Positions 1 through 64,000 of a stretch of 64,000 nucleotides of DNA are shown piece by piece. The DNA comes from Glaucostegus cemiculus (Eukaryota), in the NCBI GenBank assembly GCA_976551045.1, contig CDPCPM010000056.1, positions 33,108,001 to 33,172,000 on the forward strand. Reading direction: 5' to 3'. Within the stretch, counting starts at the first letter, position 1. Each line of letters starts with the position of its first letter. The translations under genes were made by a program, and so were the position numbers. Below the pieces are notes generated by a model. That model did not search any database. It saw only the letters and a list, made by a program, of their open reading frames with translations, and had not been told where the DNA came from.

Positions 1-414
1 AAACCTAAATTAATTTATTTCATGTGTGATTCATATCATTGTTTCTTGATTCTTCATCAATTGTTTCTTGAGATGCTGCCTTGACTTTTACACTGTAGGT
101 CCAATAAATTGTTGGTATTGGTATGAAAAGCATGGTGTGGATCATAAGGTGCATTAGGACTAAATTTATCAAGAAATACTTTCATCTGTTTGACAGTATG
201 TTTTTCTCAGCATTGCACTTCCCCCCCCACCCCCAATTTCTTCAAGGTATTACACATCTGAGGAATTTACAGCAGTCTCATTGCTTCTGCCTGGCCCCAC
301 AATTCTTCATAATCTGTGTACATAATATCAAAATGGCACAGTGGGAGAACTTCCAGGTCTTGCACCAGGAAGTTATTGGATCAGGCTGACAATATTGCTC
401 CACTAATTGAAAAG

Positions 415-598
415 CAAAACCTGCAGATGATGGAAATCTGAAATAAGAGCTGCAAATGCTGGATATACGCAGCAGGTCAGGCAGCATCAGTAGAAAGAGA
501 AACAGTTAATAGTTCATGTCAGAACCAAAACATTAATTCTTCCTCTCTCCAAAATTCCTGTCCAAACTACAAAATTTTTCCAGTAGTTTCTCTTTTTA
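415..598. mobile_element. Short Penelope-derived terminal-repeat element, inverted pair of arms with the hammerhead centre largely deleted
   Basis: The left arm gatggaaatctgaaataa...gcaggtcaggcagcatc...gagaaacagttaat is the reverse complement of the decayed right arm aaaacattaattct..ctctctcca...tttttccagtagtttctc. The same family occurs at 16575-17222 and 46190-46290. Confidence 0.6.
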
Positions 599-599
599 A

Positions 600-905
600 T
601 GCTGTTACAGTATTGCTTTTTGTCTGATACATTAAATCAATCCACCCTCCACTCACACAGTTATAGGTAAAAGATCCCACAGTACTATTGCAATGTTTGT
701 GCAGTTCCTTTAGGTGTCCTGGCCAATATCTATCAATCAATCCCTAAAAATAAATTATTGGGTTAATATCATAATCTGTTTCTAAGACTCCTCTTCATAT
801 TGGTTCTAGAGTGTATGAGGGTAGTTACATCTCAACAGTACTTTATTTTCCTTCACATACGTCATTGACTTCATGTCCCTGAGGTGAAACAAGATCCCAT
901 AAATT
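600..905 (+). mobile_element. Deu-domain SINE remnant (SacSINE1/AmnSINE1-like)
   Basis: Contains gtaaaagatcccacagtactatt and ggtgtcctggccaatat, matching my recollection of the DeuSINE central domain. Confidence 0.6.
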
Positions 906-2581
906 CTGAGTTTGGCCAATACAGCACTCAAGGGCACACTTCTGCACAGGCTTTATTGGGAAAATGGCACTTCTTCATCTATACCTGATTATTCCTTTCT
1001 ACGTGCATCATCTGGCCTCATATCCTCACTTACACTGTCTCCATGCCTAGCTGAGATTTCCTAAGTTGTTGCCTGGGCAGTGAGAAAGCAAGTGTGGCTG
1101 GAGTACCTTAAGAACAGGTTGAATCAGACAAATATGGGTCACAAATTCCAAAGAGTCTCTTAGAGCTCTGTCACCATCGTCAGATAGAAAGAAATAACTT
1201 TTCATTTTCATCCTTATTATCCTCAATTTCGTCCTCTTCATCTGCCTCTGCCCCCATTGTTGTGATGGAGCTCGAAAGAATAAAGACTTCAGCCAAAATT
1301 TGGTGAGCATAACTCTTTGATTAATAAATCAGAGGAAGTTAATGACTGTCTGCTACTTTACATGGGTGACACATTGATTGTCTGAATCAGACACCAACAA
1401 TGGTCATGCATTAGTTACTGAACTAATAAGTCAGACAACTTGAGTGCATATCTCATCTAGGTACCTTGAGAATTTGAATTCAATTTAAATAAAGACACTT
1501 TTAAAGCAGCAAAAGAAAGACACCTCTTGTAAAAGTAGGCTCCATTTGTTGAAAATATATAGTGAAACAAAATTGGATAGGAAATCCAGAAATGAAAACA
1601 CATGGGTAAGCAAAATAAGTATAAATTTCCAAACTGCCTTTCCTGCGAGTTTAAATTGATTGCCTTCATAAATGTACAAACCATTTGTTCAAGAAAAGAT
1701 GTGCTTCATGCTTTCAGTGAACCCACTGGGTACATTGGACTGGATTATCCTGGATCTGGTCCACTGCCCAAAGGTTCTTAACCATTCACATTTCACTTGT
1801 GCCAGATAGCAAGGACTGGCCATGCTGATCATCCTTGCCTGAGCAGGAGCAGATGACATTCTTGAAGCAGGGGTAAGGCACCAGGGGACATCCTGGGGTC
1901 CATCACCAGGACCTATTAGTTGCCTTTGACAGTTTGTTGAAGCCAAAGACTTTTTTAATTTTCTCTGATTGTTAAAGATTTATAAAAATGGGAAAACAAG
2001 AATTTAAAACAATAGATATGAGATAGTTATTTGACTTTATTTTAATGCAACAATAAGTGCGTAAAAATAAAGTCAACTAAGTGTATCACATACTTCCCTG
2101 TTTTTACAGGGGCACCAACTCCATTTAAATGAATAAAAGATGCAGAGTGCATGTTGTCCCCCCTCCCTCAGTACATCAGTGCTCCGCTGGCAGATCCTGT
2201 GCTGAGTCCACTGTCGAGGGGGAAGTGAAATGAGCTAGCATCTGACCTAGAGCTCATCTCAGATGTCCATCTTTCAGCAGATAGGCACAGGTGCAGAAAC
2301 TATTTGAACAATGAGAAGGTGATAGCTGGTTGTTTCCTATAGAAAGGCCAGCAAAAGGTAAGTATAACAGCTCATTATTGATGCTAATTGTAATTGCACC
2401 ATTCCATTTGTTTCATTGTATGTTGCTTTCCCCTCACACTGTTGAAACAATTTTTGTCTACAGAAAGAATGAGGATCTAATTCAGAATCACACAATACAA
2501 TATAAAGAAGAAAGAGTGTGATTTCCATCACGCAATGAAGATCATTGTTTTCTAATCATCTTGTTTTTGTCAATCCATTAG

Positions 2582-2733
2582 GTTGGCGTCCGGCAGGCAA
2601 GGGATTCATATCAAGAACTTCAACACCAGATCTATCCTCACTGTTACTAACATTACAGAGGATCACTATGGCAACTACACATGTGTGGCTGCCAATAAGC
2701 TAGGGACAAGTAGTGCCAGTCATTTTCTACACA
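2582..2733 (+). CDS. NEGR1: IgLON family, neuronal growth regulator 1: internal exon encoding the C-terminal half of Ig domain 3
   Basis: Branch-like ctaat at 2552, pyrimidine tract, acceptor AG 2580-2581 and donor GTAAGT at 2734; 152 nt, phase 2 to phase 1. Encodes [50 protein letters not shown]. This has the I-set Ig motif GNYTCVA and closely resembles human NEGR1 as I recall it ([41 protein letters not shown]). Confidence 0.93.
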
Positions 2734-3799
2734 GTAAGTCTTGTGAAAGATTCCTGCATTCATTATTATATTTCAAAATGAACACTGTGATGGTGAAATG
2801 GATTTAAGAGAGCTGGATATACATTTTTATTTCATTATATTTTGATATATTGTCAAATCCAAGCTGTGTAATTCCAGTTATGAGTTCTTTTAACTTAACA
2901 ATTAAATTATCGTGCTTCCCTTTTGGATTAGTGGATAAGCATGGAATGAGTTGTAGTATTGACCAATATTGAATATTCACCAATAACATTCTCAACACAT
3001 GAGAAATGGCTGTCTGAGCCAGGTGTTCTAAGGTATCCCCTCATTTTCCCACTTCACACATATTGAATCATATCCTATCATGCTAGTGATTATGGAAAGG
3101 AAGCAAGTAAATTAGCAAAAAAAAAGTTAAACCATATTGCCCTTATTTGATTTTATGTCCAAAGAATATGTAGCACCAGGTATAGTGTAATGACAAGCAA
3201 CTTATGTGGAAATTTTTTTCAACTTCCTAAGATACCAGATAAAGATAACTGTTTGCTTGGTCAAAGGAATTTCCATTCTTGTTGTCGCTTCCAGTCATTT
3301 TAAGGTGGTCGTAGAATTAGTGCTGGATGCAGCATTGTACTCATGTTTAGAGAATTTCAATTCTCTGTTCCTCATATGGCATCTTTAAGTTTCACTGTTT
3401 CAGTAACATACCTAGTGTTGAATTTGAAAGATGGAAAAGGGGAAGACAAATAATTAGTCTAACATAAAGGCCCATTTTTGGAAAAAATCAAAATCCTCCT
3501 CGATATCCCTGCAACATGCTGTATACCTCAAGGTTGTTCTGTCTCTCTTTTCTGCCTCAGCTCTTTACAGTCTTCTGAAAAGCACTCACTGCCTGACTGC
3601 CTCCAGGTTTCATGGGTCTCCTTTTCATTTTATAAATCTGATTCCAACAGCAGTGTTTCAATAGAAGCTTCTAAACTTCCTTCCCAAGAATTTAACCTAA
3701 TAGCCCAGTTTGGCACGGCCTCCAAGTTCAATGAGCATGCCTGATTGCTCAAATTTCAAGTAATCTTTCCCTGCCTCTTGATGCCCTATCTAAAATCTA

Positions 3800-4230
3800 A
3801 TTTTTTTTTGTTTCAAAAATATATGATGTATGTATCTAATACAAAACATTCATGTCAGCACTTTCATCACAGGTCACGTTACTTCCAATTACAATGCTAG
3901 CATGAAATTAATTATTGTTTATGTACAAGCTTTGAACAAACAGTTCATGGAGTTTTAACATGGATTCCATTAGTGTGCATTGATAAGACATCCTCCAACT
4001 ATGGCCCTTCCTTTACAGTGACTATACCCAGTGTCAGCCTGTTCCTCAGTGCTTAGCCCTGGACCTTAGATTGTTCCAGTTTGCAGCATGTAGTCACAGA
4101 TACCATATTGCACTGGAAGACCAGTGAGTTTCAGGCAGGCTAGAGGGCAACTTTCACCAGGCTTTCACCTAGTAGCTGCTGATATTTATGACAGTGTTTT
4201 TCCTTGAGTACAGTCCTAACAACATAGGAA
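3800..4230 (-). mobile_element. Tx1/L1-clade LINE 3' fragment (decayed)
   Basis: T-rich tail tttttttttgtttcaaaaatatat. The segment gcactggaagaccagtgagtttcaggcag is homologous to 4536-4565 of the adjacent Tx1 copy. Confidence 0.55.
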
Positions 4231-6045
4231 TCTAATTTTTATTTCCAAAAATATATTTTAATCATAATGATATACAGTAAATACCATTAGGGCATGTCTT
4301 TCTCTGTGATCATTGAATCATCAGTTCAGTACATTCTCTTGCAATGTGTCAGTGCCACTCACGTTTCCTCCTTAAACAATGCTCCCATGAAGCATTTGAG
4401 AGGCTGTTACATAGGGCCCAGCCTCTCAGTGTTCAGTGGTGGCAGGACCCTAGACTGTGTTCCTATGCTTCAGGGCATCCCTCAGCACATACTCCTGTGT
4501 CTTGAAATGTGCATTTGCTTTGTGGATCTCTTCTTACACTGGAAGCCCAACAAGTTTCGGGCAGACCAATGTGTATCTTTCAACCAGTTGGTGATCTTCC
4601 AGCAGCAGTTGATAATCATCTCAGTATGCATCCCTGGGAAAACCTTGTGGAGCACAGAGTCCTGTGCTATACATTTGCTAGGGTTGAACCTCAAAATGGA
4701 CCTCTGAATCACTTTCTAGACATTCTTGGCAAATGCACAGTCCATGAGGAAGTGAACGATCATATCAACCACACCACAGCTATCTTGAGAGCAACATGAG
4801 GCAGGATTGAGACACCAGTTAGACATGAAGGATCTGATGGGCGGGTCCCTCTCATTGCCAGCCAAGTGAGGTCTTCATGAAGACACAAGGGACTGCAGCT
4901 GCTGGAATCTGGAGCAAAAAAAAAACTGCTGGAAGAACTCAGTGGGTCAGGCAGCAATCTGTGGAGGCAGAGGGATGGTAGACATTTTGGATCAAGATCA
5001 GGACTGAGAGTGTAAATGGGATATATCCAGTATAAAGAGGTGAGGGGGAGAGTTGAGGCAGGAAGCGGCAGTTGATGGGTGGATCCAAGTGGATCCAGGT
5101 AGAGCCAGGTGGGGGAGGGAAGGGTGCAGATAGCGACAGAGGCTGGGAGGTGATGTGGAGACAACAAAGGGCAGCAGATTATGGAATCTCATAAGAAAGG
5201 AAGGTGATGAGTGGAAGCAGCTAAAGGAGGGATAGTGAGCAAATGGGAACTGTGGGGGGAGTGGGTGGGAGGATAAGGGTACCGGTGGTTAACTGGTGGG
5301 TTAAGGGTGAATGGAACCAGGTGGGGGAGGGGAAAGAAGCAGGGTAATAGGGGGCCGCTGAGGGTTTTGAAAGGAAGGGTGTGTGTGAGAGGACCTGCAT
5401 ACATCAGAAGAAGAAAGAAAAGAACAGGTGGGGTGCAAGTTACCCGAAATTATAGAATTCAACATTCATGCCAATGGGTTTTAGATTTCCCAAGCGGAAC
5501 ATGAAGTGCTGTTCCTCTGGTTTGTGTCTGGCTTCACCTGGCAGTGGAGGAGGCTGAGAACACACAGGTCAGTGTCAGAGGGAAAATGGCTTGCAGCTGG
5601 GAGTTCAAGATGGCCATGGTGGACAGAGCATAGGTGCTCAGCAAAGTGGCCGTTTGGTCTCACCGATGTAGAGGAGGCCACATTGGGAGCACTGAATGGA
5701 GTAAACAAGGTTGGAGGAATTGTATGTGAAACTCTGCCTCACCTGGAGGTGCTGGTCAGATCCCTGGATGGTGGTGGGAGAGGACATGAAGGGATGGGTG
5801 TTGCACCTCCTACAGTTGCAGGGGAAAATGCCAGGGAATTGGGAAGGATGGGTGAGGAGGGAAGATGAACCAGGGATTATGGAGAGAGCGGTCCCTGTGG
5901 AAAGCAAAAGGGGTGGGAAGATGTGCCTGGTTGTGGGATCACATTGCAGCTGGTGGGAGTGATGAAGAATGATGTGCTGGATGTGGAGTCTGGCAGGGTG
6001 AAAGGTAAGGACCAAGGGAACTCTGTCTCTGTTCTGTCTGGGGGG

Positions 6046-6318
6046 ATGCTGTGGAGGGAGTCTCCAGTTTTAAATTCCTGGGGGCACACATCACCGAGGA
6101 CTTCTCCCGGGCAATACACACCTCAGCTGTCATTAGGAAGGCACAGCAATGCTTCTACTTTTTGAGGAAATTGAGGAGAGCCAGACTGTCTCAGAACATT
6201 CTGGTGAACTTCTACCAGTGTGCAGTGGAGAGCATCCTGACATACAGCATTACTGCTTGGTATGCCAGCTGCACCAGGAAGGAGCAGAAGGCTCTGCAGA
6301 GGGTCATCAAGACGGCCC

Positions 6319-6362
<44 letters not shown>

Positions 6363-6655
6363 ATGTCCTCTCCCCTTCACCAGCCGGACTCACCATGGTG
6401 TTACCTAATGACCTATGCTGCTATATTGATATTGATATGCTACTGATTATCATTATTATTACTATCATGGTTCATTTGCACACTGCCTCTTTATATTTTT
6501 ATACTTTATATTTGTGTAAGTATGTTTGGTTCTATTTTCATAGTCATAATCACTCTTAGCAATTTATTAGGCAAGGGGGTGTCATCGTAATTTTGTTGTG
6601 TTGTTGTTCTGCAACAGTACAATGACAAATAAAGAAATCTTGAAATCTTGAAATG
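6046..6655 (+). mobile_element. Rex1/Babar-type LINE, 5'-truncated, nested in the Penelope copy
   Basis: Peptide VSSFKFLGAHITED...KAQQCFYFLRKLRRARLSQNILVNFYQCAVESILTYSITAWY, and a 3' tail aatgacaaataaa-gaaatctt-gaaatctt-gaaat. Confidence 0.8.
6322..6361. repeat. (AC)n microsatellite
   Basis: About 20 AC units, directly visible. Confidence 0.97.
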
Positions 6656-7944
6656 GAGGAGATGTAGATGAGGGCTCCATCAATCACAGTAGAGGAGAAA
6701 CCTGGAGTTGCAAGCCTCAGCTCAAGAACAGATGTGGCGCAGATAGAGAAACTGAGAGAAAGGCATGGCATCAGTACAAGAGAGAGTGCAGGAGAAGGTG
6801 TGGTCAAGATAACTGTGGGAGTCAGTGAGTTCTCATAAATGTCAGTAGATAGTTCATCTACAAGAGATGCAGATGCTGGAATATGGAACCAAAAAACAAG
6901 CTGCTGAAGGAACTCAGCGGGTCAGGCAGCATCTGTGGAGACAAAGGGATAGTCAATGTTTTGGGATGCTGGAACCTGGAGGTGCTTGAGATTGTTTGTG
7001 AGGTCTAGTGATTAGCCATTCTTCCAAATGGCTTTGATAGATTGCTTGGGGAACCAGTCCACCCTAGCTACTGTCCCTTCCTCCCACACAGCCTCCAGTG
7101 TCTTCCGTACTGACCACTGTCTTATGGTCTTTCTGTGGTCAAAGGTGTTTGCAACACAAGGGACAGGTTGAACCTCAACACATAGTGACACCTGGTGTTT
7201 GTGTACTCTGGCTCTACGCATGGCTTGATGCAGCCACACTCAAAGGTAGAGCCACACACATTTTTGTCTCCACACACATTTTTGTCTCCACACACATCTG
7301 GGGAGAATTGTGAATTGTACATCACATGAATTGTACATCATAACCCAAGGGAAGTGATCCATCCTGGATCTTCAAATGCAGCAGAAATCAGCTCAGGTGA
7401 CTGTCATGAAACAGGACTGGGTATGGGTTATCTCCACATCACATACAGTGACACTAAGAGGCCTCACGCCTGCCTCTCACCTCATCGAGAGGAAGTGCTG
7501 CACCCACATTCACCATGGCTATCCACTCCAGCCAATTCTTGCACGTGCCCTGGTTCCTCTGATCTAGATTCCCAGCACCTTCAGGTAGTCAGACTTGACA
7601 GTGAAGTGAGCAGAGGATTGTTTAGGCCAATTGCCAAAGCGGGTGGCCTCACTCTTGCCGAGACTGATTCTAGTTCAAACTGGTTGCAGATGCTGATCAA
7701 TCTGTGGATCCACTGTGGCTCCAAGCAGAAGACAGTGTCAACGTCCATGTTCAGGGATCTGAGTGCCTCCACTGCCTGGCATTGTCACCCCTATAATACC
7801 CATGTCATTCCTGATGGATTCAGCAAAAGGCTCAATACAACACACAAACAAAACAAAGGAGAGAGAGGAGAGAGGTCAGCTTGTCTGACTGGATTTGATT
7901 AGGAAGCTTTCTGTTTCCCACCCATTAACTTGGACGGCACTACA

Positions 7945-8057
7945 ATTTTGTTTTTTAATTTTATTTACAGCGCGGTAACAGGCCCTTTCGGCCCAACGAG
8001 TCTGCGCCGCCCATTTTAAATCCCCAAATTAACCTACCCGTACGTCTTTCAGAATGT
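7945..8057 (-). mobile_element. Young V-SINE/HE1-like 3' fragment
   Basis: CpG-rich ttacagcgcggtaacaggccctttcggcccaacgagtctgcgccgcccatttt...gtacgtctttc is the reverse complement of the CR1-derived SINE tail plus the edge of the V domain. Confidence 0.7.
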
Positions 8058-8094
8058 CTATGTAGAGCAGATGTATCCAATTCCTGTTTCCCTC

Positions 8095-8375
8095 CCTTAA
8101 GCCTGTTTTACACTGTTCACTCTACCACCAATTTTGGTGTCATCTGCAAACATACTAATCACGCCACCTACATTCTCTTCCAGATCAATAAGATATATGA
8201 TGAACAACGTGGACCCAGCACTGATCCCTGTGGCACACCACCAGTTATCGGTCTCCAATCAGAAAAGCAGCCCTCCACTACCACCCTCTGTCTCTTTCCA
8301 CCAACCCAATTTTATATCCAATTAGCTATCTATCACACTGGATCCCATCTGTTCTAACCTTCCGGACCAGTAGCA
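8095..8375 (-). mobile_element. CR1 LINE reverse-transcriptase fragment
   Basis: accaccaattttggtgtcatctgcaaacatactaatc reads ISMFADDTKIGG on the minus strand; GVPQGSVLGP is also encoded at about 8210-8240. Confidence 0.85.
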
Positions 8376-9850
8376 TACAGTAACATAGTAACATTTTAAT
8401 CCTCCTCCTCTACCTTGCAGAGGTCAACTGTCGGATGCCTCCTTATGCCTTCCTCTGGACCACGACCCCACCAACGAATACCGGGCCACTCTCTCTAAAC
8501 TGTCACAGATCTCATCACATCACGTCATCACATTCGATCTCATCTCCACAGCCTCCAACCTGATGGTACCCCAACCCCTCATTTTTGGCTTTTATCTCTT
8601 ACCCAAGGTCCATAAACAGGACCATCCTGGTAGGCCCATTGTTTCTGCCTGCTTCTGCCCCACTGCCTTATTTCCTCATATCTTGAGTCTCCCCTGCCTC
8701 CCTTAGTCCAGTCCCTTCCCACCTACATCTGGGACACCTTACATGCCCTCCAGCATTTTGACAACTTCCAATTCCCTGGTCCCCACCAGGGAATGTCCAG
8801 TCTTTATGTACTTCCATCCCCCATCAGGAAGGTCTAAAAACCTCCACATCTTTCTACGACAAAGATGCAACCAGTTCCCCACCACCAACACTCTCATCCA
8901 CCTGGCTGAACTTGTTCTTACCCTTAAAAACTTCTCTTTTGACTCTCTTCACTTCCTACAAATCAAATGTGTAGCCATTGGGACCCGTATGGGCCCTAGC
9001 TATGCCTGTCTTTTCATTAACTATGTGGAGCAGTCCCTGTTCCAAACCTTATCTGGTACCATTCCACATACTCTTTCTCTGTAACATCGATGACTGCATT
9101 GGTGCTGCTTCCTGCACCCATGCAGAACTTGTCAGTTTTATCACCTTCACTACTAACTTACACATTGCTCTCAAATTCACCTGGGCTATTTCTGACTTTT
9201 CTCCCTTTTTGGATCTCTCCATCTCAGGAAACAAACGATCCACTGATATTTACTATAAACCCACCAACTCCCACAGATGCCTAGACTACACCTCACCCCA
9301 CCCTGGCTCTTGTGAGGACACCATCCCTTTCTTCTAGTTTCTCTGTCTCTACTGCATCTGCTCTCAAGATGAGGCCTCCCATTCAGGTACATCTGAAATG
9401 TATTCCTTTTTCAGGAAACTTGGCTTCTTCTCTACAATGGTTGATGGAGCCATCTCTCAAATTTCCTCTGTTTCTCAGACTTCTGCTGTCATCCCACCAC
9501 CCTCCAAACAGATCAGAGATTGAGTGTCCCAAGTCTTCACCTTTCACCAAACTAGCCTCTGCATGTAGCACATAATCCTCCATTATTTCCACCAGCTGCA
9601 ATGAGATCCCACCACAAGCCACATCTTCTACTCCCTACACTTTTCTACCTTCCACAGGGTTTCCCTGGTCTGCTCATCCCTCGCCAGCCACCCCTCCCTG
9701 ACCCCTGGCACTTTCCGCTGAACCACGTAAAGTACAACACCTGTCCCTAAACTTACTCCCTCACCACCATCCAGAGACCTGAACAGCCCTTCCAGGTGAG
9801 GCAGAGAAGCACATGTGCCTCCTCCAACCTTATCTACTGCATTCGGTGCT

Positions 9851-10012
9851 CATAAGAACATAAGAAATAGGAGCAGGAGTAGGCCAATCTGGCCCGTCGA
9901 GCCTGCTCCGCCATTCAGTAAGATCATGGCTGATCTGGCCTGGACTCAGCTCCACCTACCTGGCTTTTCCCCATAACCCTTAATATCCCTACTGTGCAAA
10001 CATCTATCTAAC
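9851..10012 (-). mobile_element. CR1 LINE 3' end inserted in the Penelope GIY-YIG domain
   Basis: Tail cataagaacataagaaataggagcaggagtaggcc...gcctgctccgccattca splits the CIRC-S-xCG codons of the host element. Confidence 0.85.
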
Positions 10013-10710
10013 TGGTCCTGATGTGGCCTCCCCTATGTTGGCCACACCAAGCACAGAATATAGGACCAATTTGCAGAGTATCTGTGTTCTGTCCACTGTG
10101 GCCATCCAAAGCTCCTGGTTCCATGCCATTTCAACCCCCATTCCCCCACTGACCTGTTTGCACTCAGCCTTCTCTACTGCCAGGGTGAGGGCCAACATAA
10201 GGGCCCAACACAAACTAGAGGAACAACACCTCGTATTCCACCTGGAGAGTTTACAACTCAATGGCATGAACATTGAATTTCAGGTAACCCTCACCTCTTA
10301 TGTTCCCCCTCCCCTTCCATCTGATCTACCTCCAGTCCTCCCATTTTTGTTCACCTTACCAAACCCTTCCCCCTCCAGCCACCCATCACCCATTTTCATC
10401 CCCTTCCTTCTCCTGATTCCATCCGCCTACCACCTACACATTTCACCCAGAGATCTCATCCCCCATCTGGTTCCATCTGCCCTTCACATCTCCCATTATC
10501 ACCTTCTTACCTATCAGATTCCAGTACTGTTAGCCTTTGTGTTCCTGTTTATCACCCTCCTTGCTGTCTCCACCTTCACCCTCCCCACCCCTCACTTGGC
10601 TCCATCTACTTGTCATCCTTCACTCCTCCTCTGTCCACCAATCGCCTACTGGCTTCTGTCTCACTCTTCCCCCTCTTCTCTTTATTCTGGTTCTCTTCCC
10701 CCTCTATTTT

Positions 10711-10746
10711 CAGTCCTGATGCAGGGTCCAGACCCAAAATCTTGAC
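10711..10746 (+). ncRNA. Decayed minimal type-I hammerhead ribozyme motif
   Basis: CAGTC-CTGATGCA-GGGTC-ca-GACCC-AAAA-TCTT-GAC. Stems I and II are intact; G12 and stem III are mutated. Confidence 0.6.
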
Positions 10747-11671
10747 AATATCTTTCCCTTCATGGATGTTGCTCAACCAACTGAGTTCCTCCAGTAGATT
10801 GTTCGTTGACAAAATGTAGCCTTGCAAATATATTTCAATTTTCAGTAGAATATGCAAGACTGTCTTAGATAATCAGAGCGTGTAGGATAAATATGCTGTC
10901 TGGTGATGTCAATACAATCAGCAGGTCTTTACCCTGCATTCTTATGCAGATGAGGATGGTTTCTAGGCTCATCAAGTTGTTCAATATGTGGGTGGAGGTT
11001 CTGCCAATGTTACTTCCATTCTAAACAGCCATCGTTAGATTGATGAGGGAAAGGGAACTTGGTGTTTCAAAAACAATATACTGCATATGCTGGAAATCTA
11101 ATGCACAAACAGAAATTTTTGTAAATTCTCAGTCGTGAGTCAGTATGTGTGGAAAAAAAAACTCATGTTTCAGATCAGTGATGTTGCATCATGCCCAGTG
11201 TTGCATCTCACATGAAAGACATTGAATGAACCAAGGCCAACCTTGGCATTTTGTGCCAGGATCACTTGGGCACTAGAGTTTGGAAGAGCAATAAGTCAGT
11301 CAGAACCTCTCGTTGATGCTAAGCATCTTGGACCTGTGGCAGGTGGTTATTGCCAAACCCAAGAGATGATACACCATCAAATCCTCCAGTCTGAGACAAG
11401 ATGGGCTTAATCATTCTGAAGTTGGACACCATCCATCCTCAAACCCTAGCCCATATTAACATGGTATGGCTGTATGGGTCCAATTATCCCGGGCCTCACT
11501 ATTCCAGAATCAGGTAGTGAAAAGCATACAAGGTTTCAGCATTCTGCCGAGGCGCTGTCCCCAGAATCCCTGACAGCCTTTGACAGGAGGTAAGGCTGGG
11601 ACTAGAGTTGTCCTCCTGTCAAAGTTTGTGGGGTTTCAGAACAGATTTTGGATATCTCAGATATTCAGAGG

Positions 11672-12168
11672 TGAGCAGCCCAGTGGTGCAACTAGTAGAG
11701 CTGCTGCCTCACAGCTCCAGTGACCCAGGTATAATTCTGACTTAGCTGTAAATGGGTAGTTGATGGTTGCCGAGGACTTGGTGGGCCGAAGGCCTGTATC
11801 TGTGCTGTATGTCTCTATGGCTGTGTGGAGCTTGCACGTTCACACTGTGACTGTGTGGGTTTTACCCATGTGCTCTAGGTTCCCCTCGCATCACAAAGAT
11901 GCATGTGTTAATAAGTTAACTGGTGAGTATAAATTGCCCCTCATGTGTTAATAATAATAACTGGCCACTATAAATTGCCTCTCAGGTGAATCAAGAAGAA
12001 GTTGACAGGAGTGTGGAGAGAATAAAATAGGATAGTGGACACCATCCTATCCTGTAGGACACTGTAGGACACTGTAGGACAGTGGGCATTTAGGATAGTA
12101 TAAATTGGTGCTTGCTGGTTGGCGCAGACTCAGAGTGCTGAAGGCCCTGTTTCCATGCTGTATGACTT
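11672..12168 (+). mobile_element. V-SINE (HE1-like) with a nested SINE tail and internal duplications
   Basis: tRNA-like head cagtggtgcaactagtagagctgctgcctcacagctccagtgacccaggt, V domain gggttttacccatgtgctctaggttccc and a CR1-like tail. Also an extra tail at 11747-11820, a 40-bp duplication at 11902-11982 and (ctgtaggaca)x3 at 12052-12081. Confidence 0.8.
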
Positions 12169-13234
12169 TTTTAATGTTTTAAAACCATTATAGTTGCTGT
12201 AAATAATTTTAAATAATTAACTTTCCTTAAAATATGAAATAAATTATTAAAACATAATAAATAATGAAAACATAAATAAGTGAATTTAACTTTTCCTCCT
12301 CATCTCCAGGCTGGGGACCCATTCAAAGGAAATGGGGTTCTGATCCTATGCCATTGGGGCAGATTTCTCAGCCTGCCCCTGGGGAATCCCAACACATTGG
12401 GCTTCACTGCTGGCCTCCATGTCCAGAGACAGAGCAGAGTGATAAGTACATGAACATCTGTCACTTTACTCATTGTGAATTTGTGATGAGGCCATGTAAT
12501 CTCAGAACACACTTACCTTCAAGCAGCTGAATGCAATCAGTTCCCTTAAGAATCATCGGCTAGTCAGTTTGATTCAGCCCAGTGTTGCTATGAAGTGGAA
12601 CCAGGAAACGGGAGTAACTCCTTGAGGAAATGGAAAAGTGGATTCACTCTCTGACATTGTACACAGACGTGAAAAGCAGTCTTATCTTGACTGCAAAATG
12701 GTCCTAGGGCCCATCAGAAAGTTTAGCTAAAAATATGAGGCAGTTTCATAACTAGCAGACTAGAACTCAGAACCTCTGGATGATTAGCCCAGTGACATAA
12801 CTACAACTTGACAGGACTCTGGGACACTACATGGCAATGTAAATGAATACAAAGGTTTTTTTTAAGCTAATGACTTCAAAATAATTATTTCTGGGCTAAA
12901 CCTTGAAGCAAATGAAGAAGAAAATAGAGACTGGCAGTTTAAAAGAAATCAAGAGTTTCACAAATATAGCAGATTCTTTAAAAGAAGGATTCTATCAAAC
13001 GTCCCCCCACACCTAACATTTTTCCAGTCCAAGCTACATCATGCATCCACCTGGAAAATAGCAAGCCATGTGCTCTGTGACAAGTTTCTGCAATCTTAAT
13101 GCTGAACTCATGCCTATCATAATGTTTGTTGCTTTGTCTGATACTAGCCAAAAGAAGGCATGAGAGGGAGATCAGTAAGCAGGATTACTTGCCAGGATGC
13201 TAGCAGCCATATCTGCAGGCCACATACCTGACCA

Positions 13235-13463
13235 GTAGTGGTCTCAGGAAGCTGGTGATGCAGGATCTGAGTCAGTTTTTGCTGATGTGCAGGACTGGCC
13301 TCAGCCAAACCCACAGCACCACTGGCAATGTCAGTGGCATTTAAGGTCACTGGCACAATCAGTTTGTTATGTTCCTATCAGCTTCCAATGTATCATTAGA
13401 AACAGCTATAAGATTCACTAACATGTCACTCACAGACAGCAGAAGCAAATGACTGAGGCTTTG
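13235..13463 (+). pseudogene. PIF/Harbinger (HARBI1-like) transposase fossil
   Basis: Across a frameshift it reads LAMSVAFKVTGTISLL / SFQCIIRNSYKIH*HVTHRQQKQMTEAL. This resembles the HARBI1-type HTH segment as I recall it (ALPVAVKVTxALNFxAxGSFQ...ISQSxxHRCIRQVTDAL). Confidence 0.6.
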
Positions 13464-14330
13464 GACAACGTAATCCAGCCTTCTAGTCCCTTTCTTAATG
13501 ACTAAGAGCAATGCAGACCTGCCCCATGACACCATGTGACTACATTTCCCAAGCTAAGGTGAGCCCTTGACTGCAGTCAGTGAATTCTTTACCCCAGTCG
13601 TTGAAACTCCAAACTTGTGAGTTACTTCAGGCTCTTTCCTCTCCACTGGCTGTGTTCCTTGGAGTCTGTATAATTGTGTTGATGGTTGTGTTGGTGGTTT
13701 ATAAACACGCAAGATAGACTGTCTATAGGGTGTTTTCTTATTTTGCTATTCCAGCTCCATGGTATTAAAGTGGTGACAAATGTTGGGTTAAATGACAATC
13801 AACTGGGCTGTCATCTGACGATCATTCCTCCCCTACTCCCTCCCACCACACCCCTCCCTCCCAGGCTCCCGTAGCACCCATAGTAACCCCACTGCATGTG
13901 TGGTCAGAATGTCCTTGGTCTCCTGATCCCAGAGTCAAGGTGTAGCAAGGCCTCAGCGGGGACAAGATTTCAGCTAATGTACACTAAGTCCCCACCCCAG
14001 AACACTCTGGCAGTCCATAAAAGGAGGCAAGGCTGGGAATGAGACTCACCTCCTGAAATCATTGTCAAGACTTAATAAGAGATTTTAAATGTGAACTCCA
14101 CAGCCAGTTAAACATGAGCAATTACATTGCATATCCCAAAAGAAACCTTCAAATGCAGGATGTATTACAAAATAATAACTTTAAGCTATTCTTTTGCTTG
14201 TATATGTCTATTACCATAAGTAATGAAGCCAAAATCTAGTGTGGCTGAAGCCTTATTCCCTTGTTGTTTTATAAATAAGGCCTAATTAGATTAGCTTTAT
14301 CAATTGGAATCAAAGCTCTGTCATTTCTAA

Positions 14331-14430
14331 AACAAAAACATAAAATGCCTAAAAAACTCAGCAAATCACGAAGCATCTGGGGAAAGAGGAATAGTCAATG
14401 TTTTGGGTCTGTGATCCATTATCAGAACTG
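14331..14430 (-). mobile_element. Short Penelope-terminus element with a decayed hammerhead
   Basis: Minus strand reads CAGTT-CTGATAA-TGGATC-aca-GACCC-AAAA-CAT-T-GACTA followed by the family tail. Confidence 0.7.
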
Positions 14431-16574
14431 TAATTCCTAAAACTCCTTCAGTCTCAACCTTTCCTTTTGGGTTAGGTACCATTTTATTGCAGGTGATTCA
14501 TCTGCACAGTGATAGATATGCACTCAAACTTTAAGCCATGCTGAAAGTTATCAGAAGATAATGCAACATATAGTTAATTTGCAATGAAGCAGTGTGCTGT
14601 TCTTTGAAGACGTGAGTTTGTGAAGTTTTTCAAATGTAATTTATAGGTATAATGCAAATTCTCTTGGGTATACCTGATTCAGCCACAATAGGATTGCATG
14701 GTTTGGTACAAGTTTGGTGTGAGCCAATAGTAAGAGAGTAACATGCTATTCAGCAAAAACTTTGTTTCATACAGATGCAGGGTGGAAAGTTGGTTAATGG
14801 TACTTTAGGATGATTCAGAAGGAATTATAAATCATGAAGAAATGGAAATATTTGCATCAAACCAAATGTCTTCCTGTGCCTATGAGAGTATGGAAATTCA
14901 AGGCTCTAAATTATTGATAGCCACTTGAAAAGATTTTCTGCTTCCAATCATCAAAAAATTGCGCTTTCCTTCACCTTCAATCTTTGTTTCCTTCTACATC
15001 TTGCAGATATTTGAAACAATGCTTGCTATTATTGAAGCAGCTTTTGTTCATTTATATCTTTGTTCTCCTTTTAAATCTTGATGGTGCCCTTGAATTACAT
15101 TTTTCAATTCAATAAGTACATTAAGCTCTGCAAATTGGGAATTCAGTACACGGTCTAACTTTTAATGCTTTTTAGAGCATCTATCTGCAGCCATTTTCAC
15201 AATTTTGACTACATTATTTGCTCATTATCACCGTTTGCCAACTTCAGTCCAATGGGCTGCATCATGATTTGGATTCCACTGTATGCTTATGATGAAAATT
15301 CACTAAAAGGTTACTGATTAATAAACAGAAAAGTACTTGTTAGCAGACAAAAGTAGATGCAAAAATTTACAAGGAGTTTTTTGATCAAATAATCAAGCGA
15401 GAATTTGTTCTTCTGAAGGGAGTGTTTTCATGAGGATCTGCTTGGCAAACATTTTTTAGGTAAGCAGTGAAGTCTCTTGTAATTTTTCGTTGTGGTATAA
15501 TGCAGAAATCAGCCTTTGCAGTTTTTCACAGACCCTGGGTGAAGGGCTGCAGTTAACTGCACTAGTTGAAAATAAAACAAATACCTAGATTTATAGTAGT
15601 GGTTAACTGATACCAGGTTTAAATCTTCAACAATACATTGCAACTGGTTTAACCCTTACCAATCTCTGGTCAACACTGAAACCAGGGGAATATGCATTTG
15701 CGACACTTTATGCATTGCATTTGTTGTTTGATGGCTGATCCTAAGTTTATTTATTAGTTTACAGCAAAATGAATAGAGGACAGAAAATCCAGAAATCTGA
15801 CTCCAAGTTTAATTTAAAAATGCAGAGTTAAAATATCATGCATTGATATCAAATACCCACTTTGATTTGGAACATTTGAAACCAAAAATAGTTTAGGTCT
15901 GAAGGATTATGAATCTTTTTCATGTTTGGGATGATAAATCTAATCACATTTTAGACATTTGAAAGGAGGCTCATGAATAAAGAAAACTAGAGCAGTATCT
16001 GTGTGCATACCATTTATAGATTCAAGTGGAACTGGGATTGCCAGGGAGGAGCTAGCACTGAAGTAATCTGATTACATTTCTATTTGTAGCCTTTGAATAT
16101 GTAGTTTATTCCTCATTGGTGTTTTACCAAAGAAAAAAATTGAGTTCAGGATTTTGTTTATCAGCACAACTAAAACACTGCCCAGCTTCTTAACTGAAAG
16201 CTTGAGTGGTGATAAGCGATTGTTCCCCAGGGTACCTGTGATAAAATAATGTGAATCCGTTTAGCGGAGTGTTGATATTTAAGATACAAAGAAGTTTGTT
16301 TCTTTTGCTATAGGTCTTTGTGCTTCTGTGATGGAGCAATTCTTGAGGCAGATCAAGAAGGTTGGCAAGTTCAGTGGTCAGATGATGCCTACATCTCCCA
16401 TAATAACATTGAACATAACAACAAAGCTTCCATTTATACAGCACCTTTAAAGTGGCAACCACATCTCACAATACTTTATCAAATAGAATTTTGTCATTTA
16501 TCAGTTTGAGGTATATCACTCTTCAGTTTGTATGTGTCTCTCTGAGCTTCCAGGATCGATCCTGTCATCTTACA

Positions 16575-17222
16575 AAAGCAAATCTGTGGATGTTGGAAAT
16601 CTGAAACAAGACTGTAAATGCTGGAAATAAAAACAGAAAATGCTGGAGAGGGAGAAACAGGGTTAAAGTTTCAGTTCAATAGCATTAATTCAAAACTGGA
16701 AGTGAGAAAACAAGTGTGTTTTAAGTTAACAGGGGAAGGGACAAAGAGGACAAAGTGAGTGTCAGATTTCTAGCAACTGCTGTGCTCTACATCTCACAAC
16801 TCCAGCATGTTTTTGCTGTTTTTTCCTTCCATCAACTGACCTCATTCATCTCCCTTTGCTCACACTCCAGAGAGATCAGCAATGATTTGCTGGATGCAAT
16901 GCTGTCACCAGGACAACACTGGTCACAGATATTCCCTTTGTTCTCTCCACCCTTCCTCTTCTCTTCGACATAAAACAGGCTTGTTTTCTCATTTTTCCAG
17001 TTCTGATGAAGGCTGTTGACTTGAAACATTGATTTTGCTTCTCTTTCCACAGAAATTGTTTGACCAGCTGAATGTCAACAGCACTTGCTATTTTTATTTC
17101 AGTCTTACAATATCAACAGTTTTTTTTACTTATTGAATGCTGTAAAAAGTCTGGCAATCAGATAACTTCTATGGAGGGGTAAACATAGTTAATGTTTCAG
17201 GTCAATAACCTTTCATCAAAGC
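16575..17222. mobile_element. Cluster of three short hammerhead-bearing Penelope-derived repeats (minus, plus, minus)
   Basis: Plus motif AGTT-CTGATGA-AGGC-tgtt-GACTT-GAAA-CAT-T-GATT at 16999-17034. Minus motif TTGATGA-AAGGTT-att-GACCT-GAAA-CAT-T-AACT at 17187-17219. 16580-16760 is an inverted copy of 16925-17125. Confidence 0.75.
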
Positions 17223-17317
17223 ACTCACACTCTGACTTCCCCATGTTCCAATGAAAGCCAATAGGAGCGTGTAGAACAGTGCCCTCGCTTTCAATTAGGC
17301 ACTTTGCAGCGTTTCAC

Positions 17318-17585
17318 TTAGAACATAGAACATAGATACCTACAGCACAATTCAGGCCCTTCGGCCCACAAAGCTGTGCCGAACATGTCCCCACACTATT
17401 AGGCTTACCCATAACCTTCTATCTTATTTACCTCCATGTACCTTTCCAACAGTCTCTTGAAAGACCCTAACGTATCCGCCTCCACCACCATCTCCGGCAG
17501 CCCATTCCACGCACTCACCACTCTCTGAGTAAAAAACTTACCCCTAACATCTCCCCTATATCTTCCCCCCAGCACCTTAAACCTT
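17318..17585 (-). mobile_element. CR1 (HER1-like) LINE 3' end
   Basis: tagaacatagaacatag...cagcacaattcaggcccttcggcccacaaagctgtgccgaacatgtcc, near-identical to 30131-30200. Confidence 0.88.
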
Positions 17586-17614
17586 ATCAGAGGCTAACAA
17601 TTTGCAAAATGAAA

Positions 17615-17737
17615 ACTAAAAGCTGCTGATGCCAGAAATCTGAAATAAAAACAGAATATGCTGGGGACATTCAACAGGTAAAGCAGCAACTGGAGAGAAA
17701 TAGCTATCATTTAGGCCAGTGATTCTTCAACAGAATT
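17615..17737 (-). mobile_element. Short Penelope-terminus element (decayed)
   Basis: gatgccagaaatctgaaataaaaacagaatatgctgg...caggtaaagcagcaactggagagaaa, the same family tail. Confidence 0.65.
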
Positions 17738-17994
17738 TTGCATTATGACTCTGCTCCCCAATTTATACTACTTCCACAAAAAATGTTTCTTGGTCTGATA
17801 AAAACTCATTGACTTAAAACAACACAGGGCTTTGCAATTGAGACTGACTCTGGCCAATTCCACAATTAGATGTAGTTTCCAACATTACTCATTAATGTTC
17901 TAGATAGTAATCTGTTGTGTGAAACTCTACTCTGTACCATGTTTCCCTTTTTCCTAGCTCTGGGTGCTGAAAGGAATTTAGTAGCCTTTTCTTA

Positions 17995-18250
17995 TTATTT
18001 ATTCAGATAACATAGACATCATTGACAAGGCCAACATTAATCACCCATCTCTGATTGCCATTTGTGTGGTCTTCTTGAACCACTGAAGTTGTGTGGTGAA
18101 AGGTTTCCCACAGTCTTATTAAGGAGAGGCTTCCAGGATTTAGACTCTACAACAATATTGGAACAGTGCAGTCCAAGGTTGTGGTGATGGTGATTCCTGA
18201 TGTCCTTGTCCTTTTAAGTCATGGATTTTGGTACTGTTGCCATGGCCTGA
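17995..18250 (-). mobile_element. CR1/L2-clade LINE 3' fragment
   Basis: gacaaggccaacattaatcacccatctctgattgcc is homologous to 34410-34450 and 58795-58835 in this window. Confidence 0.6.
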
Positions 18251-19654
18251 CAAGGCTGACTCAGCACAGACTAAGATTAATTGCAAGGTTAGTCTTCATT
18301 ATAGATTGGTACATTCAAGGAACATGTTTCCACTAGGCTAATTACAGAATCTTACTACTTTAATAAAAACAGACCTATACAACTTTGGATCTCCGATCAA
18401 TGGTTTTGTTCAGCCTTTTGATTAGTGAGAGGAGAGAGTTATTTCCAGCAAAGGCGTGTACTGAAGCATTAAATGTTTTGCCATCTTGTGGCTAAGAAGG
18501 AATGTGTTTGCATTTTTTAAAGAAAAATTGAATGCACATTTGAAGATGATGTACAGTAGGTACAAGGTTATGGATGCAGGGAAAATAGCAATGGGTAGTT
18601 CTCACAAAGCTGGCAAAAACTTTATTGGCTAAAATGATCATTTTCTGCCCTGTGGAAATCATTCGTTGTTGACACCATCAAAGTATGGCATTCCTTACCA
18701 TGCTCAATTTATCCTTTGTCATTTTCTCTTTCTGTACCCAAAGTCAAGCAATATTTTTCTGAGATGACATTCTCACCAGCTTTTTTTAGATCTTCATAAT
18801 ATCCTTCTTATGAGCCATTATCCTTCAGCTAGATTTATGATTTTTATTTTAAAAATTAACATGTGGTTTGGATCTTATACCAAGCTGTTTTTTTTTAGTG
18901 AGTACTTTACTGCAGAAACAGTGTTTTTCTACTGTGATAACCTCTAGCAGTGACTGGAGGCCAGGGAACAGAAGCATAGCTTTTCAGTCTCATTCACCAT
19001 CTGGTGCTCTGTGCTGAATGGTAAGGACAAGAACTGGATTTAAGTTGCATGTATGCCTGCACTGTTAAAAGGATTGCCAACATTTTCTCTCTACATTTAC
19101 ACTCTTGGGGAGATATGTGGAAGTTAAAAAAGTCTATTATAATGGCTTCAGTTTTACTGTAAATGATAAAGTACAGCTTTTGCTACACACCTGACGTAAA
19201 GCTGCTCACAGACAGTTTGAGGGCTTGTCAGCAGAAATATTTTCTCCTCTCCTCTTATGACTCAAGCTCTAATGTGGCGACCTCAGTAGGGCCTCTGTGA
19301 GGTCTATGAGCAAGGAAGTAAAAGTTAGGATGTTCAGTCAACCAAGTACAAGATTCCTCATTAAAACACATAGAAGGCAGTAAAAAAAAAAAGAAATATA
19401 AGTAACATTTGAATGTTACTTATTCAGTACAGGGAGAAAAATAAAATTGAGGCAGCCACATGAGATTAAGGGAAAGAAATAGAAGAGCAAAACAGGAAAA
19501 CCATAAAAATGAAAAATTTTATTCCTTAAAACTTGTAATCATGATTGAGGCATCTATGAATTTGTATACCAAGCTCCATAAAATTGAGTCTTACCACTTA
19601 CTGCAACTCATAATTGATTCCAATGAAGGTAGTAGCGAAATTATTGGAAAAAGT

Positions 19655-20575
19655 CAGAGGGATAGGATTAACGTACACGTGTAAAGGCAGGGGTTTTCAA
19701 GAATAGTCAGCACAGCTGTGGTGGTAGGAGATTCCATCTGACTAATCTGATAAAGGCACAGTAGTGTAGCGGTTAGTGTAACACTTTACAACACCAGCGA
19801 CCCGGGTTCAGTTCTGGCTGCTGTCCGTAAGGAGTTTGTACGTTCTCCCCATGTCTGCATGAGTTTCTCCCAGGTGCTCTGGTTTCCTCCCACCTTCCAA
19901 AGATGTATGGGTTAGGAAGTTATGGACATGCTATGTTTGTGCCAGAAGCGTGGCGACACTTGTGGGCTGCCTCCAGAACACTCTATGCAAAAGATACATT
20001 TCACTGTATGTTTCAATGTACAGGTGACTAATAAAGATATCTTATCTAATTTGATTGAGTTTTTTGAAGAAGTAGCAAAATATATTGATATGGGCAGTGT
20101 TTATGCTGTAGTATACATGGACTTCAATAAGGTCTTTGGCAAAGTCCCACATGGAAGGCTGCTACAAAAGGTTAGAGCCATGGGATCCAAGACAAGTTGG
20201 TAAATTGGATCCAAAGTTGGCTTGGTAAAAGGAGACAAAGGGTGATAGTGAAGGGTTGCATTTGTAATTGGAAGCCTGTGACCAGCAGTTTGCCACAGGG
20301 ATTGGTGCTAGAGCACTGACGTTTTCTTATATACTTTCAATAACTTGGATATGAACGTAGGAGGTATGATTAGTAAGTTTGCAAAGCAATGTAGTCTTAG
20401 GTTATGGAACGATATTGAAAAGTTAGTAAATTGGGTGGTGGCAGATGGAGTTTAATCTCAATAAGTACAAGGTGATGCATTTTGGGAGACAGATAAAACA
20501 GTAAAAAGGTATACGAGATGCTGACCTTCATTAAACTGGGGCATAGAATGGTGCCTATGGTGCAACTTCATGCAA
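19655..20575 (+). mobile_element. CR1 LINE RT fragment hosting nested insertions
   Basis: Peptide NLIEFFEEVAKYIDMGSVYAVVYMDFNKVFGKVPHGRLLQKVRA, the CR1 YMDFxKAFDKVPH motif. Confidence 0.85.
19755..20046 (+). mobile_element. Full-length V-SINE with tRNA-derived head and target-site duplication
   Basis: A/B-box head ggcacagtagtgtagcggttag...cccgggttcagttc, V domain ggtgctctggtttcctcccac and tail gtgactaataaagatatcttatct. Flanked by ctaatctgat / ctaatttgat. Confidence 0.85.
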
Positions 20576-20577
20576 AC

Positions 20578-21716
20578 GTAGAGCACAGGAATAGGCACTT
20601 TGGCGCATGATACCTGGGCCAACAATGATGCCAGTTTAAACTAATCCTATCTGCCTGCATGTGGCCTATGTCCCTCTATTCCCTACCTCTTTATGTGCCT
20701 AAGTACCTCTTCACTATTACGATTGTACCTGATTCCACCACCTCCCCATTCAGAGTGTTCTAGGCACCTACGACTCTCAATGTAAAAAAACTTGCCTCAC
20801 AACTCTTCTTTAAACTTCCCCCGCACCTTAAATGTATGTCCTCCCGTATTTGACAGTATTTAACTGGGAGAAAGACCCTATCTACCCTATCTATGCCTCT
20901 CATAATGTTATATATTTCTGTCAGGTCTCCCCTCAGCCTCCGATGCTCCAGAGAAAACAATCCAACTTTATCCCACCTCTCCTTATAGCTAATGCTCTCT
21001 AATCCAGGCAACATCCTGGTGAACCTCTTTTCCACCCTCTCCAAAGCCTCCACATACTTCCTGTAATGCAGGGATCAGATCTGCACACAAAACCATACAG
21101 CTGCAACGTGGCTTCCCACCTTTTATACTCAACACCCTAACTGATGAAGGCAAGTATGTTGCATGCCTTCTCATCACCCTGTCTACTTGTTTTACCTCTA
21201 TCAGGGAGCTATGGACTTGCACCCCAAGATCCTTCTGTACATCAGTGCTCCTCAGGGTACTGCCAGTTTCTGTATACTTCCCTCTTACATTTGATTTCCC
21301 AAAGTGCAACACCTTACACTTATCTGAATTAAACTCAATCTGCCATTTCTCTGCCCACATTTCCAACTGATCTATATCCTGTTGAATCCTTTGACAACCT
21401 TCCTCACTATGCATAACTCTGCCAATTTTCATGTCATCTGCAAACTTACTAATCTGCTCACCTACATCTTCATCCAAATCATTAATGTGTGTATATATAT
21501 CACTGGTCACAGACCTCCAGTCAGAAAACACCCCTTCACCATTACCCTTTGTCTTCTATGGCCAAGCCAGTTTTGAATCCAATCTATCAAGTTTCCATGG
21601 ATCCATGTGCCTTAAATCTTCTGGATCAGCCTACCATGAGGAACCTTATTGAAAGATTTACTAAAGTCTGTGTATAGAATGTTTACTGCCCTACCCCTAG
21701 TAATCATCTTCATCAC
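20578..21716 (-). mobile_element. CR1 LINE, about 1.1 kb, 5'-truncated
   Basis: ORFs 20989-21531 and 20760-21053 give ISKFADDMKIG, WAEKWQIEFNSDKCKVLHFG and LFSLEHRRLRGDLTEIYNIMRG. Confidence 0.92.
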
Positions 21717-21719
21717 TTA

Positions 21720-22609
21720 GCTTAGAAGGGAGTTGAGAAAAAACATTTTTCACAGAGAGGTAGTTGCAGTTTAGAACACACATCTGAGAAGGTGGTGAAG
21801 AGGAATACTCTGACATATTTAAAAAGTCCCTGGATGAGCAATTGAATCATCAAGGCATAGAAGGCTATGAACCAAGTGCTGGTGTGTGGGATTTATTTAG
21901 ACAGGTACTTGATTGTTGGCGTGAAGGTTGTTACGAACCCAGCAACAAAAGAAGCACACCAAGTCATACTTCAGTGTTAAAACTACTTTATTAATAACTA
22001 CATCCGATAATACGTAAAATAAGAACAAAAAGTTAGTATATTATTACAAAGCAAAATATTAGAATCTTAAACTGTAACCCCAAAAACTACTCGTCGTGTG
22101 TGTGTGGCAAATTCCTAAACTCCAAGTCCAGGAATTAGTTCTTAAAGTTCAGTTCAATAAGCCGTAAGATGAAACACGAATAAAGGCTTCTTCACAAGCA
22201 CCGTCCACCGAAGACAAAACATAGATATAGAGAGAGCTTAGAGAGGAATCACGAAATCTGAATGTTCCACTCAGAACTCAAACGACACTTCAGGGCTTAC
22301 TCAGTAGTGACTTTCTCACCCCGAAAACTCCTGGATCGTGACTGTCCATGCAAATACCTGTGTTCTTCTACAGGTTAGCAGCAAAGCGAATTCCATCACT
22401 TTGTTCCGCAGTATCTGCCACTCTGAAGGTCATCCATAATGTGGTCATCCACGCAAACACCTGTGTTCTTCTACAGGTTACTGACAAAGTGGACTCCACT
22501 GGACTACTCCAGAAATCCATCCATGGATTGTAGTGACAAACACGGTTACTGTCCTTCATCCATCGACAGAAACAAAACAGGGTGCCGTGTCTGCCTCCCG
22601 TCTCTCTCC

Positions 22610-22642
<33 letters not shown>

Positions 22643-22825
22643 CCTTTTTTCTCTTAATGACCTCATCACGTTCGTCTTATCTTCTGTTGGCGTAATACAT
22701 TCTTATAGGCGCACACACACACAAAAAATGTCCGTCTTAAAGGGACATTTGCCAGTAGTAAGCTACTTCGTAACAAGGTGGTGGGCTAAAGTGCCTGGTT
22801 CTCTGCTGTATGGCTCCATAATTCC
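21720..22825 (+). mobile_element. CR1 3' end split by the solo LTR
   Basis: ttttcacagagaggtagtt...ggcatagaaggctatgaaccaagtgctgg...ggcgtgaaggt [LTR] aggtggtgggctaaagtgcctggttctctgctgtatg. Confidence 0.75.
21929..22775 (-). mobile_element. Solo LTR (847 bp), probably Ty3/Gypsy-type
   Basis: Termini TGTTACGAA...TTCGTAACA form a 9-bp inverted repeat with TG..CA ends. 4-bp target duplication AGGT at 21925-21928 and 22776-22779. AATAAA on the minus strand at 21987-21992; CpG retained. Confidence 0.9.
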
Positions 22826-25800
22826 TTTCTCAAGGAGTGAACGTTCACCCTTCTAAAATTAAACTCTCAGAGCCAGTGATGTTGACCAGCTGTATATATT
22901 TTATTACATTAGTAACGATGTCTACCCTCAAAAGCACTACCTTTTCAGTGTATCTCTCAAGTAAGCATAGTGAGCATTTGGCCCAAAATGTTTATTTCTC
23001 TGCAGATTCTGTCGTCAAAGACTGCAACAGGAGAGCCTTTGGAGGATCCAATTATTATTGACAGAAACTTCCACATTTTTGTCCTTAACTGAGCAAGTAC
23101 AGGCACCAAAAATTGTTGTTTAATAATACTGTTTTGTGCTACTAGTACTGCAAAATTTAAGGCATACATGAATATATAAGTCATCTTATCAAATACAGTT
23201 AGCCTAATTGTTAATATCTCAGACTGATGGCATATTGAGAAATGTGGGATATTAACCTAAGATCTTCATGAAGTTCTACTGGTAATGTATGGTTTGTCCA
23301 GGATAAAAATGCCTCAATTTTATTTAACACATGGGATAAAAATCCTGATTATTAGAATCATTTACGACTAAGCACAATTTTCACATAGAATTGTAGTTTA
23401 TCGCTTAAATTATCTTTTTTTATTTATTAACCTAATTAAGTAGTCTGAACAAGCTATTGTTTTAAACTGCAGATTTATTTATTTCCCTTTATCATATACA
23501 GTAAATGTGGGTTAAAATAATAATGTGGAAAACTCTCCATTTATCTAAATGGAAGAACTGTGGTTTAGGTGGTCCACTGCATTGGTTGTGTTCTTAATAT
23601 TGTTCCATCTTAAGAGATGAAAAATTATATCAACATCTATGAGAGTACTATATTTTACAAAGTAACGACATCATTAAAGATGGAAGGCATTGTATGTACA
23701 GAGGAAAGAGAGAAAAGAAAGCCCATATAATTAATCAGATATCAGTGGATTAGACCAACTACAACGTAAATAATTATCGTATGTTTCTCATTCATAATGC
23801 ACTTGCAGAATATTGCAGGGAATTTATTCAATGATTTTAGTCTGATACATTGTGGGAAATATTCATATCAAGTAACGAATAGGGTTGCCAATTTGCATCA
23901 GGAGCATGGTAGTGAGCAGCTGCAAGTGGATCTGTGGCACAAAGCTGTATATTCATGTTTCTCAGGGACTTTCTTCTTTTGCTATTCTAACACTTCCAAT
24001 TTTATCTCACCAGTACCCAGTCTACCACTGCATTATGTCAATTGTTTGTCTCTTGCATGTTAGCACAATCCTGCTTGATATTTTCTCCCCTGTTCTTCAA
24101 TCGTGACTAATTTTAGGCTTCCATCTCCTCTGTCAAACTTTTCTCACTTCCCTCTCCAAATCTGCACTGTGGCCTTGTTTATTTTTCTGTTAGATTGCAA
24201 CATAACCTGCCTGTTTCCTTCACCAATATTCACACTAATTAATATGAGACTCATTTTGAAGTTATCTGTCTAGTACATTACAAGAATAAAATTCAGTTGT
24301 CCTTCAGTGGAAAGACCAAATCACAAAAAAAAATTGTACAAAACTTTTAATTTCAAAATTTAAGCTGTGCAGTTGTACAGCAAAATACCTTGTCTATGTG
24401 ATACACTGCAAATTCAAGCATCTAACAACATCTTTTGTCTTAACAAAAGAAGAGCCATTCAATTAAACAAACCCTTTCTTGCCAATATATTCACTATCAA
24501 TTCTACCAAATATATTCCTTGAGGACAAATTTCCCTAAAATTGAGTTGAGATCAAAGTTTGAATTCCTGCCATCTTCTATCAAAGTTTAGCAAGATTGTG
24601 CTTTTATTTTAGATTTTCAGGTGAATAGCCTGTATGCCTGTGTCTCAAAGGTTTTCTTGCACTTCATCATCATTTTAATTAGTTAATACTCAAAAGGGTT
24701 GGGTTCAGCTGTACTAAATCCTGTGATATTTGTATTTGAGAATTTATATGCAAGGATTAATTCTGATTTCATATCTAACACCAGTGTCATTGTTGCTGTC
24801 CCACACCTTTAATGTTAAGTTGATGTGTGTGGAAATAGCCAAAATATAATTGATCCCAGTGATAGGACTGATTTTCCAAGGCAGATTTTGTTGAAGTACA
24901 ATGCAATGGATGTGTGCAATAGCAGACACTCAGGATGATGCATGATTTTTCTGTACTTCATCATTATCATCAACAACTGTTGGAACTGCTGTATTAAGCT
25001 CAGTGAGAAAAGTAATAACATTTCCACTACTTGAGCCTTAAAGGCATCTGCTATATTAGTGGGGAAAGTCAAATAGCAGACACAGAAAATACACAGTATT
25101 CTGCTGAGAGACCACACAAATACATTAGGTTCTACTGAAGGTTAGACAGCCAATGGGTGAATTGTTCCCTGCTGAGTGTTTCTGATGTTGAACACCTCAG
25201 TACCATCCAGTATGTTGCAGTCTGACTGTTTATAATAATACAACTTGTTTTTATCCTGGGTGTGATACTAGCTGCTTTATCACTTTTATGTTGTTTTCTA
25301 AAAACTTCCATGTCATTTAACAATTACATGGTAGCAAATATATTACTTGCTCTTAGAATCTTATTTATTTATATACAAAAACAACCAGCAAAGGTTAAAA
25401 AGTAACATTGGTGGTGTCCTTAGAAAAGTTGAAGTTTAATTATCACATGCATCCAAAGCTGAGTATGATTTCAAAATTAATGATAAGTTGAAGAAGCAAT
25501 TTCAGATTGATGGCTGTCTTCATGGTTTCAGAATCAGAATCCTTGGTAAGCTTTGGTAAGGTTGTTGGGGTGAAGCAGTTGATCATGGTGCTTCATTGTG
25601 ATAGCACCACATGTAAATGATGAGACAGCATATTACAATGCAAGTTGCATAACCTTAATAGTATTTTTCCCAAATGTTTGTTTTCATCAATATATCCCTC
25701 CCCCCACTAAGTTTATACAAATCTCAGTGCAGTTAGAAAGGCCACTTGGTCAAGCCACTTTGACTTACACATTTTGCAGGCAGTTTATCTCACGTTGTTA

Positions 25801-25969
25801 TTGTACAATCTATCAATACTTTTAAGAACACTACTCCTTTAAAATGCCACCCAAAACTGGTGTTTGTCTGTTATCATCTGTCTGTCAGTAATTGTTTGCT
25901 GCATTATCTTTCCTAAACTGAAGAAAGATGTATGTCATTTTTGTTTTTCTTCCTCTCCCCTTTTTGTAG

Positions 25970-26023
25970 AACTAATTGAGCCTACTAGTTTTACTAGTCA
26001 TCCTAGTCCTCCCCTAACCACAG
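25970..26023 (+). CDS. NEGR1: 54-nt phase 1-1 exon encoding a Ser/Thr/Pro-rich juxtamembrane stalk
   Basis: Very strong pyrimidine tract ttttgtttttcttcctctcccctttttgtAG and donor CAG/GTCAGT. Length is divisible by 3 and in frame with both neighbours: (K)LIEPTSFTSHPSPPLTT(V). Confidence 0.8.
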
Positions 26024-29000
26024 GTCAGTATGCCCGCATGCATTTAGCCAGATTCTTTTGATACTTTTATTTTATAAACTGAGAGAAAAGTGGGAAATTT
26101 AATTTGATTTTTGTATTTTACTGGTTTTGGTTTAATATTCCTCAGTTTAATTTTTGAAGAGTGATTTTTTTTCAGGTTCAATCATTTGTTGCATTTAAAA
26201 ACAAGTGGGAAGGAAATTTTAATCCTCAACAGGTTAACGAATTTCTGAAGCTTGCTTATGATCTGTTCCTTTTTCTAATCATCTTCTTTGTCGCCTAATT
26301 AATTCTCACTATTATCTGCAAATTATGCTTTTCATTTGAACACCCACATTCATATTGCACCTTGCTCCTGAATTAGAGATGGTATTATTCCAAAGTACTG
26401 ACTTGCACTTCCAACTAAAGGCTCAATTTGTCCAAAAGCTCTAAGAGACTTAAGTAGCATTAATGTGCTTCAGGAAATTTAAAAGGTGAACCAGCAAATA
26501 TTGTTTCTCAATTAAATATCTAGAAAACATTAAGAGGTGTGATTTTTATACTTTTTTAATATAGCTCCTAGGATATCACAACTAATTGGTTATTTGATAT
26601 GTTGCACAATAAACCCTTTTTAATGTAAAAGTTTTTGAAATTAAGACTAACTGAAGTTCACATTTATTGGCTCAAAAACTAAATGGAATACAAGGTGCAG
26701 TTTCAAGAAGTATACTTTGGGAATATCCTTTGTTTGATCCTTATTCCATTGCCAAGTTAGCAGATATAGCTGGTGTAGAATTCAAAGCACAATTGGTTTC
26801 TATAGCTTATTTTCCCTTCCCTTGTGTTTGAAGTGCTTAGATTTGTTTTTTTGCTTTATTTGAACAGCATCATCTCGACTGATGTATCATCCATCTCTCA
26901 AATTATTAAATGACAGACTTTTACTTCATTATTAGGCACACATACAGCAAATAACTACTTGTGTGTTAAAGGTCACCATCTGTGAAACTATAATTTTGCA
27001 TGAGCCACCACCTTTGAGGGTAACAGGACACATAGAAAATTGGATAGGGACACCAAAAATCATGTTTTTGTTTCATGTTTCAAAAATGGTTATAAATGTC
27101 ATTTGGTGTAATGTACCTATTTCCTTTTGGTTTTCCTTTGGAGTGAACTATGAGAAATTTTGAAGAAACTAATGGGACTGGGTCAGCAATTTAGCATCTC
27201 TACAGAATAATGGGCTTCGTGAGTTGAATGCCATTTCCTTGTTCCATGCATTGTAAGAGGAATTCATCTGTAACAACAAAGGCATATCAATGCATTGTTA
27301 CCTGCAGCACCAGTGTCTGTTCTGGTTGTGGACTTACCACTGAAACTTCAACAGCACAATAAAAAACATGGGATTATTGTAAATTGGTGATTGATGGCTA
27401 GCATGGACTGGGTGGACTGAAGGCCTGTTTCCATGTTGTATCCCTCTCTGACTTCATGTCATCTAGCACTACTAAAGACCCTAAAACACTCTGTTTCAGA
27501 TGGTATGCTAGAGCATGCACAAAAAAAAGTAGAAGTTAGGTGTATCACTGGGACTGTTTCCTAGGATGAGGATGGTCGGAGGGGAGAGAACCCCAGTGGT
27601 CAGGGCTGAAGTAGTGGATCAGTACCTGGAGGGGTTGAAAGCAGTTGTGTTTCAGGACTTGGTAAATTGAGATGTCTATGGTTGGTGCCTGTAGTTGGTG
27701 TTAGCTCAGTGAATGACTGGGGAGAGTGTGGTCAAGAAAGTGTTTGGTGGGGAGTTGGGCTGAGGATTATGAGTCTGGTGGTCTGTTTGGGTGAGGACCA
27801 GAAAATGGGGTTATGAACTCAAAGGGATGTGCATAAATAACTAATTAAAAGGAAGTCACTTACATTAGGTTCCCAGTATAAAGCTGGGACCTCCTTGAGG
27901 ACTTGCATTTTAAGTTGCTAAGATAGCAGCATACTTGAAAGCTTTTGTTCTGAGAATGTCCAATGAATGGCCAACCACCAGAAATAATTTCCCCTATAAT
28001 GGAAATGGAAGAATGTCATTTTGTATGCATGTGATGTGGAAATGTATTATTTTTGAAACAGTAATTCACAACTAGAAGTGGCTGGTTGAATTTCCAGACT
28101 GAAGCAATTTGACCTAGAAATTATTATATTTGCTTTTCACTGAAGGAGAAATCTTCTACACATCTGAATTTCAAGATCTTCCTGTCCTTGAGCATCATAT
28201 TGCACAGTGGAAAGACGCACTTCACTCTAATTTACAAGTACTCACTGCTTTAGCAAACAATATACTGAAAAATTAATAGCTTATTCAAAATAATAAATTA
28301 AGAACTTAAGACTTACCAGCAGTTGAACATGTAATACCTACCTTAAGTGGTTTTGGGATAGTCATCAGGATGTGGATGAAATTTGAAAGCATTTAGACAT
28401 TATCTTATTTGGTAAAATCACACCAATTTTGTTGTGCTGTAGAGAGTCTGATGTCTTCTTGTGTCTCTGAGTGGTGTGTATACTTTAAAATTTACTAAAA
28501 AAAACCAGAAAACTAGTGATGATTAATTTTGTTATGTCTTCCATTGCCCCTTACTTGATTCCAAATGAACTATGCTGTTCTTTGATAATCTCTTATCATG
28601 TGAACAGTTTTAATGTTTGGTCTGATACTTTGAATGACCTTGACAAGTAATTTTAATCTACTCTGGATTACTTCTGGCAAATGAGATGTTAGGAATACAT
28701 AAGTATTTGACAGCTGATGAAAGCTGACAGTCTATAATCCCAAAAATGTAAATGAATTCAAATAGTTCCCTCATGACTGGTGGATCCTAAACTACCTATA
28801 TTACTTTTCCAACATGCATCAAAAAGTCTGTGAAATCCATTCATTCATATTGTCCACCTCGAAGACCTGCCCTGTTGCTTTGTTCCACAAGCTTGTTAGT
28901 CTTTGGGTGAAAATCTTCCTCCTGACTTTCCTTTCTTCTTCCTTTCCAATTTTAAATTGCATTTCCTTATCTCAAACCACATCATTTTTTCTGTATCAAC

Positions 29001-29410
29001 TTTGCTAATTGTCTCAAGGAACAACCTCTGGATATTGTTATTAGAGAGTTTTGATTCATTTATCTACAGACTTATTATATATTCCATTTAATAATGATTT
29101 TATATTGTTCAATCTTTAAATATGTTTTTTGCGCTGTTTTAAAATTAACTCTTCAGTCTGGTAAGAGCATTGTGTCAGAATATTCATGTACCAGTGTAAG
29201 TGGAGCTGTTAAAATATAGTGTAAACTCCATGAAATTTAATTTAGTTCTGCTCTTTGGCTCGGTGAATAACCTACTGAATCTGTTGGGTTAGCATGCTAT
29301 GGTTTGATCATTGGTCTATCCTGGTTCACGTCTGTTCATCCAAGATGGTGTTAAATTTTGTCAATGTGGGTCAAATACCCTGGGTCAAAGACAAATAAGG
29401 TGCAGCCTCC

Positions 29411-30910
29411 ACCTCAGGAGACAGATTTGCCACTGATATCTTCTATAAACCCACTGACTCCCAAAGCTACCTTGACTGTACCTCCTCCCACCCTGCCTCT
29501 TGTAAGGATGCCATCCTTTTTCCTCAATTTGTCTGTCTCTGCCATTTCTGTTCTCAAGATGAGGCCTTCTATTCTATGGCTTTTGAAATGTCTACCTTCT
29601 TCCTGAAATGTGGCTTCCCCATTGCCATAGTTGATGGAGCTCTCACATGCATTTCCTCCATTTCCCACATGTCTGCTCTGACCCCTCCCTCCTCCAACTT
29701 CTCAGAGAGAACAGCAATAGACTTCCCTCGGTCCTCGTGTTTCAGCCCGCCAGCCTCTGCATCCAACACATCATCCTCTGCCACTTCCACCAGCTCCAAC
29801 ACGATCCCACTACCGGTTACATCCTCCCCTTTCCCTCCTTTCTACTTTCCAGGGGACCACTCTCTTTGTGACTCGCTGGTCCACTCATCCCTCCTCACTC
29901 CCCTCACCCCGTCCTCTGGCAGCAGGTGTAACACCTCCACCATCACCACCATCTGGGGACCTACAAAGCTCTTCCAGGTGAGGCACAAATTCACCTGGAC
30001 CTCTTTCAACCTGGGCTACAGCATTCAGTGCTCATTATGTGGCCACCTTGACATCAGTGATTTCTAACTTCAGGTAACACACACACACGCACTCACTCTC
30101 TCCTCCCACACTCACTTACCATCCTAGTTTTAGAAACATAGAAAACTTACAGCACAATTCAGGCCCTTCGGCCCACAAAGCTGTGCCGAACATGTCCCTA
30201 CCTTAGAAATTACTAGGCTTACCTATAGCCCTCTATTTTTCTCAGTTCCATGTACCTATCCAAAAGTCTCTTAAAAGACCTCATCGTATCCACCTCCACC
30301 ACCGTTGCCGGCAGCCCATTCCATGTACTCACCACTCTCTGATTAAAAAAACTTACCCCTGACATCTCCTCTGTTCCTACTCCCCAGCACCTTAAACCTA
30401 TGTCCTCTTGTGGCAACCATTTCAGCCCTAGGAAAAAGCCCCTGACTATCTACACGATCAATGCCTCTCATCATCTTATACACCTCTATCAAGTCACCTC
30501 TCATCCTCCGTCGCTTCAAGGAGAAAAGGCTGAGCTCCCTCAACCTGTTTTCATAAGGCATGCTCCCCAATCTAGGCAGCAACCTTGGAAATCTCCTCTG
30601 CATCCTTTCTATGGCTTCCACATTCTTCCTGTAGTTTCCTTCTCCCTTTGTTCACTTCTCCCATCCCCTTCCCCCCTCCCACCTCATTCCATCTGCCCAT
30701 TATTCCTTTCAGATCTGCTTCCACCTACCACTTACCAGTCTGTGTCCCACCTTCCACCAACCTACTCTCCCGCCCCCTCCGTACTGTTATATACTGGCAA
30801 TCTTTCCTGTTCCCTCTCAGTCCTGATACAGGGTCTTGACCTAAAACATAACTTTTGCCTCCAGAGATGCTGCTTGAACTGCTGAGTTCATCCAGCATTC
30901 TGCTTTTTAT
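29411..30910 (+). mobile_element. Penelope-like element, 5'-truncated, with a CR1 insertion
   Basis: IFYKPTDS and FQVRHKFTWTSFNLGYSIQCSLCG peptides. Terminal motif cagtc-ctgataca-gggtc-tt-gacct-aaaa-cat at 30818-30849. Confidence 0.85.
30131..30632 (-). mobile_element. CR1 (HER1-like) LINE 3' end
   Basis: ORF 30343-30621 LFSLKRRRMRGDLIEVYKMMRGIDRVD; tail tagaaacatagaaaa. Confidence 0.92.
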
Positions 30911-31387
30911 TAAGGTATGGCAGGATTTCCATTCATGTTAATTTTGGAATGAATGCTTCTCTAAGTGCTTCTAAATATATGACTATCAACAGTGATCAAT
31001 ACTGGGCTTGGCCATTATTACAGAATTTGAAAAGCCCATCAGCGTTCACTGCCTAGGCTCATTTATAAGTACTGGTGCGTGAAGTAAGATAGTTACAGGG
31101 GCAGGGTGGAGTGTTTTGTGGATAATTCCAGAGGACTGCCTATATGAAAGTGTTTATTTTATTCCCAGTTAGAATCCTAAAAGTCAGTAATTTTTTTATA
31201 ATGAAGATCTGGAGCTGGTTCATAATCTGTCCTGATTATGGAGCGCCATTTGATTACATCTTTAGTGTCACATTTGAGCCTGACCTGACTGGCAGACTAA
31301 TAGATGCTGTGAAGAAGCAGTACCTTACAAATGACTGTTCTTGACAAGAAAATGTGCAGTAAGGCATGACTTCTCTTATTTTCACAG

Positions 31388-31488
31388 TGCCATCCAAAGA
31401 ACAATATGGAATCCCTGGTGGTGCCGAAGTTATTTTATCCTGGTGGTACCTGGTGATGGCACTATCCTGCCTGGTCAGCACATACTAG
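31388..31488 (+). CDS. NEGR1: Last coding exon, GPI-anchor signal peptide
   Basis: Acceptor ttctcttattttcacAG (31386-31387), phase 1. Reads (V/M)PSKEQYGIPGGAEVILSWWYLVMALSCLVSTY then TAG (31486-31488), matching the human NEGR1 C-terminus as I recall it (PSTAQYGITGSADVLFSCWYLVLTLSS). This frame is missed by the ORF track. Confidence 0.92.
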
Positions 31489-32150
31489 CAGAGGGGAAAC
31501 TTGTCAGCCACAATGAACGTGAGTGGGAAAGCATGAAGAAGTTCAAGAATCACTTCCAAGTGCTGGGAACTGGAATCAATCTGGTACAGTTCATTCACAG
31601 AAAAGTGTGAGAATCAATCAGCAGTACAAACACAGGGATGTGAAACTTTCCTAGAATTACTGATCATGTAAATGTCTAAATTATATTCTTTACAGGTTAT
31701 CATCAAGATCTAACATTGAACTCATTGTCCTCAATCAAGCTTTGTAGGCTGTGGAGTTACTTTTTGAGAACATATATTGTATTATCTTGCATATAAGCTG
31801 CAATGCTTCACAAATTACATTAGCCGTCCCTCCCCTCCCATCAAGGTGCTGGTTACATGCAAGAAAAATATGGCACGCATGAGATATTATATCCTATAAT
31901 TTTATCATAACACTACTGAGCATTCAATGAAAACAGGCCTTGTGTATGTACAGTTCCAAAGTTTTAACAGATTTGTCCAAATATATAAATCAGGAAAATC
32001 CATTTTTGCAACAGAACAGACTGGTAACAAGAGAGAAATTCATTTCAATTAATTATTAGTCATTTTTCTTTAAATTTAACATATTCCATATTTCTTCTAA
32101 AATACCATGCAGTTAAAGAATATTTTAATTCAAGAAAATAAGAAAGAATG

Positions 32151-32499
32151 AGGATGTTGCAGTCGTGCAGTAGTAGCGTGCTGCCACACAGCTCCTATGA
32201 CCTGGGTTCAATCCTGATCTCTGGCACTGTCTGTGTGCATGTCCTCCCTATGACTACATGGGTTTCCTTTGGGTGCTCTGGTTTCCTCCCACATCACAAA
32301 GACAAGTAGGTAGATTAACTTGGTACTGTAAACCGCCCCAAGTGTAGGTGGGGAGAGGGATTTGCTGGGTATGTGAGAGAGAATAGGTTACAGGTAAAGT
32401 AAGTGGGGGAATGGGACTGATGGAAATTCTTGGAGAGCCAGCATTAACTTGATGGGCCAAATGGCCTTCTACATGGGAAGGAAAGTACAGGAAATATGG
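32151..32499 (+). mobile_element. V-SINE
   Basis: B box gggttcaatcc, V domain gggtttcctttgggtgctctggtttcctcccacatcacaaagac and tail gatgggccaaatggccttct. Confidence 0.85.
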
Positions 32500-32601
32500 G
32501 GATAGATCAGTCATCTATCACAATTTACCCCTTCCATTTTTCCCTTTGTGTTGACTTTGTTCAAAGAGTTCTTGTGCTGTCCATTCCCATAGTGATTTTA
32601 G

Positions 32602-32826
32602 AATATTCCATATTTCCTTACAACACGGAAGAAAGCCATTTGACCCATTGAGTCTATGCTAGCTCTCAGAGCCATCCCGTTAATCCCATTCCCCAATTTC
32701 CCTGTAATTTATTCTCCTTCATATGCACATTAACTGCTGCCTGATTCTCCTACCACCTTGGCTAAACTAGGGGTAATTCATGGGGCCAGTTAACCTAGCA
32801 ACCAGCATGTCTTTGGGATGTGGGAT
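32602..32826 (-). mobile_element. V-SINE 3' half, inverted relative to 32151-32499
   Basis: Reverse complement reads cccacatcccaaagacatg...gagagctagcatagactcaatgggtcaaatggctttct...ggaaatatgg. Confidence 0.8.
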
Positions 32827-33090
32827 AGCATAAAAACTAGAAATTGCTGGAAATATAAAAATATAACACATTAGTTTGGAAATAAATTGCAATAGTTAGA
32901 GAAGATTACCTCCATTTGAGAGGAGGTTACTCCATGTGAGACTTGTGACGGAGTCACAACTGATCTCCATATGAGAGTGAGAACTTCCATCAGAGCTAAT
33001 TCTAATCTGATGGAGTATCCCAACCAAAATATCAGCCTTCATTTCTTTTCCAGCTGTTAGTAAACATTTACTATTTTCTTTTCATTGTAG

Positions 33091-33096
33091 AATAAA
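33091..33096 (+). terminator. Candidate polyadenylation signal
   Basis: AATAAA followed by ggctttttttttcattcttgttttg. Alternative AATAAA sites exist at 32881, 35031 and 35664. Confidence 0.35.
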
Positions 33097-34384
33097 TGGC
33101 TTTTTTTTTCATTCTTGTTTTGCATTTGAGACTTACCTCTGTATATATTCCCAGTTTATAATGTAGATGGGCTCATCATGGCTGAATGAATATGTGGCTT
33201 AAGTACCAGTTGTGTGGACTTCTCTGTAACAGCATTTACATTTACAGGTTGTGATTTGTATGAAGTTGCAGCACATAAAAGCATTCATATATGAAAGTTA
33301 ACAAGTATTACTGCCATTTTAAAATTTTAGCACATTCTGAAGCAAGAAAATGTAAAAATCAAAGTTTGCCACTCTATGTAAACAAGAATTCTACCGTTCA
33401 ATTATTTGACCAGGTGATTGCAAGTCCATTTGGAACAAAGTAAAACTATAAATCCCAGCTTCAGGGCTTCAAAGAAAATAATGTGTGCCAAATCCTATAG
33501 CTTTTACACATTCATAACATAACTTAAATAGTAACAGTGCCCTGGATAGAATCTGTTTTCCAATAATGTTTTCTGCACTGAAACAGGCAACATTTTAATT
33601 AACTATTAATTTATTTAAAAAACATGAAACACCAGGAATATCCTTTTTAAAGAACAAAAATAACTAGTAATTACAAATCTGATGATCTGAAAGATCTAGA
33701 TGAATGTGAGTTAGAAAAGCAAAATAGTATTCAATGAGGGAACTCTGGTAAATATTCTCCCATTATCATTTCAGTTTATTAAAGTGGAACCGTCTTTACT
33801 GAAATACTTAAAGCTTGTTTAATTTGGTTCCCTTTGGCATTTGTGGTGAGCCAGTTCACCATGCAGCACCACTTGTTTCCAATGACACCATGAAGAATAT
33901 GTTCTCCATTGCCCAGCTGCTGACCTAAATCCTTACTCCATGATCAGAACTCCTTCAATTTTGCATCTTTATGAATGAACCTTTGGAAAACCTTCATTAC
34001 AGTAATTGTGGAAGTGAAGCCAAATAGCTGTAAAACATTTACAATCGTGGTGACCTCAAGTGTAAGAAGTGATAAATTTAGTCATCTTCTTAATAATTTT
34101 ATCTTTTGCAACAAACCTTTTTCAAGAAGATTATGTTCACTTATTGTATTGAATAACTGTAATGATGGAAATGATAAAAATATTTATAACTGCCATATAA
34201 TAACGGTGTACAGTGGATCAAACACATTTATTGGTTGGAGAAACAAACCTCCAATCATCCCATATATGGCAGCTATTTCAAAATTCAACAATATTCAGAA
34301 TTGCCACTAGAACTTGAAATGTTGGATGTGTGCAGTATTCATATCAGGCCAATGCAAGCTATGAAAGCGATATAACAGTTTTTT

Positions 34385-34908
34385 CCTTTTTTTTGGATGT
34401 GGATGCCACAGGCAAGGCTAGGATTTATTGACGATCCCTAATTCCCCCTGACAATGTGGTGGTGAGCCAGCTTTTAAAGTGTCACAATCCTTCTGGTGCA
34501 GGTACTTCCACAATGTGCTTGTGTCAGTAGTGCCAGTTTTTAAACAGCACCAAAGAGGATCAGTGCTATGTTTCGAACACTGCATGGTGTGTGACTGAGA
34601 GGCAAACTGCTGGTGCAGGTGTTCCCAATCATCTGCTGCATGTGTCCTTCTTGGTGGTAGAGACCAGGGGTTCAGGAGGTGCTATTTGAATATTGCAGTG
34701 CATTTTATACCCAATGTAAACTACAGCCATGGTAGTGCCAATTGTGGAAGGAATTAACATTTAGAGTAGTGAATGGGGTGCTAATCAGATAGGCTATTTT
34801 GTGCTGGAATGATACAGAGCTTTAAGAAAGTGGAGAATATTCTAACACACCCCTGCCGTGTGCCTTGTAGATGCTAGGACCTTTGAGGTGCCAGAAGATG
34901 AGTCACTG
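34385..34908 (-). mobile_element. CR1/L2-clade LINE 3' fragment
   Basis: ggatgtggatgccacaggcaaggctaggatttattgacgatccctaattcccc...gtggtggtgagc, the same family as 17995 and 58770. Confidence 0.7.
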
Positions 34909-37289
34909 AATAAATGCTTCTAAAACTAAATGAAATATGGTTTGAAATAAAACAGAAGTAGACCAAAGAACAATGAAAAAATTAAAGTTTTGTCAGTATT
35001 GTTCAGCTACTAAAAAAAATCACTTCTATCAATAAATTTTGCTGTTGAACCGATTGCAACCAGAGACTAATTATCCTGAATTGCTTCCACCAAGTTACAC
35101 ACATCTGTAACTATTAATAATACATCATGAAATGTTATAGGATAAAAGGTTCTGCCAAAACTGTATCCAAAATTGGAGGGACAAATATTAGAATTATTAC
35201 TTCCTGTACTTTTAGTTTGAGCATGTCTGATATGAATACTTTATAAATCAAAAATAATAATTCACTGAAATTCTAGAAACAACGTTCAGTATCCATGAAA
35301 TCTGGACCAATTGGTGACTTTCTCATACAAAATTGTTGTTTCTTTGTAATATTGTAGAGACTATCTACAATATCTTGAGCTCTTCTGCCTGCCTGAGCTG
35401 CCTAATGTGATTTGTGATGTGGAAAATAACACTTACGACAATAAGGCAGTTTTTTACTTTTTTAATGAAATTTCAACAGAGCTATCAAATCTCTTCCTTC
35501 ACATCAAATTCTGCAGTCACGATCCATCCACTTTGATATGTGAAGTGCTTTCAGAAAATATTGTCACTGTGCTGTGCATCAAAAAATTGGACAACTAGGA
35601 AGTTAATGTATGTAAGAAAATGGTGAGTAAAATAGTTGATTAAAGCAATGAATCTGGTTTAACAATAAATTGTATCTTTAATATTTATAGCAGCACTGCT
35701 TTTCCAAAAATTGTGTCCAAATAATTGTAACATTTTGATTCAATGATAGAGTATAAGAGATGATACAGTACAAATTATTGAGCTGTAGCCAAATCTTCAA
35801 TAATAGCCTTAAATATTTGGTCTATTGTGATTTGTAGTTTGATCCTCAAAGTAATGATCTTGGTCAGGGCAACAAAATGTGTTACAGTTGGTTTCTAGAT
35901 TCTTGAGATAGGCAGGGAAGTCAGCTACCAGGAATCTGATTGCTTTTCATGACAGTATACATGTACTGATGTTGGATGAAAACAAGTAAACTTTTTGGTG
36001 CCCTTTCCAATGATCATATCACCTGTTAATGCTGTTTAAATCTGTGTAAAAATTGGCAACTGAGGGAGGGAGATGATAGCACTGCTGAAGTTGCAACTCA
36101 TTGCGGGATACATCATAATGTGTGATAAATGGAAGATGGGTGATGCCCTGTGGGCAAGCAGTTTCATATCTCCCCTATTTTATTATTATAGTACTGAATT
36201 CCACCCTCACCCATTTTACACTATCACACAGCACCATTTGTTACCACCTTAAGTCAGTGCCTTTTGTGGAGAAGTAAGAAATGTTGGGACAGGAGAGAGT
36301 ATATAGCTGTATACCAGCATGTCTACAATGTACTTGGATTATTTAGCTGAGATGATCCTCACTAAGATGAGCACTATATTCAACTAGTTTTGAGAAAACC
36401 TTTTTTATATAGCTCATTAACACAAACTTTATTACAGGACCATTGCTTTTAGCATTTAACACACATTTGAATTTGTACACAAGTTTCAATAGTATGGAAG
36501 AAAATCATGAGCAGTATTTACAGAATAATTTTAAGCCGTGTTATATAAAATTTATCGTGTTTAAAGTTCCTTTGATCTGGTTTGTTCATAGTGGAAAAGA
36601 AATGTCATTCCCATCTACTATTGGCAAAGTCTCTCATGCTGGACCAATCATTGGGCATTCAAGGGACAACATTGATCTTCCCAGCACTGTACTGGGCAGG
36701 GATGCCTGCCGGATAAATTAACTTACCTGCAAAACATCCCTAATTCCCGCACTGCACCAATCCCACCTGTCAAACTTCACTACTGCCTATATTCCATGTC
36801 TCCACCTATCAATCTTCCATACTAAGACCCTGCAATTACCTGAGTAACAGATCCTGACCTCCAACAGTTACACCCTTCCCATCTTCTTACCATGCAAACA
36901 TTGTCAGTCTCCTAATATCTCCCCCACCCACCAAACCATCTCACCATCAATATCATCACATCATCAGTCTCGCGAGCAACCACCAGCTCCCCACTGCACA
37001 CCTCAACCTGACCACAGCAGAGGCCTATTCTGCTGTGGCCAGGATGGCACCTTTTTCAATAGCAAGATCTTGGGTGCAACTGATTCCATGAGGAGCCAAA
37101 ACCTGAACACCCATTGGCTGCAGTGCCCATCTGGTATACCTATTAGGTATTTTCCAGGTACATTTGTCGACATAGTTCACCACCTTTCTGGAAATGATCC
37201 TCAGGCTGGAAAACTTGTTCTGATGAATGTGCAAGAATATCAAATACGAAAGGTATGGTTTCTAAAACTGCTACTGACACAAAGATAGC

Positions 37290-38110
37290 TAGGAAGGCAA
37301 GTTTGAAGGCAACAAAGGGAAATAGATAGGTTAAGTGAGCAAAGATCTGGCAAATGGAATATAAAATGAAAAAGAAGATCATCTAAATGGTAAGTGACTG
37401 CAAAACTTTGAGATATAGAGGAATCTGTATGACCTGTTTTTATGATTCACAAAAGGCCAGCAAGCAGATATTGCAAGTAATTTGGAAAACTAACAGAATG
37501 ACATCAATTATTGCTAGGGGAATTGAATACATAAGTTGGGAGGTTATATCGTGCATTGATGAGGTCTCATCAGGAGTACTGTGCACATTTCTAGTCTCCA
37601 AATTTAAGGAATGATATTAATGCATAGGAAGCAGTTCGGAAAAGGTGTGCTAGACTCATAGCAGCAATAGTCAGGTTGTCTTTTGAGGAAAGGTTGAGCA
37701 GACCAGTCTCATTATCCACTGGAGCTTAGAAGAGTGGAAGGGGACTTGGTTGAAACAGATAAAATGGGTCTTGACGGGCTGGATGCGGAGAGGATGTTTC
37801 CTCTTGTGGGAATCCAGCAATGGAGTCACTGTTTAAGAATAATGGGCTGCCCATTTAAGAGACAAGGGACTTTTTTTTCCATTCAGAGGGTCATGCATCT
37901 TTGGAATTCTTCCTGAAAGGGTGGTAAAAGCAGAATCCTCAAATACTAAGGTAGATAGATTATTGATAAGCTAGGCATTAAAAGATTACCGTGATTAGAT
38001 AGGAATATGGAACTGAATTTATAATCAGACCAGGCATGATCTTGTTAAATGTCAGAAAAGACTTGATGGACCAAGTGGCCTGTTTTACTGCTAATTTGTA
38101 TTCTTTTTTC
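37290..38110 (+). mobile_element. CR1 LINE 3' fragment
   Basis: EGDLVETDKMGLDGLDAERMFPLVG...FFSIQRVMHLWNS (ORF 37734-37916); tail gatggaccaagtggcctgttttactgc. Confidence 0.8.
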
Positions 38111-38526
38111 CTGATAAGATATGAACTCAAACTGTGAATGCAATTGGTTCTTGTTCATATTATAAATCTCTGTCAGGCTGCTGATTTGGAAGATTGTCTG
38201 ATCCAGTGGATTGTGTTCAACACTGAGTACAGCCGACTTAAGAACAAGTCTTCCCAATATTGCAGATATCTGATTGGTAGAATGCAAATTAATTAGAATG
38301 TGTTCATGTTTTGTCAAGCAATTTTTAAGTTCCAACAAGAGTTGACTTTAATGATTGTTGTTCATTTTAAAATAAGGTAAGATTTAAATAAACTTCTTGG
38401 CTTCTTCGTATCATTTCATTATGAAAAAAAAAGAAGTGGTCCAGTGTCACTTAAAGCTTAGTAGCATGGCTGTGTTAGCAGGAGAATCTCTGAGTCACTT
38501 CTGGGGATCTCGCTAACAATCTCCAA

Positions 38527-38822
38527 GAGTGGTGCAGCTGGATTCATTCCTGACCTTGGGTGCTTTCTGCATGGATTTGGTATGTTCTCCCAATGGTCGC
38601 ATGGGTTTCCTCTGGTGCTCTGGTTTCTTCAGACGTGCGGATTGGAAAGTTAATTTGCTACTGTAGATTGCCCCTAGTATGTGGTTGAGTTTTAGAATCT
38701 GGAGGGAATTGAAAGAATGTGGGGGGATGAAAAAATAGGATTAATGTAGGATTTGTGTAAAGTGGTCAGTGTGGACTCAATTTGCTGAAGGACCTGTTTC
38801 CGTACTGAATCTGTCTATGACT
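38527..38822 (+). mobile_element. V-SINE
   Basis: V domain atgggtttcctctggtgctctggtttc and tail gaaggacctgtttccgtactgaatctgtctatgact. Confidence 0.8.
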
Positions 38823-40029
38823 GTAGGTGTTATTGCAGACTAACAGTAATTACCTCGTGTTTCTGCCACAAGTACACATGATTTGTTTGCATATTTGCAT
38901 AAAATATTCTTCCAAAGCCCCACCTCCAAGCTGAAATTGATGGAAATGCTCTGGAGCTCTACTTATAAAAGAACTGAGCAAAATAATTAGGCACTTACGT
39001 TATACAAGTTCAAGGATCATTTCAGTGTAACACAGAGAGCTCCAAGCAAATAATGGAAGATGCATTTCTCATCTTGAAGTGCATCAAGATTGACCAGACT
39101 TATTTATCTTTCCTTATGCAAGTTGTGAAAGTTCAGAATTAATTCCAGGTCCTTAATTTCAAATCATTTTCTGCCTCAGCAATCTTTCACTATTATTTAT
39201 TTTCATGTGGTGTGGGAGGAAAAAAAAGGAAACTTTAACAAGGTGAAACATATGTTTACAGAGGCAAGGATAAATAGAATAGTTTTCCTAGTTAAGTTTC
39301 ATCTGGAACATCTTTCATGTATTAAATAATCAGACATTTTGAATGACAGTGCACTTCCATAAAATGTTGCCATGATATCTTGGAGTCAAACTATACAAAC
39401 CAAAACTACTGTTATCATGCTGTGCTGGCTTGGTTTATGACTACACATATCCATACATCCTTGACATCAAAATCACTGACCATATTTTCTTTTGGCTTTG
39501 TGGTAGTTTTTCATTCCAGACTTATTGAAATTGATTTTATCTTTGTAAAATCTACTGATGTGATGTATGATTACTTCCTGTGTGGAAAAAATGGAAAATC
39601 GCCAGGATGTTTTGTTTTCACTTCCATTTAGCATTTTAATCGTTGAAGAATTCAATGCCAAAAGATTACATAAAATTCAGAGATCGTACCTACATGGTTA
39701 GGAGAGGGAAGAAAAGAATGTACACACATACTAGGTTTAAGATGTATTGGGAGGTGCTACAAGTGAACTGAATGCACAAAGCTGACATTTAATGGGTGGT
39801 CAGATTATAGAGTTTTGCTTAACCACTTTCTGATGCTTTCGATTTCATAAGCACAATCCAAAACTTATTAGAATAATATGTCAAATTAAATCCCTTTTAA
39901 AAATTAAATTGACCTTTCTCACATTCACAATCTAATTATTTTCAGGGCCTCTGAGTAATGGTACTTGTTCCCGCTCTTCTATTTCCTTTCCTCTTACATT
40001 GTATGAGTTTTAATTTTTAAAAACTGAAT

Positions 40030-40800
40030 AAATTTCACCCCTAATTTTCACCCTGCTCTCCAATTCACTTGGACTGTCTCTGACACGTCTTTCTCCTTCC
40101 TTGATGTATCCATCTCCATCTCAGGAGATTCCTGAGCCACCAACATCTTCTACAAATCCACTGACACCCATAGCTACCTTGATTACAGCTCCTCCCTCCC
40201 TGTCTCTTGAAAGGTTGCTATCACTTTTTCTCAGTTTCTCCACCTACACTGCATCTGCTCCCATGATGAGGCTTTCCACTTCAGGACATCAGAAATGTCC
40301 AACTTCTTTCCTAACTGTGGCTTCCCCCCTACTGTGGTCAGGAGAGCTCGCACCCACATCTCTGCCATTTCCCGCACCTCTGCTCTCACCCCCACCCCTC
40401 CCAAACCCAACAGGGATAGGATCCCCTTTGTCCTCACATTTCATCCCACCAGCATACATATACAACACACCATTCTCCGCCACTTCCGCCATCTCCAATG
40501 GCACCCCACCAAGCATATCTTCCCCTCCCCACCCCCGCGCCTGCCTATCACTTTCTCTTACCTGCATCTACCTATCACCAACTTGTGCCCACCCCACTTC
40601 CCTTCTTTTGTCCACCTATTACTGCTCTGTTTTCCCTCCTATATATTGGGCTTCCCCTTTTCCTATCTTCAGTCCTGAAGCAGGATCCTGACCCGAAACG
40701 TTGACCACCTGATTTTCTCCATGGACGTAGCCTGGCCTGCTGAGTTCCTCCAGCATCATGGTGTTTTTCATTGAGATATTCCAACATCCTTTGTCCTTTG
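40030..40800 (+). mobile_element. Internally deleted Penelope-like element
   Basis: NFHPALQFTWTVSD..FLD, IFYKSTDTHSYLDY and DRIPFVLTFHPTS peptides. The GIY-YIG part is deleted; the terminal repeat runs from 40660 to 40790. Confidence 0.85.
40670..40707 (+). ncRNA. Best-preserved minimal type-I hammerhead ribozyme motif
   Basis: caGTC-CTGAAG(C)A-GGATC-ct-GACCC-GAAA-CGT-T-GAC. It has stem I GTC/GAC, stem II with one mismatch, intact GAAA and the palindromic AACGTT typical of dimer-forming Penelope hammerheads. Confidence 0.7.
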
Positions 40801-43309
40801 TTTCTCAAAGCTTGACATCCCCAAATCACTTCCTGATTAACAGCTTAACAATTTTGCATACTGTTCTGTAACTTAAGACAAAGCTGACAAATTTAAACAA
40901 TCAGTTCTTGGAAATATTTCTTGCAAAAAATGCATTTTAATCCTAACCAATGTTTAATATTAGCATTAAGGTTTAGCATCTGACCAAACACAGAGAAACA
41001 GATGAAGTGTGCCCACCATAACTTACTGGGCCAGAGGGAAAAATAAAGTTGGTAACATAATTTTACACCATCCATCTAACCAGGTACCTATAGTTAAAAT
41101 ATGACATTATTATTCAGTGATAAAGTTCATTTCCTAAAATTCACTTAGATCTTTTTATGTACCTTATATAGATACATATCTTATATTTCTAAGTACATAG
41201 TTCCTTTTACTACAAATTCTCTAAAGAAACAATAAAATGGTCAGGATTCATCAATAGCCAGGCTGTTTAAGCCAAGACTAAAGGAAGATGTCTGTTGTAA
41301 GACCAAACGCACCTGCTTCATTTGCGTCTGAGGTTTATTCTGAGGTTTTTGCTGTTGACCTTGAATTTCAAATGCATCAAGATGTCACATTTTCAATGCA
41401 ACTCTGCAGAAAATGGTATTTCATTAAAATTGTGAATTAAAATCCTTAGTTACCTGTGCAAAAATTAAAACAAGTGAAGATGATCAATGAAATGGAAGGA
41501 TCAATTGTTCAATTGCCAAAGTACCAAAAGACTTTAATGTGCCATAAATTGAGCTTCCAGGCTACAATATCTCATATAATCCAAAATTTATTCTGATAGC
41601 ATCTCTCCTTGCAGCTAAACTGACAATTTTCTACACCACCACCTTTGTATTCCAAATACAAAGCTAAAATAAAACCTCATGATTTTTTTCATTTTCTTTT
41701 AATATTCCTTCTGTTAATTTTTAAACACAAGCCAACTATTCTACACATTTTGATTCAATGATTCCAGCTTCCAAACTAAAGTCTGCAAGACAGAATTTAG
41801 ATAGCAGTTCAATTCCTGAGCTTTGAGGAGTTGGTGTCCATCTTACTTCAACATCACAACAACTAATCTGAAGTTGAACATCAGTTTAAAAAATCATTTT
41901 TGATGAGAATTTCCATGCACAAATTTTCTATTGCATTTCTTAAATTGCAACTGCAAAATCATCCAACTAGATGGAAAGCTAAAGTATAAACTCAGGAGAG
42001 CATTAATCAAAATAATTTTGTAATTTTATGTGGATGGACATACAGATATGTGTTTGAATAGATATGGCAAATCATGTCTACTTGTTCTCACAAAGTGTTG
42101 AGGCTCAAGCAGAAATTGACATATTTTGGATTTGATGCAAATAAACCACCTCTGGTAGGTAATTTTAAAATTTACTTGGAGTTGGTGGCTAAAAGGACAT
42201 TTGAAGAGTCCTGAGATACACAGCCATCCAGAATAATGGTTATCAGGAGTTCCTCTTAGGACACAGAAAAATTATCTGCATGGATTCAGCATATTGGTAC
42301 AGACTGTCAGTTGGTATGTGTTTGCAGTGTTTGCTTTTAGTTGTACATTATAGTAAATTGAACTGCATTATTTCTAACAAAGGCAAGTATAACAAAGGCT
42401 GCATGTTTGTTTCAGACTGAGGCTAATTTGCAGGATTAGTTCATTGGTATGATTTAAATAATCAGATTTAGATGAACTTTTACAGCTGTCAATATTACAA
42501 GCAAGCAACATAAAGTCAGACACTTGCATCTTGACTGCTCTAAACAACTACTCTTAGGCATTACCCCACTAGGGTGGCATCTTTTAAAACAATTGTTTGC
42601 AGAAATAAAATTTTAGATATTGTTTCAATACCTAAAATGTTTAGTATGTAATGCAGCATAAAAACAGACACAGGATCATTATATACTAAAAATTTTAGAT
42701 ATTGAAAGAGAAAGGAGAATGTCAGATTGAAAGAATTCAGCACAAAAAAAATGGTACATGCTTGGTAATTTATACAAGTGCCCTTTTAAGTCCCCCTTTG
42801 CAATACATCTGTTTCATTCAGGAAGGCTGGTTTGAAATTTTCAACAATATCTGCAGAAATTTTAACTGTGTGTGATAAACCACAAGCAGAAAGGTGCATG
42901 TATCTGCAAAAAATGTAAAACATTAAATGATTACATTGTGACCCTGTTCATCTCTACAATCCATGCTTTTAGTTAATTAATTTAGGGCATCTGGTTACTT
43001 CATTTAAAGTCCAAACATGGGGAGTCTCCATAAATCATTACTATATTTTACCATGTAGCCAAGGTATTGGGTGTTCTAGGTATTATCAGGTTCATCACCA
43101 CGTCAGGCTGCTCAGCCAGCTACCTACTATGTATAAGCAACATAGTGACTGAATAATTCAACTGAAATATCTTAGGGGTAAATTATTTAGCCAGAAATTA
43201 ACTGAGTTGAAAACTGCAATAATTGGAGTTATACTTGGGCCAATACTCTAAGACTGCAGTTCCTTTGTAAAGAGGATACAAACATTCTAAAGTGAATTTA
43301 TGATTGTAC

Positions 43310-43552
43310 AGAAACATTGAAACTAACAATATTCTATTCTAAGTGCACATTTTTTCACCAAGTGGATAATTAATCTTTATTATTCCTTACAGAAGAGGCC
43401 CATGAGGACTAAGTCATTGAATAAATTCAATACTTTTAGATATTGATGGAATCAAAGTACTGTATGTGGGTCAGTGAAGAAAAATGGCATCAAGGTAGAA
43501 GATTAGTCACAAGGGGCCAAATGACCTACTCCTGCTTCAATTTCTTATGTTG
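43310..43552 (+). mobile_element. CR1 3' end (decayed)
   Basis: tttttcaccaagtggataattaatct...aagtcattgaataaattcaa...aaggggccaaatgacctactcctgcttcaatttcttatgtt. Confidence 0.65.
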
Positions 43553-44199
43553 TTAAATGATATACAGTAAAGAATGATTTCACTATTCAAGTATCATCAA
43601 AGTAAACATTAAGCTGAGAAAGATATATCAATATTGCTGAACTTATGAATGTTATTCAGCACACTTTTCATTTGCTTGCTTACAATGAGCCAATAGATAG
43701 AAGAGTTTGACAGAAGCACCCAGTGATTCATTCAGGAACTGTACTGTTTAGGAAGGCCCAGGCTTCAATCTTCTTTTAAGTTCATTATTTGGATGCTGTG
43801 TTTATTGGAAATTCAAATGCCACGATGCCAATTTGTAAGATTGAATTTGATAAATTGTTGAGCCAGCACCAGTAATCATTACAATAGCTTGATTATTGTA
43901 AAAATACCAACCAATTCACTGCTATTCTCCAGAAAAAAAAAGTACCACCACAATACAATCTGAACTAAATGTAATTCTAGTCATACAATGTAGATTTGAT
44001 TTAATGTATTTGGGGCAGTTTTATGGAAATATAAAATAAATCCATCATTATTTGGATTGTGCTGAAATTGTGACATCAGCATTATTCACATCCTAATTTT
44101 TTTTAAATTCTGATTTCAAAGGGGAGAAGTGCAAGCACTCCTGTACTGGCTTTTGCACTTGTCAACTGGATTTGTGCAGTAAACAACTTGGAGTGAGAT

Positions 44200-44705
44200 C
44201 AAGAGTAATCTATTAGCATGGATAGAGTATTAGCTAGCTAACAGAAAACAGAGAATGGGAATAAATGAACCATTTTTAGGTTGCTTAGATGTAACTAACA
44301 GTTTATCGCTGAGATCATCACTGGGCTTCAACTATTTATAATCTTTATGAATACTTGAAGAAATTAAAAAAGTTTTGAAAGAAATATGGAAAAATTAAGT
44401 GCACAAAAAATTGGCAAGTGGACTATAATGTGGGGTAAAATGAGACTTTGCAGGAAGATTGGAAAAGCAGTATATAGTGACAGACTATAGACTGCTGCAG
44501 TACAAAGAAATCTTAATTATCCTGGAGTGTGAAATACAGCAAGTTAGCTGGGAGGTACAATAAATAATTAAGAAGTGAAATGGAATATTGGCTTTTATTG
44601 CACAGGGAACAGAGAATAAAAGTGGATTAGAGGCCATGATCAGCTTCGCCACGATCTTACTGAATGGCAAATCACGCTTGAGAGACCAACTTCTTATGTT
44701 CCTGT
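44200..44705 (+). mobile_element. CR1 fragments (heavily decayed)
   Basis: tattagcatggatagagtattagctagctaacagaaaacagagaatgggaataaatg (WIE.WL..RKQRVGING-like) and tail gccacgatcttactgaatggc. Confidence 0.6.
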
Positions 44706-46189
44706 GCTCAGATATATCTGCATTCAGTGTCAAAACTCATCCATGAATGATAACCTCTAAGTTCATCAATATTGATACATCTTTCCTAGCATAATGTTTA
44801 CTCTGACGATACTTGTTGGTGAAATGATAAGTTCTTGGTAGCAAGGGTCACTTCAGATCCTTAGAACCTTGCAAGCAGAAGAAATCACTGGGCAGGTAAT
44901 TTGGACAAAAATATAAATTATATGACATCAATGTCAGTTTAAATAGCCAAGGATAAAATGATACCAAATGTATGATAGCATTTCAATTTCTACCAAAATC
45001 ACTTGTCAAAAATTGGACCATCCTTAAAACTAGGTTAAAAAAATAGCACTTTTGGAAGCATTACCCTGAGTAACTTAATCCCGCATTACATGGGAAACTT
45101 CACACTAAATCAACTGTCAGTATTAATATTATCTATCTGTGTTTGAGATATAGGAACACAATAGACTTGTAAGAAATAATACTTTAAAAGTAAACCTCAT
45201 TTGTTTGACGTTGAAAAGAACACAAAAACCACATGTAACCTGGAGCCTTTTTCATATAATCTTCAGCTAATGATAGAAGAAAAATGAATGGTATGTTAAC
45301 AATATTCACTAAACAACATTTACCATTTACCAGTTGTATTTGGTTATGGTGCGTGATTAAGCTTTGGCCCGCATAATAATTTAAAATATTAAATGTCACA
45401 GAGAGACAGAGTTAGTAAAGGACACACTGTGAACTTTAAGTCATCCTCAGGGGATTAAAATGCAGACATTAATAAACTACTGTCAAATCAGATCAGAAAT
45501 TTACTTCCTTGATTCAAGTTATAGTGTTAAAATCTTAACTGTACAAGCTTAGTCACTGGAGGTGTCACTGTTATGGGCTGTCCAGATTGCTCTGGACCCA
45601 GCTCAGACTTGTGGTTGCACTCCACACTAGCCCCGTGGTCACATTAACTTTTTGCAACCATGTCGCTCCCAACAACATTGAAACCTCACTGCTGCAGCTG
45701 TTCTCTGAGTGGCAACAGGCTCTCCAATAGTGCAAGCTGAGGCCCCTTCCACAGACTACCCTGTTGACCTTCTGACACCTTGTCCTACCTGAAGGCCATT
45801 TAATTATTTCCAAATGTCTCTGATGATCAGAGGCATTCAGAAACAATTGAAAATAAATAATTTTCAACTTTAAAAATGAATAATAAAAATTGAGCTCATT
45901 TAAAATGCAATCAACTGTCATAAGTTAATTAAAACATCAATATTAATTAAAATAACGTAAGATGAAGAAACACACCTTCATTTTTTTTTAATGAAGCTCA
46001 GCTCCCCATTTAAATGAAAGGGCACATGTAAGATGCTCCAGTTCTGACTGGCATAAGGCTGATGTGAAATGTATCTAGTTTTTTGTCTTTGGGCATTATG
46101 ACCTCCAGTGCCTTCTCTAAGTTTGTGTTGCAGAACACAGGTGGAAAGGTCTGGAACATCTGTAGCTAGCTGGCAGCAGGATTTAGCCT

Positions 46190-46290
46190 ATTAAAAACTG
46201 AAAATCCTGGGAATACTTAGTAGGTCAGGCAGCATCAGTGGAAAGAGGAACAGAGTTAACATATCAGGTTAAAGACTTTTAATCAGATGT
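46190..46290 (-). mobile_element. Short Penelope-terminus element with a decayed hammerhead
   Basis: Minus strand reads CTGATTA-AAAGTC-ttt-AACCT-GATA-TGT-T-AACT followed by the family tail. Confidence 0.7.
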
Positions 46291-47669
46291 GATCTAATCT
46301 TGGTAGCTAGCATGTTTAAGGAATTTACCTGAACAGCTAAGTTGTTTGCTTTTGCTCAGTATTAACCACTGGCTGAAAGAGACTCTAAAATCCCCTACCT
46401 GTCAGTTGATTTAACTACAATTTCTTCCTACAAGCCACAATGGATTTTCACTATATTCTGCTTTTCATGGATATTTTTGAGAAAAAGGCTTATTTGAAAG
46501 TCCCATACATCCTGATTTAAACCAATTTATTATTGACAATATGAATGGACCAATTTCAGGACACAAGGGAACTATATTACTTTGCCTCTTAATAGCACTA
46601 GCTATGAGAGCTGAAGAAAGATTACTTGATGATAAATCACTGACATGAAATTTTAGGGAGATATTTATTGAGGAAGAAGAATCCTAATTATTTCAAATTG
46701 GTTCACCAGTACATTGTTTTTCTTGATACCAAAGAGATTGATAACAATGACAGTTTTATAATGGTTCTAATCAACGCTACATTTAACTATCCAGAACTCA
46801 CAAATAAATGCCTTAATTCCTGTTAAAATTACCTACTAAAATGAATCCTATATTCCACAAAATAAATAGCCGCCCTTCAGTTGGGCTTCCTCTCTAAGTT
46901 ATTTTAGAAGAGAATGATGGCTGTCATCTTTTGCCCAGTGGTATGGGCCTTACTTTTATCCTTGACGTAAATCCAACTGATGTTTCAACAAAGTTCCCTT
47001 ATGGTGCCTGCAAGTAATATTATTTCTCTTCCTGAAATCAATTTTTATTACTTCAGCTTTTTACAGTTGCTCTCCAGCTCTTTACAGCTCTTACCATCTC
47101 CTTAGGTGAAAAACATGCTGTTTAAGTTCCCAGCATGTTCTAAAAGTCCTTGGGCTTGCACCACAATTTGTAAAGGTAGAGTAAGAGCCCAAATATTGGA
47201 AATTGACAGTCCAGTTATATTGCCATCAAATTAAAGGATCCTATACCACAAAAGGAGACCATTTGCCCATCTTGCCTATGCTGACTCTTTGAAAGAGCTT
47301 TCTAGCTTGCCCCCCTTCCCCTCGCATTCCCCACAGCACTGCAGTATTTCTTCAAGTATTCATCCAAGTCTCTTCTGTCTGTCTCTCTGCCTTCTATCAC
47401 TTTGTTATCTTTCTGTCTCACTCTCGGTCTCTTTGAATTTATGCCTCAGCAGTTCCATTAAATAAAGGTTGCAACGTAGTGAAAGTCATTAAACCCAGTG
47501 CGACCATTTGCTGTGTCACATTTGCAGAGCAGTGAGTGATCCACTGAGGCAGTGCATGCTTATTCTGGGAGCTCCATTGCTTCTTTAGGATAGCCTGAGA
47601 TAGTGAGATCTTTCACTCCTCTAGAAACAGTAAAGGACAAATTGAATTTAAGTCCAGGCTTTGTTATTA

Positions 47670-48860
47670 GAATACACTCAAGAAAATAAAAGCAGGACTA
47701 GGCCATCTGATCCCTCTAGCCTGCCCCACTGTTCAAAATCATCACAACTGACTCAGGGCCAATTCTACATAGTCCTCAATTCCCTGATTTTTTTTTTTCA
47801 AAACATTATCCATCTCTTCTTTAAATACTTCCACTGTTCTACCCCTATAATTCTCAGGGGTAGAGAATACCAGAGATCCACCATCTTTAGAGAGAAAATA
47901 CTCCTATGCACCTCAGAGTTAAATAACCACCCTCTTTCTTGTAACTGTGTCCCCTCATTCAAGACTTTCACACAAGCGAAAACATTCCATATTTCAACAT
48001 TTACCCTGTCATGCTCCTGTAGCACCTTACATGTTTTAATAAGATCACCCCTCATTCTTCTGAATTTTCAAAAAAATACAGGTCTAATTTTCTTTTTTGC
48101 ATTTCATTGAAGAACAACTCTTTCATCCCAAGAACTAGCCTTCTACTCTCTTCTGGATTGTCTGTAATGCTACTATATACCTTCTTAAGTATGTGGACCA
48201 AAACCCTGTACAATTGTAACAATACTCTATTTTTAAACTCCACTCTCCTAGAAGTAAAAGCCAATAACCTGTAAGCCTCCTTTATTTGTTTCACTGGCAT
48301 GATAATTTATTGTGTATCATGCACAAGGACACCCAGATCCCTCAGTACTTCACTCAGTTACAGTCTCTCTCCATTGAGGTAATACTTTGCTTCAGTTTTT
48401 GATTTAATATTTTAATTGTCCTCCTTTGTTAATCACGGATGGTTCATCTTTCTCATTGAATCCCCCCTTCTAATTGGAATAAATTTTTGCTGAGCATTCT
48501 GAAATAGTTGCTTAAGTACCTGACTCTGCACATTTACTGACCTTTCCTTTAGCCTATTTTGTCAGTCCACTCTGTATTATTTTCCTTCATAGTTTTTTAT
48601 TTGCACTTTTTAATGCTGAGGACACAGATTTTGGACTCAAGATGTTCACTCTCAAACTGTATTTGGATTTCTATTAATTTAAAGTGACTACTTTCAAAAG
48701 GATCCTTAACTGTAAGATCTTTTATTAATCCTACCTCATTGCAGATGACCAAATCTAAAGTAGCCTGTTCTTGATTGTGTTCCATAGGGACCCTTGCCAG
48801 TTTGATTAATCCAATCAATATGCAAATGAAAATCATCCATAATAATTGAATGGTTTGTAT
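47670..48860 (-). mobile_element. CR1 LINE fragments (3' end and endonuclease-region piece)
   Basis: MRGDLIKTCKVL (47798-48055) and EQATLDLVICNEVGLIKDLTVKDP (48597-48887). Confidence 0.8.
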
Positions 48861-51537
48861 TGGCAGAAAAAGGTTCAGGCCTTCCATTACAGCAATGTTT
48901 ATGAAACTGTGAGCCTGTCTGCCACATAATGTTTGATTGCCATTGGCTGCAAGAATTTAGTTTTCCCCCAACAACTACTCCCACCCCACAACAGCTGAGG
49001 TACAAAGTAAAACTGAATAGATCATTGTGATTTTTTTTTTCAAATTCTAATTGGTTGACTTTAATAGATTTGTTGTATGTCTTTTTCCTCCAGTAATTTA
49101 AGATCCTGGGTCAACTCCCATTGGCTGGTTGCTAAAAAAAATACTGTCTATATGATCATTTACAGATTAGTACTTACGTTAATGCTCAACTGCTGGAAAT
49201 AATAAATAAACTTGTTATTTGATTGGCTCTAGTCCTTCTGCTGCAACCATTTGGCATCAGTTGCTGATCTGAGTAATGTTGTATCATTTTACCTGCCCAA
49301 AGTGAGCATGGTGAGTTTTATTCGCTGCAGATAATAACACATTTGAAATTTATAGTTGTATGATGTGAATCATCTACTCTTCGTGGTACTGTGCAGTGAC
49401 ACTGTTATGAAAAGCCGAAGGTTGCTAATAAAACCAAAAAGTCTGCTGGAAAGGCACAACAGATTAATCAGCATTTGAAGGAATCCATTCATCAGACAGA
49501 GCATGATGAGGTAGGAGAAAGCTGTAACACCTGGCTGATTTACAGCAATGGCATGTATAGGACCAATAAATCTTCTCAATCGCAAATTTGTCGAGTGTTT
49601 TGCTTTATCGAAGGTAATCATGTTAAAGTCTTTAATACCATTTATTACTGCATGAGCATGTTTGCTTCACTGGTTGAACTAAGTATTTTGCAGATATTTT
49701 CAATCTGTGCTTATATTTGTGGCACTTGCCAGATAACAAAAGGCCGATATATCATTTCCAGTATCTGGATTAAAATTCAGCCCACACTGGTGGGATGAAA
49801 GTCTCCTTTGTCTGCTGGGGCCTTGTGTCTTTGAACAGTCTTAAGCTAGTTCCCAGAAGGCTTGAGGCTATTGTGCAAAATCGGCACTCAGAGAAGCCAT
49901 AGGATGGCTGTGAAGATTGCTGTTCTGGATTTCAATCTCAGGCACATTAGAGAGATGGTACAAAGGGAATATTTCCCTATGCCTAACAGCTCAGGGTGTG
50001 CTTAATGCTGATACAGGGATCCTGAGATGAAAGTATTTAATTCCATCTCAAAAATTGTTCATCTTGATTAACACTGTGCTGGGGAATTAAAATGAGGACT
50101 TTTCCCTCCACTGAGGAGACTCTATCAACTCTGTTCTTGCTCACCTGCAGTGATTAAGAATGAAAAGCTTGTTATCCAAGAGGCAATTCTGTTGTCACTT
50201 TTGAAATCCAACAATCAGTCTACCCCTCTCTTCTGCTGCAACCTTTCTTGCTAAGGAATTCCATTGTGTGCAAGCTTTTTATGCACAGACGATTGATTGG
50301 TTTGGGGTGGAACATCAGCATTTCTGTGTGTGTAATGTGAACTTGAATCACGGGCCTCTCTAAGAGGGTTACACCTGCACAAAAATGCCGATGAATGTAC
50401 AGCAATTATACTGTTTGGCATGTAAAGATATTTACCAACACTGCTATGAAATTGGAGGAACTATGTAACCCTCAAGAGGAAACAACACCAATTTTTCTGA
50501 ATGAATGTCTACAAAAGTACCAGGGCCTATCCTCGTATGAATTGTTGTCAGGGAGTCCTCCACGGAAGCCAGGCCTTGAACTTTCACAGATGAACCTTAC
50601 ATCTCTGTAGTCAAGAAAAGGCCTCTTTCTTTGGGGGTTTGGTGAAGTATAGTCAACTCTGGGATCTTCCAGATTTCCATCTCTATCCCTACAATGTCCA
50701 ACCATTCTTCAGAGTCATAGAGTCTCCACTCCCAACACCCACCTGCATCTCCTGGTTTGGGTACCCCACTGGAGTCCCAATATTCAACCCAACATGAAGC
50801 TGTTGTGCTTGTTGAGAATTGCTAGACTAAGAGCTCCTGATGTGACAGGAATATCGCACTTGCAAATTTGTGCTTCTCTCACGACTCTTGAAACTGCCCA
50901 CTATTAGTTACATACAGCTGTACTGAAGTTCCAGGAATCATACCACCCTTGTACCTGGTAAGCTTCAGAATATCACTCCTCTGTTACCACACAAGTAACT
51001 GGTCTAGGTAATTGGGAAGTTTAGCTTCTCGACTTTTTCTAGTTTATTTAGGATTTTAATGATAGCTAAACTCTGGAGTTTAATGATAGCTAAACCCTCC
51101 TACCTTCTTGTTTCCAAATCTGCAGTGCCACCCAGTATTTTCTCTTCTTATTGTTAAAATGAAGTCAATTATTATCATTTCTTACTAAAAAACAATTTGT
51201 TTGTAACTGTCTGATTTGACTGCTAAATCTTTTTTATTACAAATGCCAGTGTGTCACTGGTCAATAATACCCTTTGTAGAACCTGATTTCTCATGATAAT
51301 ATTAAGATCAGAATATGAAAACTATCATGTGTTGCCCAATCCTTTGGTCCATGTGCACATCTAGCAAGGCTCCATGTCAGCAATAAAACATAAATTACTC
51401 CTTACGTTCTTGCAGTACAGCCATGTTCTGGTATGAACAGTGGAGTTATGAATCTTATCACCATAATATTCAGCTAGACTTTTAAAACAAGAAGTTAAAC
51501 TTTAGACAGAACATCATAATATGGAGCCAAGCAATCA

Positions 51538-52012
51538 AAGAACATAGAACAGTACAGCACAGGAATAGACCCTTCAGCCCATGATATTTGTGCCGAACAT
51601 GATGCCAAATTAAACTAAATCTCTTCTGCCTGCATATGATCCATAACCCTACATTCTCTGCATATTCAGGTGCCTATTTAAAAGCCTCTAAAATGCCACT
51701 TTCATATCTACTTCCAGCACAGGCAGTCCATTTCGGGCACTTACCACTCTCTGTGCAAAAAAAACTTGCCATGCACATCTTCTTTAAACTTACTCCACTC
51801 ATCTTAAATGCACATACTCCAGTAATTGTCCCTGGGAAAAAGACTCTGACGATCTACCTTATCTATATCAGTCATAATTTTATAGACTTCTATCAGGTCT
51901 CCCCTCAGCCTCTGACACTCCAGAGAAAATAACCCAGCTTTGTCCAACCTCTCCTTATAGCTCATACTCTCAAACCTAGGCAATGTCCCAGTAAACTTCT
52001 TCTGTACTCTTT
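51538..52012 (-). mobile_element. CR1 LINE 3' end
   Basis: aagaacatagaacagtacagcacaggaatagacccttcagcccatga...tcaggtctcccctcagcctc; homologous to 20578-21050. Confidence 0.88.
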
Positions 52013-55000
52013 CATTTGCTCGTTTCTCTGGTAGACTCCACAGTTGCCTGGCTACAGTTACTTAAATACTCAGATCTTTGCAAACATTGTTTCACAATTT
52101 TAGCTTTTGCCTTCATTCTTCGGCTAGGATCATTCCATCACCTTTGGAGATGCCAGTTTTCATCCCAATCATCTCAACAATGGCTACCCACTACAATCAT
52201 TGCACCATTATGGACATACTTTATTTATTGAAGCATTATTGTAGTCCCTGTATGAAGAATAGACAATCTATCATTTTGTGCGAAGGAAAAATAATTCCAG
52301 TTCATCATGTCACACCATTCCAACTTAGAAACCAAGGTAAGGAGTGTTAGCAACATGAAAATAGGAGTCAAGGTTGTTAGACTGAATAAGATGATGAAGA
52401 AGCTTTACATCTGGTTCATGTCGGGATTACTCATTCCACTTCAGTATTTTTGTTCTGCCAGATCTATGTTTCATAGATTTGTTTCATTAAGCTTTCCAAT
52501 ATACCTTGCCCTGGTAATAGTGCACTGAGAGTCTGCAAAAAGCAATCCATATCATCTGCTCAATGGTGAACTAAACTGATTAGTTTTAACAGCAATCTCA
52601 GCATCAATCCTGTGGGATTCCAGCACTAAAGTATATTGTGACTGTGTGCCTTCTCCCCAATGAACAAAATGAAAGAAGCAATTGTAGTTTAGTCATTGGT
52701 AGTGTTGCATATGTAATCTGGTGTTTTCACCCTCCAGCATGGTTGTGACACTGCAGATTATTTTTCCCACATTTAACAAGGCGTTATGATGTAATTTGCA
52801 AATTTCTTTCCCAACACTGAATAAATGTGTTGGTTAATCCTAGACTTTGAGATTAGGTTGATTTTATTCTAACTCACATAAGTACATGGACAACTGATTC
52901 TGGCCATGTTACCTACTCACCAGAGCACTACCAGCAGTTCAGTGTTTTGAATTTTAACCTGCTGCACTGAGCAGATAGCAAGGATAGCCATTTGAAACAT
53001 CTGGCATACTTCTTTATGCATGCATGTAAAGACCAACTAGACCACTAGTGTAGGCAGCAAGTTTAGTTAATAGCCTGAGCCATTTGGCTTTTGCTTTCAT
53101 TATGCAGCCACAGTGTTCATCCAGATCAGCAAGCAAAGCTGAGCCTTCCTCAGAACACATTCTATCAGTCCTTTCCCAAAGGCAGGGCCATCACAGAAGC
53201 AAACACAAGATAATGTGGGCGGTCTCTGGGATATGTAATCATTTTTTCCCTTGTCCTCCCTGCTGACCACCCCCCTCCCATCAACTCTTCCAAGCAGAAA
53301 TTCCCTCCAACAGGATTTAAATCAAACCATGTAGTAAAAGTAATTTATTATTTCCTATGTATGAGCAGAGTATTTGTTTCCAAATCTCTTTTCTACCCAC
53401 CCAAAATTTAAAATTAGAATTGTGCTCATGAGACATTTGAATGATTTTCATTGCAACATAATTGTCCACTGTATTCTGCTAATTGAGTGCAAAGAAAAAA
53501 GTGCTGTCCTATCAATGTTTTTCTTTGAAAACGTCTGGGTGATAATTGTTTATTTATAGGTCCCATCTGACACTGCTAAACATAGGGGCAGACACTTGCA
53601 AGATATTCATGTCTGGAAACACACTAAATTAGACTCAGTTTCAGGTAGTTCATGAAAATTACTTTAGCTGTGGGGATTTCAGGGTGAATTTGTGGAAAGC
53701 CTTGCCATCTTCCCACTCCCCAAAGCTCCTCCTGTCCTTAGAGCTGAATGTGAGCACTGGATAGTGTGCTTGCTCATACACATGATAGAAGCTTGTGGAC
53801 AGACCAGAGTTTTCTCTGGTTCTAGTTATCTTTTATATAAAGGTTCAGAGATAGTACAAGAACTCAAAGTCAGGCAGAGAGGGAAGAAGGGATCAGATTA
53901 AGGGAAAGCGGATTAGACAGAAGAGAGAACAGAAGAACACAACCTAAGCACCTGCTGAACTCCTTAACCTGCATCCTGCACTGTGTGTCCAGACACTAAG
54001 TACACAATGTGAATGCTGGCACTCATATTTCTATTGCCTGAATTCACGTCAGTGAGATATCATATCTGTGATAATTATACATATATTTGCTTTGCATTTG
54101 TAGTGTATATGGTTATTTGTTGAAACATATTTGTCCTGGTATAGTGCACGACCTGCATTTTTCAATCCAACTACTCATGTACATTGGGAATGACCAACAG
54201 TTGTACTAGGTTCTGCACATTCTCACCCATTGACTGCAGTGGAATCAGTAGTGTTGAGGTGAGTATAACTGGCAACTAATACTCATGCAAACATTTAGTG
54301 CCAGCAACCAAAGAGGAATTTCATCCTCTATGTGTTCCTTGGACTTCATATTTTCCAAGAAGTTTCTGTCCCCAATCCGAACATTTGTAAAATAAGCAGC
54401 GGGCAACAGGAATGAAATATTCTTCAAACGTCAGTTCCTGCTAAGCATGTGCAGTTGCCAAGGATCTCGACTACAGTAATTTTAAGTGAAGTTGTCACCT
54501 GTCTGATGCTCTTGGGTATGTCACTGAGAACATTTACCTAGCAGTTGGATTGCGCAGTGCCACATTATTTTGTGCCAGGTGATTTGTTTCAATTAAAAAT
54601 AGAATACAGTAGAACCAAAATCATACGCCTCTGAGTTCTCTGTGCACCTGACACACTGAAACACAAGGAAGCTTAAACGTGTCCAGCAGCATGATATGTG
54701 AGGCAGACCATCCTTAAGGAATCATGTGGCTTACTCCAAATTCCATTCCAAAGGCAGAAACCTGCAAAGTATTTAAAACGTACTTGGACAAGAACTTGAC
54801 ATACCATAAGCTACAAAGCCAAGTTTGAATTGGGAAATATTCTTCAAGCCACAGATCCTGCTTAGCATACGTGCAGCTGCCAAGGATCTTGAACAGCACT
54901 TTTTCAGCCTGTGTGAATTTAATAGGCTGAATGCCTCCTTTGTGCCATAAATATCTATGATTCTGTGAAATTCTGGTCTGTGGTATTTTAGGGTACTAAC

Positions 55001-55019
55001 ACAAACTATTATGTGCTCG

Positions 55020-55565
55020 GTAGGACATCTTGTAGTTATGTGCAGTTATGGTGTCCTTACCAAAAAAAAAGATGCACTTGACATGGAGGGAGTGCAAATA
55101 AGGGTTCATCGGACTGATCACTGGGATGGTGGTACTGGTATATGAAGATGATTAAGGTGACTGGATTTGATTTAACTAGATCTTGAAAGAATGAAAAAAT
55201 TCTTAAAAACTAAAGCTTGATGACTGGATGTGGAAAGAATGTTTTTTCTGGGCTGGGGTATCTAGAATGAAGGGTCACAATCTTAAGATACAGGGGAAGA
55301 GATTTAGGACTGAGGAGGGGAGAAATGTCTGCACTCGATAGGGTGATGAATCAGTAGAATTCCCTACCACAGAGGGCTGTATAGACCAAGTCACTGGAAG
55401 TTTTTGAGGAGATACATAGTCCTCTATATGTAAATGGAATTATGGGGCATGGGGAGAGAACAGGAATATAGTATTGGGATTAATCAACCATGATTGTATT
55501 AAATGATAAAACAACCTTGCAGGGCTGAATGGTGTATTCCTGCACTTCTTTATTTCTATGTTTCT
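55020..55565 (+). mobile_element. CR1 LINE 3' fragment (decayed)
   Basis: tatgtgcagttatggtgtccttacc...tctagaatgaagggtcacaatcttaagatacagggg...gggctgaatggtgtattcctgcac...tttctatgtttct. Confidence 0.75.
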
Positions 55566-55722
55566 GCATTTACAAATGTAAAATGTAGATATAACTATTA
55601 TTTTTCAGACACTTTTGGCCATGTATAGGACAGATGCTACAGAACCTTCCTTTACCAATGGTTCCTAATTTACTTAAATCCAATGTTACTGAGCATTAAG
55701 AAATTGAAAAACAAATTGTTCT

Positions 55723-55726
55723 ACAC

Positions 55727-55793
<67 letters not shown>
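55723..55793. repeat. (AC)n microsatellite
   Basis: About 35 AC units with one interruption. Confidence 0.97.
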
Positions 55794-55798
<5 letters not shown>

Positions 55799-57509
55799 AT
55801 TAAAGAGCTCAAGAAACCAAATGCAACATGAAAAAAGAAATTTCATCCATACAGAAACTGAATTGAATTATGAAAGGTACCAAGCTCCATAAATTAATAA
55901 TTCACTGTTAATGGGAGTGTATCCTTCTATATCAAAAATGTGGTTTAGAAGATTTACATCACCGATATCCTTTCAATTATTTACAATTATTTAAACGCTG
56001 AACATTTTAATGAGCAATATCATTAACATACATATACAAGATTGCTTTTAAATTTTATCCTGTGAAGATCCTAATGAACCAACAATATCTGACATGGGCT
56101 GAGATGTATGGTCCGTTTGTATAATACTGTATTATGATCTAATTCTTCACATGACTTCTGCTGTTCATTACTGGTATTGTTCAAAGTGTAGTCAAAATAA
56201 TGATAGGTCCATCTGAATAATTGGTTAGGCCAAGGTTAATTCTAAGTGGCCTACTTTGGGAAGCATATTAAGACATACTATAAAAGCAGAAAGCAAAAGG
56301 TAAAGTCATAGCAAGGATCAAAGTCTAAGGCTAGCCTAAAGAAGCTGGGTCTCTCTTCATTAATTCAGAAACTACCATGAGATGATTTGTTGGAGGTGCT
56401 CAGAATATTGAAAGGTTTTGCTAAATTAGTTGAGGGGAAACTATTTTTCAATTCCAGTTTCATTCTCTCTGAGCAAATATCTGGGCTTATATTGTTGTCC
56501 CTGCGAATAATATTACTAAATGACCTCAACAATAGCAAAATCTAAAATAGTATTTCACTGATGTCCGACTCCTAAGATTTAGGACATGTCATCCATGATA
56601 AAATACTCATCTGAGTATTTTAATCCACTCAGCAGATGGGAGTATGGATTATAGTCATCACTGAAGAGTTATGCCAACTCACGCTTCTATTTAGTAAAAT
56701 TCCAGAGCTTCACAGAATTGCCATTTACTGCCGAAATATAATAAATCAGATTTAGGATGACAAAAAAAAATAAAGTTTGAAGAGAGAAATACTATCTTGT
56801 TTTCCCCTTAAACAGATTATGGATGAACTGTCTTGTCACCAGTGGTACCTCATTTAAACACCTCAAATCTCTATATAATCCCTCTGTGTCTTTCAAGCGA
56901 AGCCAAGCAAAAATCACTCTCACATTTCCTTGGTTCCCCATGGCAATTCTACTCGATTTTGGGATTTTGGGTGGATTAAAATTCCAGGTATTGGTTTCCT
57001 CCCAGACTACACATCTGATCAGCTGAGTATCTTATCACAGACTAAATGTCCTAGATAATCACAAATCCCTTTCTCAATGAGACTGAAAAAACATAGTACC
57101 CTCTTTGCAATAAACATTAGAAGTTATTATCAGTACAGACTTACACCTGTCAAAACCCATCACAGTCTATTTGTATATTGCACTGTTGCACTACATTGAA
57201 TTCAAGGAACTGCAAGAAGCCATTTAGCTTCTATTCTGTTCTGTAAACTATTCTTCATTGGTACAGATAGTTCATTGTACTGTGGCAATCCTACAATCTG
57301 TGCAGCTTTAATTCTGAGAAGTTCAAAGAAACATGAGTAAGGTCCATCTATAAATGGATCTAATGGATACTCTTAAACTCCTTTACACAGCTTAACCCCT
57401 GACACTTGCTCCTCATTGTCACACTCTCCTCTAAAGTCTAAAAGACTTTAGTGTTCTGATTTCTACTAAATTGATATTCAAATTCATTATGCTGGCTTTG
57501 GCTATTGCT

Positions 57510-57690
57510 ATATTATACTATGGCATCATGATGGGAGAGGAACTTTGGGAACAAAATGATCAGGCCAGAAGAACCATGCAACATGACAAAGAACACCCCA
57601 ACAGCAACAGACCTCCCCAACAGGTTTGCAAGCTCTATTGGTCCTACATAGATCTCACTGACCAACTGGCTATCCATCCCAAGTCTTGCA
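57510..57690 (+). mobile_element. Possible RTE-clade LINE C-terminal fossil
   Basis: VCKLYWSYIDLTDQLAIH resembles a decayed terminal C2H2 motif (CxxCGRxCRSxIGLxSHLRTH) of RTE ORFs. Confidence 0.4.
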
Positions 57691-58769
57691 CCTCTCCAAG
57701 GTAACATTGAGAATCTCTGCCAACTTCATCTTAAAAAACTCCCCTTCCACAACTGTGCAGCAAAGATAATTAAAGTGACAGGAGAAGATATTTTTGCATG
57801 AGTGAGATCCAGGAAATCACAAGCCATCTGTTCAGAATCATCAGTAGTTAGGTAGTAAATGCCCACTTTCACCGTACTGCAGAATTACACCACATGGGCA
57901 TTGTTCCCATATAACAGAGGGATACATCCACAACTTTCTACAGGATAGTGGATTCTCCTTGTTATCATATTAGTATGCATGTGGCAATGATAGAGTTAGT
58001 GTAGGGAAACTGTTTTTCCATGAAGTCTATATCACCATCACCATGAGGAACATAAATAACAACACAAATAGCCAGCATTTTCCAAAGAAAACATTTCTTT
58101 AATTGCAAATTAAGTAGGTGGAACATGAGTATGAGTTTCTGTTAAGGTGTGTGTGTGTTTACGCACAGAAAGGGATGCTGGATTCTAGTGCTTTTAAGAA
58201 TGGAAGAAAGAGTGTTAGAAAAGTTGCGGGGATCCTTAACCCAAAGTTTAACATTAATCGTGTGAGTGTTTTTGAGTATTTCTTCAAGAGTGGGCAGACA
58301 ATGAATGGAGAGTGTGGTGACATACGACACTTGGGAAGTGTTTTTATTTCTCATCAATGAACCATCCTAACCATGATGGGCTGGGGCTCCATGCTGGTGC
58401 AGTGCTACCAGCTGTTTGCTGCCTTTATAATATTGTGTCCAGTTCATGAAAACCAAACTCAGGGGTGTGAGGCTCTACTGTGTACATTTTAGGAAAGGGT
58501 TTAGAAATCTTTCCCAGAGAAGGTATCTGTGCTTCTTTTGCAACTTTTCCAGAGGAAGAACACAACTGAACAGGACTGTGTTAGGCTGGATTGGTGTTAT
58601 CAAGTGCTTTGAAAGGAAATGCCAGAAAATAATCCTCAGCATCTGCTCACTGTGCTGTTAAACTGCTGCTCCTTGAGTCTGTAGATTGAAATTAATTTAG
58701 TTCATGTCAACAACTTCCACAGTTTCTGCACTCTAATTTTCGCAGAGTTGGAGCAAAAAGCTTACTTTA

Positions 58770-59325
58770 AATTCACTTACGTGATGTGCGTATCACTGGC
58801 CAGACCAACACATAATGCCTGTCAATTGCCCTTGAGGAGATGGTGGAAAGCTGCCTCCTTAACCCTCTGAACTACGTGTTTTGAAGGTTCACCAACAGGC
58901 TTGTTGATCACAGTGTGTTCGCCAGGTGAGCTGCTTTGCCCTGATTATAATCAAGAATCTTGGGGATTGTTGGAACTACTCTCGGCTGGGAGAGAGTATT
59001 CCATCACATTCCTCATTTGTGGTTTTGGGAAGTCAGGAGATGAATCACTCACCTCAGAATACCCACTTTTAACCTGCTCTATTAGTCATAACTTTTATAT
59101 AGCCTTTTCAGTTAAGTGAATGGTGACCTCCCAGGATGTTGTTGTTAAGGGACTGGGTACCTACTCCTCTGACCTCTGACATTTTTACGGAGGGAAGGTC
59201 ATTGATGACACAGCTGAAATGATTGCTCCTAGAGCAAGCCCTCAGAACTTCTGAAGTGATGTTTCAGGTTTGAGTGATTGACCGCCAACAGCCCCATATC
59301 TTCCTTTACACTGGCATGATTCCAC
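58770..59325 (-). mobile_element. CR1/L2-clade LINE fragment
   Basis: gatgtgcgtatcactggccagaccaacacataatgcc..aattgcccttgaggagatggtgg, the same family as 34385; also aggtcattgatgacacagctgaa. Confidence 0.65.
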
Positions 59326-61192
59326 TCAAAAAAAATTAAATTGGATTAAACCTGGAAATTTATGCACTTCTCCCTCTCTTAGTGAAAGGTGTATCATTCT
59401 AGCTGAATTACCGCTAACCAACAGCAACAAATTTAGGAACAATGAAGACTTTGTATTAAACATCCAACATTCCTTCCCCCCCTCTCACACACTATATCCA
59501 CCACATCCCCAATACTACCCCTCCTACCCCTCTCCTTGGGCTGTACACCAGCAGGATAAAAACTGGCTAAAATAATAACTAATCATAAAGCTCATATGAC
59601 AATGTAATCAAGACTTAAGATGTCTTATGCAATGGTATGAAAATCTATTGCTCAAATACATTAGCTTATCCTGCTCCTGAATTACTACTTGTGGAATGAC
59701 CATTGTACCTGGCATGTATTCTGTGAGTCAGATATGAAGATATACAGAATCTGGGTATGCAGCTAGAAAAATTGTGCCGAATGTAATCTCAGCTGATTTT
59801 GTTGTAAAGCTTTCAGAATGAAGAAAAGTACAGTACAATTTCAGCATTTTGATGTGGCAAGCAATGATAAATGGAGTGTGTATGAGAGCACCAGTGAAAC
59901 CACATTACATTGGTAATGAGACTATGTATATGCAAAACATTTCACCAATGACAAAGGTAATGGCTGAGGACAGCATTAGAAAGAAATGCAAGAATGGAGG
60001 ATAATCCTTAGTTTCTTTGAAAGATGCTGTCACTATAATTTATTCTCCTTAATAGCAACATTTGTAAAATATGTACATACTTATTCATTAAAATGTAAAA
60101 CATATTGGGAATGACATGTCCTAAGCCTGGTGTCTGGTGTATCTAATCTCAGGGTGTTTTATATTTTAATTGACTGACATTTTTTTCAAGTATTCAGCAT
60201 AAATGCAGTTCCACAGTTGCTTTATTAGATAAATAGACAAATATGTAGACCAAACTTACCTTTGAATCAGCCCCACATTTAGTTGGTCTCACCAATGCAG
60301 CACTTGGGAAATACAATTGTCCATAGATAAGTAAAGTAAGAGAGCTCCCAGTATTAATTTCCATCTACAGATCCTGCTGTAAAGTGCATGCATGTGAATG
60401 TGAAACCATGGATAATAGTCAGTCTACTGTGCTGATGCATGAAAAATCCTTTTTGAACCTGGTGCTAGTATCTAAGGATTGGAAACTGAATGACATTATG
60501 AGTTAGCTTTCAGGACAGCTGGGGAAAAAACATGCCTCAAGTAGGATACTGGAAACGTGCAAAAATATAGAACTATAAATTGTCATTTAATGTTTCCTCT
60601 AAGTATGTGGCACATATCACCTTGTACAATTCTGCATGAGAATCACTCTATGCCTCTATTACACGGAGTGAGACTCAGGCTTTACATCTCAAAATGAGAT
60701 TATAACTGCAGTGCACTTGGGAAATCAGGTAATAGAATAATAGCAAAAAAAAATTGTGATCTTGAGAGGAATAAGATCACACAGTGCAAAGCTTTAACTC
60801 ACTGGTGCATGGAAGTACATTGCAGCACAATGGTGGTAAGCAAAGATAAAATAGAGGATTTCATTAAAGCAGTAGTCCATAAAAAGGTATTGCAGGATAT
60901 GTGTCTGCTGTATAATAGATTAATGCATTACTTCTTATGCTCTTTAGTATTGCAGTAAGTGAGCAGTTTGTTATTTGATTGATTTGCAGAACCAGATTAT
61001 TATTTCATTGTGATTAACAAAATCAACAAAAAGCTAGACAACCACATTATAAAGGCATGGGATATTATAGGAAAAAATGGTGATTGGAGTTAATTTTATT
61101 GCCAATGCTTCAATAAGGCTCAATAATGAGGGTGAGAAATTAGAAGTATGAAAAGGATTGTACAATTGAATTATTGCTTTTTGTTCCTTCAG

Positions 61193-62935
61193 ACTTGGAA
61201 AGAAAACTTCAAGCTGTTCAACATAAGATTGAAATAAACTGATGACTACAGACTAGTTGTATTATTGATGGAAGCAATTTGAGGTGATAAATTTTTTGAC
61301 ATCTTATAAGAAACAAAATATATGGTTGTACAAGTCTTAGTTTCACCATATCAAAGCAGTGGGGCAAACAAAACACTACCTGAAAACACTATGGTCAAAA
61401 CTGTGATTAACAGCATTATTTTATGATTAGTTAGTTGTCTTAATAATTTTACTGGTTGAAATTTCAGTGAGGAAAGAATGTAATTTTTGAAAAGCAGAAT
61501 TCTCAATGACGATCCTTCTTCATAACCTTTCACAAGACATAAATCTTGATGTCATTATAGAAAAGTTTGTTTTGGGGTGTATTGTGCGGTTTATTACTTA
61601 CAGTGTTCAACAGTTGTGTTTTATAGGAATTAAGTTCACTTTAAGTGTCAAGTGTAAGTCTGATTTGATCAAACAGGATAGCTCCAGTGCAGTGTTACTA
61701 ACTAGGTGAGAGCCTCAAATCCAACCATTATCTTGCTTGCCACTTGCCATAAAGGGTTGCACATATCTGTACTTGTAATTCCTTGCATGGTGGGTTTCTG
61801 ATGTAAATCATATCTCAGTGGGTCATAGCCAAGCAGCAGTCAGGCATTTCTTCACAGGAAGAAAGCAAGATTAATAAAATTTTATTTAATAGGTCTATTT
61901 CAATCGGATGTTTGCTGCATGAAATCTGAGATAACACTGCCCCCCTAAGAGTGGATGTTTACCTTCTTTTGCTGGGGTGCATGAAAACAAGAGGGAGCAG
62001 CATTGATCCAAGATTGATCAACATCTCATATCAGGGTATACTGTAAACAGAGGCCCAAAGGCAAGTGTAGCAGCAGATCTGCTAAAAACAACAGGTAAAG
62101 AGAAGATGGGATCAGCTGTTTTATGAATACCAATACACCAACACAATCAGATTATATTCTGCTCTGCCTTAGATCCCATTAATACATACATTTGGAGTCC
62201 ATTATTGCTTTAATGTAAGGTGATGTTGATAAATGTAAAATGCCCTATTAATGTACAGTTTGGATCAATTTTGACAAGTGTAGGGTTGCACTGTTTTGCA
62301 ATGTTACTGCAGCAATTCTTGTTGTATAGTGAATTTTAGAATTACAGTTAAATGTTTTTGAGATTGCAGTTTATAGAATGTGCGCAGAGTAATATGCCTT
62401 CGTCATTGAATCAAGTGGGACACCAGTGTGAATCTGGTCATAAACCTGAATGAGCTGAGAGTGCTGTAGAAACTTACAACAGTGTATTACATTTGATTGT
62501 GCACGACATTAGAAGCATGTCATAGTGTAGAAATCTAGTGGCCTCGTGCATATGAGGTTACAGCACTATTGCACTGTGTAATATTCATTTTTTTCATGCT
62601 CCTATTGAATATTTTTGTATGGTTAAAACTCTTAAGATGACTGGTGCCGTGCATTCTTTGTGAAATGTACTCTTTGAAAGCTGTACTCTGTACATTATGT
62701 TGGTGAAAAGATTTTGTATATTTTATGTTAAAGAAAAAACTTCAGCGGGTTTTTTGTTTGCGAAAATTGCCAATTATGTTCCTGTCTACAATAGTTTCTA
62801 ATGTAATTGAAATCTGTGATATCTTTGGTTCTGCTGTATTTGTACCAACCATGTACATTAAAATTCTTTTGTCATTGTTATCAAATAACTTCAGTTTATG
62901 TGTAACATTAAAAAATCCATTGATCTGAAATTTTG
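61193..62935 (+). other. Candidate distal terminal exon or 3'UTR-like block
   Basis: Acceptor ttattgctttttgttccttcAG (61191-61192). The block is TE-free and U-rich, with many TGTA motifs, and ends in ATTAAA at 62857 and 62907. Confidence 0.35.
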
Positions 62936-62974
62936 CAATTATAAGAAAAATTGGCAGAAAGTTCTCTCTGTTTT

Positions 62975-63235
62975 CAAAGGTCCACTTGCAATACCAGTGT
63001 CAAAGGCCCCAGGAAAGGTCTCTGACCCCAGGTTAAGGTCCTAAAGCTGACTTTATTGCTATATATTAGAGGATGGAAAAACCCATCTTGTATGTTATAG
63101 GAATTAGTTGAGTGCTGAACCAGGTACACAGGCCGTACCCTGGGAGAATAGCTTGCTGACTCTCACAGCTGAGAGATATATATGAAGAGTGGGCACTTTG
63201 ATGAGGTATTAGAGCTGCTGGCACTTGTACATCCT
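62975..63235 (+). mobile_element. Ancient SINE-like repeat remnant
   Basis: Decayed B-box-like ccaggttaaggtcc and gaatagcttgctgactctcac...atgaagagtgggcacttt. Faint relatives lie at about 960-1050 (-) and 18940-19100 (+). Confidence 0.35.
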
Positions 63236-64000
63236 CAACTTGAGCTGGTACATTAAGAAAAGTAAAACAATGATGGTTGGTATTATAATCACAAAATATC
63301 TCAGTGGTTGAATAGATGGTACGTCCCTTAAAAACAACATCATTTTCCAGCCTCCCTTACATTAACTATGAGGTATTGTGGGTATGCTAATGAGTTGCAA
63401 CCATCTTCAATGACGTTACGTTCTGGAGGGGAGCACATTGTGCTGCACCTATTACAGGTAACCTTTCTTTCTGTGCTGCAAAGAAGACCTGAATAAACAG
63501 CCATGTTCTGTACCAGTAACTGGTGCCTCCATAACCCTCTCAAATCATCCACTGGAGCAAAAATCACTGCACTAATCTCAATGATGGAATGATGAAAAAG
63601 CCCAAGCCATAGAACATGAGACCAAAAATGCAAGGGAATTTAGTTCCATGTAAAACACTATAACAGGTATGCAGCAGCAAAAGAAAGCAAAACCACTATA
63701 GCCTTCTTAATAGTCCTAAAATGTAGTGCTCTCTTTGCCAGGGATGGGTAAAGTGAGTGCAGAGAGATCTTAGCAGGAAACACTATGTTACTGTTGTCAC
63801 ACCACTATCCAGCACCACTATATCCATTTAAAGCAGTGCACTGCAGTTATGAGGTGGGACACAGCCTTTAAAAACAGACATGTCACTTCATATGTAGAAA
63901 CAGCAGCCCGCACTATCCAGATGCTAAGCATACACCTTGCTACCCTTGGCATTCTAAGACGAATAGCAAGGCACTCTGCACGGCATTGAAGTGGTTGAAA

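Follow-up and report, generated by a model that had tools for sequence, protein, structure and literature searches.

Minimal hammerhead ribozymes (min-HHRs) are known from the pseudo-LTRs (pLTRs) of Penelope-like elements (PLEs), where their role has been called unclear (PMC8557442). The PLE 3' end carries an optional tail of 30-40 nt (PMC8557442, PMC3846280), and solo and opposite-strand min-HHRs were earlier ascribed to truncated PLEs (PMC4209133). For the PLE named PAc, cleavage was found unnecessary for insertion in vitro, where HHR mutants had no effect (PMC11167929).

The window analyzed here, a single 64-kb stretch of DNA that is the basis of all copy statistics below, contains a dispersed repeat made of a hammerhead-like head and a conserved tail, at coordinates given by a first-pass annotation. 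We consider it likely that the copies are fossil pLTR ends of Neptune-type PLE retrotransposons of a cartilaginous fish, belonging to two subfamilies, with the short copies being pLTR-only products. A search profile built from 10 seed copies and run over the window returned 14 matches at E<1e-4, namely the 10 seeds and four new copies (520+, 11191-, 16702- and 17722-); in the reversed window, which served as a control, the top match had an E of 0.1. Leave-one-out profiles recovered 14 of 16 candidates at E<=2.9e-5, the weak ones being 17791+ (E 0.2) and 46625+ (E 0.027). The repeat family is real, as nine of the ten sites in the first-pass annotation hold in these tests; the listed site at 17791(+) is the weak exception. 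A repeat does lie at 415, where that annotation began its span, but the position is the tail end of one further copy.

The copies are only ~61% alike, their tree resembles a star whose end branches are long, and the window has a CpG observed/expected ratio of 0.16. The two subtypes that had been claimed do separate on the tree (support 90/91, which is below the star threshold), and the short AGTT-type and coding copies have their 3' tail in common. Judged from the sequence, two subfamilies of one pLTR are present, the short AGTT-type being the second. Bacterial and archaeal genomes, scanned with the 21-nt tail motif for stray fish DNA, gave six matches, all due to chance since none had flanking homology.

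The CAGTC type had been said to sit on Penelope copies with coding remnants, and all five such copies indeed adjoin PLE remnants. The coding-type features are as follows.

4888..5078, minus strand: coding-type 3' pLTR (E 1.5e-27), with an 8-nt deletion in the hammerhead core/stem II in the alignment
5440..6045, minus strand: PLE ORF remnant, Zn-finger-like linker plus GIY-YIG endonuclease (profile E 3.6e-35 for 5641-6045), with its C-terminal block at 5544
6701..6860, minus strand: PLE RT-thumb remnant (tblastn E 5e-9) of the same insertion as 5440..6045, cut off from it by an unrelated insert at ~6050-6690
6868..6966, minus strand: direct 5' pLTR fragment (E 7.7e-23) without the 5' core half, fused directly to the RT-thumb sequence
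8425..10290, plus strand: longest PLE ORF remnant, from RT to the end of GIY-YIG, broken, with an insert at ~9855-10013
10632..10815, plus strand: coding-type 3' pLTR with core changes A9>C and G12>A
29402..30060, plus strand: 5'-truncated PLE ORF remnant with an internal deletion in the endonuclease (EN), followed by a LINE-like insert at 30135-30620
30746..30930, plus strand: coding-type 3' pLTR with G8>A, A9>C and G12>A
40022..40534, plus strand: 5'-truncated PLE RT remnant (tblastn E 2e-60, 63% to P0001), EN region missing
40563..40800, plus strand: coding-type 3' pLTR, the sole copy with an intact GAAACGUU half; A9>C

These remnants align to full-length RT plus GIY-YIG proteins; all are broken and none has an intact ORF. 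The architecture is RT, a CxxxxCxxC linker and GIY-YIG. A CX2-5CxxC linker between RT and EN is present in close homologs and degenerate in the window at ~5830(-); it is also found in Nematis (PMC8557442). Judged by this architecture, the remnants come from an EN+ Penelope-like element, probably with an ORF of the Neptune type. The best named protein relatives come from the rays Mobula and Hypanus. A full-length chondrichthyan ORF was not recovered, the best long matches being ~45% identical, and Pfam matched none of eight PLE fragments of the window. The coding copies differ in their 5' truncation points, one direct pLTR pair (6966/5078) is present, and a candidate ATG ~30 nt after G12 is kept in 6 of 10 copies.

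The short AGTT-type copies, together with their neighbors and weak partners, are listed below.

404..523, minus strand: short-type pLTR fragment, hammerhead 3' half plus long tail (E 2.8e-20), with its 5' end in stem II
520..599, plus strand: head-to-head partner of 404-523 (E 2.9e-5), whose tail may reach ~620; a near-gapless self-complementary alignment centers the inversion on the stem II loop
11070..11191, minus strand: solo short copy (E 1e-9), absent from the first-pass annotation; C3>A, A9>C
14326..14433, minus strand: solo short copy starting at CAGTT (E 1e-14); G8>A, G12>A
16573..16763, minus strand: short-type pLTR (E 2.3e-19) plus ~70 nt of upstream UTR (homology z 22), head-to-head with 16927-17127
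16927..17127, plus strand: short-type pLTR (copy 16999), complete in its core letters as no other copy is, but with CA instead of the palindrome and a weak stem II
17136..17221, minus strand: short-type pLTR fragment (copy 17187; E 7.7e-13), C3>U, tail-to-tail with 16999 and abutting an EN remnant
17224..17312, plus strand: decayed remnant of the GIY-YIG C-terminal part, oriented opposite to 17187, then a LINE-like insert at 17320-17590
17616..17734, minus strand: short-type pLTR with long tail (copy 17722; E 7.6e-15)
17785..17821, plus strand: weak hammerhead remnant (copy 17791; E 0.2), head-to-head with 17722
46191..46317, minus strand: short-type pLTR fragment (E 5.8e-18); G8>U, A14>U
46625..46656, plus strand: possible head-to-head hammerhead remnant, weak (E 0.027)

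Six short copies are picked up at E<1e-4 by a profile made from the coding copies alone, whose match to 16999 reaches into the UTR: the short copies are homologous to the pLTR of the coding copies. This homology, like the coding context, was observed directly, and the earlier derivation of the family from minimal hammerheads on Penelope-like termini is supported. The elements are short, as had been claimed, and measure 80-201 nt; counted from G12, their 5' ends lie between -96 and -5. The 3' ends of 14 copies form two loose groups, one at +62 to +87 and the other at +94 to +114, the gap between them not being sharp; the optional 30-40 nt tail of PLEs may be reflected here. Two solid head-to-head pairs occur (chance 0.005-0.03), and up to four when weak partners are counted (three or more: 0.00005-0.002).

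The description of the short elements as having no coding remnant applies to eight of the nine significant copies, beside which no coding sequence was found, but 17187 abuts the inverted GIY-YIG remnant. This EN remnant is supported only at the protein level, since the DNA alignment of 17224-17320 to the coding copies is not significant (p 0.16 and 0.78). Its two-block protein score was 50.8 against a null maximum of 30+-3 (0 of 60 shuffles) in a post hoc test; taken by itself, a single block lacks significance, its score being reached in 13 of 60 shuffles. The tie of this remnant to the short subfamily is one of adjacency.

The absence of coding neighbors at eight of nine short copies, their position on their own side of the tree and a partial clustering of their 5' ends, with 6 of 11 short candidates (two of them weak) starting within -31 to -20, would all suit a dedicated non-autonomous mini-element that consists of a pLTR only, solo or as an inverted pair, and is copied in trans by the Neptune RT/EN and not processed by a ribozyme. 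pLTRs are enough in cis for trans-mobilization (PMC3846280). This reading is nonetheless improbable: the inverted pairs join at different points (stem II loop, TATA or UTR), lengths vary over the full measured range, an EN remnant adjoins one short copy, no private sequence common to the short copies was found, and none of five insertions has a convincing target-site duplication.

The first-pass annotation had suggested ribozyme processing, and we judge it very unlikely that the short copies represent non-LTR retrozyme monomers, cut by the ribozyme, circularized as RNA, reverse transcribed and reinserted. Retrozymes reportedly originated from PLE pLTRs and occur in the only chondrichthyan that was sampled (bioRxiv 10.64898/2026.07.22.740005), and copying of a ligated circle could also retain a whole hammerhead. 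Against this, none of 17 tandem-repeat rows in the window includes a short copy, no copy starts at the cleavage site, and all short copies keep sequence 5' of that site, so that retrozyme processing is not supported. Upstream of the short copies, circular permutation gave no signal (best z 2.3 in 14 comparisons), the motif is of the minimal PLE type and not the canonical type of described retrozymes (PMC7229834), and the low mutual likeness of the copies also argues against this origin. The best fit is the alternative that the annotation itself had offered, in which the copies are extreme 5' truncations from another Penelope subfamily. The window holds no autonomous parent of the short subfamily. 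The clustering of 5' ends is also what a dedicated short element would be expected to produce.

Eleven copies keep both core halves and were scored; 4975 (deletion), 6950, 415 and 520 (without the 5' half) and 46625 (weak) were left out. The motif stemI-CTGATGA-stemII-GAAA-CGT-H has no occurrence as written in the window: reconstructed motifs had been given as though seen, and single copies are decayed. Among the scored copies, neither AGTT together with AACT nor GACTG, the stem I sequences claimed, occurs even once; stem I has 3-4 bp, with a fifth pair in 2 of 11. Of 121 core letters, 99 stand where order and spacing require them, and all 11 copies have the first pair of stem II intact. No single copy has the full CUGANGA...GAAA..UH with stems I and II, as the only one of the 11 with all 11 core letters (16999) lost its palindrome through CA at positions 15.2-16.2. 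The CG palindrome is kept in a single scored copy, 40670, which has C9. These positions read CG in one copy, CA in six, TG in one and otherwise in three; as both products of CpG decay occur, we infer an ancestral CG palindrome. The majority letters of the short subfamily fit the min-HHR core, and of the three scored coding copies all have C9 and two have A12. With core damage, like copy geometry, directly observed, the hammerhead remains are almost certainly broken, and none is likely to cleave now.

Could the hammerhead reading be a chance resemblance in an ordinary repeat end? The Rfam check called for earlier gave no hammerhead match in the whole window (E<=5) or in the regions of the two best copies (E<=10), and no covariation measure beats shuffles (238-365 of 500 reach the observed values) in an alignment that offsets stem II by one column between subtypes. 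In a hand register two pairs are double-changed, each amounting to one event between subfamilies, so the stem I covariation cited as support for a real RNA is weaker than claimed and has no statistical support. RNAalifold predicted no pairs on the tail alignment, and single copies fold no better than shuffles (z -1.9 to +1.1). A long hairpin in one copy (z -1.9) has no family-wide support, and an Rfam MIR821 match merely reflects the tail-to-tail inverted pair 16999/17187. With 0, <=1 and <=2 core mismatches allowed, a relaxed descriptor found 1, 2 and 12 matches in the window, where eight shuffles averaged 0, 0.1 and 2.6; four of the 12 are family members. The retained core letters and first stem II pair, and a pLTR position and architecture that match the published min-HHR consensus, make chance resemblance highly improbable.

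For the preferred reading, fossil pLTR ends, the ribozyme activity of the source and the steps of insertion are drawn from the literature. The source pLTR would have carried a minimal type I hammerhead with a stem I of 3-4 bp, a stem II of 5 bp and a palindromic ACGU in place of stem III, whose cutting probably required dimer formation or the element's protein. That RT/GIY-YIG protein would have nicked DNA and, with uncleaved RNA as template, begun cDNA synthesis in the tail, which lies downstream of the hammerhead. Premature termination, and template switching or self-priming, would then have yielded copies truncated at the 5' end, pLTRs standing solo and pLTRs inverted head-to-head; the short AGTT-type copies would be pLTR-only products of an older subfamily. 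All copies would have decayed after insertion, mostly at CpG sites.

A variant that would refine, not replace, this truncated-pLTR explanation is that the first base of stem I is the transcription start, and that reverse transcription from a tail signal near the transcript's 5' end runs off. Discrete short cDNAs would result after 100-130 nt, with no separate non-autonomous family needed. All six copies with upstream sequence retained have a TATA-like word (>=5 of 7) between -34 and -25, against a background of 0.11 for these UTRs and 0.39 for the window, and in three of the six it matches at >=6 of 7. It stands ~30 nt upstream of stem I, with an Inr-like CAGT at the start and stem I ending at that base, which suggests transcription start at stem I. 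The clustered 5' ends fit run-off, 17722 and 17791 use one common TATA-like word in their spacer, as described for inverted pLTRs (PMC3846280), and an internal RT start was shown for PAc (PMC11167929). Being homologous, the six TATA words amount to one or two events, and the 5' clustering may mirror where the profile is strongest; we regard run-off as possible but rather doubtful. The model warns that discrete copy length alone, which the first-pass annotation had put forward as a test, would not prove a non-autonomous family.

The non-canonical C9, common to all three scorable coding copies, leads us to propose, tentatively and as less probable than not, that a batoid Neptune subfamily spread from a source whose hammerhead has C at position 9, elsewhere invariant (CUGANGC-A), and that transcription may in addition start at stem I. 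The next A may take the A9 role, in which case the core would be a naturally occurring active variant not known before; alternatively, the element may have amplified with a dead ribozyme. The latter, if true, would count as in vivo evidence for Penelope retrotransposition not needing cleavage. If the stem I start is true, abundant short copies would be run-off cDNAs, which would explain the mass of animal solo min-HHRs. Two sister subfamilies, one with the canonical core and one with C9, would form a natural pair for testing the role of cleavage in spread.

Compared with known systems, the window resembles published min-HHRs in core order, an extra nucleotide before stem II, a short stem I, a 15.2-16.2 that was probably once palindromic, a U-rich upstream region, location within the pLTR, a predominance of solo copies and closely spaced pairs on opposite strands. 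Unlike them, every copy here is damaged, and the coding subfamily has C9 where 56 of 56 listed examples have A9, the descriptor used for that list demanding A9. That list includes no cartilaginous fish. Neptune-clade EN+ PLEs (PMC8557442, PMC3846280) likewise have RT, a Zn-finger-like linker plus GIY-YIG at the C terminus, 5' truncation, direct and inverted pLTRs, an optional tail that may have its counterpart here and a TATA/Inr-like pLTR, but the window has no intact ORF. The PAc Poseidon element of Anolis (PMC11167929) also has a hammerhead and then a tail, and its insertions end at two nearby tail points and arise from uncleaved RNA; it belongs to a different clade, and its ORF starts inside the hammerhead, in contrast to the candidate ATG here. 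Non-LTR retrozymes (PMC7229834; bioRxiv 10.64898/2026.07.22.740005) are similarly short, non-coding, hammerhead-bearing and pLTR-related, but their definition calls for tandem units, each with a complete hammerhead, and circular RNAs arise from them; no such units were seen here. The known association of min-HHRs with Penelope pLTRs is extended to a cartilaginous fish by copies that are fossils, of use as found for repeat annotation and little more. All of it matches published PLE anatomy, with minimal hammerheads, solo and inverted pLTRs and a possible optional tail, and is ordinary except for C9.

The sites that the first-pass annotation had assigned to a dispersed hammerhead family belong to a genuine repeat, in which a hammerhead-like head is followed by a conserved tail of 70-110 nt. 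The repeats are best read as fossil pseudo-LTRs (pLTRs) of Neptune-type Penelope-like elements (PLEs) that carry decayed minimal hammerheads. A profile built from 10 seed copies gave 14 matches at E<1e-4 in the window, its best match in the reversed window reaching only E 0.1, and 14 of 16 candidates passed leave-one-out profile tests; the weak ones were 17791+ and 46625+ (copies are named by position and strand). The proposed division into two subtypes held: short copies group together on one side of a tree that is star-like (support 90/91, under the star threshold), making the subtypes real. Mean identity is 67% within coding copies, 61% within short copies and 56% across the two.

The hammerhead motif as originally written has no match in the window, and exact CUGANGA is present at just one of the sites first listed; the motif is a fair reconstruction, absent as such from every single copy. 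Across the 11 copies in which both halves of the core survive (4975, 6950, 415, 520 and 46625 were omitted), 99 of 121 core letters are retained, a figure that leans high because registers were set by eye. All core letters are kept in 16999 alone, with CA where the palindrome requires CG (positions 15.2-16.2); the palindrome is kept in 40670 alone, together with C9. CG sites have decayed to CA and TG, and the CpG observed/expected ratio of the window is 0.16. At 15.2-16.2 this decay appears skewed to sense-strand CA (6 CA and 1 TG in the 11 scored copies, small numbers), which could reflect mutations shared from the source. An Rfam scan of the whole window and the two best regions returned no hammerhead match, and single copies folded no better than shuffles. 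These last two results would suit a chance resemblance to the hammerhead, which, set beside the retained core letters, we consider very improbable.

The stem covariation is weaker than the annotation had it. Statistical support was absent, no measure rising above shuffles in the automatic alignment, in which pairing was 63% versus 23-47% for slid partners and stem II was offset between the subtypes. With the register of the 11 copies set by hand, the pair of stem I that adjoins the core was CG in 2, UA in 4, UG in 3 and CA in 2, and the first pair of stem II was GC in 3, AU in 6 and GU in 2. These two double changes between subfamilies, each a single event, are suggestive, not statistical.

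As annotated, the CAGTC type marks coding copies: all five (4975-, 6950-, 10711+, 30818+ and 40670+) sit at the ends of reverse-transcriptase (RT)/endonuclease remnants. The nearest named proteins to these remnants come from two rays, Mobula hypostoma and Hypanus sabinus, which points to a cartilaginous fish as host. Full-length relatives have RT and GIY-YIG domains with a CxxxxCxxC linker, a type described in the available text of PMC8557442 as a mark of Neptune and Nematis elements; among vertebrates sampled, Neptune and Poseidon are the only ones reported in the accessible part of bioRxiv 10.64898/2026.07.22.740005. On these two grounds we call the coding copies Neptune-type. These copies begin at differing places in the ORF (8425, 40022, 29402 and 6860), indicating a truncation series. 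At 6868-6966 (-), a 5' pLTR fragment is fused directly to RT-thumb sequence at 6860, skipping the first ~590 codons; this insertion is a direct-pLTR element with an internal deletion, about 1.4 kb in length.

C9 is common to all 3 scorable coding copies and to the short copy 11191. With end branches of the tree near 0.2, independent change is unlikely by our estimate, and the source of the coding copies probably already had C9. In the hammerhead, A9 pairs with G12 beside the metal site. In the published text available, A9 occurs in 56 of 56 minimal hammerhead examples, collected with a descriptor that required it; PMC3088659 regards A9 as invariant. Among the top literature matches listed, with most subscription papers and all of Repbase and Dfam outside their scope, we found no account of this chondrichthyan family or of the C9 variant; the supplements of bioRxiv 10.64898/2026.07.22.740005 may list the family.

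Short copies are homologous to these pLTRs: a profile from coding copies only recovered 6 of them at E<1e-4 and, in 16999, reached some 50 nt into the UTR, and about 70 nt of upstream UTR is common to two short copies. Lengths of significant short copies span 80-201 nt, and their 5' ends fall between -96 and -5 relative to G12; across the family as a whole, 3' ends form two loose groups about 25 nt apart. The annotation had suggested ribozyme processing, as in retrozymes; the hammerhead would cut after +7. No copy begins there, none is tandem, and in short copies what lies upstream has no match to what lies past the tail; a retrozyme origin is accordingly hard to credit. A dedicated mini-element consisting of the pLTR only is a stronger contender, though still improbable. 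Two observations count in its favour and against truncated pLTRs: coding sequence is missing beside 8 of the 9 significant short copies, and the 5' ends of 6 of the 11 short candidates lie within -31 to -20.

Discrete short copies could also arise by run-off. Every copy with upstream sequence (6/6) has a TATA-like word about 30 nt upstream of the A of CAGT, where stem I ends, the six words being homologous to one another. If transcription starts at this A, reverse transcription that is initiated close to the 5' end would leave its template within 100-130 nt. Introns are known in Penelope pLTRs. The tail of most copies, for example 489-510 (-) and 6934-6955 (-), has a branch-point-like word, a pyrimidine run and CAG just before a candidate ATG, signals that resemble a 3' splice site, with a second one near the tail end.

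Short copies are often inverted, and two or more head-to-head pairs would arise under random placement with P 0.005-0.03.

Head-to-head pairs of copies in the window
415/520, solid; inversion centred on the stem II loop
16702/16999, solid
17722/17791, one partner weak
46254/46625, one partner weak

Between copies 46254 and 46625, a putative, degenerate self-complementary stretch (46385-46656) is centred near 46520. Six fragments of alternating orientation lie at 16573-17821, among them 17224-17312, which translates as the C-terminal end of a GIY-YIG domain. This lone block ranked third in the window and was not significant (13/60 shuffles); with an adjoining frameshifted block its score was 50.8, the null maximum being 30+-3 (0/60 shuffles), in a test designed post hoc after the site had been noticed. 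Its DNA did not match the coding copies.

LINE-like remnants lie at 6009-6446, 8128-8396, 17320-17590, 20110-21680, 30135-30620 and 51540-52020, with RVT_1 at 20992-21555. Three of them interrupt Penelope copies or clusters, and 17329-17584 shares 84% identity with 30135-30399; they are therefore younger. A separate dispersed SINE-like family (11680-12160, 19760-19920, 27360-27475, 32160-32380 and 38540-38840) may resemble shark V-SINE/HE1. Inverted repeats at 43574-43645 and 44758-44828 (85-88% complementary, about 1.1 kb apart) are possibly DNA transposon termini, and a 70-nt direct repeat (54414-54483 and 54834-54903) is 82% identical, 420 nt apart. An Ig I-set domain exon at about 2580-2735 (+) (Pfam E 2e-6, the one hit in 100 ORFs scanned of 182 listed) points to a host gene on the + strand, perhaps a large Ig-domain gene with the repeats in its introns.

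Homology to pLTRs, truncation, inversion and core damage are read directly from the copies. The source RNA would have carried a minimal hammerhead, cutting weakly as a dimer, as described in the available text of PMC4209133, or with the element's protein, as in that of PMC11167929. A GIY-YIG nick would be followed by a start of reverse transcription in the tail, on uncleaved RNA, ending in an early stop or template switch. We think this whole account, from PLE pLTR fossils to reverse transcription from the tail, is likely to be correct. Every piece seen in the window has a counterpart in published PLE anatomy: in the portions available, minimal hammerheads occur solo and on opposite strands 100-700 bp apart (PMC4209133), and in PLEs the pLTRs may be solo or inverted around palindromic junctions and are TATA/Inr-like, while a tail is optional (PMC3846280). 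The repeats are a further example of this already known type.
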